Assembly (NCBI GenBank): GCA_964523895.1
Contig: CAZGBJ010000003.1
Coordinates: 47,798 to 111,797 of the forward strand
Origin: an uncultured Enterobacteriaceae bacterium
GTDB taxonomy: Bacteria > Pseudomonadota > Gammaproteobacteria > Eutrophobiales > Eutrophobiaceae
Length of the DNA stretch: 64,000 bases
Direction: 5' to 3'
This document shows positions 1-64,000 of this stretch, one piece after another (position 1 is the stretch's first letter; each line of letters opens with the position of its first letter). The notes under the pieces are model-generated. The model ran no database searches. It saw only the letters and a list, made by a program, of their open reading frames with translations, and was not told the origin of the DNA. Made by a program: the position numbers and the translations under genes.

Positions 1-103
1 GCATTTCGGTTTCAGCGATACGAATTTCTTTATGACCCCAATCGGCCAAAGAAATATCCGCAATTTGATAATCAGGTGTTGTAGATGTAGCTGCTACGCT
101 CAT
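1..103 (-). CDS. ahcY: S-adenosylhomocysteine hydrolase, 5' part (runs off window)
   Basis: Manual translation [34 protein letters not shown] matches the AhcY N-terminus; AGGAG SD upstream; follows metK. Confidence 0.92.
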
Positions 104-128
104 GTTGTTCTCCTATTAAACAAGATAA

Positions 129-210
129 GCGAGCGCCGTTGTTCATTTTCCGTGTCAGTTCCAAGCCTAGCGGATATCTACTTCTATCCGTCGCAACGCT
201 CCTCAGAACT
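129..210 (-). ncRNA. SAH riboswitch
   Basis: Minus strand CTGAGGAGCGTTGCGAC...CTAGGCTTGG...CAACGGCGCTCGC has the conserved SAH aptamer segments, directly 5' of ahcY. Confidence 0.9.
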
Positions 211-243
211 ACGGTTGTATTTTATAAAGCGGCGGGAGTATAG

Positions 244-308
244 CATGCCGCACCTTCTAAATCATACATGGTATAACATGCCGTTCTTTGCAAATCATAC
301 ATGGTATA
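244..308. repeat. Two-unit tandem repeat, 33-bp period
   Basis: CATGCCG at 244 and 277; AAATCATACATGGTATA at 259-275 and 292-308. Confidence 0.85.
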
Positions 309-373
309 GACCTGACCGCCTCGGTATTCAAAGCATGTTATCGTTATTTTTATATTTAACTTTAGCGGTATTT

Positions 374-1537
374 TTACGCTAAAGCGTCACTTAGTGCATC
401 TGCCTTGTCCGTTTTTTCCCAAGGCAAGTCAATATCACTACGACCAAAATGACCGTATGCCGCTGTTTGTCTATAAATAGGCTGCAACAGATCAAGCATA
501 TTGATAATGCCTTTAGGTCGAAGATCAAAGTTCTCGCGTATTGCTTCAATCAACTTAGCCTCATCAACCTGACTCGTACCAAAGGTCTCGACGCTGATGG
601 AGGTTGGTTCAGCAACACCAATCGCATAAGACACTTGTAATTCGCAACGATCCGCAAGACCAGCCGCGACAACATTTTTGGCAACATAACGTGCCGCATA
701 GGCAGCAGAACGATCCACCTTGGAAGGATCTTTTCCAGAAAAAGCACCGCCACCGTGACGTGCCATACCGCCGTAGGTATCAACAATAATTTTACGACCA
801 GTTAAACCACAATCGCCAACCGGACCACCAATAACAAATCGACCAGTAGGATTTACCAAATAGCGGGTTTTTTCAGTAATCATGTTTTCTGGAAGCACCG
901 GCTTGATAATCTGTTCAATTACTGCTTCTTCCAGATCTTTATGTTCTATTTCGGGATTATGCTGCGTCGACAATACGACGGTATCTATTGAAGTCGGTTT
1001 ACCATCCTCATACACCACGGTCACCTGTGATTTCGCATCGGGTCTTAACCAGGGTAATTGACCGTTCTTACGAACTTCAGCCTGTTTTTTAACTAAAAGA
1101 TGTGAATAAGTAATCGGGAATGGCATCAACACATCAGTTTCGTTACAAGCGTAACCAAACATCAAGCCCTGATCGCCCGCACCCTGATTTAAATCCAGAC
1201 CCTCACCTTCATTCACACCTTGAGCAATATCCGGTGACTGCTTATCAATTGAGACCAGGACGGCGCAAGACTCCCAATCAAAACCCATATCAGAGTGGTC
1301 ATAACCAATTTCACGGATGGTCTGTCGTGCAACATCCTGCATATCAACATAAGTCGACGTGGTAATCTCCCCTGAAAGCACCACCATGCCAGTGTTTACC
1401 ATGGTCTCACAAGCTATGCGCGCTTGCTTGTCATCCGTAAAAATTGCATCAACAACCGCATCAGATATTTGATCAGCTACTTTGTCCGGATGCCCTTCAG
1501 AAACAGATTCTGAAGTGAATAAATAATTATCAGCCAT
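374..1537 (-). CDS. metK: S-adenosylmethionine synthetase
   Basis: [28 protein letters not shown] motifs. Confidence 0.99.
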
Positions 1538-1670
1538 TAACTTTCCATCTATTGAGAAATTTTGAGGGAGCGAATTCTATCCTTATTAAGTTCTTATCGC
1601 ACGAAATATGACGAAATTTTTCTAAAAGCGATAAAATTCATCGCTAAACTCAATGCAGGCAACTTAAACT

Positions 1671-2225
1671 ATGGTCTTAAAGGAAACCCCGATTTGTAAC
1701 TTTGGTGAAAAAGCCATTGATTTCAAACTAGGCGGAATTGATGGAAAACAATGGTCTCTGGCTGATTGTGCTGGTGAGAATGGCACACTAATTATGTTTC
1801 TTTCTAACCACTGCCCTTATGTAAAAGCGATCCAGACCAGATTGGTCGAAGACACATTAAAATTACGTGATTCTGGAATAAACAGTATTGCCATCATGTC
1901 CAACGACGCCACTGATTACCCTGAGGACTCTTTCGAAAATATGAAAAAAGTCTCTGAAAGCTTTCATTTCCCTTTTCCCTACCTACATGATGAATCTCAG
2001 GAAGTAGCAAAAGCCTATAATGCCATTTGCACCCCGGATTTTTTTGGATACAACAAAGCCCTTGAATTGCAATATCGTGGTCGCCTGGATGCTAGTGGAA
2101 TGAAGCCTCACACAAAAGAAATAAAGCGCGATTTGCTTGACGCGATGACAGAAGTTGCCAAAACGAACCTTGGGCCACGCAAACAATTCGCCAGTATCGG
2201 CTGCTCAATAAAGTGGAAGGAATGA
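1671..2225 (+). CDS. Thioredoxin-fold AhpC/TSA (redoxin) family protein
   Basis: SNHCPYV, SFENM, CTPDFF, SIGCSIKW typical of the PRX-like family. Confidence 0.85.
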   Translation: MVLKETPICNFGEKAIDFKLGGIDGKQWSLADCAGENGTLIMFLSNHCPYVKAIQTRLVEDTLKLRDSGINSIAIMSNDATDYPEDSFENMKKVSESFHFPFPYLHDESQEVAKAYNAICTPDFFGYNKALELQYRGRLDASGMKPHTKEIKRDLLDAMTEVAKTNLGPRKQFASIGCSIKWKE

Positions 2226-2398
2226 GTGTTAGCATCTTGCCCATAACGAGCAGGTAAGCGATAATAAATAGCTAGATTTTTGGATAACACCCTGTCTGTA
2301 TCGCCGCAAACAAGCGGATTTTAAGCGCTGCACTTTTGATCACCTCTCGGCTTTGGTGACACAACACCAGGCTTCGTACTCGACACAATTAAACATAC

Positions 2399-2586
2399 GG
2401 GCGTCTCTGAAAATAGAATTATTTTTGTGAGAACAAGAAAGTACCGCGCACACGACTGCATGGATGCAGGAGGTAGAGCGACGCAGGAAGCCAAAGCCGA
2501 GAACCGCAGTGTATGAGTATTACATGAGGATTCGAGCACGGTGCTGACACAGTTATCGCGGAAATAAGACATTTTCAGAGGTGCCC
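2399..2586. mobile_element. MITE-like element carrying 49-bp core cassette (2453-2501)
   Basis: Imperfect terminal inverted repeats GGGCGTCTCTGAAAAT / ATTTTCAGAGGTGCCC; no coding capacity. Confidence 0.75.
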
Positions 2587-2624
2587 TAACTTTTATAGGC
2601 TTAAGGCCTTATTGGGGGAATAAA

Positions 2625-4622
2625 ATGCTTTCAAGGCATGAACTTGCCAATGCGATTCGTGCATTAAGTATGGATGCCGTACAACGTGCAAATTCGGGAC
2701 ATCCAGGTGCACCGATGGGCATGGCGGATATTGCTGAAGTCTTGTGGAATGATTTTCTACAGCATAATCCTGCCAATCCAGACTGGGATAATCGCGACCG
2801 CTTCGTCATGTCTAATGGTCATGGCTCGATGTTGGTCTATTCCTTATTGCACCTTACCGGTTATGACCTGGTTATCGATGAACTCAAAAACTTTCGCCAA
2901 TTGCATTCTAAAACACCTGGTCATCCTGAATACGGTTACGCGCCTGGAGTAGAAACAACAACGGGTCCTCTGGGTCAAGGCATTACCAATGCCGTTGGTA
3001 TGGCATTGGCAGAATCAGTATTAGCTGCAAAATTTAATAAAGACGATTTTAATATCGTCGATCACTACACTTATGTCACTGTCGGTGATGGTTGTTTAAT
3101 GGAAGGTATCTCACACGAAGCCTGCTCTCTTGCTGGCACACTAGGTCTGGGCAAATTAATCACCTTCTATGATAGTAATCAGATCTCCATCGATGGTGAT
3201 ATTGAAGGCTGGTTTGCTGAAGATGTTGCCGCACGCTTTGAAGCCTACGGTTGGCATGTGATTCGTGATGTTGATGGTCATAACCCTGATGAGATTAAAA
3301 AAGCGATTGAAGACGCCATCGCTAATAAGTCACAACCTAGCATACTGTGTTGTAACACCATCATCGGTTGGGGATCACCTAACAAAGAAGGAAAAGCATC
3401 GAGTCACGGTGCGCCTTTAGGTGATGATGAAATAATATTGACTCGTGAAAAGCTGGGCTGGAAACATGATGCCTTTGTCATTCCCGATGAAGTCTATGCG
3501 GGATGGGATGCCAAAGAACGTGGTAAAGAACTAGAGTCCGCATGGAATGAAAAATTATCTGCTTATTCATCTGCGCATCCTGAATTGGCAGCAGAATATC
3601 AACGCCGCATGAATGGCGCGTTACCAGATAACTGGAATGACGTTGTTAATGACTATATTAAGACAACGAATGAAAAGGCCGAGTCTATTGCCTCACGTAA
3701 GGCATCACAAAATTCTATCGAAGCATTTGCTAAACATCTTCCAGAATTGATTGGTGGCTCAGCTGATCTTGCCTGTTCCAATCTAACCAGCTGGTCAGGA
3801 ACAGTAGCTATAAGCAATGAAAATAAAGATGGCAACACCATTAATTATGGTGTGCGTGAATTCGCGATGTCTGCTATCAATACCGGTATTTCACTACATG
3901 GCGGTTTTATTCCTTACTCGGCAACTTTTTTAATGTTTTCCGAATATGCAAGAAATGCCTTACGCATGTCAGCATTGATGAAAAAGCAAAACATCTTTAT
4001 CTATACGCATGACTCAATCGGCCTGGGTGAAGATGGCCCAACCCACCAAGCAGTTGAACAAGCTTCAACACTACGTTTAATGCCAAACATGTCACTATGG
4101 CGTCCTTGTGATGCCGTAGAATCTGCAATTGCATGGAAGGCGGCAATTGAGCGACATGATGGTCCAACAAGTTTGTTGTTTTCTCGCCAAGGTCTGGCAC
4201 ATATGCAACGAGATGATGCGCAGCTGAATAATATTCAACGCGGTGGCTATGTATTACTTAATGGCAGTGATAATCCTGATGCTATTATTATTGCAACCGG
4301 CTCTGAAATAGAAATGGCGGTTAATACAGCGAAGAAATTAAATTCAGACGGTAAAAAAATTCGCGTTGTCTCGATGCCTAGTACCGATAGTTACGATCAA
4401 CAAGACGATGCTTACAAAGAATCTGTTTTACCTGATGCCTGTCGCAAGCGTATTGCTGTTGAAGCAGGTGTTACCGAATATTGGAGAAAGTATATCGGTC
4501 TTGATGGCACAGCACTTGGTATCGACACCTTTGGTGAATCAGCACCGGCAAAAGAAGTCTACAAACATTTCGGACTGACTGAAGAAAACCTGATCAAAAC
4601 AGTAAGTGATTTAATTAAATAA
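2625..4622 (+). CDS. tkt: Transketolase
   Basis: [34 protein letters not shown] motifs. Confidence 0.99.
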
Positions 4623-4657
4623 GCAACAAAACAATTATAAAAAGTGGAGTATGAAGA

Positions 4658-5671
4658 ATGGCAATTAAAGTAGGTATCAATGGCTACGGTCGTATTGGTC
4701 GCAACATCTTACGTGCGGTATATGAAGCAGGACGAACCGATGAAATTCAGATCGTCGCTATTAATGATTTAGGCGATTCAAATGCCAATGCTCATCTTAC
4801 TCAATATGATACCGCTCATGGAAAATTTCCGGGTACTGTTGTTGTCGAAGGTGACAATATGATTGTTAATGGTGACAAAGTACGTGTCCTTTCAGAACGT
4901 GATCCGGCTAACTTACCCTGGGGAGAATTAGGTGTTGATGTCGTACTGGAATCAACCGGCTTTTTTGCCAGTAAAGCTAAAGCAAGTGCTCACCTTACCG
5001 GTGGTGCTAAGAAAGTCATTATATCTGCACCCGGTGGCAGTGATGTAGATGCCACGGTTGTTTATGGAGTTAATCATGGCGTACTTAAATCTAGCGACAC
5101 AGTAATTTCAAATGCATCATGTACCACTAACTGTCTAGCACCTGTTGCAAAAGTTATTCATGAAAACATCGGTATGGTTGCGGGCGTTATGACCACAATT
5201 CATGCTTATACCAATGATCAGGTTTTAACCGATGTTTATCATTCGGATTTACGCCGTGCACGTTCTGCGACCATGTCTATGATTCCGACCAAGACCGGAG
5301 CTGCTGCTGCAGTAGGATTGGTATTACCAGAACTAAACGGAAAGCTTGATGGCTTTTCTGTTCGTGTCCCAACGATCAATGTTTCTATGGTTGACTTAAG
5401 TTTTACCGCTGCAAGAGATACGTCTATCGAAGAAATTAATAGCTTAATGAAAACCGCTGCAGAAGGCCCACTTAAAGGTGTGCTTGCTTATAATGAAGCA
5501 CCGTTAGTCTCTATCGATTTTAATCATGACCCGGCATCATCAACCTTTGACGCATCATTAACCAAGGTTCTTGAAGGTAAATTGGTTAAAGTCATTGCAT
5601 GGTATGACAATGAGTGGGGCTTTTCTAATCGTATGTTAGATACTACTGTTGCATTAATGAACGCAAGTTAG
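4658..5671 (+). CDS. gap: Glyceraldehyde-3-phosphate dehydrogenase type I
   Basis: [29 protein letters not shown]. Confidence 0.98.
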
Positions 5672-5687
5672 AGAATAATATAAAGAA

Positions 5688-6899
5688 GTGTCAATACTGG
5701 TAAAAATTGCTGATCTGGATTTGTCGGGTAAGACGGTACTTATCCGTGAAGATTTTAATGTCCCGATAAAAAATGGTGAAGTCACTAGTGACATACGAAT
5801 TCGTGCCGCAATACCAACACTCAAGGAAGTACTAGATGCAGGTGCGAAAATAATTTTAGTATCTCATTTAGGTCGTCCTGTTGCTGGCGAATATGACGAT
5901 GCCTTTTCACTTGCGCCTGTCGCTAAATCATTAAGCGATCTTCTGAACATTAATGTTCCAGTAATTAAAGACTGGGTCAGTGGCATTAACATGGCAGATC
6001 ATCGGGTTGTGCTTTGCGAAAATGTACGCTTCGAACCAGGCGAAACAAAAAATGATGATGAACTTGCACGTCACATGGCACAGCTATGCCAGGTTTATAT
6101 CAATGATGCCTTTGCAACTGCACATCGCGCACAGGCATCAACACACGGCGTCGCTAAATATGCTGGAATATCAGCGGCAGGACCTTTACTGATTAATGAA
6201 TTAAAATCGTTATCTAAAGCGTTAAGAGAACCTGAAAAACCGGTTATTGCGATCGTTGGTGGCGCAAAAGTATCAAGCAAACTTACCATTCTTGAAAGCC
6301 TGTCCGAAAAGGTTGACCAGTTAATTGTTGGTGGTGGCATTGTAAATACCTTTTTAAAAGCGGCCGGCTATGAAGTTGGCAAATCGCTTTATGAAGCTGA
6401 TTTGGTTGAGGTCGCTAGTAGACTCATGGAACAAGCTGAAGAGAATGGTTGCCAGATTCCATTACCTATTGATGTTATTTGCGGTAAGGAATTTGATGAG
6501 AAAACAAAAGCGGAAACAAAATTAATCAGCGATGTCGAAACTGACGATATGATTATGGATGTTGGTCCTGAAACAACGAAGATGCTAAATAAGATGATTG
6601 CTAAAGCAAAGACTATCGTCTGGAATGGTCCTCTTGGCGTTTTTGAATTTGATCAATTTAGTAATGGTACTAAGGGGCTTGCAAAAGCTATTGCTGATAG
6701 TGGTGCGTACTCTATTGCCGGAGGCGGGGACACTATTGCCGCTATTTCAAAATTTGGTGTTGAAAACAACATCTCTTATATCTCAACCGGTGGCGGTGCT
6801 TTTCTTGAATTTCTTGAAGGCAAGAAACTTCCTGCTATCGAGATCCTCGAAGAAGCTGCGCGCGCCTGGACTGCGATGGAACAGGCAAGGGAACTGTAA
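5688..6899 (+). CDS. pgk: Phosphoglycerate kinase
   Basis: REDFNVP, SHLGRP, AGGGDT, STGGGAFLE. Confidence 0.98.
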   Translation: MSILVKIADLDLSGKTVLIREDFNVPIKNGEVTSDIRIRAAIPTLKEVLDAGAKIILVSHLGRPVAGEYDDAFSLAPVAKSLSDLLNINVPVIKDWVSGINMADHRVVLCENVRFEPGETKNDDELARHMAQLCQVYINDAFATAHRAQASTHGVAKYAGISAAGPLLINELKSLSKALREPEKPVIAIVGGAKVSSKLTILESLSEKVDQLIVGGGIVNTFLKAAGYEVGKSLYEADLVEVASRLMEQAEENGCQIPLPIDVICGKEFDEKTKAETKLISDVETDDMIMDVGPETTKMLNKMIAKAKTIVWNGPLGVFEFDQFSNGTKGLAKAIADSGAYSIAGGGDTIAAISKFGVENNISYISTGGGAFLEFLEGKKLPAIEILEEAARAWTAMEQAREL

Positions 6900-6972
6900 A
6901 AAATTCTTTATATTTAGAATATGACAAACAACGCTTAATAATAATTATAATAAAATGGACAACCACTAGCAG

Positions 6973-8415
6973 ATGAGAAGAACTAAAATTATTGCAACGC
7001 TTGGGCCAGCTACTGATAAAGCAGGTATGTTGGAGAAGTTGCTTGATGCAGGGGTTGATGTATTTCGACTTAACTATTCTCATCAAACGCATGCAGATCA
7101 TGAAAGACGGATAAATGAAATTCGTCAACTGTCTCATAAAAATAAACACGCCGTTGCTGTCATAGCAGACTTGCAAGGCCCAAAGATTCGGATAGAGCAT
7201 TTCAAAAAAGGGAAAGTTCAACTACTGGAAGGTGCTAATTTTAAAATTAATACTAATCTCGCTACTGAAGATGGTGATGAAACTCAGGTTGGCGTCACTT
7301 ACAAAGAGCTCGCTAAAGATGTAAAAGCAAAAGACAAATTGTTAATCGACGATGGAAAAATTGTTTTGCATGTTAAATCTGTCGATAAACATATTATTGA
7401 TTGCGAAGTTGTCACTGGCGGAGAATTAAGTAACAACAAGGGCATCAATCTTCAAGGCGGTGGCTTATCAGCAAGTGCCGTTACTGAAAAAGATGTCGAA
7501 GATATGAAGCATGCTGCTGAAATAAAAGTCGATTATATAGCCATCTCATTTCCAAGAGATGAAAACGATGTGAAGAAAGCACGTAAGATGATGGATGAAT
7601 GTAATTGTGCTGCACGATTAATTTCAAAAATTGAACGTGCCGAAGCACTTAATCATATTGAGGAAATCATTGAAGCTTCTGATGCGATCATGATTGCACG
7701 CGGTGATTTAGGTGTAGAAATTGGTGATGCTGCTTTACCGCCCGTACAAAAAAGCCTGATTAAAATGGCAAGAGATATGGATACAGCAGTCATAACGGCA
7801 ACGCAAATGATGGAATCTATGACCGAACATAAAATTCCGACTCGTGCTGAAGTGTTTGATGTTGCCAATGCCGTTATTGATGGTACCGATGCGGTAATGT
7901 TATCTGGCGAAACCAGTATTGGTCTTTATCCAGATAAAGTGGTTGAAGCAATGTCACGTGTTTGTGAAGAAGCAGAAAAGCAGCGCAGCGTGCGTATATC
8001 AGATCATCGTATTAATCAACGTTTTGAAACTATTTCAGAAGCTGTCGCTATGTCGACCATGTATGCTGCGAACCATATAGGCGCTAAAGCAATTTGTACA
8101 CTAACCGAAACTGGCGGAACTTGCTTATGGATGTCACGTATTAGTTCAGGCTTGCCTATCTTTGCATTTACCAGACATACTTCTACGCGAAGACGAGTCG
8201 CATTGTACCGTGGCGTTTATCCTATGAAACTGGATATCACCCATACTGATCCACTGGAAGCAAACAAACAAATGGTCGATCAACTAATAGCTCAAGGCAC
8301 TGTTGAAGATGGTGATTATGTCATTATTACTAAAGGTGACTTGCGAGGTAAACGCGGCGGCACTAACAATATGAAAATCATTCAAGTAGGACAGGCACTA
8401 GAACATACTCTTTAA
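6973..8415 (+). CDS. pyk: Pyruvate kinase
   Basis: RRTKIIATLGPA, DLQGPKIR, ARGDLGVE, VMLSGET. Confidence 0.98.
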   Translation: MRRTKIIATLGPATDKAGMLEKLLDAGVDVFRLNYSHQTHADHERRINEIRQLSHKNKHAVAVIADLQGPKIRIEHFKKGKVQLLEGANFKINTNLATEDGDETQVGVTYKELAKDVKAKDKLLIDDGKIVLHVKSVDKHIIDCEVVTGGELSNNKGINLQGGGLSASAVTEKDVEDMKHAAEIKVDYIAISFPRDENDVKKARKMMDECNCAARLISKIERAEALNHIEEIIEASDAIMIARGDLGVEIGDAALPPVQKSLIKMARDMDTAVITATQMMESMTEHKIPTRAEVFDVANAVIDGTDAVMLSGETSIGLYPDKVVEAMSRVCEEAEKQRSVRISDHRINQRFETISEAVAMSTMYAANHIGAKAICTLTETGGTCLWMSRISSGLPIFAFTRHTSTRRRVALYRGVYPMKLDITHTDPLEANKQMVDQLIAQGTVEDGDYVIITKGDLRGKRGGTNNMKIIQVGQALEHTL

Positions 8416-8463
8416 AAGAATCACACAAATAACACTATAAATAGCGTTAACGAGGCAAATAAA

Positions 8464-9486
8464 ATGAGCGCAGCAGAACTCGAAGCAACAGCAAAAACAA
8501 TGGTAGAAAATGGTAAAGGTATTCTTGCCATAGACGAAAGCACACCAACTATAGGCAAGCGGTTTGATACGATTAATCTCGAATCGACTGAAGAAAATAG
8601 ACGCACCTATCGTGATTTATTAATCACTAACCCCGGTGGCAAAGAATACATCAGTGGCATGATTCTTTTTGATGAAACAATTCGTCAATCAACCAGTGAT
8701 GGTACGCCTTTCGCTAAAGCATTAATTGATCAAGGCATCATGCCTGGAATTAAAGTCGATACTGGCGCTAAGGAGTTTGCTCGACATCCGGATGAAAAAA
8801 TCACTGAAGGTCTTGATGGCCTACGTGATCGCTTGGCCGAGTATAAAGAACTTGGTGCTAAATTTGCCAAATGGCGAGCTGTTATAACCATTGGAGATAA
8901 TATTCCAAGTCAGGCATGTATCGATGCTAATGCACATGCACTTGCTCGTTACGCCGGACTCTGTCAGGAAGCAGGCATTGTTCCTATGGTTGAGCCTGAA
9001 GTTTTAATGGATGCAGATAATACAATTGAACGTTGTTATGAAGTAACTGAAAAAACATTATCAACATTATTCAATGCACTTAAGAGTCAGGATGTCAGTA
9101 TTGAACACACCATCTTAAAAATTAATATGGTGATCTCTGGCAAGCAATGTTCAACACAAGCTGATGTACAGGAGGTAGCAGATAAAACGGTAGAATGTCT
9201 ACTCAAGAACGTACCTGCTGAACTTCCTGGTATCGTTTTTCTTTCTGGCGGACAAAGTGAGGAACTGGCAACAGCCCACCTTAATGCAATGAACGCTGGT
9301 AATTCTGACCTTCCCTGGCCATTAAGCTTTTCTTATGGACGCGCACTACAAGCACCATGTATTAAAGCATGGGGTGGTAAAGCCGAAAATGTTGAAGCTG
9401 CACAAAAAGCTTTATTGCATCGTTCTAAATGTAATAGCCTGGCTTGCAAAGGCGAGTACAACGCAGATATGGAAAATATTTCTTAA
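8464..9486 (+). CDS. fba: Fructose-bisphosphate aldolase class I
   Basis: GILAIDES, FAKWR, VEPEVL, FLSGGQSE, FSYGRALQ. Confidence 0.96.
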   Translation: MSAAELEATAKTMVENGKGILAIDESTPTIGKRFDTINLESTEENRRTYRDLLITNPGGKEYISGMILFDETIRQSTSDGTPFAKALIDQGIMPGIKVDTGAKEFARHPDEKITEGLDGLRDRLAEYKELGAKFAKWRAVITIGDNIPSQACIDANAHALARYAGLCQEAGIVPMVEPEVLMDADNTIERCYEVTEKTLSTLFNALKSQDVSIEHTILKINMVISGKQCSTQADVQEVADKTVECLLKNVPAELPGIVFLSGGQSEELATAHLNAMNAGNSDLPWPLSFSYGRALQAPCIKAWGGKAENVEAAQKALLHRSKCNSLACKGEYNADMENIS

Positions 9487-9498
9487 AAATTAATACTC

Positions 9499-9762
9499 AT
9501 GTCAGATATTAATTTAACTGAAGAGGCAAGTGCCGCCTATCAAGCCTTTCAGGCAATGCGAGAAAGCAAACAAACATACTTTACATTCCTGCAAGAAATT
9601 GATGTCAAATACAAAGAAGGTGGTGAAGCAAGCAGTAATGAAACCGAGGAGCTTTCAAAGCTCCTCGCTAGTCATAGTGAAAAAGTCGCTGTATTCAATG
9701 ATGCAATGAAAGCCGTTGAAGACTTTGAAGCAAGAGATGCATTAATTAAACTGATGTCTTAA
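9499..9762 (+). CDS. Hypothetical helical protein
   Basis: 87-aa ORF 12 bp after fba on the same strand; no family recognised. Confidence 0.65.
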   Translation: MSDINLTEEASAAYQAFQAMRESKQTYFTFLQEIDVKYKEGGEASSNETEELSKLLASHSEKVAVFNDAMKAVEDFEARDALIKLMS

Positions 9763-9783
9763 CCCCGTTTAATTAGAATCTTA

Positions 9784-9987
9784 TTACTGATTTTCTAACG
9801 CATTGCGGGTATTTTCAGCCGCATCCATCATTATTCCTTCAACTTCTTTTGCTTTATTGATCGTGTCCGTTTGTTCTTTCCAAACGTGATCTTCTTTAGC
9901 TGCCGTACCGCTATTTCCTTCATCGGAACAGGCTATAAGAAATAAACATAAACTCGTTAATAACGATAACCTTATAAATTTGCCCAT
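9784..9987 (-). CDS. Small putative lipoprotein
   Basis: Signal peptide with lipobox-like LIAC; SD-like GGAG upstream. Confidence 0.7.
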   Translation of the reverse strand: MGKFIRLSLLTSLCLFLIACSDEGNSGTAAKEDHVWKEQTDTINKAKEVEGIMMDAAENTRNALENQ

Positions 9988-10004
9988 AACCAGCTCCTAT
10001 TTGT

Positions 10005-10652
10005 TTATTCTTCTAATTGAATATCTTCTACTGGAACAAAGTCATCACCTTGTTTACCTAATAAACTACCGGAATCAATATCGAAATACCAGCCATGCAC
10101 GAATAGTTTTCCTTCATCATAACGCTCCTTAATCCAAGGGAAAGTCATTAAGTTTTTTAATGACGTTTCAATTGATGCCTTTTCACAAAGCGTACATTGT
10201 TCTGAAAACTCTTTATCACCGTGTTCTTCTAATATCTTATTACGCGCTGACTTCGCTATCTCCATCCATGGATCGATAAACACATATTTATGATCTAGAT
10301 GATCTCCTTCCATTAAACTTTTAATACCACCACACTGACTATGTCCAAAAACAATAATATGTTTTACTTCGAGATGCTTTATCGCAAACTCCATCGCAGC
10401 ACTGGTACCGTGAGACTTATCATCGGGTTCGTTAACCGGAACAAGATTAGCAACATTACGAATAACGAAAATATCACCCGGAACGGTATCCATAACTTGA
10501 GCAGGATGGACACGCGAATCACAACAGGATATCACTAGAAATTTTGGTGACTGACCTTGTTCAAATAAACTATTATAAACTTCCGGTTGCTCTTCAAAAT
10601 ATTTTTGATGAAAACGTTGATAGCCATCAATTAAATTAATTATCTCTTTCAT
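10005..10652 (-). CDS. can: Beta-class carbonic anhydrase
   Basis: CCDSRV, RNVAN, GHSQCGG zinc ligands. Confidence 0.96.
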   Translation of the reverse strand: MKEIINLIDGYQRFHQKYFEEQPEVYNSLFEQGQSPKFLVISCCDSRVHPAQVMDTVPGDIFVIRNVANLVPVNEPDDKSHGTSAAMEFAIKHLEVKHIIVFGHSQCGGIKSLMEGDHLDHKYVFIDPWMEIAKSARNKILEEHGDKEFSEQCTLCEKASIETSLKNLMTFPWIKERYDEGKLFVHGWYFDIDSGSLLGKQGDDFVPVEDIQLEE

Positions 10653-10668
10653 TCAGTCTACTTACCTC

Positions 10669-11598
10669 TTACAGTATTAATTTATCGCGTGCTTCTTCGT
10701 ATTTTGCCGCGGTGTTATTCATCACTTCTTCTGGCAATTTTGGCCCAGGTGCCGTTTTATCCCAATCTAGTGTTTCCAGATAATCCCTAATATATTGCTT
10801 ATCAAAACTGGGCGGACTTGTGCCCACCTCATATGATTCTACAGGCCAGAATCGTGATGAATCCGGTGTTAAAACTTCATCAATCAAAACAAGTTCTTCA
10901 TTTTCGTCCAGACCAAATTCAAATTTGGTATCAGCAATAATAATGCCTTTTGTCCGAGCATATTCCACTGCCTGAGTGTAAATTTTCAAACTAATATCGC
11001 GAACCTGCTCTGCCAGTTTTTTCCCGATCAACTTAACAGTTTCATCAAAATCAATGTTCTCATCATGGTCACCAACATCGGCTTTTGTTGCGGGAGTAAA
11101 AATGGGTTCCGGCAATTTTTCGGCTTGTTGTAAACCTGATGGTAGACTGATTCCACAAACAGAACCCGTTGCTTGATAATCCTTCCAGCCAGAGCCAATT
11201 AAGTAACCACGGATAACTGCTTCGATAGGTAAAGGTTTTAATTTTCTTACAACAATAGCTCGGCCTGCCAAAACGTCGAGCTCGTCTGTTTCTTTAATCA
11301 CATCTTTAACCGGAATATCAGTCAAATGATTTGGAAGAATACTTTCACACCGTTTAAACCAGAAATTAGACACTTCTGTTAACACGCGACCTTTACCAGG
11401 AATTGGATCGGGTAAAATAACATCAAACGCTGAGAGCCGATCACTGGTTACGATCAACATATGCTGATCATCAATACCGTATATATCCCTGACCTTGCCA
11501 TTACTAATAAGCGGTAAACTTTTAATATGAGAACGATAAAGTACGTCTGATTTGGATTGCATAATGTTAAAAACGAGCCCTTCTTTATAAAGCGCCAT
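10669..11598 (-). CDS. purC: SAICAR synthetase (probable start 11562)
   Basis: [34 protein letters not shown]. Confidence 0.97.
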
Positions 11599-11650
11599 TC
11601 TCCCACACTCGCTAGATTTCAGCTATTGCTCGCTGCAAGAAAAAAACTGC

Positions 11651-12478
11651 TCAAGGTTGCAATATATCTTGCCAATGTTCTACCCAACAGCAATCATGGC
11701 TGAAATCAGGAATTATTTTGTAGCTAAATAAAGTATTTTTTTCGGAACGCGCGATAAATGATAACTGCGTCTTCTCGGGAACAACCTTGTCCTGACCACC
11801 CCAGAAATGCTGCTGCCTTATGCCTTCTAGCTCTGTTAGATAACTCAATGGTGTTAACGAACCACTCAATTTTGACACCCCATGCCAATCACTCCAGGCT
11901 TCATGATCAATATTTGCAGCGATTGTTGTTATTTTGCTTACATCGTTTCTACTCGCTGCAACTAACATTGCTATAACACCACCACCTGAATAACCGATTA
12001 ATTCGATGTTGGTAGCTTTTGATTGCGTTTTAATTTTTGTTATCGCTTCACTCATCGCATCGACAACTTCTCTTGCATATCTATGTGACGACCAATATTT
12101 GGTTGAACATTTTTTAAGTTGCTCTTTATTAAGGTACTGACAAGGACGAGCCAGATAAGCCACATTCGGTCCTGGATCAATTACTGCTAGCTCTAATGCG
12201 ATTGGTTTTCTAGGCGTAGGGTTATCAGATAAGCTGTTTTTACGTTCCCATGCATGACCATCACCCTCGATATATATAACAATCTTATTTGTTATTACCT
12301 TATTGATTTTTACATAAGCAAATAGATCAAAGTCTTCAGTTTGAATAAGCTGGTTTTTAAAACCCGCCTTTACCGCCTCAGTTGTTGTTTCTATAAGCGA
12401 TGAAGTAGAACAGCCATTGATACTCAATAGACATATAATTAGAAACACACGGGAACTTGCTTGTGGTTGTTTATTCAA
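11651..12478 (-). CDS. Putative lipoprotein alpha/beta hydrolase
   Basis: Lipobox-like INGC, YIEGDG, YLARPCQY, GYSGGG nucleophile elbow, C-terminal His. Confidence 0.85.
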   Translation of the reverse strand: MNKQPQASSRVFLIICLLSINGCSTSSLIETTTEAVKAGFKNQLIQTEDFDLFAYVKINKVITNKIVIYIEGDGHAWERKNSLSDNPTPRKPIALELAVIDPGPNVAYLARPCQYLNKEQLKKCSTKYWSSHRYAREVVDAMSEAITKIKTQSKATNIELIGYSGGGVIAMLVAASRNDVSKITTIAANIDHEAWSDWHGVSKLSGSLTPLSYLTELEGIRQQHFWGGQDKVVPEKTQLSFIARSEKNTLFSYKIIPDFSHDCCWVEHWQDILQP

Positions 12479-12554
12479 CTGAATACAAAAAATTGTGTGC
12501 TAATGCACAAGAGATACAGTTACAGGTATATATACCTCGTTGTATTAATAATAC

Positions 12555-13976
12555 CTAGAAATCAACTCTTATCGTCATGCTGATTCTATCTTCGTCAAAA
12601 TCTTCTCTGAGAAAACGTTTACTGTATTCGAGATTACCGCTAATACCATTCTTATTAAAATAACGAAAACCCGTCGTCATCAATATATCATCACTGTCAT
12701 TTGAAGCTTGCGGACCTGTTGCCACAGTAATTTCTCTCAATTGAAAATCGTTTTGATAAGATAAATTAATAAAGGGCTCATAATTGTCCCAGCTATAAGC
12801 AATATCACCCGCAATACTCAAGGAACCCAATTTGGTGCGGCTATCATCAACAACGATTCCGTTACTCTCTGTATAACTATCTATATTACTACTTGCATAC
12901 GAAGCACCAACACGACCACCAATGATCCAATTATCATAAAAGGTAATACCGTTAAGATTGAATGCGCTAAACCATCTGTCTGCATTCGGCGTACTGGTAA
13001 TTTGAGTCGTTGTCGCTGGAGCGACACGAAATTGATTATATTCAACTTTCGAATAACCCACAGTGAAATCAACACTTAAACTGTCCGTTAATAATGCACC
13101 AAAATAAGGAGCTATCGTGTAACTATCCGTCTCCTGGTTCCCCGAGTTAAATGTCGTATCAACATCTCCTCTATCATAACCAAAAGCAACGCCTAATATC
13201 GTATTGCCCCAAAAGCCAAAATCAATCCCACCAAGGAAACTATGACTGGTACCATCAAAAGCAGTGCTACTCAGGTTATTTTCATAATCGGTATAGGAAT
13301 AACTACCCCATACACCGTAAGGAATTGTTGATCCGTCACCAGCATTCAGCCCCGTGGCACCTTGCAATTTGAATTGATTGTCAGTGACACGGGAACCACT
13401 GGTAAAACCTACGCCGCTCAATGCACCGGAAACGTGACCACTAACATCTGAAATCGTACTCTGCACCTGAGTATTAAATAAAGCAGCTTCTGTAACTGTA
13501 CTACTACTTGTAACCTCAGGAACAATAACGTTGCTACCACTGACACGAGTCAACGTTGCAGAAGTTGAAAATGTACAGCCGCCACCAAAATCGCCTGTTG
13601 AAGTAGTGGTCAGTGTGGTTCCAATTAGTGTTGCAGAAAATGAAGTAAATACACCAAAATTACCAAAAGAATCTTGCAGACCACCACTGAGTCCAGTAAG
13701 TGTGTTACCAGAAATTGAATTTGATCCTTGAAAACTTACGATTGATCCATCAAATGTTGCATTAGTCGTTCCTGTGGCGCTAATAATATTTCCATTCAGA
13801 CCTGAAAAAGAAGTAGAGTTAGTGCCATTAAAAGGACCGCCAGCACATGAACCAAATAGAGTTATGCTCTCTGGACCGACAAATGTGCCTAAAAAATCCT
13901 CATTAGTAACCGCAGTCGCCGAAACAGGCAAATAAAACAATGCGAACAACAAGAAAGGTGAGATTAAACGATTCAT
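12555..13976 (-). CDS. Autotransporter-like outer-membrane beta-barrel protein, paralog 1
   Basis: Signal peptide, Ser/Thr/Gly-rich N-domain, linker, amphipathic beta-strands, C-terminal Phe. Confidence 0.8.
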   Translation of the reverse strand: MNRLISPFLLFALFYLPVSATAVTNEDFLGTFVGPESITLFGSCAGGPFNGTNSTSFSGLNGNIISATGTTNATFDGSIVSFQGSNSISGNTLTGLSGGLQDSFGNFGVFTSFSATLIGTTLTTTSTGDFGGGCTFSTSATLTRVSGSNVIVPEVTSSSTVTEAALFNTQVQSTISDVSGHVSGALSGVGFTSGSRVTDNQFKLQGATGLNAGDGSTIPYGVWGSYSYTDYENNLSSTAFDGTSHSFLGGIDFGFWGNTILGVAFGYDRGDVDTTFNSGNQETDSYTIAPYFGALLTDSLSVDFTVGYSKVEYNQFRVAPATTTQITSTPNADRWFSAFNLNGITFYDNWIIGGRVGASYASSNIDSYTESNGIVVDDSRTKLGSLSIAGDIAYSWDNYEPFINLSYQNDFQLREITVATGPQASNDSDDILMTTGFRYFNKNGISGNLEYSKRFLREDFDEDRISMTIRVDF

Positions 13977-13982
13977 AGAATT

Positions 13983-14014
13983 TCCCTTAATTCCTTAATT
14001 CCTTAATTCCTTAA
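13983..14014. repeat. Octamer tandem repeat (TTCCTTAA)x~4 containing the SD of 12555-13976
   Basis: tcccttaa ttccttaa ttccttaa ttccttaa; minus strand reads TTAAGGAA repeats ending 6 nt before the ATG. Confidence 0.9.
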
Positions 14015-14082
14015 TTAAGCTTGGAAAATACAACAATTAAATGAAAAAAACTACATTTTCCGTGAAAGATACTTGAATTAAC

Positions 14083-15537
14083 CTAGAAATCAGCCCTTAT
14101 CGTCACGCTAATTCTGTCTTCGTCAAAATTATCTCTGAGAAAGCGTTTACTGTATTCGAGATTGCCAGTAATACCATTTTTATTGAAGTATCGTACGCCC
14201 GTCGTCATTAAAATATCATCACTATCATTAGAAGGTTGTGCGCCGGTTGTTACACTTATTTCTCTTAATGAAAAATCATTCTGATAGGATAAATTGATAA
14301 AGGGCTCATAGTCTTTATAACTATAGGCTACGTCACCGGCTATGCTTATCGTTCCAACTTTGGTTCGGCTGTCGGCGACGACTGTTCCGTTACTTTCTGT
14401 GTACGAATCTATCGTGCTACTCGCATATGAGGTACCAATACGCCCACCAATGATCCAATTATCATAATAAGTCACGCCATTCAGATTAAGTGCACCAAAT
14501 ACTCTGTTTGAAATAGGTGAACTGGTAATCCGTGTAGTGCTCCCGGTTACAACACGAAATTGATCATAATCAACTTTCGAATAACCCACTGTGAAATCAA
14601 GACTCATACTATCGGTTAATAATGCACCAAAATAAGGAGCAATCGTGTAAGTATCGGTTTCCTGATTACCCGAATTAAAAGTTGTATCGAGATCCCCTGA
14701 ATCATAACCAAAAGCAATACCTAGTATTGTGTTGTCCCAAAAACCAAAATCTACCCCACCAAGAAAACCGTGACTAGTCCCTTCAAAGGCGGTACTACTC
14801 AGATCATTTTCATAATCTGTATAGGAATAACTGCCCCATACGCCGTAAGGAACAGCTGAACCATCGCCCGCATTTAAACCCGTTGCGCCTTCAAGTATGA
14901 GCTGATTATCACCGACAAAATGTAAGCCGCCAAAAAATATACCGCTCAATGCAGCGGCAACATGGCTGCTGACACCTGAAATCGTACCTTGAATTAGTAG
15001 ATTAAATAAAACGGCGTCTGTTACTGTACTACTGGCAGTGACATCCGGAGTGATCACATTACCACCTGTGAGTGTAAGCGAAGCAACATCATTAAGAAAA
15101 CACTGAGGACTACCACTGGTATCTGCCCCATTAGTAGTGAAATTAAAAACCCCATTAATTATTGTTCCTAATAAAGTACCTGAGGAAGTACTGCCGGGCT
15201 CTACTGTTGAGAAAGAAGCAGTCACATTACCAGCACTATCCACTGTGCCTGTCAATGTGGTAGTACCAATACCATCCGATGCAGATCCAGTAAAATTTGC
15301 ACCAATTTGGTTTGAAAGCGTCAACGATAAAGTAGATACATCTACAAAAGGTCCTGCATTAGGGGGGCCGCCTGGAAAAGCCGTGCCACAACCAGTTTCA
15401 GTCGTGGTAATCTGACCAGAGTATGTTCCTGTAACATCAGGAAAGGCTGCACGTACATTTGTACTAAATAGCAGAGACATTAATACAAGAAAAACTATAT
15501 TTATCAGCCTATTAGGAACATTAATCCTTTTATACAT
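14083..15537 (-). CDS. Autotransporter-like outer-membrane beta-barrel protein, paralog 2
   Basis: Same architecture; barrel nearly identical to paralog 1 (PYGVWGSYSYTDYEN...APYFGALLTDS...GNLEYSKRFLR). Confidence 0.8.
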   Translation of the reverse strand: MYKRINVPNRLINIVFLVLMSLLFSTNVRAAFPDVTGTYSGQITTTETGCGTAFPGGPPNAGPFVDVSTLSLTLSNQIGANFTGSASDGIGTTTLTGTVDSAGNVTASFSTVEPGSTSSGTLLGTIINGVFNFTTNGADTSGSPQCFLNDVASLTLTGGNVITPDVTASSTVTDAVLFNLLIQGTISGVSSHVAAALSGIFFGGLHFVGDNQLILEGATGLNAGDGSAVPYGVWGSYSYTDYENDLSSTAFEGTSHGFLGGVDFGFWDNTILGIAFGYDSGDLDTTFNSGNQETDTYTIAPYFGALLTDSMSLDFTVGYSKVDYDQFRVVTGSTTRITSSPISNRVFGALNLNGVTYYDNWIIGGRIGTSYASSTIDSYTESNGTVVADSRTKVGTISIAGDVAYSYKDYEPFINLSYQNDFSLREISVTTGAQPSNDSDDILMTTGVRYFNKNGITGNLEYSKRFLRDNFDEDRISVTIRADF

Positions 15538-15771
15538 GCTAAAGACACCCCAGAGGAATTGTTATTTTTATAAAACCAGGCATGCATTATTGAATTTGCA
15601 AATACAGGCACTAAACTTAGGAAAACAGTTGCATGAACAACGTTTACTCATCATATAATATATGAACCATAGAGAAAACGTGTTTATGTCACATTCGTAA
15701 TAAATTGATTTTATATTCTTAAAAAAATAAACATACAATCTACACAAACCATCAATATGCACTAATAGATT

Positions 15772-16464
15772 ATGCTGAATATACTAACATCAAGAAAATA
15801 TTTCTTCCTGACATTGATTTTACTATCTCTATCTTCCACACATTCTTTTGCCGACGTTATAAAAGAGTCGGGCATTATTGAAAGCATCAAAGGTGATGCC
15901 TGGGCTAGTCAACAAAGTTTGCCTGAAAGGAAGCTCTCTGAAAAAAGTGTGGTTTATGAAAATGATTTGGTTAAAACAGGAAAAGGATCTTCGCTGACGA
16001 TATTATTTAAAGACAAAACTAAATTTGATCTTGGTTCTGAGTCTGATTTTTTAATTAGTAAATTTAATTATAAAAAATCAGATGATGAAGATGGTATTAC
16101 TGTAAAAATGTTAAGAGGTTCTTTTAGATTTATATCCGGCTTAATCGCCAAGAAAAAACCAAAATCAATGACGGTAGGTACATCGGTAGCAACTATTGGT
16201 ATTCGGGGAACACATGTTGCAGGAGAAGTAGAGACAACATCAGCAAGAATAGTGCTTATGGAAAAAGAAGATCCAACATCACAAAATGAAATAGAGGTCT
16301 TTAATGAATTTGGTAGTGTCACTATTGATGAGGCAGGGTATGGTACGGAGATCCCTGATGAGTTTAGCCCTCCATCGCCGGTAAGACGCATGCGGTTACA
16401 AACAATTAATAACTTAACCCGATCAATTCAGCGTGCCAATACACCAAGACCACGCATGCGTTAG
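15772..16464 (+). CDS. Secreted FecR-domain protein
   Basis: N-terminal signal peptide; VKTG...ILFKD and ATIGIRGT FecR-type motifs. Confidence 0.8.
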   Translation: MLNILTSRKYFFLTLILLSLSSTHSFADVIKESGIIESIKGDAWASQQSLPERKLSEKSVVYENDLVKTGKGSSLTILFKDKTKFDLGSESDFLISKFNYKKSDDEDGITVKMLRGSFRFISGLIAKKKPKSMTVGTSVATIGIRGTHVAGEVETTSARIVLMEKEDPTSQNEIEVFNEFGSVTIDEAGYGTEIPDEFSPPSPVRRMRLQTINNLTRSIQRANTPRPRMR

Positions 16465-16479
16465 AAATATCGGTGAAGG

Positions 16480-18165
16480 TTATTTACGTTTAGCCCAGGA
16501 ATCCCGTAGGCTGACTGTGCGATTAAATACTGGCTTACCATCAATACTATCTTTGTTATCAATACAAAAATATCCCGTTCGTTCAAATTGATATGCATCT
16601 TCGCTTTTTGCATCTATCAACGATGACTCTAGACAAGCATCCTTAAGAACCGTCATTGACTCAGGATTAAGAAAGCTCTTCCAGTCTTGTTCATGTTTAT
16701 TACTATCTGGTTTTGGGTCACTGAATAATCGATCATATAAACGCACTTCTGCTTTTAAAGCATGTTCAGCGGAGACCCAATGTATTGTTCCCTTAACTTT
16801 ACGACCATCGGGTGCATTACCCCCTTTAGTCTCAGGATCGTAAGTGCATCGTAGCTCAATAACTTCACCTGCATCATTTTTTATTACATCAGTACATGTT
16901 ATGAAATATGCGTAACGTAATCGCACTTCACGCCCCGGTCCTAAACGAAAGAATTTTTTCGGAGGATCTTCCATAAAATCACTTTGTTCAATGTATAGTA
17001 CTTTTGAAAAAGGTAATTGACGCTGACCCATACCTGGATTGTTCGGATGATAAGGCGCGTCCAACTGTTCTGTTTCACCTTCAGGGTAATTTTCGATAAC
17101 GACTTTCAGTGGATTCAAGACAGCAAGAACACGACGCGTACGTTTATCCAAATCTTCTCTTACGCAATTTTCTAAAACACCTACATCAATCACGGTGTCC
17201 GTTTTAGTGACCCCAATACGACTACAAAAATCACGTATCGCTTCTGGCGTATAACCACGACGTCGCATACCGACCAGTGTGGGCATACGAGGATCATCCC
17301 AGGATGAAACTTGTCCATCAACAACCAGTTCATTTAATTTACGTTTGCTAGTCACCGTGTAACTTAAATTCAGGCGGGCAAATTCAATTTGTTGTGGATG
17401 GCAATCTATCGGCAATTGATCCAAGAACCAGTCATACAAAGGACGATGATCTTCAAATTCCAATGTACATAAAGAATGCGTAATACTTTCTAACGCATCA
17501 GAAACACAATGGGTATAGTCATACATCGGATATATGCACCACTCATCTGCTGTGCGATGGTGACTTTCTTTCTTAATTCTATAAATTGCTGGATCACGCA
17601 TATTCATATTGGGTGATGCCATGTCTATCTTTGCACGCAACAAACACTCACCTTCATCAAATTCACCAGCACGCATACGTTCAAATAAATCCAGATTTTC
17701 TTCAACACTGCGATCACGATACGGACTTGCCTTGCCCGGTTTAGTTAATGAACCGCGATATTCACGTATCTCATCAGCGGTTAAATGATCAACATACGCT
17801 TTATCATCACGGATTAACTGTTTGGCAAACTCAAATAATTTCTCAAAATAATCCGATGAAAAGTAGAGGCGATCTTCCCAATCAAACCCCAGCCATTTAA
17901 CATCGTTTTGAATTGAATCCGTATATTCAACATCTTCTTTCTCGGGATTAGTATCATCAAAACGGAGATTACATGTTCCCCCCTTATAATCTTCTGCAAT
18001 ACCAAAGTTTAAGTATATCGACTTTGCATGTCCGATATGGAGATAACCATTAGGCTCAGGTGGGAAACGTGTATGCACACGACCCTCATTTTTATTATTC
18101 GTTAAATCATCATTAATGATATTACGAATAAAATTACTGGCTTCCGGAGTTGAATTTTCAGACAT
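16480..18165 (-). CDS. glnS: Glutaminyl-tRNA synthetase
   Basis: [28 protein letters not shown]. Confidence 0.99.
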
Positions 18166-18202
18166 GAACTATCCTGTTTGTTATTACTAACCAAGCTTAT
18201 TA

Positions 18203-18271
18203 GCCACAGAGTACACAGAGATCATTGAGATTAAGAAATATAAAACCAATTAGCTCTGTGTACTCTGTGGC
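18203..18271. repeat. Short inverted-repeat element / possible terminator
   Basis: Perfect 18-bp inverted repeat GCCACAGAGTACACAGAG / CTCTGTGTACTCTGTGGC around an AT-rich spacer. Confidence 0.85.
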
Positions 18272-18318
18272 AAATGGTTTTTATGACATCTTTAATTGCT
18301 TGATGATTATTTTCGTTA

Positions 18319-19539
18319 TTATACATACTTACGCGCTGTATCAGGCAAGTCGCCTTTCAATCCCATCGCCCGTTTCATAATTGCGTGTTTGGCAAATGGT
18401 AAACTATCAATCATATCCAGACCAAAATTGCGCAGCCATTGTACAGATTGAGATTGATTTTCAAAGAGCTGTTTAAAACCATCCATTAAATACATCACAT
18501 TCTGGTTCTCGCCTTTGCGCCGACGTTCATAACGACGTAACACTTGTAAACGACCCGGATCTCTTCCGCGCTGTACACTATCGACAACAACTTCTGCCAG
18601 GGCAGCTGCATCCAACAAACCTAAATTTGCACCTAAACCTGCCAGAGGATGGACGCTATGTGCACTATCACCAATTAAAGCCATTCTTGATTGAACATAG
18701 TGTTCGGCCTGCGCACGACTGAGTGGGAAAACTATTCGTTCTGTACTTTCCTTAATTTCACCTAATTCATTTGCAAAAGCCTCTGCCAATTCAAAATGAA
18801 ATGCCGATTTATCCATCTCTTTAAGTCGCTGGGCATGATCCGGGCTAGTTGACCAAACAATGGCAGATTGATGAGGATCAATCATTGGTAGAAATGCTAA
18901 AGGTCCGCGTTTTAAAAATCGTTGTCGTGCAACTTCAGCATGTGGAAATTCCGTAGTAACAATACATGCCAAGGCAGACTGCTTATAGTCGTGTTTTTGG
19001 TAATGAATATTAGCAAGCGATCTGAGCTTTGAATGACTGCCATCGGCAGCAACCACAATCTTTGACCTGAACTGCAAGCCATCTTCTGTTTCCAATAGCA
19101 TTGCATCCGTTTCATCTTTAATAAACGCGGGAGAAACTGCCCAAATGCAACGAACATTTTCCATATCCAGCAATTTTTCCTGTAGTGCATCGACGATAGT
19201 CTGATGAGAAATAATATAACCCATCGTTGCCTGGCAAATCGAAGCACTATCAAATTGAATTTCGCCCAATCCATTTTCATCCCAAACATGCATTTTACGA
19301 AAACAGGCAATATCATTCTCTTCTAAGCGACGCCAGGCACCGGCCTTTTTAAGTATTTGTTCAGAAGCAAGGGTAATAGCAAAAACACGCGCATCGACTT
19401 TTTTGAGTTGATTAACTTGTCTGACACCGGCATCAAGTAAAATAACTTTTAGTCCAGCTTGCCCTAATAAACAGGCAAAAGTACCACCAATAATACCGCC
19501 ACCGACAACAACGACATCTGCATCAAATTTATCTGTCAT
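18319..19539 (-). CDS. ubiI: UbiI/VisC-family FAD hydroxylase
   Basis: GGGIIG, ADGSHS, GDSAHSVHPLAGLGANLG; follows ubiH. Confidence 0.85.
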   Translation of the reverse strand: MTDKFDADVVVVGGGIIGGTFACLLGQAGLKVILLDAGVRQVNQLKKVDARVFAITLASEQILKKAGAWRRLEENDIACFRKMHVWDENGLGEIQFDSASICQATMGYIISHQTIVDALQEKLLDMENVRCIWAVSPAFIKDETDAMLLETEDGLQFRSKIVVAADGSHSKLRSLANIHYQKHDYKQSALACIVTTEFPHAEVARQRFLKRGPLAFLPMIDPHQSAIVWSTSPDHAQRLKEMDKSAFHFELAEAFANELGEIKESTERIVFPLSRAQAEHYVQSRMALIGDSAHSVHPLAGLGANLGLLDAAALAEVVVDSVQRGRDPGRLQVLRRYERRRKGENQNVMYLMDGFKQLFENQSQSVQWLRNFGLDMIDSLPFAKHAIMKRAMGLKGDLPDTARKYV

Positions 19540-20756
19540 AACGACTGACCTCTAACGAGCCGAGGTTGTAATCCAGCAATGCCCATTGTTTTTTCAACAA
19601 ATGACCTTTTGAGATCAGGCATAGAATCCAGCAACAACATAGCTGCATTTCTAGCAGCACCTAATAAGGGTAATTCATTATAAAAGCTATTTGCTAGCCC
19701 ATTAGTAAACCGTATAACGCGTTGTTGATCTGTTTGACGTAATTTTATGTAAGCTTCTAAAATACTAATATCATCCGTAGTAAGTCCTTTTTCAATAGCT
19801 GCAGAAATACACTCTGTCAAACCGGCAACATCACGTAGACCCAAATTAAAACCTTGTGCCGCATTCGGATGAATACTATGCGCTGCATTACCTAATAAAA
19901 TTAATTGTTGCTGAAATTGTACTATTGCTTCTATAAAGACAATGGGATACGAGCGTCGTTGACCCACTTGTTCAATCTTTCCTAAACGACGTCCAAACTC
20001 GGTTTCAACGGCTTTAATATAATGCTCATCAGGCATGTTCAGGTATCGCTCTGCATCATTCTTATTTACAGTAAATACCAACACTGAACGATTTGTACCT
20101 ATAGGTAAAAGCGCTATTGGGCCATGTGAAGTAAAACGTTCATAAGCAGTCGCATGATTTGGTTTTTGTGTTGTTACGTTGGCAACAATGGCCGTTTGTT
20201 TAAAATCTTTTTCTTTCGTATTAATTCCTGCCAACCGTCTTACCAGTGAACGACCACCATCAGCGCCGACTAATAATCCTGCACTCATCGTCTCGGTAGT
20301 ATTTGAATTTACTATTTCCAGAGTCATACCTGAATCAGTCCGTTGAATGTGCCTTAGCTCCGCCGGACAAATTAATTTTACATTTTCAAAGGCTGACATT
20401 TGTTTATGCAAGGCAATACCCAGAGAACGTGCAACAACGATATGGCCTAATGCAGAATTTCCGGTTTCGGCCGCATCCAGATGAGTGAAACCAAATCGAC
20501 CTTGTTCCGAGATATGTATTTTTTTTATCGGAGTAGTACATGACTGAACTTGTTGCCAGACACCAATATGTTCAAGAATACGTTTGGAAGAAGGCGAAAG
20601 CGTAATCCCTCTATCATCATAACTGGGCTGCTGCTCATTATTTAAAGCAACAAATTCGATAATAGCAATACGCAAACCTGATGGCGCTAAAGCACAAGCC
20701 AGACTCGCGCCAACCATTCCTGCACCAATGATAGCTACATCATAATCATGCGGCAT
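19536..20756 (-). CDS. ubiH: 2-octaprenyl-6-methoxyphenol hydroxylase
   Basis: GAGMVG, AYERFT, GNAAHSIHPNAAQGFNLG; pepP-ubiH-ubiI order. Confidence 0.92.
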   Translation of the reverse strand: MPHDYDVAIIGAGMVGASLACALAPSGLRIAIIEFVALNNEQQPSYDDRGITLSPSSKRILEHIGVWQQVQSCTTPIKKIHISEQGRFGFTHLDAAETGNSALGHIVVARSLGIALHKQMSAFENVKLICPAELRHIQRTDSGMTLEIVNSNTTETMSAGLLVGADGGRSLVRRLAGINTKEKDFKQTAIVANVTTQKPNHATAYERFTSHGPIALLPIGTNRSVLVFTVNKNDAERYLNMPDEHYIKAVETEFGRRLGKIEQVGQRRSYPIVFIEAIVQFQQQLILLGNAAHSIHPNAAQGFNLGLRDVAGLTECISAAIEKGLTTDDISILEAYIKLRQTDQQRVIRFTNGLANSFYNELPLLGAARNAAMLLLDSMPDLKRSFVEKTMGIAGLQPRLVRGQSL

Positions 20757-22062
20757 TTGTCATCAACTCCTCTATTTCATCTGCCGTTTTTGGCGCACTT
20801 TTACTTAAGACTTCATGCCCATCTTTCGTCACCAAAACATCATCTTCAATTCGTATACCAATATTCCACCATTTTTTCGGGAGGCCTTTAGTGTTCGCTG
20901 GCATATAAAGTCCCGGCTCAACCGTCAATACCATACCCGGTTCAAGCATGCGCCATTCGCTATCAAGTTTATAATCACCGACATCATGCACATCCATACC
21001 GATCCAGTGTCCGGTACGATGCATGTAGTATTTTGTATAAACATGATCCTTAATTAATTCATCCACATCACCTTTCAAAATACCCAACTCAATCATGCCT
21101 TCGGTTAATACCCTGACGGCAGCATCATGTGGGTCATTCCAGTGATTGCCCGGTTTAACTTGTTCAATTGCAGCTAATTGCGCAGCCAATACCAGATCAT
21201 AAGCCTGTCGCTGTGCTGTAGAAAATTTACCGCTGGCGGGAAAGGTTCGTGTTATATCACTTGCGTAACCCTGATATTCAGCTCCTGCGTCAATTAATAA
21301 TAAATCACCTTTATCAATTTCATCCCGGTTCTCGGTGTAATGTAAAATACAGCCATTTGCACCTGAGCCAACAATCGAAGGATAGGCAGCAGCATGTGCA
21401 CCATTACGCATAAACTCATGCACCAGTTCTGCTTCAAGTTGGTATTCATGCATACCAGGCTTACAGTATTGCATCACGCGTTTATGAGCGCTTGAAGAAA
21501 TTACTGCCGCCTGACGCATCAATTTAATTTCATGTCGACTTTTATAAAGCCGCATATCATGCAAAAAATGATTTAGTGAGATAAATTCATCCGGAGCAAC
21601 AACACCCGTTCGAGATTTTCCCCTTATTTGCTTAACCCAGCCCAATACTCTTTGATCAAAATTTTGATCATTACCCATATTATAAAAAATGCGTTCATGA
21701 CCTTCGATCAAGCCGGTTAAGATGTCATCCATATCTTCTATAGGAAAAGCATCATCTGCACCATAAACATCGATAGCACCTTTAAGTCCAGCACGACGTC
21801 CATGCCAGGTTTCCATTTCCACATCACTTTCACGGCAAAACAATATAAATTCACCCTCTGCGCGATCTGGAATCAGTACGGCCACTGCCTCTGGTTCGGG
21901 ATATGCTGTTAGATAGAAAAAGTCGCTGTCTGGACGAAATGGAAACTCAACATCCCGATTGCGAATATAAACAGATGCCGTCGGTAATATCGCAATACTA
22001 TCCGAACCAATCATATCCATGAGTCGCTTGCGGCGAAGCTGGCATTCTTTTTTATTGATCAC
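20746..22062 (-). CDS. pepP: Xaa-Pro aminopeptidase
   Basis: DAGAE, DITRTFP, HWIGMDVHD, EPGLY, RIEDD. Confidence 0.97.
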   Translation of the reverse strand: MINKKECQLRRKRLMDMIGSDSIAILPTASVYIRNRDVEFPFRPDSDFFYLTAYPEPEAVAVLIPDRAEGEFILFCRESDVEMETWHGRRAGLKGAIDVYGADDAFPIEDMDDILTGLIEGHERIFYNMGNDQNFDQRVLGWVKQIRGKSRTGVVAPDEFISLNHFLHDMRLYKSRHEIKLMRQAAVISSSAHKRVMQYCKPGMHEYQLEAELVHEFMRNGAHAAAYPSIVGSGANGCILHYTENRDEIDKGDLLLIDAGAEYQGYASDITRTFPASGKFSTAQRQAYDLVLAAQLAAIEQVKPGNHWNDPHDAAVRVLTEGMIELGILKGDVDELIKDHVYTKYYMHRTGHWIGMDVHDVGDYKLDSEWRMLEPGMVLTVEPGLYMPANTKGLPKKWWNIGIRIEDDVLVTKDGHEVLSKSAPKTADEIEELMTNAA

Positions 22063-22080
22063 CCCAAAATCTCCATAGAA

Positions 22081-30832: not shown

Positions 30833-32627
30833 ATTTACGTGAACGCTTTTGTTTGCCTTTAGCACGCTTTCTTTTTTCTGCAGCTGTTTTTCTTTGCTTT
30901 TTCTTTTTTGGTTTTGTCGAAACTTCATTCTTCTCGCCCAATCGCGAGATATTTAATTGTTGCTTCGCCACCCAAACCTTTTTTAAGTCACGGAATAATT
31001 CTCTCGGCATACCGATAGGTAAATCCAGCGTCGAATAACTATCATGTATCGTTACATTCTTGATGTATTGGCTATCAACACCCGCTTCATTAGCAATGGC
31101 ACCAACGATGTTGTTAATCTGTACATCATGATTATTTCCGACTTCAATTCGAAAACGTTCCATATCTCGATCAGGACGAGATTGTCTTGGTCTTCTTTCT
31201 CTATTACCTTGACGTGAAGAATTATCACTATCACGAGAACGATCTTTATTGCGCGAGCGATCATTATTACGTGATTTGTCATTCTTCTCTTTTCTCATCG
31301 GTTTAACAAAAAATGGTTCCGCACCTTGCGATATCTTTGCTAAGGCCGTGGCAATGTCCATTGCCGAATGACCTGATTCAACCTGGTATTCTTCAATGAT
31401 TGAATGAAATAATTCTACCTCTTCATTTTCAAGTGTGTCGCTAATACGTTGTTTGAAGCGTTGAATACGTTCCTGGTTAATTGTTTCCGCCGTAGGCATA
31501 TGCATACGTTCAATTTTTTTGCCAGTCACTTTTTCTATCATGCGCAACAAACGTTGTTCACGATTTGTTACAAATAGAATAGCTTCGCCTACGCGACCTG
31601 CCCTTCCTGTTCGACCGATACGATGTGTATAAGCTTCGGGGTCACTGGGAATATCGAAATTGATTACATGACTGATTCGTTCAACATCTAGACCGCGAGC
31701 CGCTACATCGGTCGCAACTAACATATCCAGTTTCCCAGCTTTTAATCTATTAATTGTTTGTTCTCGTATTCTTTGCGTCAAATCACCATTTAATGCTGTA
31801 CTGGCGTAGCCACGCGCTGCTAATTTTTCGGCTAATTCAATTGTTTCAACCTTGGTGCGTACAAAAATAAGTATTGCATTAAACGTCATGCTTTCCAGAA
31901 TTGTCGTTAAAGCTTCGAGTTTTTGTCTTCCGTTTACGATCATAAAACGCTGTCGAATCGTATCTGCTGTAATACTCTTTGTTTTAATTGTGACCTGTTC
32001 AGGATTGTTTAAATATTTTTTGGATATCTTACGAATCTCTGTCGGCATCGTAGCCGAAAATAAAGTAACCTGGCGTTTCGTCGGTAGTTGTTCGAGCACC
32101 CATTCAACATCATCAATAAAACCCATGCGTAACATTTCATCAGCTTCATCCAGAACCAGAGTTGTTAATTTATCCAGTTTTAATGTGCCACGACGCATAT
32201 GGTCCATAACCCGTCCAGGCGTGCCGACAACAACATGCACACCACGTTTGAGTTGGCGTAACTGTACACCGTATTCCTGACCACCATAGATAGGCAAAAC
32301 ATGAAACCCTTTTAGAAAACCAGCATATTGTTGAAAAGCTTCTGCTACCTGAATTGCTAGCTCACGGGTAGGGGCTAAAACCAGAACTTGTGGCGTAGCC
32401 AACTTGAGATCAATTTTAGTCAGTATTGGTAATGCAAAGGCCGCTGTCTTACCTGTACCCGTTTGAGCCTGTCCAATAACATCGCGTCCATTCATTACAT
32501 GAGGAATAATTTCAGCCTGAATCGGCGAAGGTGTCTCATAACCTACTTTTTTAACTGCCTTCAAAACAGACGCCGATAGCGACAGATCGTCAAACGTCAG
32601 ATTGGAAGAATTATCAGTATTGCTCAT
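30816..32627 (-). CDS. deaD: DEAD-box RNA helicase DeaD/CsdA
   Basis: AQTGTGKT, PTRELA, DEAD, SAT, HRIGRTGR, DbpA-type C-domain. Confidence 0.95.
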   Translation of the reverse strand: MSNTDNSSNLTFDDLSLSASVLKAVKKVGYETPSPIQAEIIPHVMNGRDVIGQAQTGTGKTAAFALPILTKIDLKLATPQVLVLAPTRELAIQVAEAFQQYAGFLKGFHVLPIYGGQEYGVQLRQLKRGVHVVVGTPGRVMDHMRRGTLKLDKLTTLVLDEADEMLRMGFIDDVEWVLEQLPTKRQVTLFSATMPTEIRKISKKYLNNPEQVTIKTKSITADTIRQRFMIVNGRQKLEALTTILESMTFNAILIFVRTKVETIELAEKLAARGYASTALNGDLTQRIREQTINRLKAGKLDMLVATDVAARGLDVERISHVINFDIPSDPEAYTHRIGRTGRAGRVGEAILFVTNREQRLLRMIEKVTGKKIERMHMPTAETINQERIQRFKQRISDTLENEEVELFHSIIEEYQVESGHSAMDIATALAKISQGAEPFFVKPMRKEKNDKSRNNDRSRNKDRSRDSDNSSRQGNRERRPRQSRPDRDMERFRIEVGNNHDVQINNIVGAIANEAGVDSQYIKNVTIHDSYSTLDLPIGMPRELFRDLKKVWVAKQQLNISRLGEKNEVSTKPKKKKQRKTAAEKRKRAKGKQKRSRKSKSSS

Positions 32628-32797
32628 GGAAACTTGCCTTATGGGTGTAGGAACGATAATAACCGCGTTATTATCAGGATTATAGGCTACCCGACAACAA
32701 GCGACCGCGAAGTATACGGGCTTGCTAGCCCGTTACAAGCCTAATATTGTTTGATTAGAGTGATATTTAGCCAAAATTGACTAATCGAAAAATTTTA

Positions 32798-34078
32798 CTA
32801 CTCTCTTTCTACTGCCCTATAACCGATATCTTTTCTAAAAAATAGTCCATCATAATTAATATGTTTTAGCGCCTGGTAGGCTTCTTTTTGTGCTACTGTC
32901 ACTGTATCGCCTAATCCTGTTACGCATAATACGCGACCACCGGCAGTAACTACTCTATCATTATTGTTTGCAGTACCTGCATGAAACACTTTTACATTTT
33001 CAGAAAAATCAGATTCAAGTCCATTAATAATATCACCTTTACTTGCGCCTTCTGGATAACCTGCTGAAGCTGTAACAACACCCAAGGCTGCTCTTTCATC
33101 CCATTCAGCAGAACATTGGCCTAATGTACTTTTTGTTGCGGCAAGACAAAGTGAAACCAGATCACTTTTTAAACGCATCATAATTGCTTGTGTTTCCGGA
33201 TCACCGAAGCGGCAATTAAATTCTAAAACTTTCGCTGTATCGTCTTTTGTAATCATAACGCCAGCATATAAAAAACCGGAATAGGTTCTGTCTTCACTCG
33301 CCATACCCTTTATCGTAGGCATAATAACTTCATCCATTATTCGATCATGCATTGCTGCATCAACTATTGGTGCTGGAGAATAAGCACCCATGCCACCGGT
33401 ATTCGGTCCCTTATCACCTTCATCGCGAGCTTTATGATCTTGTGAACTCGCGAGTGGTAGTACATGTTCACCATCCGACATCACGATAAAGCTGGCTTCT
33501 TCACCTTGCATAAACTCTTCGATAACAACACGATGACCGGCTTCACCAAACTTATTACCAGACAACATATCGTTAACTGTATTAATTGCTTCTTCTTCAT
33601 TTTCAGCAATAACAACACCTTTGCCCGCAGCTAAACCATCAGCCTTTATTACAATAGGTGTTGATTTTGATTTGATATATTGAATTGCAGATTCGACCTC
33701 GGTAAAGACGTCGTATTCAGCCGTTGGAATATTATGTCGTTTTAGAAAATCTTTACTAAACGACTTTGAACCTTCAAGTATTGCGCCAGCTTTAGTTGGA
33801 CCAAAGCAAGCAAGTCCGGCTTGTTGAAAATCATCAACAATACCTGCAACTAATGGCGCCTCAGGGCCAATAATAGTCAGATCGATTCGTTCTTTTTCAG
33901 CAAACGCTTTTAACGCATCAATGTCCTCTGCACCAATAGCAACATTCTCACATTTATTTTCAGTCGCCGTTCCGGCATTACCGGGTGCAACATAGACAAT
34001 ATCAGCTTGATCAGACTGTGCCGCTTTCCATGCCAAAGCATGTTCACGACCACCACCACCGACAATGAGTATTTTCAT
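32798..34078 (-). CDS. purD: Phosphoribosylamine-glycine ligase
   Basis: GGGGREHAL, KADGLAAGKGV, GPNTGGMG, EFNCRFGDPE. Confidence 0.99.
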   Translation of the reverse strand: MKILIVGGGGREHALAWKAAQSDQADIVYVAPGNAGTATENKCENVAIGAEDIDALKAFAEKERIDLTIIGPEAPLVAGIVDDFQQAGLACFGPTKAGAILEGSKSFSKDFLKRHNIPTAEYDVFTEVESAIQYIKSKSTPIVIKADGLAAGKGVVIAENEEEAINTVNDMLSGNKFGEAGHRVVIEEFMQGEEASFIVMSDGEHVLPLASSQDHKARDEGDKGPNTGGMGAYSPAPIVDAAMHDRIMDEVIMPTIKGMASEDRTYSGFLYAGVMITKDDTAKVLEFNCRFGDPETQAIMMRLKSDLVSLCLAATKSTLGQCSAEWDERAALGVVTASAGYPEGASKGDIINGLESDFSENVKVFHAGTANNNDRVVTAGGRVLCVTGLGDTVTVAQKEAYQALKHINYDGLFFRKDIGYRAVERE

Positions 34079-34103
34079 ATAAAACTCTTATGTTTACATA
34101 TTG

Positions 34104-34277
34104 ACTGACGGAGTAGATTTTTTGTTAATTCGAGACGCAATCATGAGTGAGCACGGACGACTACATGGATGTAGTCGGTAGAGCGACGCAGGATGCCAAA
34201 GCCGAATTTATTCATTAATAAACCAGTAGCGCAGCGAAGATTGCAACAAAGAAGTAACAAAAAATATGCCCGTCAGT
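34104..34277. mobile_element. MITE-like element carrying core cassette (34158-34206)
   Basis: ACTGACGG..ATTTTTTGTTA / TAACAAAAAAT..CCGTCAGT; right arm contains the purH stop. Confidence 0.75.
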
Positions 34278-35835
34278 GGAGGAAGTGGCGTATACCGGTA
34301 TACACCATTGCTATATCATGTTCGTCAGCCGCCGCTATTACTTCATCATCTCTCATAGAACCACCGGGCTGAATAACTGCCTTAATACCTACTTCTGCTG
34401 CTGAGTCAAGGCCATCTCTAAATGGAAAGAACGCATCGGATGCCATTACTGATCCGGCTACTTCCAGCTTTTCATCTTCTGCTTTAATGGCAGCAATACG
34501 AGCACTATAAATACGGCTCATTTGTCCTGCACCTATTCCAATCGTTTGATTATTTTTGGCGTAGATAATGGCATTTGACTTCACGTACTTAACAACATGC
34601 CATGCAAAAACCATATCATTTAATTCCTGTTCAGTCGGTGCTCGCTTTGTCACCACTTTTAAATCATCTTTTGTAATCATTCCCTGATCATTATCCTGCA
34701 CCAGTAAACCACCACTGACTCGTTTCATATTTAATTGATGTATCGCACCCTGACGATGACCACACTCAAGTAAACGCACACCTTTTTTATTTGCAATAAT
34801 ATCAATACATTCAGGTGCAATAGTTGGTGCAATAATCACTTCTACAAATTGACGTTCGACAATCGCTTTTGCTGTTTCAACATCAAGCTCCTTATTAAAG
34901 GCAATAATGCCACCAAATGCAGATGTCGGATCGGTTGCATAAGCTTTGTCATATGCTTCAAGAACCGAACTACCTATTGCGACGCCACAGGGGTTTGCAT
35001 GTTTAACAATAACACACGCCGTCTCTTCAAAAGATAGAACGCATTCCAATGCGGCATCAGTATCTGCAATATTATTATAAGAAAGTTCTTTGCCTTGAAT
35101 TTGTTTCGCGCTCGCTAATGTTCCTGCAGGAGAATTTGGTTCAGTATAAAACGCTGCCGTCTGGTGCGGGTTTTCACCATAACGTAATTCCTGTCGTTTT
35201 TTAAACTGTGTGGAATAAGTTAACGGGTATTCCAACGGTTCTTTAGATTCATTAAATGCGCCGAGATAGTTTGAAACATTGGCATCATAGTTTGCTGTAT
35301 GTGAAAATACTTTTTGTGCTAAACGAAACCGCGTTTCATCGCCAACACTTTGATTATTTTCTTTCAGTTCTGTTAGTACAACATCATAGTCTACTGTATC
35401 GACAACAACAGCAACAGAAGCATGGTTTTTAGCAGCTGAACGCAACATAGCAGGACCGCCAATATCGATATTTTCGATTGCTTCTGCGAATGTACAATCT
35501 GCTTTACTCACTGTCTGTTCAAACGGATACAAATTAACAACAACCAGATCGATTTCATCAATACTATGTTGCTGCATCACTTCATTATCCGTTCCGCGTC
35601 GCCCTAAAAGTCCACCATGAATTTTCGGATGCAACGTTTTAACGCGACCATCCATCATTTCTGGAAAGCCGGTATAGTCAGAGACCTCAACTACATTAAT
35701 ATTATTTTCAGCCAGGAGTTTTGCTGTGCCACCAGTAGAAAGTATTTCTATACCAAGTTCATTTATGCTCTCACAAAATTCAACTATTCCTTCTTTATCT
35801 GAAACACTAACTAACGCACGTTTAACTTTCGTCAT
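34273..35835 (-). CDS. purH: AICAR transformylase / IMP cyclohydrolase
   Basis: [32 protein letters not shown]. Confidence 0.99.
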
Positions 35836-35900
35836 TTATAATTCCTTAAATTTACAAATCACTAAAGGGCTTTTAAAAACAGTAACTTTTAGCAACCCTT

Positions 35901-36182
35901 TTAATCAAGACCATACTTTTTTAACCTATTACGCAAGGTAACGCGATTCAAGCCCAGTATTTGTGCAGCATGGGTGATATTGCCTTGTGTGTACTTCATT
36001 ACAACATCAAAAAAAGGTTTTTCTACTTCTTCAAGAAACAAGGCATGAAGGTTACCTGCCTCATGGCCATCAAGATCTTCAAAATAAGTTTCCATTGCTC
36101 TTTGTACATTATCTGCCAAACATTTTTCCGGTGATTCTCCACGATCAGTAGCCGTTTGTTTTTTAATTTTTGTTTTGATCAT
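35901..36182 (-). CDS. fis: Fis family DNA-binding protein
   Basis: GNITHAAQILGLNRVTLRNRLKKY; follows dusB. Confidence 0.92.
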   Translation of the reverse strand: MIKTKIKKQTATDRGESPEKCLADNVQRAMETYFEDLDGHEAGNLHALFLEEVEKPFFDVVMKYTQGNITHAAQILGLNRVTLRNRLKKYGLD

Positions 36183-37156
36183 GCTGCTAATACTTGCTGC
36201 TCATTAAAAAAATGTTTTAATGCTGATAATTGCCTACTTGCTGAATCAATTCGATTTATAACTGATCGAAATACATTCGCATTATGCTGTTGTTTGCAAT
36301 ACCAACTGATATGTTTACGTGCAATACGTACACCCTGAACTTCTCCATAAAATTCATGCAAGTTTGTCACGTGTTTAATCAAAGTATCACAAATTTCATT
36401 GGCATCCGGTGATTTAAGTTTTTCGCCTGTCTTTAGGTAATGATTTATTTCCCGAAAAATCCATGGATTCCCCTGTGCTGCCCTTCCTATCATAATCGCA
36501 TCTACGTTATATATTCTTAGTATTTCCGCTGCAATTTCCGGCGTATTTATATCCCCATTGGCAATAACTGGAATTACAGTTTTCGCCTTTATTTCTCCCG
36601 CCGTTTCGTGCTCCGCCATACCGGTAAAAGCACAAGCACGCGTCCTTCCATGAACTGTGAGCGCCTGAATGCCCGAAGACTCTGCAATTTGTGCAATCTT
36701 CACCGCATTACGATTTGATTTATCCCAACCTGTCCTGATCTTTAAAGTCACCGGCACATCTACCGCATTGACCACTGATGTAAGAATATTTGCAACTAAC
36801 CGCTCATCTCTTAACAAGGCAGAGCCAGCCATGACATTACATACCTTTTTAGCAGGGCAGCCCATATTGATATCGATGATTTGCGCACCATGCTCAACAT
36901 TAAATTTTGCAGCCATAGCCATTTGTTGTGGATCGGCACCAGCAATCTGTACAGCCCTTGGTTCTGGCTCACCACTATGGTTCAGGCGAAGTTGCGTCTT
37001 CCGAGTATGAAATAGCGCTGGATTCGATGTAACCATCTCGGAAATAACCAGACCTGCGCCCAGCTCCCTACAAAGCAACCTGAAAGGCTGATCAGTAACG
37101 CCCGCCATTGGTGCAAGCACCAAATTATTTTTAAGAATATAAGAACCTATAAACAT
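36179..37156 (-). CDS. dusB: tRNA-dihydrouridine synthase B
   Basis: LAPMAGVTD, DINMGCPAKKV, HGRTR, IGRAAQGNPW. Confidence 0.97.
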   Translation of the reverse strand: MFIGSYILKNNLVLAPMAGVTDQPFRLLCRELGAGLVISEMVTSNPALFHTRKTQLRLNHSGEPEPRAVQIAGADPQQMAMAAKFNVEHGAQIIDINMGCPAKKVCNVMAGSALLRDERLVANILTSVVNAVDVPVTLKIRTGWDKSNRNAVKIAQIAESSGIQALTVHGRTRACAFTGMAEHETAGEIKAKTVIPVIANGDINTPEIAAEILRIYNVDAIMIGRAAQGNPWIFREINHYLKTGEKLKSPDANEICDTLIKHVTNLHEFYGEVQGVRIARKHISWYCKQQHNANVFRSVINRIDSASRQLSALKHFFNEQQVLAA

Positions 37157-37422
37157 GAAACCACTACACTTGAATGGGAAGAACTCGTTTTTTAAGCTTA
37201 TAATAACGGACTACCTTTACATGTAAAGCAGCTTATTCTTGTATCAATTCAGTGTATCCGGTAACTGCTTAGATTGTGTCCAATTTTTGTGATTACAAAG
37301 AAAAAGCGCGGAGTTTATAAGCATAAATGAGCACTTTTGATGCCGTTATCGCGAAAATTGGGCATGAGCTGAGTAGTTACCTTATTTTTAACGAATAAAA
37401 TCAGTAACTTTAACCGTTGATT

Positions 37423-38454
37423 TTATAGAAAACGAAACTCAAAACTGACAGCGCCTGATGTTGGGCCACTCACTTCCAGAACAAAATAGACCGGCGAGTT
37501 AACAGGCATACCTTTATCAATTTCAATACTGCTATCCAAGTAATCATTTGGCTCAAATTCCCGGTAACCTAACAAAGAACCTGAGGTATCAAACAAGGTA
37601 AGTTGCACGCGTGGATAGGGTTGACGGATGGGTAATTCATTTTTCATTGCAGCATTAACCAGCAAGGCATCCTGATAGTCCGGATGCAAACGAACATCAC
37701 GATTAACTAATTTAATCGCTCTGGTATCACGTTGGCGGATCAATCTGCAATCGAATTCTTTACATAGCTGCTTAGCGTATGGCATTAATTCAGGATATTC
37801 CAGCAAAACTCTGTCACGATTAAACCAACCTAGCTGTAATAAAATTATTAGCAGTCCTAAAAAACTGGCAGTTGTCCAAAAAACAGACAATATCCAGCTG
37901 CCACTCCTCTTGACAGGCTCTTCTTGTAAAAGCTCTGCATCATCAGGAAAATCATAATGCGTATCCAATACTGGCTTATCTTCTAGTTCGGCTTTTTTGG
38001 ATTCAATTGGCTCACTATTTATGTCACTTCTAATCTCTTCAACCGGGGGGGGAATACCAAGCTCTCCAATCGCCGTTTCCAATTCCTGATCTGTGTCAAT
38101 TTCGTTCGTGCTTATTAATACATCTTGTTCAAGATCAATATTTTTTGGCTCTGGAGTTTCTCGAATATAAAATTGGGGCTCTACTTCCAGTTCCGGTTCC
38201 GGCTCTAGTTTTATTTCGGGTTCTTGCTCCAGTTCTGGCTCTAGTCCTGGCTCAAGTTGAATATCATTAAGAATTTTTTCATTTGATAATGGATCATCGT
38301 GTAAACGTTCCATCGCATTAAACTGTTTATGACAAAAACCACATCGAACTTGTCCTGATGCGGCGGCAAGATGCTCCGCATAGATCTGAAATTGTCTTGT
38401 GCAACCTGGGCAAACTGTAAACATTAAGTTTTGACCCCGTGTAAGCGCGTCCAC
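37423..38454 (-). CDS. Zinc-ribbon / DUF3426 protein (probable start 38424)
   Basis: CPGC...VRCGFC zinc ribbon, acidic linker, TM helix; conserved position after prmA. Confidence 0.88.
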   Translation of the reverse strand: MDALTRGQNLMFTVCPGCTRQFQIYAEHLAAASGQVRCGFCHKQFNAMERLHDDPLSNEKILNDIQLEPGLEPELEQEPEIKLEPEPELEVEPQFYIRETPEPKNIDLEQDVLISTNEIDTDQELETAIGELGIPPPVEEIRSDINSEPIESKKAELEDKPVLDTHYDFPDDAELLQEEPVKRSGSWILSVFWTTASFLGLLIILLQLGWFNRDRVLLEYPELMPYAKQLCKEFDCRLIRQRDTRAIKLVNRDVRLHPDYQDALLVNAAMKNELPIRQPYPRVQLTLFDTSGSLLGYREFEPNDYLDSSIEIDKGMPVNSPVYFVLEVSGPTSGAVSFEFRFL

Positions 38455-39302
38455 TCTGAATTAAAAACAGGTTCGTCCATATTAAAACATGATGTGTAAG
38501 CTGCCAAACATTCTTCCGCCTGAACATGAAGTAAGCCAGATAAAATAATATCCCCTCCTGATTTTGTCAGGGCTGAAAATTTTTCAATTAAATCTTTTAA
38601 CGGGTTCATTAATATATTGGCAACTAAAATATCTGCTACAGGAAGAGAGATATTATCAACATGATCAACAATAATTTTTTCAGACAATTTATTTCGACTT
38701 ATGTTTTCCCTTGCGGCTTGCAAAGCCTGTTCATCTATATCAACAGCATAGACCTGTTTCGCACCGAGTAAAGCAGCCACCATTGCAAGAATTCCGGATC
38801 CACAACCATAGTCGATCACAATTTTATCAGCCAGTTCATTCTCTGCCAGCCATTCAATGCATAAAGATGTAGTCGGATGCGAGCCGGTACCGAAAGCTAA
38901 ACCAGGATCAAGAATAAGTGTGGGAATATTATCTTCTGGTGGCTCACACCAACTCGGGGAAATACAAACGCGGTTTGAAAAAAGCAGTGGTTGGTGTGCA
39001 GACTTGAATTCACTAACCCAATCTTTATCTTTTATTAATTCAATTTTATGGCTGAAAATATTATCGGCACCAATACGATCACGTAAACAAACTAACATAA
39101 TATCGAGATCTGAATCGGGATGAAGCAAAGCAATCAGTCGTGTTTTATCCCAGAGTTTTTTAGTTTCAGTTTCTGCATCAAATACAGGCTCATCACTCGA
39201 TGCGGTTAAAGTAACCGAGATAGCACCAAACTGTTCAAGTAATTCTGATAACTCTTCAGCCTGAGCTTGATGGGTTTCAAGTTCAAGTTGGAGCCAGCTC
39301 AT
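38424..39302 (-). CDS. prmA: Ribosomal protein L11 methyltransferase
   Basis: DPGLAFGTGSHPTT, DYGCGSGIL. Confidence 0.97.
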   Translation of the reverse strand: MSWLQLELETHQAQAEELSELLEQFGAISVTLTASSDEPVFDAETETKKLWDKTRLIALLHPDSDLDIMLVCLRDRIGADNIFSHKIELIKDKDWVSEFKSAHQPLLFSNRVCISPSWCEPPEDNIPTLILDPGLAFGTGSHPTTSLCIEWLAENELADKIVIDYGCGSGILAMVAALLGAKQVYAVDIDEQALQAARENISRNKLSEKIIVDHVDNISLPVADILVANILMNPLKDLIEKFSALTKSGGDIILSGLLHVQAEECLAAYTSCFNMDEPVFNSEWTRLHGVKT

Positions 39303-40645
39303 TATTTTATTCCGAGTTTAGTCTCCAAATAATGAATATCTGTTCCACCTGTCATAAAGGCGGTATCTTTAACAAGCTTTTGGTGTAGCGGGATATTGGT
39401 TTTAATACCATCAATCACGATTTCGGATAAAGCCATTGATAAGCGACTTAAAGCAAGTTCTCTTGTTTCAGCGTGGGCGATTAATTTACCAATCATGGAA
39501 TCATAATGAGGCGGCACTTTATAACCTTGATAAACATGAGTATCGACTCGAATACCAAAACCTCCTGGCGGATGATAGTGTTCAATCGTTCCTGGAGAGG
39601 GCATAAAGTTTTCCGGGTCTTCAGCATTTATACGGCATTCCATTGCATGGCCGTTTATTTTTATATCTTCTTGTTTATAGCTTAATGGTAAACCACTGGC
39701 GATGCGTAATTGTTCTTTAACGATATCAACACCGGTGATCATTTCAGTAACCGGGTGCTCAACTTGAACGCGGGTATTCATTTCAATGAAATAAAATTCA
39801 CCATCTTCATAAAGAAACTCAAACGTGCCTGCACCACGATAAGAAATTGACTTACATGCTTCAACACAACGTTCGCCTATTTTCTTTCTGGTTTTTTCAT
39901 CTAAGCCTGGTGCTGGTGCCTCTTCAATGACCTTCTGATGACGCCGTTGCATTGAGCAATCACGTTCACCCAGATAAATAACATTACCGTGCTCATCTGC
40001 AAGTATTTGTATTTCTATATGGCGAGGATGCCCAAGAAATTTCTCCATATAAATAACATCATTACCAAATGTTACCGCTGCCTCCGCGCGGGTTAATGAA
40101 ACCGATTTAAGTAAATTAGCCTCGCTATGCACGACGCGCATACCACGTCCGCCACCACCACCAGACGCTTTAATTATTATCGGATAACCAATTTTTTTTG
40201 CCGTCTTTATTAATGTTTCCGGATCTTCGCCTAAGGGTCCATCTGATCCAGGCACGCAGGGAACACCTGCTTTTTTCATCGCATTAATCGCCGAAACTTT
40301 GTCGCCCATTAAACGAATGGTCTCTGCTTTAGGCCCGATAAAAACAAAACCACTTTGCTCTACACGTTCAGCAAAATCAGCATTCTCGGAAAGGAAGCCA
40401 TAACCGGGATGTATCGCCACCGCGTCGGTTACTTCAGCCGCACTAATTACGGCAGGAATGTTTAAATAACTCTCTGTTGATGATGCGGGACCAATACAAA
40501 CAGACTCGTCAGAAAGCAAGACATGTTTCAGATCACGATCAGCTTCAGAATAGGCAGCAACTGTTTTAATGCCCAACTCTTTACATGCTCGCAAAACTCT
40601 AAGGGCAATCTCACCCCGGTTAGCAATAACAACTTTATCTAACAT
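39302..40645 (-). CDS. accC: Biotin carboxylase
   Basis: [33 protein letters not shown]. Confidence 0.99.
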
Positions 40646-40729
40646 TAATAAAAATACTCTATAAATTCAGTTTATGAATAAACGGTCACACACGTTTTTA
40701 TTATTTAGAACACCTATAAAAATGTTCTA

Positions 40730-41206
40730 CTAAGAAGGGTCGATAAGGAACAACGGCTGACCATACTCAACAGCCTCGCCGTTCTCAACCAATACCCGTA
40801 GTAATTTACCTTCGGTATCAGCTTCAATCTGATTCATAATTTTCATTGCTTCAATAATACAGATCACTTCACCCGTTTTAATGGTTTGTCCTTTACTAAC
40901 AAATACAGGTTCCTCTGGTGAAGGTGAAGCGTAAAAAATACCAACCATCGGCGCAGTGATTACTTGGCCTTCCCCGGAATTATCATCACTCGGTGTACTT
41001 TCTTCTGTAGGCAAGCGTGAATCATTTGATTCACTTGTTTGTACAACAGGCACGGGGGCTGAAGGAACATTGAGTACTGTTTGTGGAGCTGCAATTGTTG
41101 ACCCACGACTAATACGTACTGATTCTTCACCTTCGTGAATCTCGATTTCAGCTATACCTGATTCTTCGAGTAGTTCGATTAATTTTTTTACTTTTCTTAT
41201 ATCCAT
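40730..41206 (-). CDS. accB: Biotin carboxyl carrier protein
   Basis: MDIRKVKKL, EAMKIMN biotinyl motif. Confidence 0.97.
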   Translation of the reverse strand: MDIRKVKKLIELLEESGIAEIEIHEGEESVRISRGSTIAAPQTVLNVPSAPVPVVQTSESNDSRLPTEESTPSDDNSGEGQVITAPMVGIFYASPSPEEPVFVSKGQTIKTGEVICIIEAMKIMNQIEADTEGKLLRVLVENGEAVEYGQPLFLIDPS

Positions 41207-41229
41207 ACTATTTAATTATTTCATTTAAA

Positions 41230-41667
41230 TTATTTTTTAAAATACTGTTCTGCGCCTTGCAAAGCCAATTCATATCCATACGCACCCAAACCACTGACAA
41301 CTGCAACAGCGATATCGGATAGATAAGAGTGCTTTCTAAATTCTTCTCGTGAAAATACATTTGAAAGATGTACTTCTATAAAGGGTAATTCTGTTCCCAA
41401 CATTGCATCTCGTAATGCAATACTAGTGTGTGTGAATGCTCCTGGATTGATTAGTATAAAATCAACAGCCGCTTTTTTCGCGGCATGTATCTGATCTACT
41501 AATTCATGCTCGGCATTACTCTGGAAGGTCGATAACTCATGGCCCTGTTGTTTGGCTATATCTACAAGCCGCGCATCAATCTCGGCAAGCGTTGTCGTGC
41601 CATAAACTTCCGGTTCACGTTCGCCTAATAAGTTTAGATTTGGACCGTTTAGTACTAGAAACTTCAA
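41230..41667 (-). CDS. aroQ: Type II 3-dehydroquinate dehydratase
   Basis: [26 protein letters not shown]. Confidence 0.97.
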
Positions 41668-41803
41668 GATAATCCCCTACATTTGAAGGTTTTGTAGAAA
41701 AACCATCAAAATTCATATTTTGTTATTTTTAGCGATTTTCGCTGCTGTTTTACAGATTTTAGCAGTATTTTACAGGAAATACGAATAGGGGATTTTGCTG
41801 GAT

Positions 41804-42373
41804 TTATAGGGTCAGAAGCGGCCGTATCACTAATTCTGCCTCAGATTTTAACAGTGGACCACGGCGAGTAAAGGTAATGATGCCGCTACGATCGATGATA
41901 ACAGTATATGGCAAAGCACCTATATCGTTTCCTAAATTTTTTGCAATATTAATAACATCACCCGCACCAACTAAAGAAGGATAATTAATACTAAATTCGT
42001 TAATAAAATCACGAATTTCTTCCGCTGTCTGCAATGCGATACCTATAAACTGCAATCCATCGTTTGCATACTGTTGTTGTAATTCAATAAATGCAGGAAT
42101 TTCTTCGCGACAAGGCGCGCACCACGTTGCCCAAAAATTAATCACGATGATCTTACCTTGCCACTCCTTTAAATTTCGCTGTTTTCCATTTACATCGAAC
42201 AAACTGAAATTTTTAACCTGGGAGCCCATAACACTTTTTGGTGTCAGAGGTTTTTGAACAGCAACTATCTGCTCAGTCTCATCTGATTTCAGGTATTGTT
42301 GGAGTTGATAACCGCCTGCTGCGGAAATTAATGCGAGTACAACTACAGCTATTAGTATTTGCCACTGTTTCAT
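41804..42373 (-). CDS. TlpA-family disulfide reductase
   Basis: NFWATWCAPC. Confidence 0.92.
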   Translation of the reverse strand: MKQWQILIAVVVLALISAAGGYQLQQYLKSDETEQIVAVQKPLTPKSVMGSQVKNFSLFDVNGKQRNLKEWQGKIIVINFWATWCAPCREEIPAFIELQQQYANDGLQFIGIALQTAEEIRDFINEFSINYPSLVGAGDVINIAKNLGNDIGALPYTVIIDRSGIITFTRRGPLLKSEAELVIRPLLTL

Positions 42374-44196
42374 ATTGACGTTAATGATAAAGCTTGATTT
42401 ACATGTTCAACAAATGGATTAGCTTTAACAAAACCAACCAAACGATGTGACTTAATTTCAACAGCATCTTTATTAAAAAATAAAATAGCCGGAGGACCAA
42501 ACAGATCAAACTGTTTTAAAAAAGCTTTATCATCATCATTGTTCCTGGTCACATCAACTTTTAGTAATACAACTTGTTGTAATGTTTTTTGTACAACAGG
42601 ATCGGTAAAGGTATATTCTTCCATTTCATGACAAGTAATACACCAGTCAGCATAGAAATCTAGCATGACTGACTTACCTTCCGCTTTAGCTCGTTTCAAT
42701 TCTTTTTCTAATTCAACAAGGTTAGAAACTGTCTTAAACGAAAGCGCCTCTGTATTAATAGAAATATTTTGTTTATTGAATGGTTTTAAAACCGTACCAC
42801 CACCATTTGCTGCTGCAACAATTAAAATGATTCCGTAGACTAAGAAAATTAACCCTAAACCTTTACATAATCGTTGCCCGCGCGTAGAGGCTGATTCAAT
42901 TCGATCCAATGCTCCAATAAAAATAGCTGAAGTTATAAATAACGTCGCCCACAAGATCAAAACAACCGGCTCAGGTAATACGCGTTCCAGAAACCAAATT
43001 GCAACACCCAACATGATGACACCAAAAACACGTTTAATATTATCCATCCACAGTCCGGCACGCGGTAATAACTCACCTGAAGTTGCTCCAACTACTAATA
43101 AAGGCATACCAAAACCAAGACCCATCGCAAACAATGCGAAACCGCCCAACAAAGCGTCACCTGTTTGACTGATATACAGCAACGCACCCGCTAAAGGTGG
43201 TGCAACACATGGCCCAACGATAATAGCTGAGAGTACGCCCATAATCGCAGCTCCTTTTAAAGTGCCGCCCCCTGCTTTATCTTGACCAGCAGATAATTTG
43301 CTTTGCCAACTTGAAGGCAATTGCAATTCATAAAACCCAAACATAGATAAGGCCAACAGAACAAACACACCACTAAAAGAAATTAGAACCCAGGTATTTT
43401 GCGAAGCAGCTTGTAAGTTTAGACTAAAAAGACCCGCAACAAGACCGAGTAGAGAATAAGTTAATGCCATAGCAATAACATAACTTATCGAAAGCATTAT
43501 CGCTCTTGATCGCGTTATGCGATCACCTTCGCCAACAATAATGCCTGACAAAATAGGAATCATAGGAAACACGCATGGTGTTAATGACAATCCCACACCT
43601 ATTAAGAAAAACCAAATCACAATGCTTAAAAAAGTTTTATCTTTTAACTTTTGTGTGACCGTATCTTGCTCGGATAACAGTGTTGCTTGTTTTAATGCAG
43701 GTGATTCAAACGAAGCAGGGATTGAAACCGTTAATATTTTTTTAATTGGTGGATAGCAAACTGAATTTTCTTTACAGCCCTGATACGCAACATTGAGATT
43801 AAATTCTTTTAAATTTGAATCTGTAACCTGAAAAGGAATCGACGCATTATTTTGACCATAATAAACTTCAACCTGTCCAAAAGCCGGATCATCTTTCGAT
43901 TTACCTTTAGGAAATTCATAAGCTCCTAAAATGACATTAGGATCAGCTGATTCAGTAGAAAATTTATTTTTGTAAAGATAATAGCCGGGTTCAATTTCCC
44001 AGTTTAAAACAAGTTGATTGCTAGAATTTACATTTGCAATGACCCGGAAAGCAATCTCTGGATCTAATATTTCATCTGCAGCGGACGAATCTTGAAACGA
44101 AAAGAGATCGTTTAATTTATTACCTAATTCACCTGCGTAAACTGAAAGTGAAAGTAGTAAAATGTAGAAGAATAATGCATTTCGAATAACATTCAT
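42370..44196 (-). CDS. dsbD: Thiol:disulfide interchange protein DsbD
   Basis: YQGC..CYPP, LTPCVFPM, GPCVAP, DFYADWCITC. Confidence 0.97.
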   Translation of the reverse strand: MNVIRNALFFYILLLSLSVYAGELGNKLNDLFSFQDSSAADEILDPEIAFRVIANVNSSNQLVLNWEIEPGYYLYKNKFSTESADPNVILGAYEFPKGKSKDDPAFGQVEVYYGQNNASIPFQVTDSNLKEFNLNVAYQGCKENSVCYPPIKKILTVSIPASFESPALKQATLLSEQDTVTQKLKDKTFLSIVIWFFLIGVGLSLTPCVFPMIPILSGIIVGEGDRITRSRAIMLSISYVIAMALTYSLLGLVAGLFSLNLQAASQNTWVLISFSGVFVLLALSMFGFYELQLPSSWQSKLSAGQDKAGGGTLKGAAIMGVLSAIIVGPCVAPPLAGALLYISQTGDALLGGFALFAMGLGFGMPLLVVGATSGELLPRAGLWMDNIKRVFGVIMLGVAIWFLERVLPEPVVLILWATLFITSAIFIGALDRIESASTRGQRLCKGLGLIFLVYGIILIVAAANGGGTVLKPFNKQNISINTEALSFKTVSNLVELEKELKRAKAEGKSVMLDFYADWCITCHEMEEYTFTDPVVQKTLQQVVLLKVDVTRNNDDDKAFLKQFDLFGPPAILFFNKDAVEIKSHRLVGFVKANPFVEHVNQALSLTSI

Positions 44197-44525
44197 GATT
44201 TCTCGGAATTTTTTGTAATCCAGTCCAAATATCCAGCTAAGCCTGTCTCTATAGGGACAGCAATAATTTCAGGAAGTTCGTAAGGGTGTATTTTTTTTAT
44301 TCGCTTTTCTAACACCTCATATCTATCAAGTGTCGTCTTGATAATTAACATATATTCATTTGCGCTATCAACCTTGCCCACCCAGCTAAAAAAAGATTGC
44401 ACACCGGGTACAATGTTTACACAGGCGGCCAATTTTTCTGTCACCAGATCCCGAGCGATTTTCTTCGCCGAGATCGATCCCGGGCAAGTACTAAGAACTA
44501 ATATATGTTTTAGCTTTTTACTCAT
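44193..44525 (-). CDS. cutA: Divalent-cation tolerance protein CutA
   Basis: LAACVNI, HPYELPEII. Confidence 0.95.
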   Translation of the reverse strand: MSKKLKHILVLSTCPGSISAKKIARDLVTEKLAACVNIVPGVQSFFSWVGKVDSANEYMLIIKTTLDRYEVLEKRIKKIHPYELPEIIAVPIETGLAGYLDWITKNSEKS

Positions 44526-44590
44526 AAATACTGCGCTTATTCTTTATTAATTGCCTTGTATATTAGTATTTTGCCCATACATCAATAATA

Positions 44591-45064
44591 ATGCCAGCTT
44601 GGCAAGTCAAAATAGTCCCGAGGCCTAAACTTTTGTTTAAATTACTATTCATTCTTTTCCTGACAATTCCCCTGATCGAAATCACTATCCTAATCCAAAT
44701 CGGTCAAATATTTGGGGTTGGCTATACAATAGCCTTGGTCATCGGCACCGCCGCATTAGGAGCCGCATTACTACGTCATCAGGGTTTCTCCACTTTAGCC
44801 AAAGTTCAAATGAATATGGATCAAGGCAATTTGCCCGCAACCGAATTGGTAGAAGGTCTGATGTTGTTAATCGCTGGCGCATTATTATTGACGCCGGGAT
44901 TTTTTACCGACGTATTTGGTTTTCTTGTTTTAATCCCGGCATTACGCCAAAAAGTCGCACAAACCCTGTTAATAAACTTTATTCAATCTCATATTAATAC
45001 CAGACAAACAGCATCCGGTAACATTATTGATGCTGAACACTGGGAGTCATCCGACTCTGAATAA
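44591..45064 (+). CDS. fxsA: FxsA family membrane protein
   Basis: PLIEI, LLLTPGFFTD. Confidence 0.92.
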   Translation: MPAWQVKIVPRPKLLFKLLFILFLTIPLIEITILIQIGQIFGVGYTIALVIGTAALGAALLRHQGFSTLAKVQMNMDQGNLPATELVEGLMLLIAGALLLTPGFFTDVFGFLVLIPALRQKVAQTLLINFIQSHINTRQTASGNIIDAEHWESSDSE

Positions 45065-45067
45065 GCA

Positions 45068-45194
45068 CTGTTCGTGAGCACCGAACACAGCTTGCTTGTT
45101 GCAGACGCAAGCTAAGTACATCCGTGTAGACAACGTACAAACATTATCTCAAAATTAAGCGACATCATTAATGATGGTCGAATACGTACGTATT
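45068..45194. repeat. Cluster of five hairpins between convergent genes
   Basis: CTGTTCG/CGAACA, AGCTTGC/GCAAGCT, TACA-TCCG-TGTA, CGACATCAT/ATGATGGTCG, AATACGTACGTATT. Confidence 0.65.
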
Positions 45195-45981
45195 AAAATC
45201 CTTTTTCTTTCCTAATCACCTCATAGGCCTTTCTTATTTCGTGGGTACGATCAGCAGCGACTTTCATCATCTCTTCTGGCAAGCCCTTTGCGACCAATTT
45301 ATCGGGATGATGCTGACTCAATAAGCGACGATACGCTTTCTTTATTTCACTGCTACTGGCTGACTTATCTATATCCAGTACGGCGTAAGCTTGTTTTAAT
45401 GAAGGAGAGCCATCATTACGCCCCGCTTGTGTAGAACCGCTATGCATGCCACCAATCATGGCGCAAAGATGTTCAAACTCATGTTGTGAAATGTTAAGTA
45501 GCTGACAAATATTTAATAAAACATTACGTTCGGCAGGATCCATAACACCATCGGCATAAGCTGCCATAACTTGCACTTCCATGAACATGCGTAATAAATT
45601 GGGCCGAAAACCTATCTCCAGACGAAATTGCTTTACGACATCGTTTAAAGGAAAGGATGCTTTCTTGCCCTCATTGAACAATCTAATGGCCGCTTTACGC
45701 TGTTCCGCATTCATATCCATTTGTTGCATCACTTGTTTAGCAAGTGCAATTTCATCTTCGGTAACTTGTCCGTCTGCTTTGCAAACATGTCCCATAACCG
45801 AGAAGGTCGCGGTATAAAATAGTGTTTGTGCGCGTTCTTGCCTGCCAAAGCCGGATTGAGCTGATGATTGTGATACACCCTTATCAAAGTTGTGGCCCAT
45901 TGCTGCACCTAACACCGCACCTATTGGCCCACCAATCATCATGCCAAATGCACCGCCGAGTATTTTGCCCCACCAATTCAT
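45193..45981 (-). CDS. djlA: Co-chaperone DjlA
   Basis: MNWWGK, KADGQV TerB-like domain, J-domain HHPDK. Confidence 0.96.
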   Translation of the reverse strand: MNWWGKILGGAFGMMIGGPIGAVLGAAMGHNFDKGVSQSSAQSGFGRQERAQTLFYTATFSVMGHVCKADGQVTEDEIALAKQVMQQMDMNAEQRKAAIRLFNEGKKASFPLNDVVKQFRLEIGFRPNLLRMFMEVQVMAAYADGVMDPAERNVLLNICQLLNISQHEFEHLCAMIGGMHSGSTQAGRNDGSPSLKQAYAVLDIDKSASSSEIKKAYRRLLSQHHPDKLVAKGLPEEMMKVAADRTHEIRKAYEVIRKEKGF

Positions 45982-46095
45982 TGTTATAATCTTACCTTCT
46001 TACACTTAAAAATAAATATGTTAACTTGATTCATAACAATTCGTTATAATCCCGACTCAAATTATTAACATTACACTATCTTAACGGTAAATATC

Positions 46096-46926
46096 ATGGC
46101 TTCAAGTAAGAAGAAAAATAATAAGAAATCATCTGGCCCTACTATGGCTGATCTGGCTGACCGTTATGTTTACTATGAAGATTCCGTTCAATGTGTTGAA
46201 TCAGAAATCGACTTTGTTGATACGACTTTTCTTAAACTCCGTAAGCGACTGGGAAAAAGCTTAAGAGAAGACTTCTGCGGCACAACTAATACATCATGTG
46301 AATGGATACAACGTCGGGAGACTAATACAGCCATCAGTGTTGATCTTGATGATGAGGTGCTTGAATGGGGCAGGCAAAACAAAGTTGCCAAACTTACCTC
46401 CGACCAGGCTAAACGAATCACTATTATGAACGATAACGTTCTTAGCGTTAAAACCAAACCCGTCGATATTGTTTTAGCGATGAATTTTAGCTATTGGATA
46501 TTAAAGAGTCGTGAACTCACTATCGAGTATTTCGTAAAAATTAAAAATGCTTTGGTTAAAGACGGTATCTTTTTTCTTGATGCTTATGGTGGCTACGAAG
46601 CATTTCAGGAAATGGAAGAAAAAACCAAACACAAGAACTTTACTTATATATGGGATCAACATAGTTACAACCCGATAACCGGTTTTGCAAAAAACTATAT
46701 TCATTTTAAATTTAAAGACGGCTCTAAAATGATGAAAGCTTTCATCTACGAATGGCGCGTCTGGACCATGCCGGAACTGTTGGAAATGCTAACGGAAGCT
46801 GGTTTTAAACCGACCGTATACTGGGAACAAGCTGACGAAGATGGCGAAGGCAATGGCGTATTTATCCCTGAAACAGAAGGTGATGCGGATGCTGGCTGGA
46901 TTGCTTATATAGTTGCTGAGAAATAA
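46096..46926 (+). CDS. Putative class I SAM-dependent methyltransferase
   Basis: LREDFCGT motif-I-like segment, VDLD, NFSY. Confidence 0.75.
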   Translation: MASSKKKNNKKSSGPTMADLADRYVYYEDSVQCVESEIDFVDTTFLKLRKRLGKSLREDFCGTTNTSCEWIQRRETNTAISVDLDDEVLEWGRQNKVAKLTSDQAKRITIMNDNVLSVKTKPVDIVLAMNFSYWILKSRELTIEYFVKIKNALVKDGIFFLDAYGGYEAFQEMEEKTKHKNFTYIWDQHSYNPITGFAKNYIHFKFKDGSKMMKAFIYEWRVWTMPELLEMLTEAGFKPTVYWEQADEDGEGNGVFIPETEGDADAGWIAYIVAEK

Positions 46927-46935
46927 CCTTTAAAA

Positions 46936-47454
46936 TTAATCGAGTTCTTTCGGTTTAATAAATTCGATTAACTTTCCTTTGTCAGTCTCAGGATCGAAAT
47001 GATTATCAGGGTATTCAAATATCACCAGATTTGCCGTGGTCATGCTTTTATATTCAGCTTCCGATTCGCTCGCCAAAAAATAAATCAGTTGCTCCAATCC
47101 GGGATTATGTGCAACTAACATCAAACTACTTACATCATTTTTATAGAGCTTAATAAACTCTAGCAATGATTCCACATCGGCTAAATAAAGATCTTTTTCA
47201 TAGATAATATTTTCCAAACTAATATGGTTAAACTGTTCTGTTACTAATTCAGTTGTTTGTTTTGCCCGTACTGCTGCTGATGAGATGACTTGCTGCGGCA
47301 ATCGATTATTTTCTAGCATCCATCGACCTATGCGAATTGCGCTTTTTTTGCCTCGTTTATTAATGGAACGATTAAAATCCGATGTGCCCGGGTCAGCCCA
47401 GTCAGATTTTGCATGACGCATTATATATAAATGAAATGTCATAATTAAAAACAA
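46936..47454 (-). CDS. sixA: SixA-like histidine phosphatase
   Basis: MRHAKSDW, SAAVRA, VAHNPG. Confidence 0.85.
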   Translation of the reverse strand: MFLIMTFHLYIMRHAKSDWADPGTSDFNRSINKRGKKSAIRIGRWMLENNRLPQQVISSAAVRAKQTTELVTEQFNHISLENIIYEKDLYLADVESLLEFIKLYKNDVSSLMLVAHNPGLEQLIYFLASESEAEYKSMTTANLVIFEYPDNHFDPETDKGKLIEFIKPKELD

Positions 47455-47546
47455 TGATTTTTTGTTTTATTATGCTACATTTCTGTCGCATATACCGAGT
47501 CATTTTTACATGAACTATTTATTATTTAATTAGGCATACTCATAAC

Positions 47547-49040
47547 TTGTCAAACTCAAACGAAACCTTTGCCGCTGTCGATTTAGGCTCAAACAGTTTT
47601 CACCTGGTAGTTGCGGATGTTGTTGACGGTCGGGCACTGATAGTCGATCGTATTAAAGAAATGGTTCGGCTTGCTGGAGGTCTGAATGAAGATCGGCAAA
47701 TAAGCGAAGACGCCATTGAGACTGCATTACAATGTCTGGAAAAATTTGGTCAGCGTATAAAAACTATTCCCGCATCAAATATACGTGCTGTTGGTACAAA
47801 CACCTTGCGCCAGGCCAGGAATGGAGTGCAATTTTTATCGCGCGCCAATACCGCACTTGGACACAATATTGAAATTATTTCTGGCCGCGAAGAAGCGCGT
47901 CTTGTTTATCTTGGGGTAGCTAATACGATATTCAATGATAAGGACAAACGTCTGGTTATTGATATTGGCGGTGGTAGTACCGAACTTATTATTGGCAAAG
48001 GTTTTGATACCGATTTGACAGAAAGCTTATTCATGGGTTGCGTCAGCATAAGCCAACGGTTTTTTAAGAGTGGTGAAATAACAGCGAAACGTTGTCGTAA
48101 AGCCCATATTGCTGCTCTACAAGAACTGGAAAATATCCAGGGACTATATCGAAACTATGGCTGGGATAAAACGATCGGGACATCAGGAACGATTCGCGCA
48201 ATCTTCGATATTGTTACCAGTCATGGCTGGAGTGAATCCGCCATAACGCCTGAATCTTTATCTAAATTGAGAAAAGAACTCATTTCTATTGGCGACATAA
48301 GCAAGATTGAATTTGAAGGACTCTCTTCAAATCGTATTCCTGTTTTTATTGGTGGCGTTGTTGTCTTATCTGCCGTATTTGAAGCTTTGGAAATTGAAGC
48401 TATGGGAGTTTCAGATGGTGCGCTTCGTGAAGGCTTATTGTACGACCAGATCGGTCGACAACATGATATAGATGTACGAGACAAAACGGTTAATAGATTA
48501 ATGAATCGTTATAGTGTTGATAGCGATCATGCCGATCGCGTTGAAAGCACAAGCAAACATATATTCAAGAATGTAAAATCAGAGTGGCAACTTGAGAAAA
48601 AAGAAGACTTGAAAATGGTGCGTTGGGCAGCGCGCTTGCATGGCGTCGGTCTGGCTATCGCACATAGCCAATACCATAAACACGGTGCGTATTTATTAAG
48701 TAATTCAGACATGCCCGGCTTTTCCCGACAAGAACAAGCCCTGTTAAGTATTCTGGTTCGACTACATCGACGTAAAATTGCTCTCGATATATTTGAACAA
48801 GTAACCGATGACGTTCAAAACAAACTTATTAAGTTAATAATAATTTTGAGATTGGCAATTGTTTTGAATCGGAGCCGTAACACGATCAAAGCACCAGAGG
48901 TGAATGTAAAAGTAAACAAAAATAAAATTGAATTAAAGTTTCAAAATGATTGGCTTGTAGATCACCCGCTTACCGAGGCCGATCTTGAAACAGAAGCAAG
49001 TTATCTTTCGGTAACAGATTATAAATTAAGTTTTAACTAA
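47547..49040 (+). CDS. ppx: Exopolyphosphatase Ppx/GppA
   Basis: DLGSNSFH, SGREEAR, DIGGGSTE, GALREG; next to ppk1. Confidence 0.95.
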   Translation: MSNSNETFAAVDLGSNSFHLVVADVVDGRALIVDRIKEMVRLAGGLNEDRQISEDAIETALQCLEKFGQRIKTIPASNIRAVGTNTLRQARNGVQFLSRANTALGHNIEIISGREEARLVYLGVANTIFNDKDKRLVIDIGGGSTELIIGKGFDTDLTESLFMGCVSISQRFFKSGEITAKRCRKAHIAALQELENIQGLYRNYGWDKTIGTSGTIRAIFDIVTSHGWSESAITPESLSKLRKELISIGDISKIEFEGLSSNRIPVFIGGVVVLSAVFEALEIEAMGVSDGALREGLLYDQIGRQHDIDVRDKTVNRLMNRYSVDSDHADRVESTSKHIFKNVKSEWQLEKKEDLKMVRWAARLHGVGLAIAHSQYHKHGAYLLSNSDMPGFSRQEQALLSILVRLHRRKIALDIFEQVTDDVQNKLIKLIIILRLAIVLNRSRNTIKAPEVNVKVNKNKIELKFQNDWLVDHPLTEADLETEASYLSVTDYKLSFN

Positions 49041-49048
49041 TCAAATAC

Positions 49049-49250
49049 GAGTCTTCAGCAGAATCTGTGGGTTAACAAGAAAAGTATTTTTGAAAACTTG
49101 AACAAATAAAATAAGTTAGGTGTTAAATGGGCTGTTTTATTTCTGTACTCGTATTTAACGGACAATTAAAAAGTTCCGTCATTCCGGGCTTGACCCGGAA
49201 TGACGGGTATTATTTTCATGATGTCTACCCACAGATTCTGCTAAAGAGCC
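49049..49250. mobile_element. MITE with 24-bp TIRs and 8-bp flanking direct repeat TCAAATAC
   Basis: GAGTCTTCAGCAGAATCTGTGGGT / ACCCACAGATTCTGCTAAAGAGCC; TCAAATAC at 49041-48 and 49251-58. Confidence 0.85.
49176..49206. repeat. REP-like perfect hairpin inside the MITE
   Basis: CCGTCATTCCGGG-CTTGA-CCCGGAATGACGG. Confidence 0.8.
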
Positions 49251-49257
49251 TCAAATA

Positions 49258-51327
49258 CTATCTACAGTACTGATCGAGCAATACTTGTTGTGCCGATCTT
49301 GGTTTTGAATTTCCTGCTTTTGCCTGTCGATAACTTCCGTCTGCTTGTAGTATCCATGCCTGAGTATTATCAGAAAGATAATTCATTAAACCGAACTTAA
49401 TAACCTGGTCGCGAGGACGTTTTTCCTCTATGGGGAAACAGGCTTCAACACGATGAAATAGATTGCGTTGCATCCAGTCTGCGCTGGCACAATAGAGATT
49501 TGGTTTACCCTCATTATGAAAATAATAAATACGTGTGTGTTCAAGAAAACGTCCAATGATCGAACGTACCTGAATGTTTTCTGACACACCTTTAACTCCG
49601 GGCCGCAAACAACATATTCCTCGAATAATAAGATCAATTCTAACGCCCGCTATAGAAGCTTCATACAGGGCACGGATAATTTCAGGCTCAACTAATGCAT
49701 TCATCTTGGCAATGATTCGCGCCTCCTTACCCGCTTTGGCATTATTAGTTTCATGCTTGATGTAACCAAGTATCGCTTTATGCAATGTGAAAGGTGACTG
49801 TAATAATTTTTTCAATTTTTTAGCGCGACCCAAACCTGTCATTTGATGGAACAACTTATTCACATCTTCGGCAACGGCCTGATCTGCTGTTAATAAACCA
49901 TAGTCTGTATATAAACGCGCTGTCCGGGCATGGTAGTTGCCTGTGCCTAAATGAACATAACGTCGGAGTGCACGCCCTTCTCTCCTGACAACCATGATCA
50001 TTTTGGCATGAGTTTTATAGCCAACAACACCATAAACTACATGCGCACCGGCTTCTTGTAGATCATTGGCTAATTCAATATTTGCTTCTTCATCAAAGCG
50101 TGCAAGTAATTCGATAATGACGGTCACTTCTTTACCCGCACGAGCAGCCTCTTTAAGTGCATTTACAATCGCCGAGTCGGCACCTGTTCGATATAAGGTT
50201 TGTTTAATGGATAAGACGGCGGGATCATTTGCCGCTTGTCGTAAAAAATCAACGACCGGCGCAAATGATTGAAATGGGTGTAGTAATAAAATATCGCCGT
50301 TATGTAAAACATCAAAAACACTTGTTGTCTTTAACAAACGTGGCGGAATACTGGGAGTAAACCCCGGAAAAACAAGGTCAGGTCGATCAACCAAATCATG
50401 AAGTTGCAATAAACGATTCGGGTTTACCGGTCCATTCACTTTATATAATGCATCATCAGATATTTTGAACTGGTCAAGCAAAAAGTTACTGATTTCTTCC
50501 GGACAATTATCTGCTACTTCAAGACGCACAGCATCATTATAACGTCGTGATGGCAACTCCCCTTCCAACGCTCGCAACAGATCGCCAACTTCTTCATCAT
50601 CAACAAACAGATCGCTATTTCGTGTGACACGAAATTGATAGCAACCTTTTACTTTCATGCCCGGGAACAGTTCACCCACATGCGCATGAAGCACTGAAGA
50701 CAATAAAATAAAATCATGTGTTCTAGTTGAAAGTTCCTTTGGTACTTCGATCACACGAGGTAAAGAACGGGGTGCTTGCACTATAGCGAATCCACCTTCT
50801 CGACCAAAAGCATCTTTACCTTCCAGCGTCACTATAAAATACAGATTCTTGTTTAATACGCGCGGAAAGGGATGAGAAGGATCCAGACCTATTGGACTCA
50901 GGATGGGAATCAATTCACGATTAAAATAACGTTTAACCCAGCGCGATAATTTTGGTTTCCACTGAGCACGTCGCAGGATACGAATTTTTTCTTTGGCTAG
51001 TTCTGGAATAACGACATCATTCAGTACTTTATATTGCTCTTCCACAAGTTCGTGTGCTACTTCGCTTATCTTCTTTAAAACTTCAACTGGCGTCAGATTA
51101 TCTTCGCCTGTTTGCACCGACCCATATTTAACCTGTTGATTTAAACCAGCGACACGGATCTCAAAAAATTCATCCAGATTAGTACTGGCAATACATATAA
51201 AACGTAACCGTTCCAATAAAGGATAGTTCTCATCCTTGGCCTGTTCAAAAACACGGCGATTGAACTCTAATAGACTCAACTCTCGATTGAGATAAAATTC
51301 AGGTAGTTTTAAATTTAACTGATCCAT
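49258..51327 (-). CDS. ppk1: Polyphosphate kinase 1
   Basis: NRELSLLEFN, NLDEFFEIRV, KTHAK, HLGTGNY, RFLEH. Confidence 0.99.
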   Translation of the reverse strand: MDQLNLKLPEFYLNRELSLLEFNRRVFEQAKDENYPLLERLRFICIASTNLDEFFEIRVAGLNQQVKYGSVQTGEDNLTPVEVLKKISEVAHELVEEQYKVLNDVVIPELAKEKIRILRRAQWKPKLSRWVKRYFNRELIPILSPIGLDPSHPFPRVLNKNLYFIVTLEGKDAFGREGGFAIVQAPRSLPRVIEVPKELSTRTHDFILLSSVLHAHVGELFPGMKVKGCYQFRVTRNSDLFVDDEEVGDLLRALEGELPSRRYNDAVRLEVADNCPEEISNFLLDQFKISDDALYKVNGPVNPNRLLQLHDLVDRPDLVFPGFTPSIPPRLLKTTSVFDVLHNGDILLLHPFQSFAPVVDFLRQAANDPAVLSIKQTLYRTGADSAIVNALKEAARAGKEVTVIIELLARFDEEANIELANDLQEAGAHVVYGVVGYKTHAKMIMVVRREGRALRRYVHLGTGNYHARTARLYTDYGLLTADQAVAEDVNKLFHQMTGLGRAKKLKKLLQSPFTLHKAILGYIKHETNNAKAGKEARIIAKMNALVEPEIIRALYEASIAGVRIDLIIRGICCLRPGVKGVSENIQVRSIIGRFLEHTRIYYFHNEGKPNLYCASADWMQRNLFHRVEACFPIEEKRPRDQVIKFGLMNYLSDNTQAWILQADGSYRQAKAGNSKPRSAQQVLLDQYCR

Positions 51328-51467
51328 TGAAATATTTATTTTTTATCAGATGCCTAGCACTACATATTATATATATCAAGAATTTCGACTTTGATATAGA
51401 TCTAGTTATATACAAAAAGACTGTTTAGAGCATACAATTATGCAATATTACAGTTTAGCTTTTTTAT

Positions 51468-51484
51468 ATTACATCTTTATGAAA
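51468..51484 (-). promoter_or_regulatory. Possible Pho box toward ppk1
   Basis: TTTCAT-N5-TGTAAT on the minus strand, 11-bp period. Confidence 0.4.
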
Positions 51485-51542
51485 AACCCTTTATATTTAT
51501 TTGGTATTTAGATGTTTGTAAAACTATCAGGATGCACTATTA

Positions 51543-52223
51543 ATGACTCAATCTAACTATTTTTCCAGGATATTTGGTAGTTCGCCCGTCACGCCGCTGC
51601 AAAAGCACATCGATAAAGTTGTCTTGTGTGTTGAAGAATTGATCCCTTATTTTGAAGCCGTTATTAGCAACGACTGGGAACTGGCTGCCACAACCCAGAC
51701 AAAGCTAGTTGATCTCGAAAATGAAGCCGATGAGATTAAAAATGATTTGCGCATGAATATCCCTTCCAGCCTATTTATGCCTATTGATCGCCGAGACGTA
51801 TTAGAAGTTCTTGATCTACAAGACCATATTGCAAATAAGGCAAAAGATATTTCCGGTTTAACATTGGGTCGAAAAATGTCCCTGCCAGAATCCATTAGTA
51901 GCGCTTATATGGAATTTCTTAAACGCTGTATTGATGCAACTCGACAAGCACAAGTTGCGATAAACGAGTTGGATGAACTCGTCGTCACCGGGTTTCGCGG
52001 TGATGAAGCAATTCGCGTAAAAAAAATGATTGAAGAACTACATATCATTGAAGGAGAAACGGATGAAATTCAGGTCACTCTAAGAGCTGAGTTTTATAAA
52101 GTAGAAAAGGAGCTCTCACCCATTGATGTGGTGTTTCTTTATAAAATAATTGAATGGACGGGTGATCTTGCTGATACAGCACAGAGCACAGGTAACCGTC
52201 TACAGTTAATGTTAGCTAAATAA
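51543..52223 (+). CDS. TIGR00153/DUF47 phosphate transport regulator
   Basis: LENEADEIK, FMPIDR, QDHIAN; upstream of pit. Confidence 0.93.
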   Translation: MTQSNYFSRIFGSSPVTPLQKHIDKVVLCVEELIPYFEAVISNDWELAATTQTKLVDLENEADEIKNDLRMNIPSSLFMPIDRRDVLEVLDLQDHIANKAKDISGLTLGRKMSLPESISSAYMEFLKRCIDATRQAQVAINELDELVVTGFRGDEAIRVKKMIEELHIIEGETDEIQVTLRAEFYKVEKELSPIDVVFLYKIIEWTGDLADTAQSTGNRLQLMLAK

Positions 52224-52240
52224 TAATCGAATAAATTCTT

Positions 52241-53494
52241 ATGGAACACACAACAATATTTCTTATATTGGCGGGCTGTTTTGGCCTATTCATGGCTTGG
52301 GGTATAGGCGCAAATGACGTTGCCAATGCTATGGCGACCTCCGTTGGATCAAAAGCGCTTACCCTAAAGCGTGCTGTCATTATCGCCGCTATTTTTGAAT
52401 TTACTGGTGCTTTTTTAGCTGGTGGACAAGTCACATCAACTATTCGTAAGGGTATTATTGATGCCGATCTACTTTCAGGTTCACCTGAATTATTAGTTTA
52501 TGGCATGCTTGCTGCTCTTTTAGCCGCAGGTATATGGCTATTAGTTGCTTCGAAATATGGATTGCCCGTTTCAACGACACATTCAATTGTCGGCGCGATT
52601 GTTGGCTTCGCTGCTGTTGGTATTGGAGTAGAAGCCGTTAACTGGGGAAAAGTTGGCGCGATTGCTGCGAGCTGGGTAGTGTCACCCGTTATTGCCGGGA
52701 CGATAGCTTATGCACTTTTTCGGAGTGTGCAAAAATTAATTCTCGACACCGCTGATCCAATGAAAAATGCAAAACGCTACGTGCCTGTTTATATTTTTCT
52801 AACCGGCACAATGATCTCCCTTGTTACAATGTTTAAAGGGTTAAAGCATATTGGTTTGGATTTATCTAAAACTGAAAGCTATTCATTAAGTCTGGCTATC
52901 GGTCTGATTTGTGCGTTCATAGGTGCATTTTTTATCCGAAAAATTTCGTTTAATGAAGAACGTAATCAGAGTAATCATTTTCACGATGTTGAACGTGTTT
53001 TTGGTGTATTAATGGTCTTTACTGCCTGCGCCATGGCATTTGCGCATGGTTCCAATGATGTTGCCAATGCAGTTGGACCTGTTGCTGCGATTGTCAGTGT
53101 TGTAACAAATAATGGCGAAATTACACAAAAATCAATGATGCCAATTTGGGTATTATTACTTGGTTCTGTTGGTATCGTAGCTGGCTTGCTTATGTATGGT
53201 CACAAAGTTATTGCGACTGTTGGAACGAAGATTACGGAATTAACACCGAGCCGCGGTTTTTGTGGCGAGTTAGCCGCATCCACAACAGTCGTGCTTGCAT
53301 CTGGGACAGGCATACCCATATCTACGACGCATACACTTGTCGGTGCTGTCTTAGGCGTTGGCTTTGCCAGAGGTATTTCAGCATTGAACCTACGCATGAT
53401 TGGTTCAATATTCATGTCGTGGATTATTACCTTGCCTGCCGGCGCCATATTGGCGATCATCTTTTTCTATATTTTGAAAACAGTATTTGCTTAA
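52241..53494 (+). CDS. pit: PiT-family inorganic phosphate transporter
   Basis: GIGANDVANA, HGSNDVANA, PVSTTH / PISTTH. Confidence 0.96.
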   Translation: MEHTTIFLILAGCFGLFMAWGIGANDVANAMATSVGSKALTLKRAVIIAAIFEFTGAFLAGGQVTSTIRKGIIDADLLSGSPELLVYGMLAALLAAGIWLLVASKYGLPVSTTHSIVGAIVGFAAVGIGVEAVNWGKVGAIAASWVVSPVIAGTIAYALFRSVQKLILDTADPMKNAKRYVPVYIFLTGTMISLVTMFKGLKHIGLDLSKTESYSLSLAIGLICAFIGAFFIRKISFNEERNQSNHFHDVERVFGVLMVFTACAMAFAHGSNDVANAVGPVAAIVSVVTNNGEITQKSMMPIWVLLLGSVGIVAGLLMYGHKVIATVGTKITELTPSRGFCGELAASTTVVLASGTGIPISTTHTLVGAVLGVGFARGISALNLRMIGSIFMSWIITLPAGAILAIIFFYILKTVFA

Positions 53495-53555
53495 TCATTA
53501 TCAACTGAAGTCTGGTGGAGCGATCATAATGACGGAAAAATATAATGGTTTCTTT

Positions 53556-53720
53556 CTAAGATATCTGGTCAATACTTGACATCGAAAGATTGCTGTTATT
53601 AATTCTGGAAATTAATAATTCGATCTCATTTTCAAGAATAACTTTCTCTGATTGTTCCGTCATCTTAAAATAGAGTTCTGATATTGCCAAAAAGCCTGCA
53701 ACGTTTGTTTCTCTTTCCAT
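53556..53720 (-). CDS. Putative 54-aa protein (not in ORF track)
   Basis: MERETNVAGFLAISELYFKMTEQSEKVILENEIELLISRINNSNLSMSSIDQIS; GAGGAG SD 7 nt upstream. Confidence 0.55.
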   Translation of the reverse strand: MERETNVAGFLAISELYFKMTEQSEKVILENEIELLISRINNSNLSMSSIDQIS

Positions 53721-53767
53721 CGCTGCTCTCCTCAGTTAATTTGAGGTTTACAGTTTTAATGATATAT

Positions 53768-53795
53768 GTGAAAAGGTAATGACAAGACCATGACA
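53768..53795 (-). promoter_or_regulatory. Pho box (three phased half-sites)
   Basis: Minus strand TGTCAT-N5-TGTCAT-N5-TTTCAC. Confidence 0.65.
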
Positions 53796-53833
53796 TTCTA
53801 GTGAAATAGAAAAGTGATGCTGCAGGTTTATAG

Positions 53834-54547
53834 TTACCCCTGTTTTAAAAGAATCTCTTCCATTTGTTCAATACTAATATGGCGCACGTCCTTGCCTTCG
53901 ACAAGGTAAATAATATTTTCACAAATATTACGTGCATGATCGCCTATTCGTTCTAATGCGCGCGCCGTCCACACGGCATCCAGAGTACCACTTATATTCC
54001 TCGCATCTTCCATCATATAGGTAATGAGTTGTCTTAGTATTGCACCATATTGATCATCTGATTCCGGTTCCTTTCCAGCAACGGCAACAGCTTGCTTTGA
54101 ATCCATTCTTGCAAAGGCGTCAAGAGAATCGTGTAACATACGACCGACTAAATTGCCCATCGCATTAATACCAACGTAATAAGATTTAGGTCCATGTTTT
54201 TCAGCTAACTCCATTGCCATTTTGGCTACTTTCTCGGCCTCGTCACCGATACGCTCTAAATCCGTAATTGTTTTAGTAATTGCCATAACCAAACGTAAAT
54301 CGCTAGCGGCAGGCTGCCGCCTGGCTAGAATCTTTGTACACTCTTGATCAATAGTCACCTCATAAGTATTGACTTGTACTTCGGTTTCAATAACAACTTC
54401 TGCCAGACCCACTTCACATTCAACCAAGGATTTAAGCGCATTATTAAGTTGTTGTTCAACAAGACCGCCCATAGCAAGCACTTTGCCACGTATATTCTCG
54501 AGCTCGTCATCAAACTGTTTAGAAATATGTTGTGCATCGTAACTCAT
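53834..54547 (-). CDS. phoU: Phosphate signalling protein PhoU
   Basis: RRQPAASDLR, DLERIGDEA, ERIGDHARNICE. Confidence 0.98.
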   Translation of the reverse strand: MSYDAQHISKQFDDELENIRGKVLAMGGLVEQQLNNALKSLVECEVGLAEVVIETEVQVNTYEVTIDQECTKILARRQPAASDLRLVMAITKTITDLERIGDEAEKVAKMAMELAEKHGPKSYYVGINAMGNLVGRMLHDSLDAFARMDSKQAVAVAGKEPESDDQYGAILRQLITYMMEDARNISGTLDAVWTARALERIGDHARNICENIIYLVEGKDVRHISIEQMEEILLKQG

Positions 54548-54568
54548 TTGGTAGTCTCCAATAACTCG

Positions 54569-55462
54569 TTAACCGTAACGTCCAGAAATATAATCTTCTG
54601 TCATTTTCTCATTCGGATTAGTAAATAAGGTACTCGTATCATTAAATTCGACCATCTCGCCCATATATAAATAAGCAGTATAATCAGATACGCGAGCAGC
54701 CTGTTGCATATTATGGGTCACTATAACGATGGTAAATTTATCTTTTAATTCGTAAATTAACTCTTCAATTTTTAATGTAGAAATTGGATCCAAAGCAGAG
54801 GCAGGTTCGTCTAATAAAATAACTTCGGGTTCTATTGCAATTGCACGCGCAATAACAAGACGTTGTTGCTGCCCGCCAGATAGCCCCATTGCCAGGTCAT
54901 CAAGCCGATCCTTAACCTCATCCCAAAGCGCTGCACTCTTTAATGATTTTTCAACAACTGTATCAATTGTACGTCGGTCACTAATGCCTTGAATCCGTAA
55001 ACCATAAGCTACGTTTTCATAAATTGATTTTGGGAAAGGATTTGGTTTTTGAAAGACCATGCCAACACGACGACGTAAATCAGCAACATTAATGCTCTTA
55101 TCAAAAATATCATTCCCTTCGAGTTTAATACTACCTTCAATTGATACGCTATCAATTAAATCATTCATCCGATTAAAACAACGTAATAGAGTAGACTTGC
55201 CGCAACCACTTGGACCAATGAAAGCAGTTACTTTCTTTTCTGGAATCGTCAGACTAATATCTTTCAGCGCCTGTTTTTCATCATAAAACAAATTGAAATT
55301 ACTCACTTCTATACACACTTTTTCATCAGCCAATTTTGCTTCACCTTCAGATTTCACAATATTGCTTAAATCTATCGAATGAGTCGATGCTGTTACGTTT
55401 GTTTCAGTCACGGGTTGTTCCTCAGAATTTTCATTTCTTAGATTAAGATTGCTCTGCTGCAC
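54569..55462 (-). CDS. pstB: Phosphate ABC transporter ATPase
   Basis: [24 protein letters not shown]. Confidence 0.98.
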
Positions 55463-57101
55463 GGTACTTCTCCCTAAGATTATTACGAATCCGTATGGCT
55501 GTCAGGTTTAAAATGATAATTAGCACAACTAATAGCAATGCAGTTGCGTAAACAAGCGGTCTAGCAGCTTCAACATTCGGGCTTTGAAAGCCCACATCAT
55601 AAATATGAAAGCCTAAATGCATAAATTTTCTGTCCAAATGTAAAAATGGTGCATTCCCGTCTAAGCCTAATGACGGTGCTAACTTAACAACACCAACTAA
55701 CATTAATGGCGCGACCTCCCCTGCTGCTCTAGCGACAGCTAGAATCAAACCGGTAATCATTGCTGAAGCCGTCATAGGTAACACCGTGCGCCACATGGTT
55801 TCTGCTTTGGTCGCACCCAAAGCTAAACTACCTTCACGAATTGCACGAGGCACCCGTGAAAGGCCCTCTTCTGTCGCAACAATAACAACGGGTACGGTTA
55901 ATATCGCTAGTGTTAACGATGCCCATAGTAGACCTGGAGTACCAAACGTTGGTGCGGGTAATGATTCCGGGAAAAAGATCTCATCAATTGAACCACCTAA
56001 AAAGTAAACAAAAAAACCAAGACCGAAAACACCATAGACAACTGATGGAACACCAGCCAGATTATTAACAGCAATTCTGATTAAACGAGTGATTGAACCT
56101 TGCGTCGCATATTCACGTAAATACACAGCAGCTATTACACCAAATGGTGTCACCATTACTGCCATGATCATAACCATTAAAACTGTACCGAATATAGCAG
56201 GGAAGATACCGCCTTCCGTATTTGCTTCACGCGGATCATCTGATAAGAATTCCCAGAATTTTTCAATATAGAAAATACATTTATCAAATAAATTCATCGC
56301 ATTGGGGCGGTAAGCCCTAACGATCTTGGAAAAGCCAACCGTTACCTCCTTATCATCTGCTGTTCTTGCAGAGAAACTGGAACGATTTAAAACTCCGTAT
56401 AATTTTTCTAATTCAATAGTGTGACTATTATATTCAACTTGTAATACTTCACGCTGTGTTCTCAATTCGTCTAATTTTTCTGGTGTATTTTCACTTTTAA
56501 GTTCTAAGCCACGTTCTTTGAGACGCAAACGTTCCATCTTATAATTAATCGCACCAATTAGATCCTTCTCGATATGACGAATCTCATCGAAGATATTATT
56601 ATTTTTTTCTATTGCATCCTTGAATATGCGCCATAAATCATCGCTGCCACTATGCTTCTGACCGTTTAAATTTAACTCTGTCAGATAACCATAAAAGTTT
56701 CCCCATTCTCGACGTTCAACAATCATCGCGTCTTCAGGATAAGTTCTGTTCTGTATGCCAGCATTCAAAATCCAACGAAAATCAAGACCTGATACATCTC
56801 TGTTACCGGTCTTAATTAAATCGCGCACAACAACTTCACCTTCATAGCCTGGGTTACCTGCCCGCGAACGCGATACCGTTTCTTCATCAACGATCTCACC
56901 CATTAATCGAACAGCTTCACCATTTGGTTCTGTGTAATAATCAAACACAGCAACGTTAGCTGGCCAAAAGTGACCAAGACCACGAACGGCAATTAAACCA
57001 ATCAAGCCTGCGACCATAATCACAGAAATTGAAACAGCGCCTGCATTTAACCAAACAAATGGTGTGCCTGAATTAAACCAGTTTATTATTCGTGTCTTCA
57101 T
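55443..57101 (-). CDS. pstA: Phosphate ABC permease PstA (long form)
   Basis: [25 protein letters not shown]. Confidence 0.96.
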
Positions 57102-59395
57102 TAGAGTGAACTGTATTTTGTACGTAACCGCTGCCGCACAACTTCAGCAATCGTGTTAAAAAAGAATGTCACGCCAAAAAGAACCAAGGCACCAAGAAAA
57201 AGAATTCGATAATGTGTACTGTCTACTTCTGTTTCAGGCATTTCCACGGCAATGTTTGCAGACAATGCTCGGAAGCCTTCAAAAATACTCATATCCATGA
57301 TCGCAGTATTACCCGTTGCCATAACAACAATCATAGTTTCACCAACAGCCCGACCTAAACCAATCATCACCGCAGAAAAAATACCCGGACTGGCTGTTAA
57401 CAAAATAACGCGTACCATGGTTTGCCATGACGTTGCGCCCAGCGCCAGAGAACCAGTGGTTAAATGCTTTGGCACACTGTAAACCGCGTCTTCACTGATA
57501 GAGAATATAGTCGGTATGACAGCAAAACCCATGGCAAAACCAACCACCATTGAATTACGTTGATCGTAAGTAATACCCATTTCCGTGCTTAACCATAATG
57601 GCAAATTACCACCAAAGAATAGATTTTCGATTGGCTGACTTATTCCTATAGATAAGGCTGTAGCAATAATAACCACGGGCATTAATAAAGCAGCTTCCCA
57701 ACCTTCAGGAACTTTATGTTTAATATGGTCAGGAACGAATTCCCAAACTGCTGCTGCAAGGAGAATACTTAATGGCACAAAAACTATTAGCACAAACATA
57801 CCCGGTAAATGCGTCTCAACAAACGGTGCTAACCAAAGTCCAGCAAGAAAACCAAGAATCACAGTCGGTAACGCTTCCATTATTTCAATAGTTGGCTTTA
57901 CAACCTGGCGCATTTTTGGCGCCATAAAGTAAGCAGTATACATCGCACCTAAAATCGATAATGGAATTGCAAACAGCATCGCATAAAATGCAGCTTTAAA
58001 CGTACCATAAGCAAGTGGCGTTAAACTGAACTTAGGTTCAAAGTCACTGCTCGCTGAAGACGATTGCCAAATGTATTCCGGCTTATCCCGGCTTTCATAC
58101 CAAACTTTTCCCCAGATTGATTTAAATGAAATTTCCGGGTGCTCATTATCAACATGCCAAAATTGTAATTCACCCTTGTCATTTTCAATTAACGCAGCAT
58201 TAGCCCTTGGTGATAATGTAACTGCATTTAACGCATGATCATCAATTTGTTTAAGTAAAACGGTTCTATGTGCTGTTGTATGGTAAATGCCCATTTCACC
58301 GCTTTCATCTATTGCAATAAAACCTTTACGAGAATACTCAGGTGCGATTGCAGTTATTGATGATTTTTGTTTGTTAAATGATCTTATCTTTTGCAGCGTG
58401 TAATTATTATCTTCATCTCTTACTGGAAACCACTGTGCAACTTGTCCACTAGAATCACCAATTAAAATTGATATGCCGCCCGCTAAAAACTCTAACGCTG
58501 TTATCTGCACACCTTCTTCAACTGCTTTTACTTTCTGTACTAAACGAGGTTCTGCTTTGTTACTTATGTCATAATAATAAACATTGCCAAGTGCATCAGC
58601 GACATACAATTCCCGTTGTTCAATATCCAGCTTTAAATCAACAATCTCTTCCGTATCAATTGAAATGAGACTTTGTTTCCGAGTGACTTCAACTTCATCA
58701 CTTAAAAATGATTCTTCTTTAATAATGTTAATAAGGTTTATTTGAGCCTGTTTTCCATGCGTCGCAATCGTGGCTTCTTCACCATCATATTGAATACTGA
58801 TTTGTTTAATCGGCAGACCTGATCCATCGATCAGAATCGCTTCTTCACCGAAAGGAAAATAAATATCGGGCGTGATTAAACGGACATCGTCAGGGTAGGT
58901 AACCGCGTAGTCGTGTTGAAAAAATAAGACCGAACCATTAGACAGACCCAAACCGATCATGCGTTCTGTTTGGTCTCCTCTGGCAACTGTTGTTATTGAA
59001 ACGTCAGCAGGAATATTCAGATCAATGGCTTTTTGTATTTCACCATTTTGAGTAGAAAAGAAGACGGCTTGACCTGAATCATTTATTCGTAAACCAATCT
59101 CTCGCTGCTCTTCCATAGCATAAATAAGTGTATTGTTATTTTCTTCGGCGCCAGGAACAGAATAAATCGCAATCGGTTCAATATGTGCTGACTTGAACAT
59201 CGGTATAACGACATAAAGCAGGTAAAAAGCAATTAGCACAATTGCGAGAATCACGCCAATACCACCAAAAGCCATCAAATAACGAGTAGCAACATCCTTA
59301 ATGTGACGCCATTTCCGATAGTGACTCGCTGATTCGGAATTAAAATCAGGGAGATCAGCACTGACAGCAAGTTCATTTGAGTTCATCTGCGCCAT
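57101..59395 (-). CDS. pstC: Phosphate ABC permease PstC (long periplasmic domain)
   Basis: [24 protein letters not shown]. Confidence 0.95.
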   Translation of the reverse strand: MAQMNSNELAVSADLPDFNSESASHYRKWRHIKDVATRYLMAFGGIGVILAIVLIAFYLLYVVIPMFKSAHIEPIAIYSVPGAEENNNTLIYAMEEQREIGLRINDSGQAVFFSTQNGEIQKAIDLNIPADVSITTVARGDQTERMIGLGLSNGSVLFFQHDYAVTYPDDVRLITPDIYFPFGEEAILIDGSGLPIKQISIQYDGEEATIATHGKQAQINLINIIKEESFLSDEVEVTRKQSLISIDTEEIVDLKLDIEQRELYVADALGNVYYYDISNKAEPRLVQKVKAVEEGVQITALEFLAGGISILIGDSSGQVAQWFPVRDEDNNYTLQKIRSFNKQKSSITAIAPEYSRKGFIAIDESGEMGIYHTTAHRTVLLKQIDDHALNAVTLSPRANAALIENDKGELQFWHVDNEHPEISFKSIWGKVWYESRDKPEYIWQSSSASSDFEPKFSLTPLAYGTFKAAFYAMLFAIPLSILGAMYTAYFMAPKMRQVVKPTIEIMEALPTVILGFLAGLWLAPFVETHLPGMFVLIVFVPLSILLAAAVWEFVPDHIKHKVPEGWEAALLMPVVIIATALSIGISQPIENLFFGGNLPLWLSTEMGITYDQRNSMVVGFAMGFAVIPTIFSISEDAVYSVPKHLTTGSLALGATSWQTMVRVILLTASPGIFSAVMIGLGRAVGETMIVVMATGNTAIMDMSIFEGFRALSANIAVEMPETEVDSTHYRILFLGALVLFGVTFFFNTIAEVVRQRLRTKYSSL

Positions 59396-59409
59396 TCTAG
59401 AATGGCTTT

Positions 59410-59426
59410 ATGACAGTTCTGTTACA
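59410..59426 (-). promoter_or_regulatory. Pho box adjacent to pstC start
   Basis: TGTAAC-AGAAC-TGTCAT on the minus strand. Confidence 0.6.
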
Positions 59427-59480
59427 ACGACGGGATATTGTGATGAAACAGTGTTTCACAGATATTACAGCCTAAATGTG

Positions 59481-59502
59481 AAAACCCCGCCGAAGCGGGG
59501 TT
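59481..59502 (-). terminator. Intrinsic terminator / stem-loop after pstS
   Basis: AACCCCGC-TTCG-GCGGGGTT followed by TT on the minus strand. Confidence 0.8.
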
Positions 59503-59563
59503 CTATTTCTAGAAAGACATTTAGCAGAGAGGGAAAATGTTAAATGCCTTAACTCTTCCTTGA

Positions 59564-60529
59564 TTACTTAAGCTTGGCTAATTCACCCTCAGCCACTTTT
59601 GCTGGTAACGGAATGTAACCATCTTTCACAACAACATTCTGACCAATTTTAGAAAGAACCATTTTCATAAATTCAGTTTCTAAAGGAGGTAATGCTTTAT
59701 TAGGCTGCTTATTTACGTAAACATATAAAAAACGACCTAGTGGGTACTTTCCTGCTGAAGCATTGATAGGTGTTGCTTCAATGTATTCACCACCTTCTTT
59801 CTTGGTCAATGGTACAGCTTTAACACCTGAGGTTTTATAACCAATACCAGAATAACCTAATCCATTAAGTGATTTGGTTACACCTTGAACGACTGATGCA
59901 GAACCGGGTTGTTCGTTTACGCTATCTTTATAGTCACCTTTACAAAGTGCTTTCTTTTTAAAATAACCATAAGTACCTGATACTGAGTTACGACCATAAA
60001 GTTGAACGGGACGGTTTGCCCAGTCACCAGTTAAACCTAGTTGACCCCAGGTAGTAATGTCATTTGCATAACCACATTTACGTGTTGCAGAAAACATCGC
60101 GTCAACCTGGGGAATAGTTAAACCTTTAATTGGGTTATCTTTGTTTACATAAACTGCCAATGCATCTATCGCAACAGCGATAGCAGTGGGCTTATAACCG
60201 AATTTACTTTCGAATGCGGCTAATTCTTTATCTTTCATCTTTCGGCTCATAGGACCAAAGTTGGAAGTTCCTTCACTTAATGCAGGCGGCGCTGTTGATG
60301 AACCTGCTGCCTGAATTTGAACATTTACATTAGGATAAAGGCGTTTGAACTCTTCAGCCCAAAACGTCATTAAATTTGCCAAGGTATCAGAGCCAACACT
60401 ACTGATGTTACCTGATACGCCGCTAGCTTTAGTATAGTCAACCAGACCAACGTCAACTTTATCCTCCGCCATTACTGGCAAAGAGAGAGATAGCGCAACT
60501 AAAATTGTGGAAAACCTCTTAATAGTCAT
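59564..60529 (-). CDS. pstS: Phosphate-binding protein PstS
   Basis: [31 protein letters not shown]. Confidence 0.97.
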
Positions 60530-60596
60530 TTTGATTTATCTCCTTTGAGATAGTGAATATAAATAATAATATGCGAAGGGATTATCCCCGGATCAA

Positions 60597-60635
60597 ATGA
60601 CACTAAAGTTAAAACAATATGACAGTTTAATGACA
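60597..60635 (-). promoter_or_regulatory. Tandem Pho boxes for pstS
   Basis: Half-sites at 60630, 60619, 60608, 60597 (TGTCAT, TGTCAT, TTTAAC, TGTCAT), 11-bp period. Confidence 0.85.
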
Positions 60636-60676
60636 AACAGATATGGCAGGCTATTTGGAAGACTGTAATGAAATAA

Positions 60677-61993
60677 TTATGCTGTTAACACCGAATCCAC
60701 ATTGTTTTTAGCGTCGACAATAAGCGATGCCGGCACGTCACAACGAAACAAACTGCCTTTACCTACTTCGCTTTCAATATGAAGATCGCCTTCATATCGT
60801 GCTAAAGCATGTTTAACTATAGCAAGCCCAAGTCCTGTTCCACCCTTTTCACGCGAACGACCCTTATCAATACGGAAAAAACGTTCTGTTAACCTTGGTA
60901 TGTGTTCTGGTGCAATGCCGAGCCCATTATCCCGAACGCTGAAATGTGCGCCTGTTTCATTTTTATACCACTCAACATCAACAGCACCATGCTCTGGTGT
61001 ATATTGAACAGCATTAAAAACAAGATTTGAAAAAATACTATAAATTTCTCGTTGGTTTGCTTGCAGATATAAAGCTGGATCAGCTTTAAGCGTAATTTTA
61101 TGACTCATAAAGCCACTTAACGATCTTGCTTCATTGACTATCGCCACTAACATATCAGGTATAGGTATTGTTTCTTTTACACTTTGTCCGGAACTGGCTT
61201 CTAACCCGGATAACTTTATTAGATCCTCAATCAAATTTTGCATCCGTGCTGTTTGCGAACGCATTTGCTGCATATAAGCAATCCATTCTGGCGGACACTC
61301 TTCATCATCAACAAAACCTTCGAGATAACCGGAGATTACTGTTAGAGGTGTTCTTAACTCATGCGAGGCATTAGCAATAAAATCTTTTCGCATCTGATTA
61401 ATGCGTGTGATAGCCGTAATATCTCTGGCAACAAGTAATTTTTGTGTTTCACCATAAGCTGATATACGTACTTCCAACATTATTTTATTATCTATCGGCG
61501 ATGCGATCTGTAAACCTCTTTCCAATTCAGACTCACTCGAATATAGATATTGTATTAATTTCGGGTAACGAACCAAATTAGGTAATCTTAAACCATTGTC
61601 CTTAGGCCATTGCACCCCTATATATTCTCGTGCTTTCTCATTAGCCCATTCAATTTCACCATGCTCACCCAACACAATGACTGCATCAGGCAAAGCCCGA
61701 GTCGCTTCCTGAAATCGCTTTAGATAACCAGAAAGTTTTTGTTTGCGGGACTTATTTCTATCTCTTAGATAATCAATCTCACGACAGGTCTCATCGATCA
61801 AACCCATCTGTGATGGTCCGTTCGTTTCCTGTCTTTTTTGTAACCATATCAAAATTTTTGTAAATTCTTTGTATTGCCACCAGATAAAGAAAAATAATCC
61901 AGCAATAATACAGAGCAAAAAATAACCAGAAACCATTCCTGCTAAAGCACTTAGAAAAAGTACACTGATAAAGCGCCAGAGATCGTACTTCAT
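60677..61993 (-). CDS. phoR: Sensor kinase PhoR
   Basis: ANASHELRTPL, NLVFNAVQY, GTGLGLAI. Confidence 0.97.
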   Translation of the reverse strand: MKYDLWRFISVLFLSALAGMVSGYFLLCIIAGLFFFIWWQYKEFTKILIWLQKRQETNGPSQMGLIDETCREIDYLRDRNKSRKQKLSGYLKRFQEATRALPDAVIVLGEHGEIEWANEKAREYIGVQWPKDNGLRLPNLVRYPKLIQYLYSSESELERGLQIASPIDNKIMLEVRISAYGETQKLLVARDITAITRINQMRKDFIANASHELRTPLTVISGYLEGFVDDEECPPEWIAYMQQMRSQTARMQNLIEDLIKLSGLEASSGQSVKETIPIPDMLVAIVNEARSLSGFMSHKITLKADPALYLQANQREIYSIFSNLVFNAVQYTPEHGAVDVEWYKNETGAHFSVRDNGLGIAPEHIPRLTERFFRIDKGRSREKGGTGLGLAIVKHALARYEGDLHIESEVGKGSLFRCDVPASLIVDAKNNVDSVLTA

Positions 61994-62005
61994 TTTGATA
62001 AGAGA

Positions 62006-62716
62006 CTAACGCGTAGAGAAACGGTATCCAACACTACGAACCGTCTGAATGAACTTATCAAAACCAAAAGGTTCAAGCGTTTTTCTAAGACGTCGAATAT
62101 GGACATCAACGGTACGCTCTTCAACATAGACATTCTCACCCCAAACCTGATCGAGCAGTTGAGAACGACTATACACCCGTTCGGGATGCCCAATAAAGAA
62201 ATGGAGCAATTTAAATTCGGTAGGACTGATCTCTATATCCTGCCCATCGGCTGATACGCGATATGTTTCCGGGTTAAATAATAAACCTTCGACTTCGATC
62301 GTCCCTGAATCTTCAGTACCGGAATAGCGCCGAAGTACAGCCCTGACTCTGGCAACTAATTCTTTTGTAGAAAAAGGTTTGGTAATGTAATCATCAGCCC
62401 CCGTTTCAAGCGCACGCACCTTATCTTCTTCTGCGCCTTTAGCCGTCAACATAATAATCGGAATATCTCGCGTTTCCGCTACACTACGCAAACGACGTGC
62501 GTAATCAATGCCGCTCATGCCAGGCAACATCCAATCAAGCAATATCAAACCAGGGCGCTCCGAAGCTATTGTCGTTCTCGCCTGTTCAACATCAACAGCT
62601 TCTTTACAATCAAAGCCTTCTTTCATTAAAGCGTAACCAAGCATGTCACGAATGGCTTCTTCATCTTCAACGATAAGTATTTTATCTTTCATAAAATTAA
62701 ATTCGGCATCAAACAT
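62006..62716 (-). CDS. phoB: Response regulator PhoB (probable start 62692)
   Basis: [30 protein letters not shown]. Confidence 0.98.
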
Positions 62717-62740
62717 ATTTCTGTATTAGAAAGCACCAAT

Positions 62741-62757
62741 ATTACAACTTCATGACA
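62741..62757 (-). promoter_or_regulatory. Pho box for phoBR
   Basis: TGTCAT-N5-TGTAAT on the minus strand. Confidence 0.75.
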
Positions 62758-62822
62758 AAAAAAGCTCATTGAAGCAACAAAGCCCAAAATTATTTCTATA
62801 TTGAATAAATTACATTAAATTT

Positions 62823-62861
62823 TGTAATGCTATTGTCACAGTTCTTTCATTGCTTTGTCAC
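62823..62861 (+). promoter_or_regulatory. Tandem Pho boxes for porin
   Basis: TGTAAT, TGTCAC, TTTCAT, TGTCAC at 62823/34/45/56. Confidence 0.85.
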
Positions 62862-62981
62862 ATAAGATTCATTGAGTTGCAACAGTCCACCCCTAATGTA
62901 AGCACCATAAATTGGAGAGGCTCTTGTTTAGAGTGCATCACCATTTAAATAGTTTTTAATCCACTTTAAAGGAGAAATACC

Positions 62982-64000: not shown

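Follow-up and report, generated by a model that had tools for sequence, protein, structure and literature searches.

We found that a short repeat, here called the core, is a discrete unit that is precisely present or absent at [G/C]A^G[G/A] sites, and that it has inserted into itself, into many small repeat families and, in-frame, into genes. On balance, we take the core to be a minimal (47-48 nt), non-autonomous, REP-like piece of mobile DNA that bears hairpins and is moved in trans, rather than a classical MITE.

The window, by which we mean the whole 64-kb stretch of DNA that was analysed, contains four copies of the 48-nt unit (CGAC…CCGA). All four lie between ORFs, each within a different self-complementary element of 165-295 bp (Table 1). 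Three copies, at 2453-2501(+), 29396-29444(+) and 34158-34206(+), had 0-3 mismatches to the pattern, with none expected (pattern search, 100 shuffles). The diverged copy at 27970-28017(-) was picked up by nhmmer and by a covariance model at 77 bits, and an unfiltered covariance-model scan of the 64-kb window found no copy beyond the four. A sequence-only reading of the window had described four copies of a 49-bp cassette; all four were recovered, but conservation across genomes sets the unit at 48 nt. The compensatory change that it reported in hairpin A is genuine (G:C to A:T, CTGCA/TGCAG versus CTACA/TGTAG), and the four peptides that it quoted are correct translations of one stop-free frame.

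Table 1. Core copies and their host elements (H1 to H4) in the window; the limits of the copies were set by cross-genome conservation.
Feature	Position	Strand	Score or fold
Core copy 1, B2 subtype, 48 nt	2453..2500	+	58.8 bits (covariance model)
Host element H1 around copy 1	2399..2590	.	IR arms, fold z = -3.8
Core copy 2, B1 subtype, 48 nt, B hairpin intact (GCAACG…CAGTTGC)	27970..28017	-	77.3 bits
Host element H2 around copy 2	27922..28116	.	fold z = -5.1
Core copy 3, B2 subtype, 48 nt	29396..29443	+	50.7 bits
Host element H3 around copy 3	29238..29530	.	fold z = -5.7
Core copy 4, B2 subtype, 48 nt	34158..34205	+	41 bits
Host element H4 around copy 4	34109..34272	.	arms 34117-34131/34251-34265, fold z = -4.1

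The genes flanking the window copies are housekeeping genes. H1 is MITE-like, with imperfect terminal inverted repeats (GGGCGTCTCTGAAAAT… and …ATTTTCAGAGGTGCCC), and lies between the gene for an AhpC/TSA peroxiredoxin and tkt. H2 lies between the convergent dtd and hemF, and the orthologous site in the relatives L121, L122 and L123 is without H2. H3, which has nested arms (29240-29266/29503-29529 and 29359-29375/29472-29488), separates the divergent hemF and hisB. H4 has inserted in the purH-purD gap, which measures 7 bp in the relative L122, and no related host was found elsewhere among the loci compared. All four composites of core and flanks fold as long imperfect hairpins (z = -3.8 to -5.7), and an all-against-all BLAST of the intergenic DNA detected no similarity between the flanks of the four copies. 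The earlier claim of flanks that are mutually unrelated, yet each self-complementary, was borne out.

The unit consists of hairpin A with the loop TGGA, the linker GGTAG, hairpin B with the loop GCAGGAGCA and the tail CGA. Its consensus reads 5'-CGA-[hairpin A: 5-bp variable stem, loop TGGA]-GA-GGTAG-N-[hairpin B: 5+2-bp variable stem, loop GYNKGGARCR]-CGA-3'. The B stem has 5 bp and, after a 1-nt bulge, another 2 bp, with an apical loop of 5 nt (9-10 nt when the inner 2-bp stem is counted as loop), and GTAG is placed 1 nt 5' of this stem in nearly all copies. Copy 1 has hairpin A CTGCA-TGGA-TGCAG, the linker GGTAG, a B module interrupted by an internal loop (GCGACGCAGGAAGCCAAAGCC) and the CGA end. 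Like two other window copies it belongs to the B2 subtype, which has a 3x4-nt internal loop and a poor B hairpin; in copy 4 hairpin A is lengthened to 8 bp (CGACTACA-TGGA-TGTAGTCG). The unit folds as DNA with z = -3.4. Both stems covary strongly, with 97.9% of cells paired and double changes in 9 of 12 pairs, which none of 500 shuffles equalled. The stems are kept by compensatory change, and across several proteobacterial orders the loops, linker and termini are conserved. Relatives with wholly different stems yet the same loops occur in L008 and L064. The earlier suggestion of a modular repeat system was partly right, in that A-type and B-type hairpins with different stems form mosaics.

Comparison of copies across genomes defined the insertion sites. 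The inserted length is always 47-48 nt (47 nt in 27% of copies) and conservation ends abruptly at the borders, where position -1 is A in 101 of 113 copies, position +1 is G in 91 of 113 and position +2 is G or A. Position -2 equals the element's own penultimate base in only ∼35% of copies. The hosts of copies 1, 2 and 3 are known in the empty state, with a gap of exactly 48 nt: a single MAG (L019) has the H1 family in both states, filled and empty, and L121 and L128 have it empty, H2 has a counterpart of 89% identity without the core (L056 6437-6546), and for H3 the empty L295 1608-1847(-) reads CCACCAGA^GCTACGG where the filled site reads CAACAGA-core-GCTACGG. More than 15 further host repeat families exist in filled and empty states, as do alleles of the BREX gene pglX. 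These data support the earlier view that the core is a separate mini-element inserted in other repeats, and since L019 holds the host both with and without the core, the two spread independently. No filled/empty pair has a target duplication, only an ambiguity of 1-2 nt. The core also inserts into itself, and nested (AAAABBBB) and tandem (ABABAB) arrays follow the same junction rule, as in the nested array of L006 (GCAGGA^GGTAG) and the tandem arrays of L034 and L081 (GCCGA^CGAC). In-frame insertions in proteins, for which a search had been proposed, do occur. PglX contains an in-frame copy on the Salmonella plasmid NZ_CP133280.1 and in E. coli ZF31/ZF34; the E. coli alleles used for comparison lack it. 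In CobN of Methylobacter svalbardensis the insert splits the Pfam match.

A search of genome databases gave at least 120 loci in very diverse taxa, and Pseudoalteromonas chromids besides. Near-identical copies are present in Pseudomonas, Methylobacter, Shewanella, Pseudoalteromonas, Lysobacterales, Chromatiales and Zetaproteobacteria. A single copy was found in 98 of 121 sequences (the 120 listed loci and the window), and inverted pairs occur in a minority of loci (L005, L008, L088 and L120). The distribution is patchy, with one copy in ∼1 Mb of hisB-centred loci of other Proteobacteria. The nearest relatives of the window are only ∼75% identical in DNA, which limits how far recent mobility can be judged. 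The copies had no match in Rfam at the gathering threshold or at E ≤ 10, and a search of literature text found no paper that contains the sequence of the unit.

How might the core move? In the mechanism that we favour, the core would fold as single-stranded DNA and be cut and joined by an enzyme acting in trans, for which an HUH/Y1 tyrosine transposase of RAYT or IS200/IS605 type is the most probable candidate. Such an enzyme would recognise the loops as well as GTAG with its hairpin, and its cut would fall 3' of an NGA/NCA motif; the element itself ends in a motif of the same kind (…CCGA) as this putative cleavage motif. Inverted-repeat (IR) hosts could be frequent because single-stranded DNA or extruded hairpins are easier to reach, or because copies accumulate in neutral 'safe havens', and their frequency need not mean that the core depends on them.

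We searched for the enzyme near the core. No transposase adjoining the copies was found, and a RAYT probe gave no adjacent match by tblastn. The earlier statement that the window lacks a transposase agrees with two partial checks, the housekeeping neighbours of the copies and the RAYT probe, which had no match in the window. A transposase flanked by the core had also been envisaged; instead, the three RAYT-like genes seen in core-bearing genomes (L011, L087 and L205), in a search that covered parts of genomes, each stand next to other GT[AG]G REPs of their own. No gene family was enriched beside the copies, and a long autonomous version, bounded by A and B and bearing TnpA, was not found among the loci scanned. 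A ends without a following GGTAG gave 62 matches; none was a long element, and nearly all were point variants or small repeats that had nested. Lagging-strand targeting of the IS200/IS605 type predicts a replication-strand bias. The orientation of the core relative to local GC skew (38 versus 51) was not significantly biased, which may count against mobilisation of this type, though the 8-kb skew is a weak proxy.

A wider picture is possible, and we offer it tentatively. The core may be the smallest self-contained transposable unit known in bacteria and the founder of a pan-proteobacterial superfamily of ∼48-nt 'A-GGTAG-B' elements with interchangeable stems. Its members may be moved by an unrecognised, highly conserved enzyme acting on single-stranded DNA, possibly TnpA-Y1 subclass 2.3 or a host enzyme. 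By nesting in each other and in other repeats, they would give rise to the mosaic intergenic regions found in many environmental Gammaproteobacteria, and they would lengthen proteins, the phage-defence methyltransferase PglX among them, by segments of 16 residues. The spread of TnpA-Y1 subclass 2.3 in Chromatiales and Alteromonadales, with no REPs known for it, is described in PMC6006769.

Alternatively, the core could be a site for a conserved host DNA enzyme (a topoisomerase, recombinase, or repair or replication factor) that is copied by host recombination or template switching and not by a dedicated transposase. This would explain the near-identity across orders, and it is consistent with loops and a linker that are extremely conserved in both Gamma- and Zetaproteobacteria, with several searches that found no associated transposase and with the rarity of the core in viral contigs (9 matches). 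We nevertheless consider it unlikely: precise insertions that are specific in motif and orientation, self-nesting included, resemble enzymatic site-specific integration, and a universal host factor does not easily give a patchy distribution.

It is more doubtful that the core is a structured non-coding RNA or a cis-regulatory RNA module, whose loops and AGGAGG would act in the transcript, for instance by binding ribosomes or proteins or by stabilising mRNA. The strong covariation in both stems and the conserved loops would suit an RNA, the linker holds a Shine-Dalgarno-like AGGAGGT, as read directly from the sequence, and some REPs have been proposed to act as RNA (PMC3733652). However, orientation relative to flanking genes is unbiased (25 sense versus 14 antisense, p = 0.11), divergent (promoter) sites are as many as convergent ones (15 and 16), and copy 4 lies on the antisense strand of the purH-purD operon. 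Copies lie in-frame within coding sequences in different frames and orientations, mobile DNA is what behaves in the way seen in the nested and tandem arrays and at the precise empty sites, and Rfam has no match. The ratio of G:T to A:C mismatches (6 versus 2) was uninformative.

We are equally sceptical that the core is a hyperparasite with a specialised preference for loops in other MITEs or palindromes, on which its spread would depend, as the sequence-only reading had proposed. All four window copies lie within IR elements, many hosts are themselves repeat families, and REPs within palindromes are known for other families (PMC3733652). An IR score of at least 10 was obtained for 48% of 90 copies, compared with 5% of random A^G sites and 10% of intergenic A^G sites, a 5-10 fold enrichment; yet no IR host could be detected for about half of the copies. 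Nor do copies sit at the centre or in the loop, as had been claimed: they are mostly off-centre, with median arm distances of 26 and 42 nt and symmetry within 10 nt in only 23% of IR-flanked copies. Other copies lie in unique intergenic DNA, in the coding sequences of pglX and cobN, and within or beside other copies, and the host in L019 also occurs without the core. What the sites share is a motif of 3-4 nt and not a structure, and we saw no sign of host dependence, so 'hyperparasite' is too strong a term.

A classical MITE, an internally deleted DDE-transposase IS moved by cut-and-paste, is very improbable: the core is small, non-coding, multi-copy and intergenic with no transposase nearby, but its ends (CGACTGCA… and …GTTGCCGA) are not inverted repeats, none of the filled/empty pairs has a target-site duplication, and 48 nt is under the usual MITE size. 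We give least credence to a peptide-coding cassette in which the selected unit is a 16-residue protein insert (DCMDAGGRATQEAKAE-like), which the 48-nt length, the five of six open consensus frames and the copies in PglX and CobN might suggest, but which is largely refuted by the intergenic position of most copies and is also opposed by the 47-nt copies, the different frames and strands used in ORFs, the lack of a family matching the unit in Pfam and NCBIfam, and protein-database matches that are tiny spurious ORFs overlying arrays.

If the mechanism of a REP-like element moved in trans holds, the core would define the least that a hairpin-reading DNA transposase needs as its substrate, namely a pair of 5-bp stems with their two loops, a GTAG linker and termini of 3 nt. 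A natural data set for the target rule and the recognition code is at hand in hundreds of filled and empty sites, in the self-nested arrays and in the relatives with swapped stems. If true, this reading would account for the way in which complex mosaic repeats are built between the genes of Methylococcales, Pseudomonadales, Alteromonadales and sulfur-oxidising Gammaproteobacteria. The core has given real proteins (PglX, CobN) in-frame peptide insertions, and its copies cause spurious small ORF calls and split Pfam matches, so that recognising the element would improve annotation.

The core can be compared with several known systems. MITEs carry terminal inverted repeats and target-site duplications; the core has neither, and we rejected a DDE-derived MITE on both counts. 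In passages of PMC5896051 and PMC10969869, bacterial MITEs (Correia/NEMIS, ERIC, and the QMITEs of Coxiella) are, like the core, small non-autonomous interspersed repeats, sometimes nested or fused to ORFs. Rickettsia palindromic elements (RPEs) resemble the core in its in-frame copies in otherwise intact genes. RPEs are reportedly palindromic selfish repeats tolerated in-frame in proteins, and we know of no transposase for them. They are 100-150 bp long and restricted to Rickettsia, whereas the core has 48 nt, is mostly intergenic, occurs in many orders and is unrelated in sequence.

IS200/IS605 elements have no terminal inverted repeats or target duplication, carry a hairpin near each end and insert 3' of a short sequence (PMC6006769 and established knowledge). 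The core resembles them and their miniature derivatives (PATEs) in its subterminal hairpins, in the lack of terminal inverted repeats and target-site duplications, in its insertion 3' of a short conserved target and in its precise presence or absence. It differs in that its hairpins lie 3-4 nt from the ends, which leaves no room for IS608-style guide sequences, in that A and B are dissimilar, and in that no full-length TnpA-encoding element with the same ends was found and no replication-strand bias was detected with the 8-kb skew, a weak proxy.

REP/RAYT systems and the BIMEs of E. coli are, like the core, short intergenic hairpin repeats with GTAG 5' of a covarying stem, and occur as singletons, inverted pairs, clusters and mosaics with other motifs. 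We rejected a REPIN, the inverted doublet of two like REPs, on the predominance of single copies and the unlike A and B. REP families are usually tied to a species-specific RAYT. Two observations speak against the REP-like reading: the B stem of 5+2 bp is below the canonical 7-20 bp of REPs, and near-identity across orders is unlike REP families. GT[AG]G placed 0-2 nt 5' of a hairpin is the hallmark of RAYT/REP (PMC6006769, PMC3733652), and the core has this spacing (GGTAG, 1 nt, B stem). REPs have a basal stem of 7-20 fully paired nt and a loop of 2-5 nt, or a bulged long hairpin (PMC6006769), and the core departs from this in its short stem and large conserved loop. Some REP families lie within larger palindromes or genes, as the core does (PMC3733652). 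Unlike REPs, the core joins two unlike hairpins in one 48-nt unit, has clean filled and empty sites, a defined junction motif and self-nesting, and keeps the same sequence across several orders; the three RAYT genes seen are bordered by other REPs.

All four copies of the core, a 48-nt two-hairpin repeat (CGAC…CCGA), proved to be real when examined by degenerate search, profile HMM, and covariance model. The degenerate search, with no match expected by chance, found copies 1, 3, and 4 at 0-3 mismatches from the consensus of the sequence-only reading, and the more diverged copy 2 was recovered by the profile HMM and the covariance model (77 bits). With its filters off, the covariance model found no further core above noise in all 64 kb. 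When the intergenic regions of the window were compared all against all by BLAST, the core proved to be their sole interspersed repeat and the flanks of the four copies mutually unrelated. Each composite of core and surrounding host element is self-complementary and folds into a long imperfect hairpin (z-scores -3.8 to -5.7). Also correct were the four peptides quoted earlier and, in the first hairpin, the compensatory G:C to A:T change; the original observation therefore stands. All four copies lie between ORFs, next to housekeeping genes.

Features of the window and of compared loci from other genomes (L-numbers), with spacer lengths at the sites of copies 2-4
Feature	Position	Strand	Details
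SAH riboswitch	window 124-210	-	57.2 bits; downstream of metK
metK	window 374-1537	-	
Core copy 1	window 2453-2501	+	between AhpC-type peroxiredoxin gene and tkt
Five same-strand ORFs	window 2625-9486	+	first, transketolase by Pfam (tkt); other four, putative gap, pgk, pyk, fba from lengths and order alone
473-aa gene	window 12553-13976	-	adjacent paralogue of the 484-aa gene; DNA identity 71-78% over 140-300-nt stretches (repeat families D1, D2)
484-aa gene	window 14081-15537	-	adjacent paralogue of the 473-aa gene
6S RNA gene	window 23395-23576	+	75.6 bits
A-like hairpin	window 23760-23800	-	GGTTCA-TGGA-TGAATCC
Core copy 2	window 27970-28017	-	between dtd and hemF (convergent); spacer 265 bp, relatives 78-123 bp
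Core copy 3	window 29396-29444	+	between hemF and hisB (divergent); spacer 304 bp, relatives 26-38 bp
Core copy 4	window 34158-34206	+	within purH-purD operon; spacer 201 bp, relatives 7 bp
Inverted-repeat element without core	window 49052-49247		21-nt arms, 95% complementary
Palindrome within that element	window 49176-49206		GTCATTCCGGGCTTGACCCGGAATGAC
Tandem ~100-bp repeat	L001 4120-4444 and 7064-7090		…ggtgtggtga^ggaacgaaccgcacc…; core in one unit only
Mosaic of stem-swapped hairpins	L064 4400-4760	-	
Giant cadherin/Big_9 adhesin ORF	L068 57-4652	+	contains core
Core inside pglX	L201 3001-3050		Salmonella IncR plasmid NZ_CP133280.1

Apart from the core, the window contains two paralogous genes of 473 and 484 aa, which are a tandem gene duplication. 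Being on the minus strand and downstream of metK, the SAH riboswitch would regulate a gene that lies beyond the window start.

The core is a real, mobile feature, very probably a discrete insertion element that selects its sites. Scanning species-representative genomes for a 23-nt stretch of the core identified at least 120 loci. Among the matches listed, 113 copies had a unit length of 47-48 nt (47 nt in 27% of them) and conservation ended sharply at both edges; position -1 was A in 101 of the 113 and position +1 was G in 91, position +2 was G or A, and positions farther out were random. Host elements were found both filled and empty. H1, the MITE-like element of ~200 bp with terminal inverted repeats around copy 1, occurs twice on one contig of a metagenome-assembled genome (L019), and the filled (cgcgcgGA^CGAC…GTCGA^GAACC, where ^ marks the insertion junction) and empty (cgcgcgGA^GAACC) versions differ solely by 48 nt. 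H1 is also empty in L121 and L128, and H2, the host of copy 2, is empty in L056. A scan with a 17-mer from an arm of H3, the host of copy 3, retrieved an empty H3 in L295 (junction CCACCAGA^GCTACGG) that differs from the filled one by exactly 48 nt; the remaining matches were mostly chance. No relative of the copy 4 host was found elsewhere. When the joined flanks of every copy were searched against all fetched DNA, more than 15 further repeat families were present both filled and empty, with empty junctions including gtggtga^ggaacg, caacgca^gatagt, cgggaga^gggcc, gtgagca^ggagcg, and taggcga^ggcagc. The filled and empty junctions therefore define a target of approximately [G/C]A^G[G/A]. The core has no terminal inverted repeats and its junctions no target-site duplication, with an ambiguity of only 1-2 nt. 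The L001 tandem array offers, on a single contig, handy naturally occurring examples of both filled and empty sites.

The core also inserts into itself. Head-to-tail arrays joined as GCCGA^CGAC are present in L034 and L081, and L006 contains an array of the order AAAABBBB (A and B being the two hairpins of the core), as expected if insertion repeats at the internal GCAGGA^GGTAG site.

The unit consists of a 5' terminal CGA, hairpin A (5-bp stem, loop TGGA), the linker GA-GGTAG-N, hairpin B (5-bp stem plus 2 bp past a bulge, loop GCAGGAGCA or a near variant), and a 3' terminal CGA. In an alignment of 36 distinct copies, 97.9% of the cells were paired and 9 of the 12 pairs had changes on both sides (38 cells). 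None of 500 shuffles matched any of the pairing or covariation measures, and sliding the partners by 1-3 columns reduced pairing to 13-55%. The consensus DNA folds into exactly hairpins A and B (z = -3.4). We compared G:T with A:C mismatches to tell the folding strand, with few events only. Stem-swapped relatives exist that have wholly different stems and the same loops and linker, such as GTCCA-TGGA-TGGAC followed by GTCCT-GCCGGGAGCA-AGGAC in L008. In the B2 subtype of hairpin B (GCGACGCAGGAAGCCAAAGCC), found in window copies 1, 3, and 4, the outer and inner pairs are kept around a 3x4-nt internal loop. B2 is identical in distant genera and is therefore a conserved variant rather than a decayed copy. 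In the dense L064 mosaic, A-type hairpins occur with four different stems, and GGTAG or GGTAC follows every one of them; B-type hairpins are also present, for instance with the loop GTCTGGAACA. The mosaic suggests that stem-swapped relatives, nesting in each other, make up a superfamily. Small elements are also present inside the B module of the core in L248, L215, L038, L101, and L252, including a classical GTAG-REP hairpin (GTAGGCGCTT…AAGCGCCTAC) in L248; hence nesting runs both ways. About 30 nt beyond the A-like hairpin of the window lies GGAAGCCGCAGGCCAAGGC, which faintly resembles a B2 module. The covariance model scored the hairpin alone (8.6 bits, E ~1), and it may be a decayed relative of the core or a chance match.

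The sequence-only reading had proposed, as one of two possibilities, that the core is a hyperparasite inserting into the loops of MITEs. Its claim of insertion within other elements was right, as H1, H2, H3, and the more than 15 further families are known filled and empty. Local inverted-repeat alignment of 120-nt flanks gave scores of at least 10 at 48% of 90 copies, compared with 5% of random A^G sites (p = 5e-13) and 10% of intergenic A^G sites (p = 2e-8) in the same loci. Tests by spanning pairs in the minimum free energy fold and by duplex energy, on flanks of up to 45 nt, did not separate real from random A^G sites. The reading as a loop-specific hyperparasite was unsupported: insertions were mostly off-centre (median arm distances, 26 and 42 nt), with symmetry to within 10 nt in only 23%. 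There was no orientation bias relative to neighbouring genes (25 sense and 14 antisense; 16 convergent and 15 divergent sites) or to local GC skew (38 and 51). The window also contains an inverted-repeat element without a core, and modules of the form GTCATTCC(C/G)G… also adjoin cores in L008, L013, and L069.

Some copies lie inside genes. A search of plasmid records identified a complete unit in-frame within pglX, which encodes the BREX-1 methyltransferase, on a Salmonella plasmid. The insert encodes DDCMDAGGRATQDAKAD, in the stop-free frame pointed out earlier. E. coli ZF31 and ZF34 carry an identical allele in their chromosomes, and E. coli alleles of ~84% identity lack the unit, the difference being exactly 48 nt (empty, AATGCAGA^CAACCGC; filled, AATGCAGA^CGAC…GCCGA^CAACCGC). 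Compared with common E. coli alleles, the filled allele is also missing 30 nt between direct repeats of GTTC. In cobN of Methylobacter svalbardensis the unit and an adjacent repeat are in-frame and together interrupt the Pfam match to CobN. The L068 adhesin ORF contains, besides the core, a second small repeat in numerous in-frame copies (DNA GACGATGTACAGGGACGTACAAGTGTCGCGGGAGGCA^GGATGCCGGGAGCGAC, translated as …DDVQGSTSVAG(A/G)GSAG…). The two-hairpin architecture of this repeat resembles that of the core, for which it often serves as host. In the core consensus, five of six reading frames are open. Pfam and NCBIfam had no family for the core peptide, and a search of 5.8 billion proteins returned only tiny hypothetical ORFs overlying arrays. 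Since 27% of the copies are 47 nt long and most are intergenic, coding is tolerated rather than being what the element is for.

We found the core in Pseudomonas and its recent splits Ectopseudomonas, Aquipseudomonas, and Phytopseudomonas; in Cellvibrionaceae, Marinobacterium, and Endozoicomonas; in Methylobacter, Methylomicrobium, Methyloglobulus, and Methylomarinum; in Shewanella and Pseudoalteromonas; in Dokdonella, Lysobacteraceae, and Steroidobacteraceae; in Ectothiorhodospiraceae, Thiohalomonas, Acidiferrobacterales, Sedimenticola, and Thiomicrorhabdus; and in Mariprofundaceae (Zetaproteobacteria). Carriers include Methylomicrobium lacus (NZ_CP169217.1), Shewanella phaeophyticola, and Methylobacter tundripaludum SV96. 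Its spread is patchy, with 1 copy in 80 hisB-centred loci of other Proteobacteria (~1 Mb) versus 4 in the window. It was rare in viral contigs (9 matches), and a phage collection gave no match. Among 185,579 species representatives, the genomes closest to the window were those of the uncultured Gammaproteobacteria L121 (HisB 92% identical) and a Thiotrichaceae metagenome-assembled genome, L122 (89%), both syntenic with the window at ~75% DNA identity. Where the window has copies 2-4, their spacers are short and have neither arms nor core; thus, the composites were gained in the lineage of the window or lost in the others.

We then considered what moves the element, and found no mover in cis. 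Several features together point to an HUH/Y1 enzyme of the RAYT or IS200/IS605 kind that reads single-strand hairpins: the core lacks terminal inverted repeats and target-site duplications, a hairpin adjoins each end, GTAG precedes hairpin B by 1 nt on the 5' side, the loops are conserved on freely varying stems, and insertion occurs 3' of a short motif resembling its own 3' end. From these sequence features we tentatively propose, at somewhat less than even probability, that an enzyme of this kind would recognise the single-strand hairpins and act in trans on the core. With E. coli RayT as the probe, tblastn turned up RAYT-like ORFs in L011 and L087, and a tblastn against plasmids gave a third RAYT-like gene, in a Pseudoalteromonas chromid also bearing the core. 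Each of the three is flanked by its own, different GT[AG]G REPs. Y1 subclass 2.3 has been described as spreading in Chromatiales and Alteromonadales, with no recognisable REP beside the gene (PMC6006769), and its taxonomic overlap with the carriers of the core makes it a candidate mover. Clustering of neighbouring ORFs gave no family enriched around the copies, apart from paralogues that are ubiquitous (ABC, sigma-54, and DEAD-box). A scan of all genomes for A ends without a following GGTAG yielded 62 cases and no long autonomous version; in nearly all of these, GGTAG was altered by a point change (GGCAG, GGGAG) and B was intact, or small repeats were nested between A and B.

We could not find a description of this 48-nt two-hairpin unit, of its clean junction rule and self-nesting, or of its near-identity across several orders. 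Rfam gave no match over the copies at the gathering threshold or at E <= 10. Sub-strings of the core occurred in no paper text and in no supplement of the GTAG/CGTC survey of REPs; figures are not searchable, and an earlier description is possible. That survey already reported REPs inside larger palindromes and inside genes (PMC3733652), so these behaviours of the core are not new in kind. The closest known systems are GTAG-REPs with their RAYT and BIME mosaics, miniature derivatives of IS200/IS605, Rickettsia palindromic elements, and MITEs. Like REPs, the core has a hairpin with GTAG, but its stems do not have the length that defines a REP, and the predominance of singletons, each made of two unlike hairpins, rules it out as a REPIN. 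The core behaves like an IS200/IS605 derivative, but a parent element was not found, and it resembles the Rickettsia palindromic elements in its in-frame behaviour. Lacking terminal inverted repeats and target-site duplications, it is not a MITE. Overall, we rate the core as belonging with the REP-like, non-autonomous hairpin elements.
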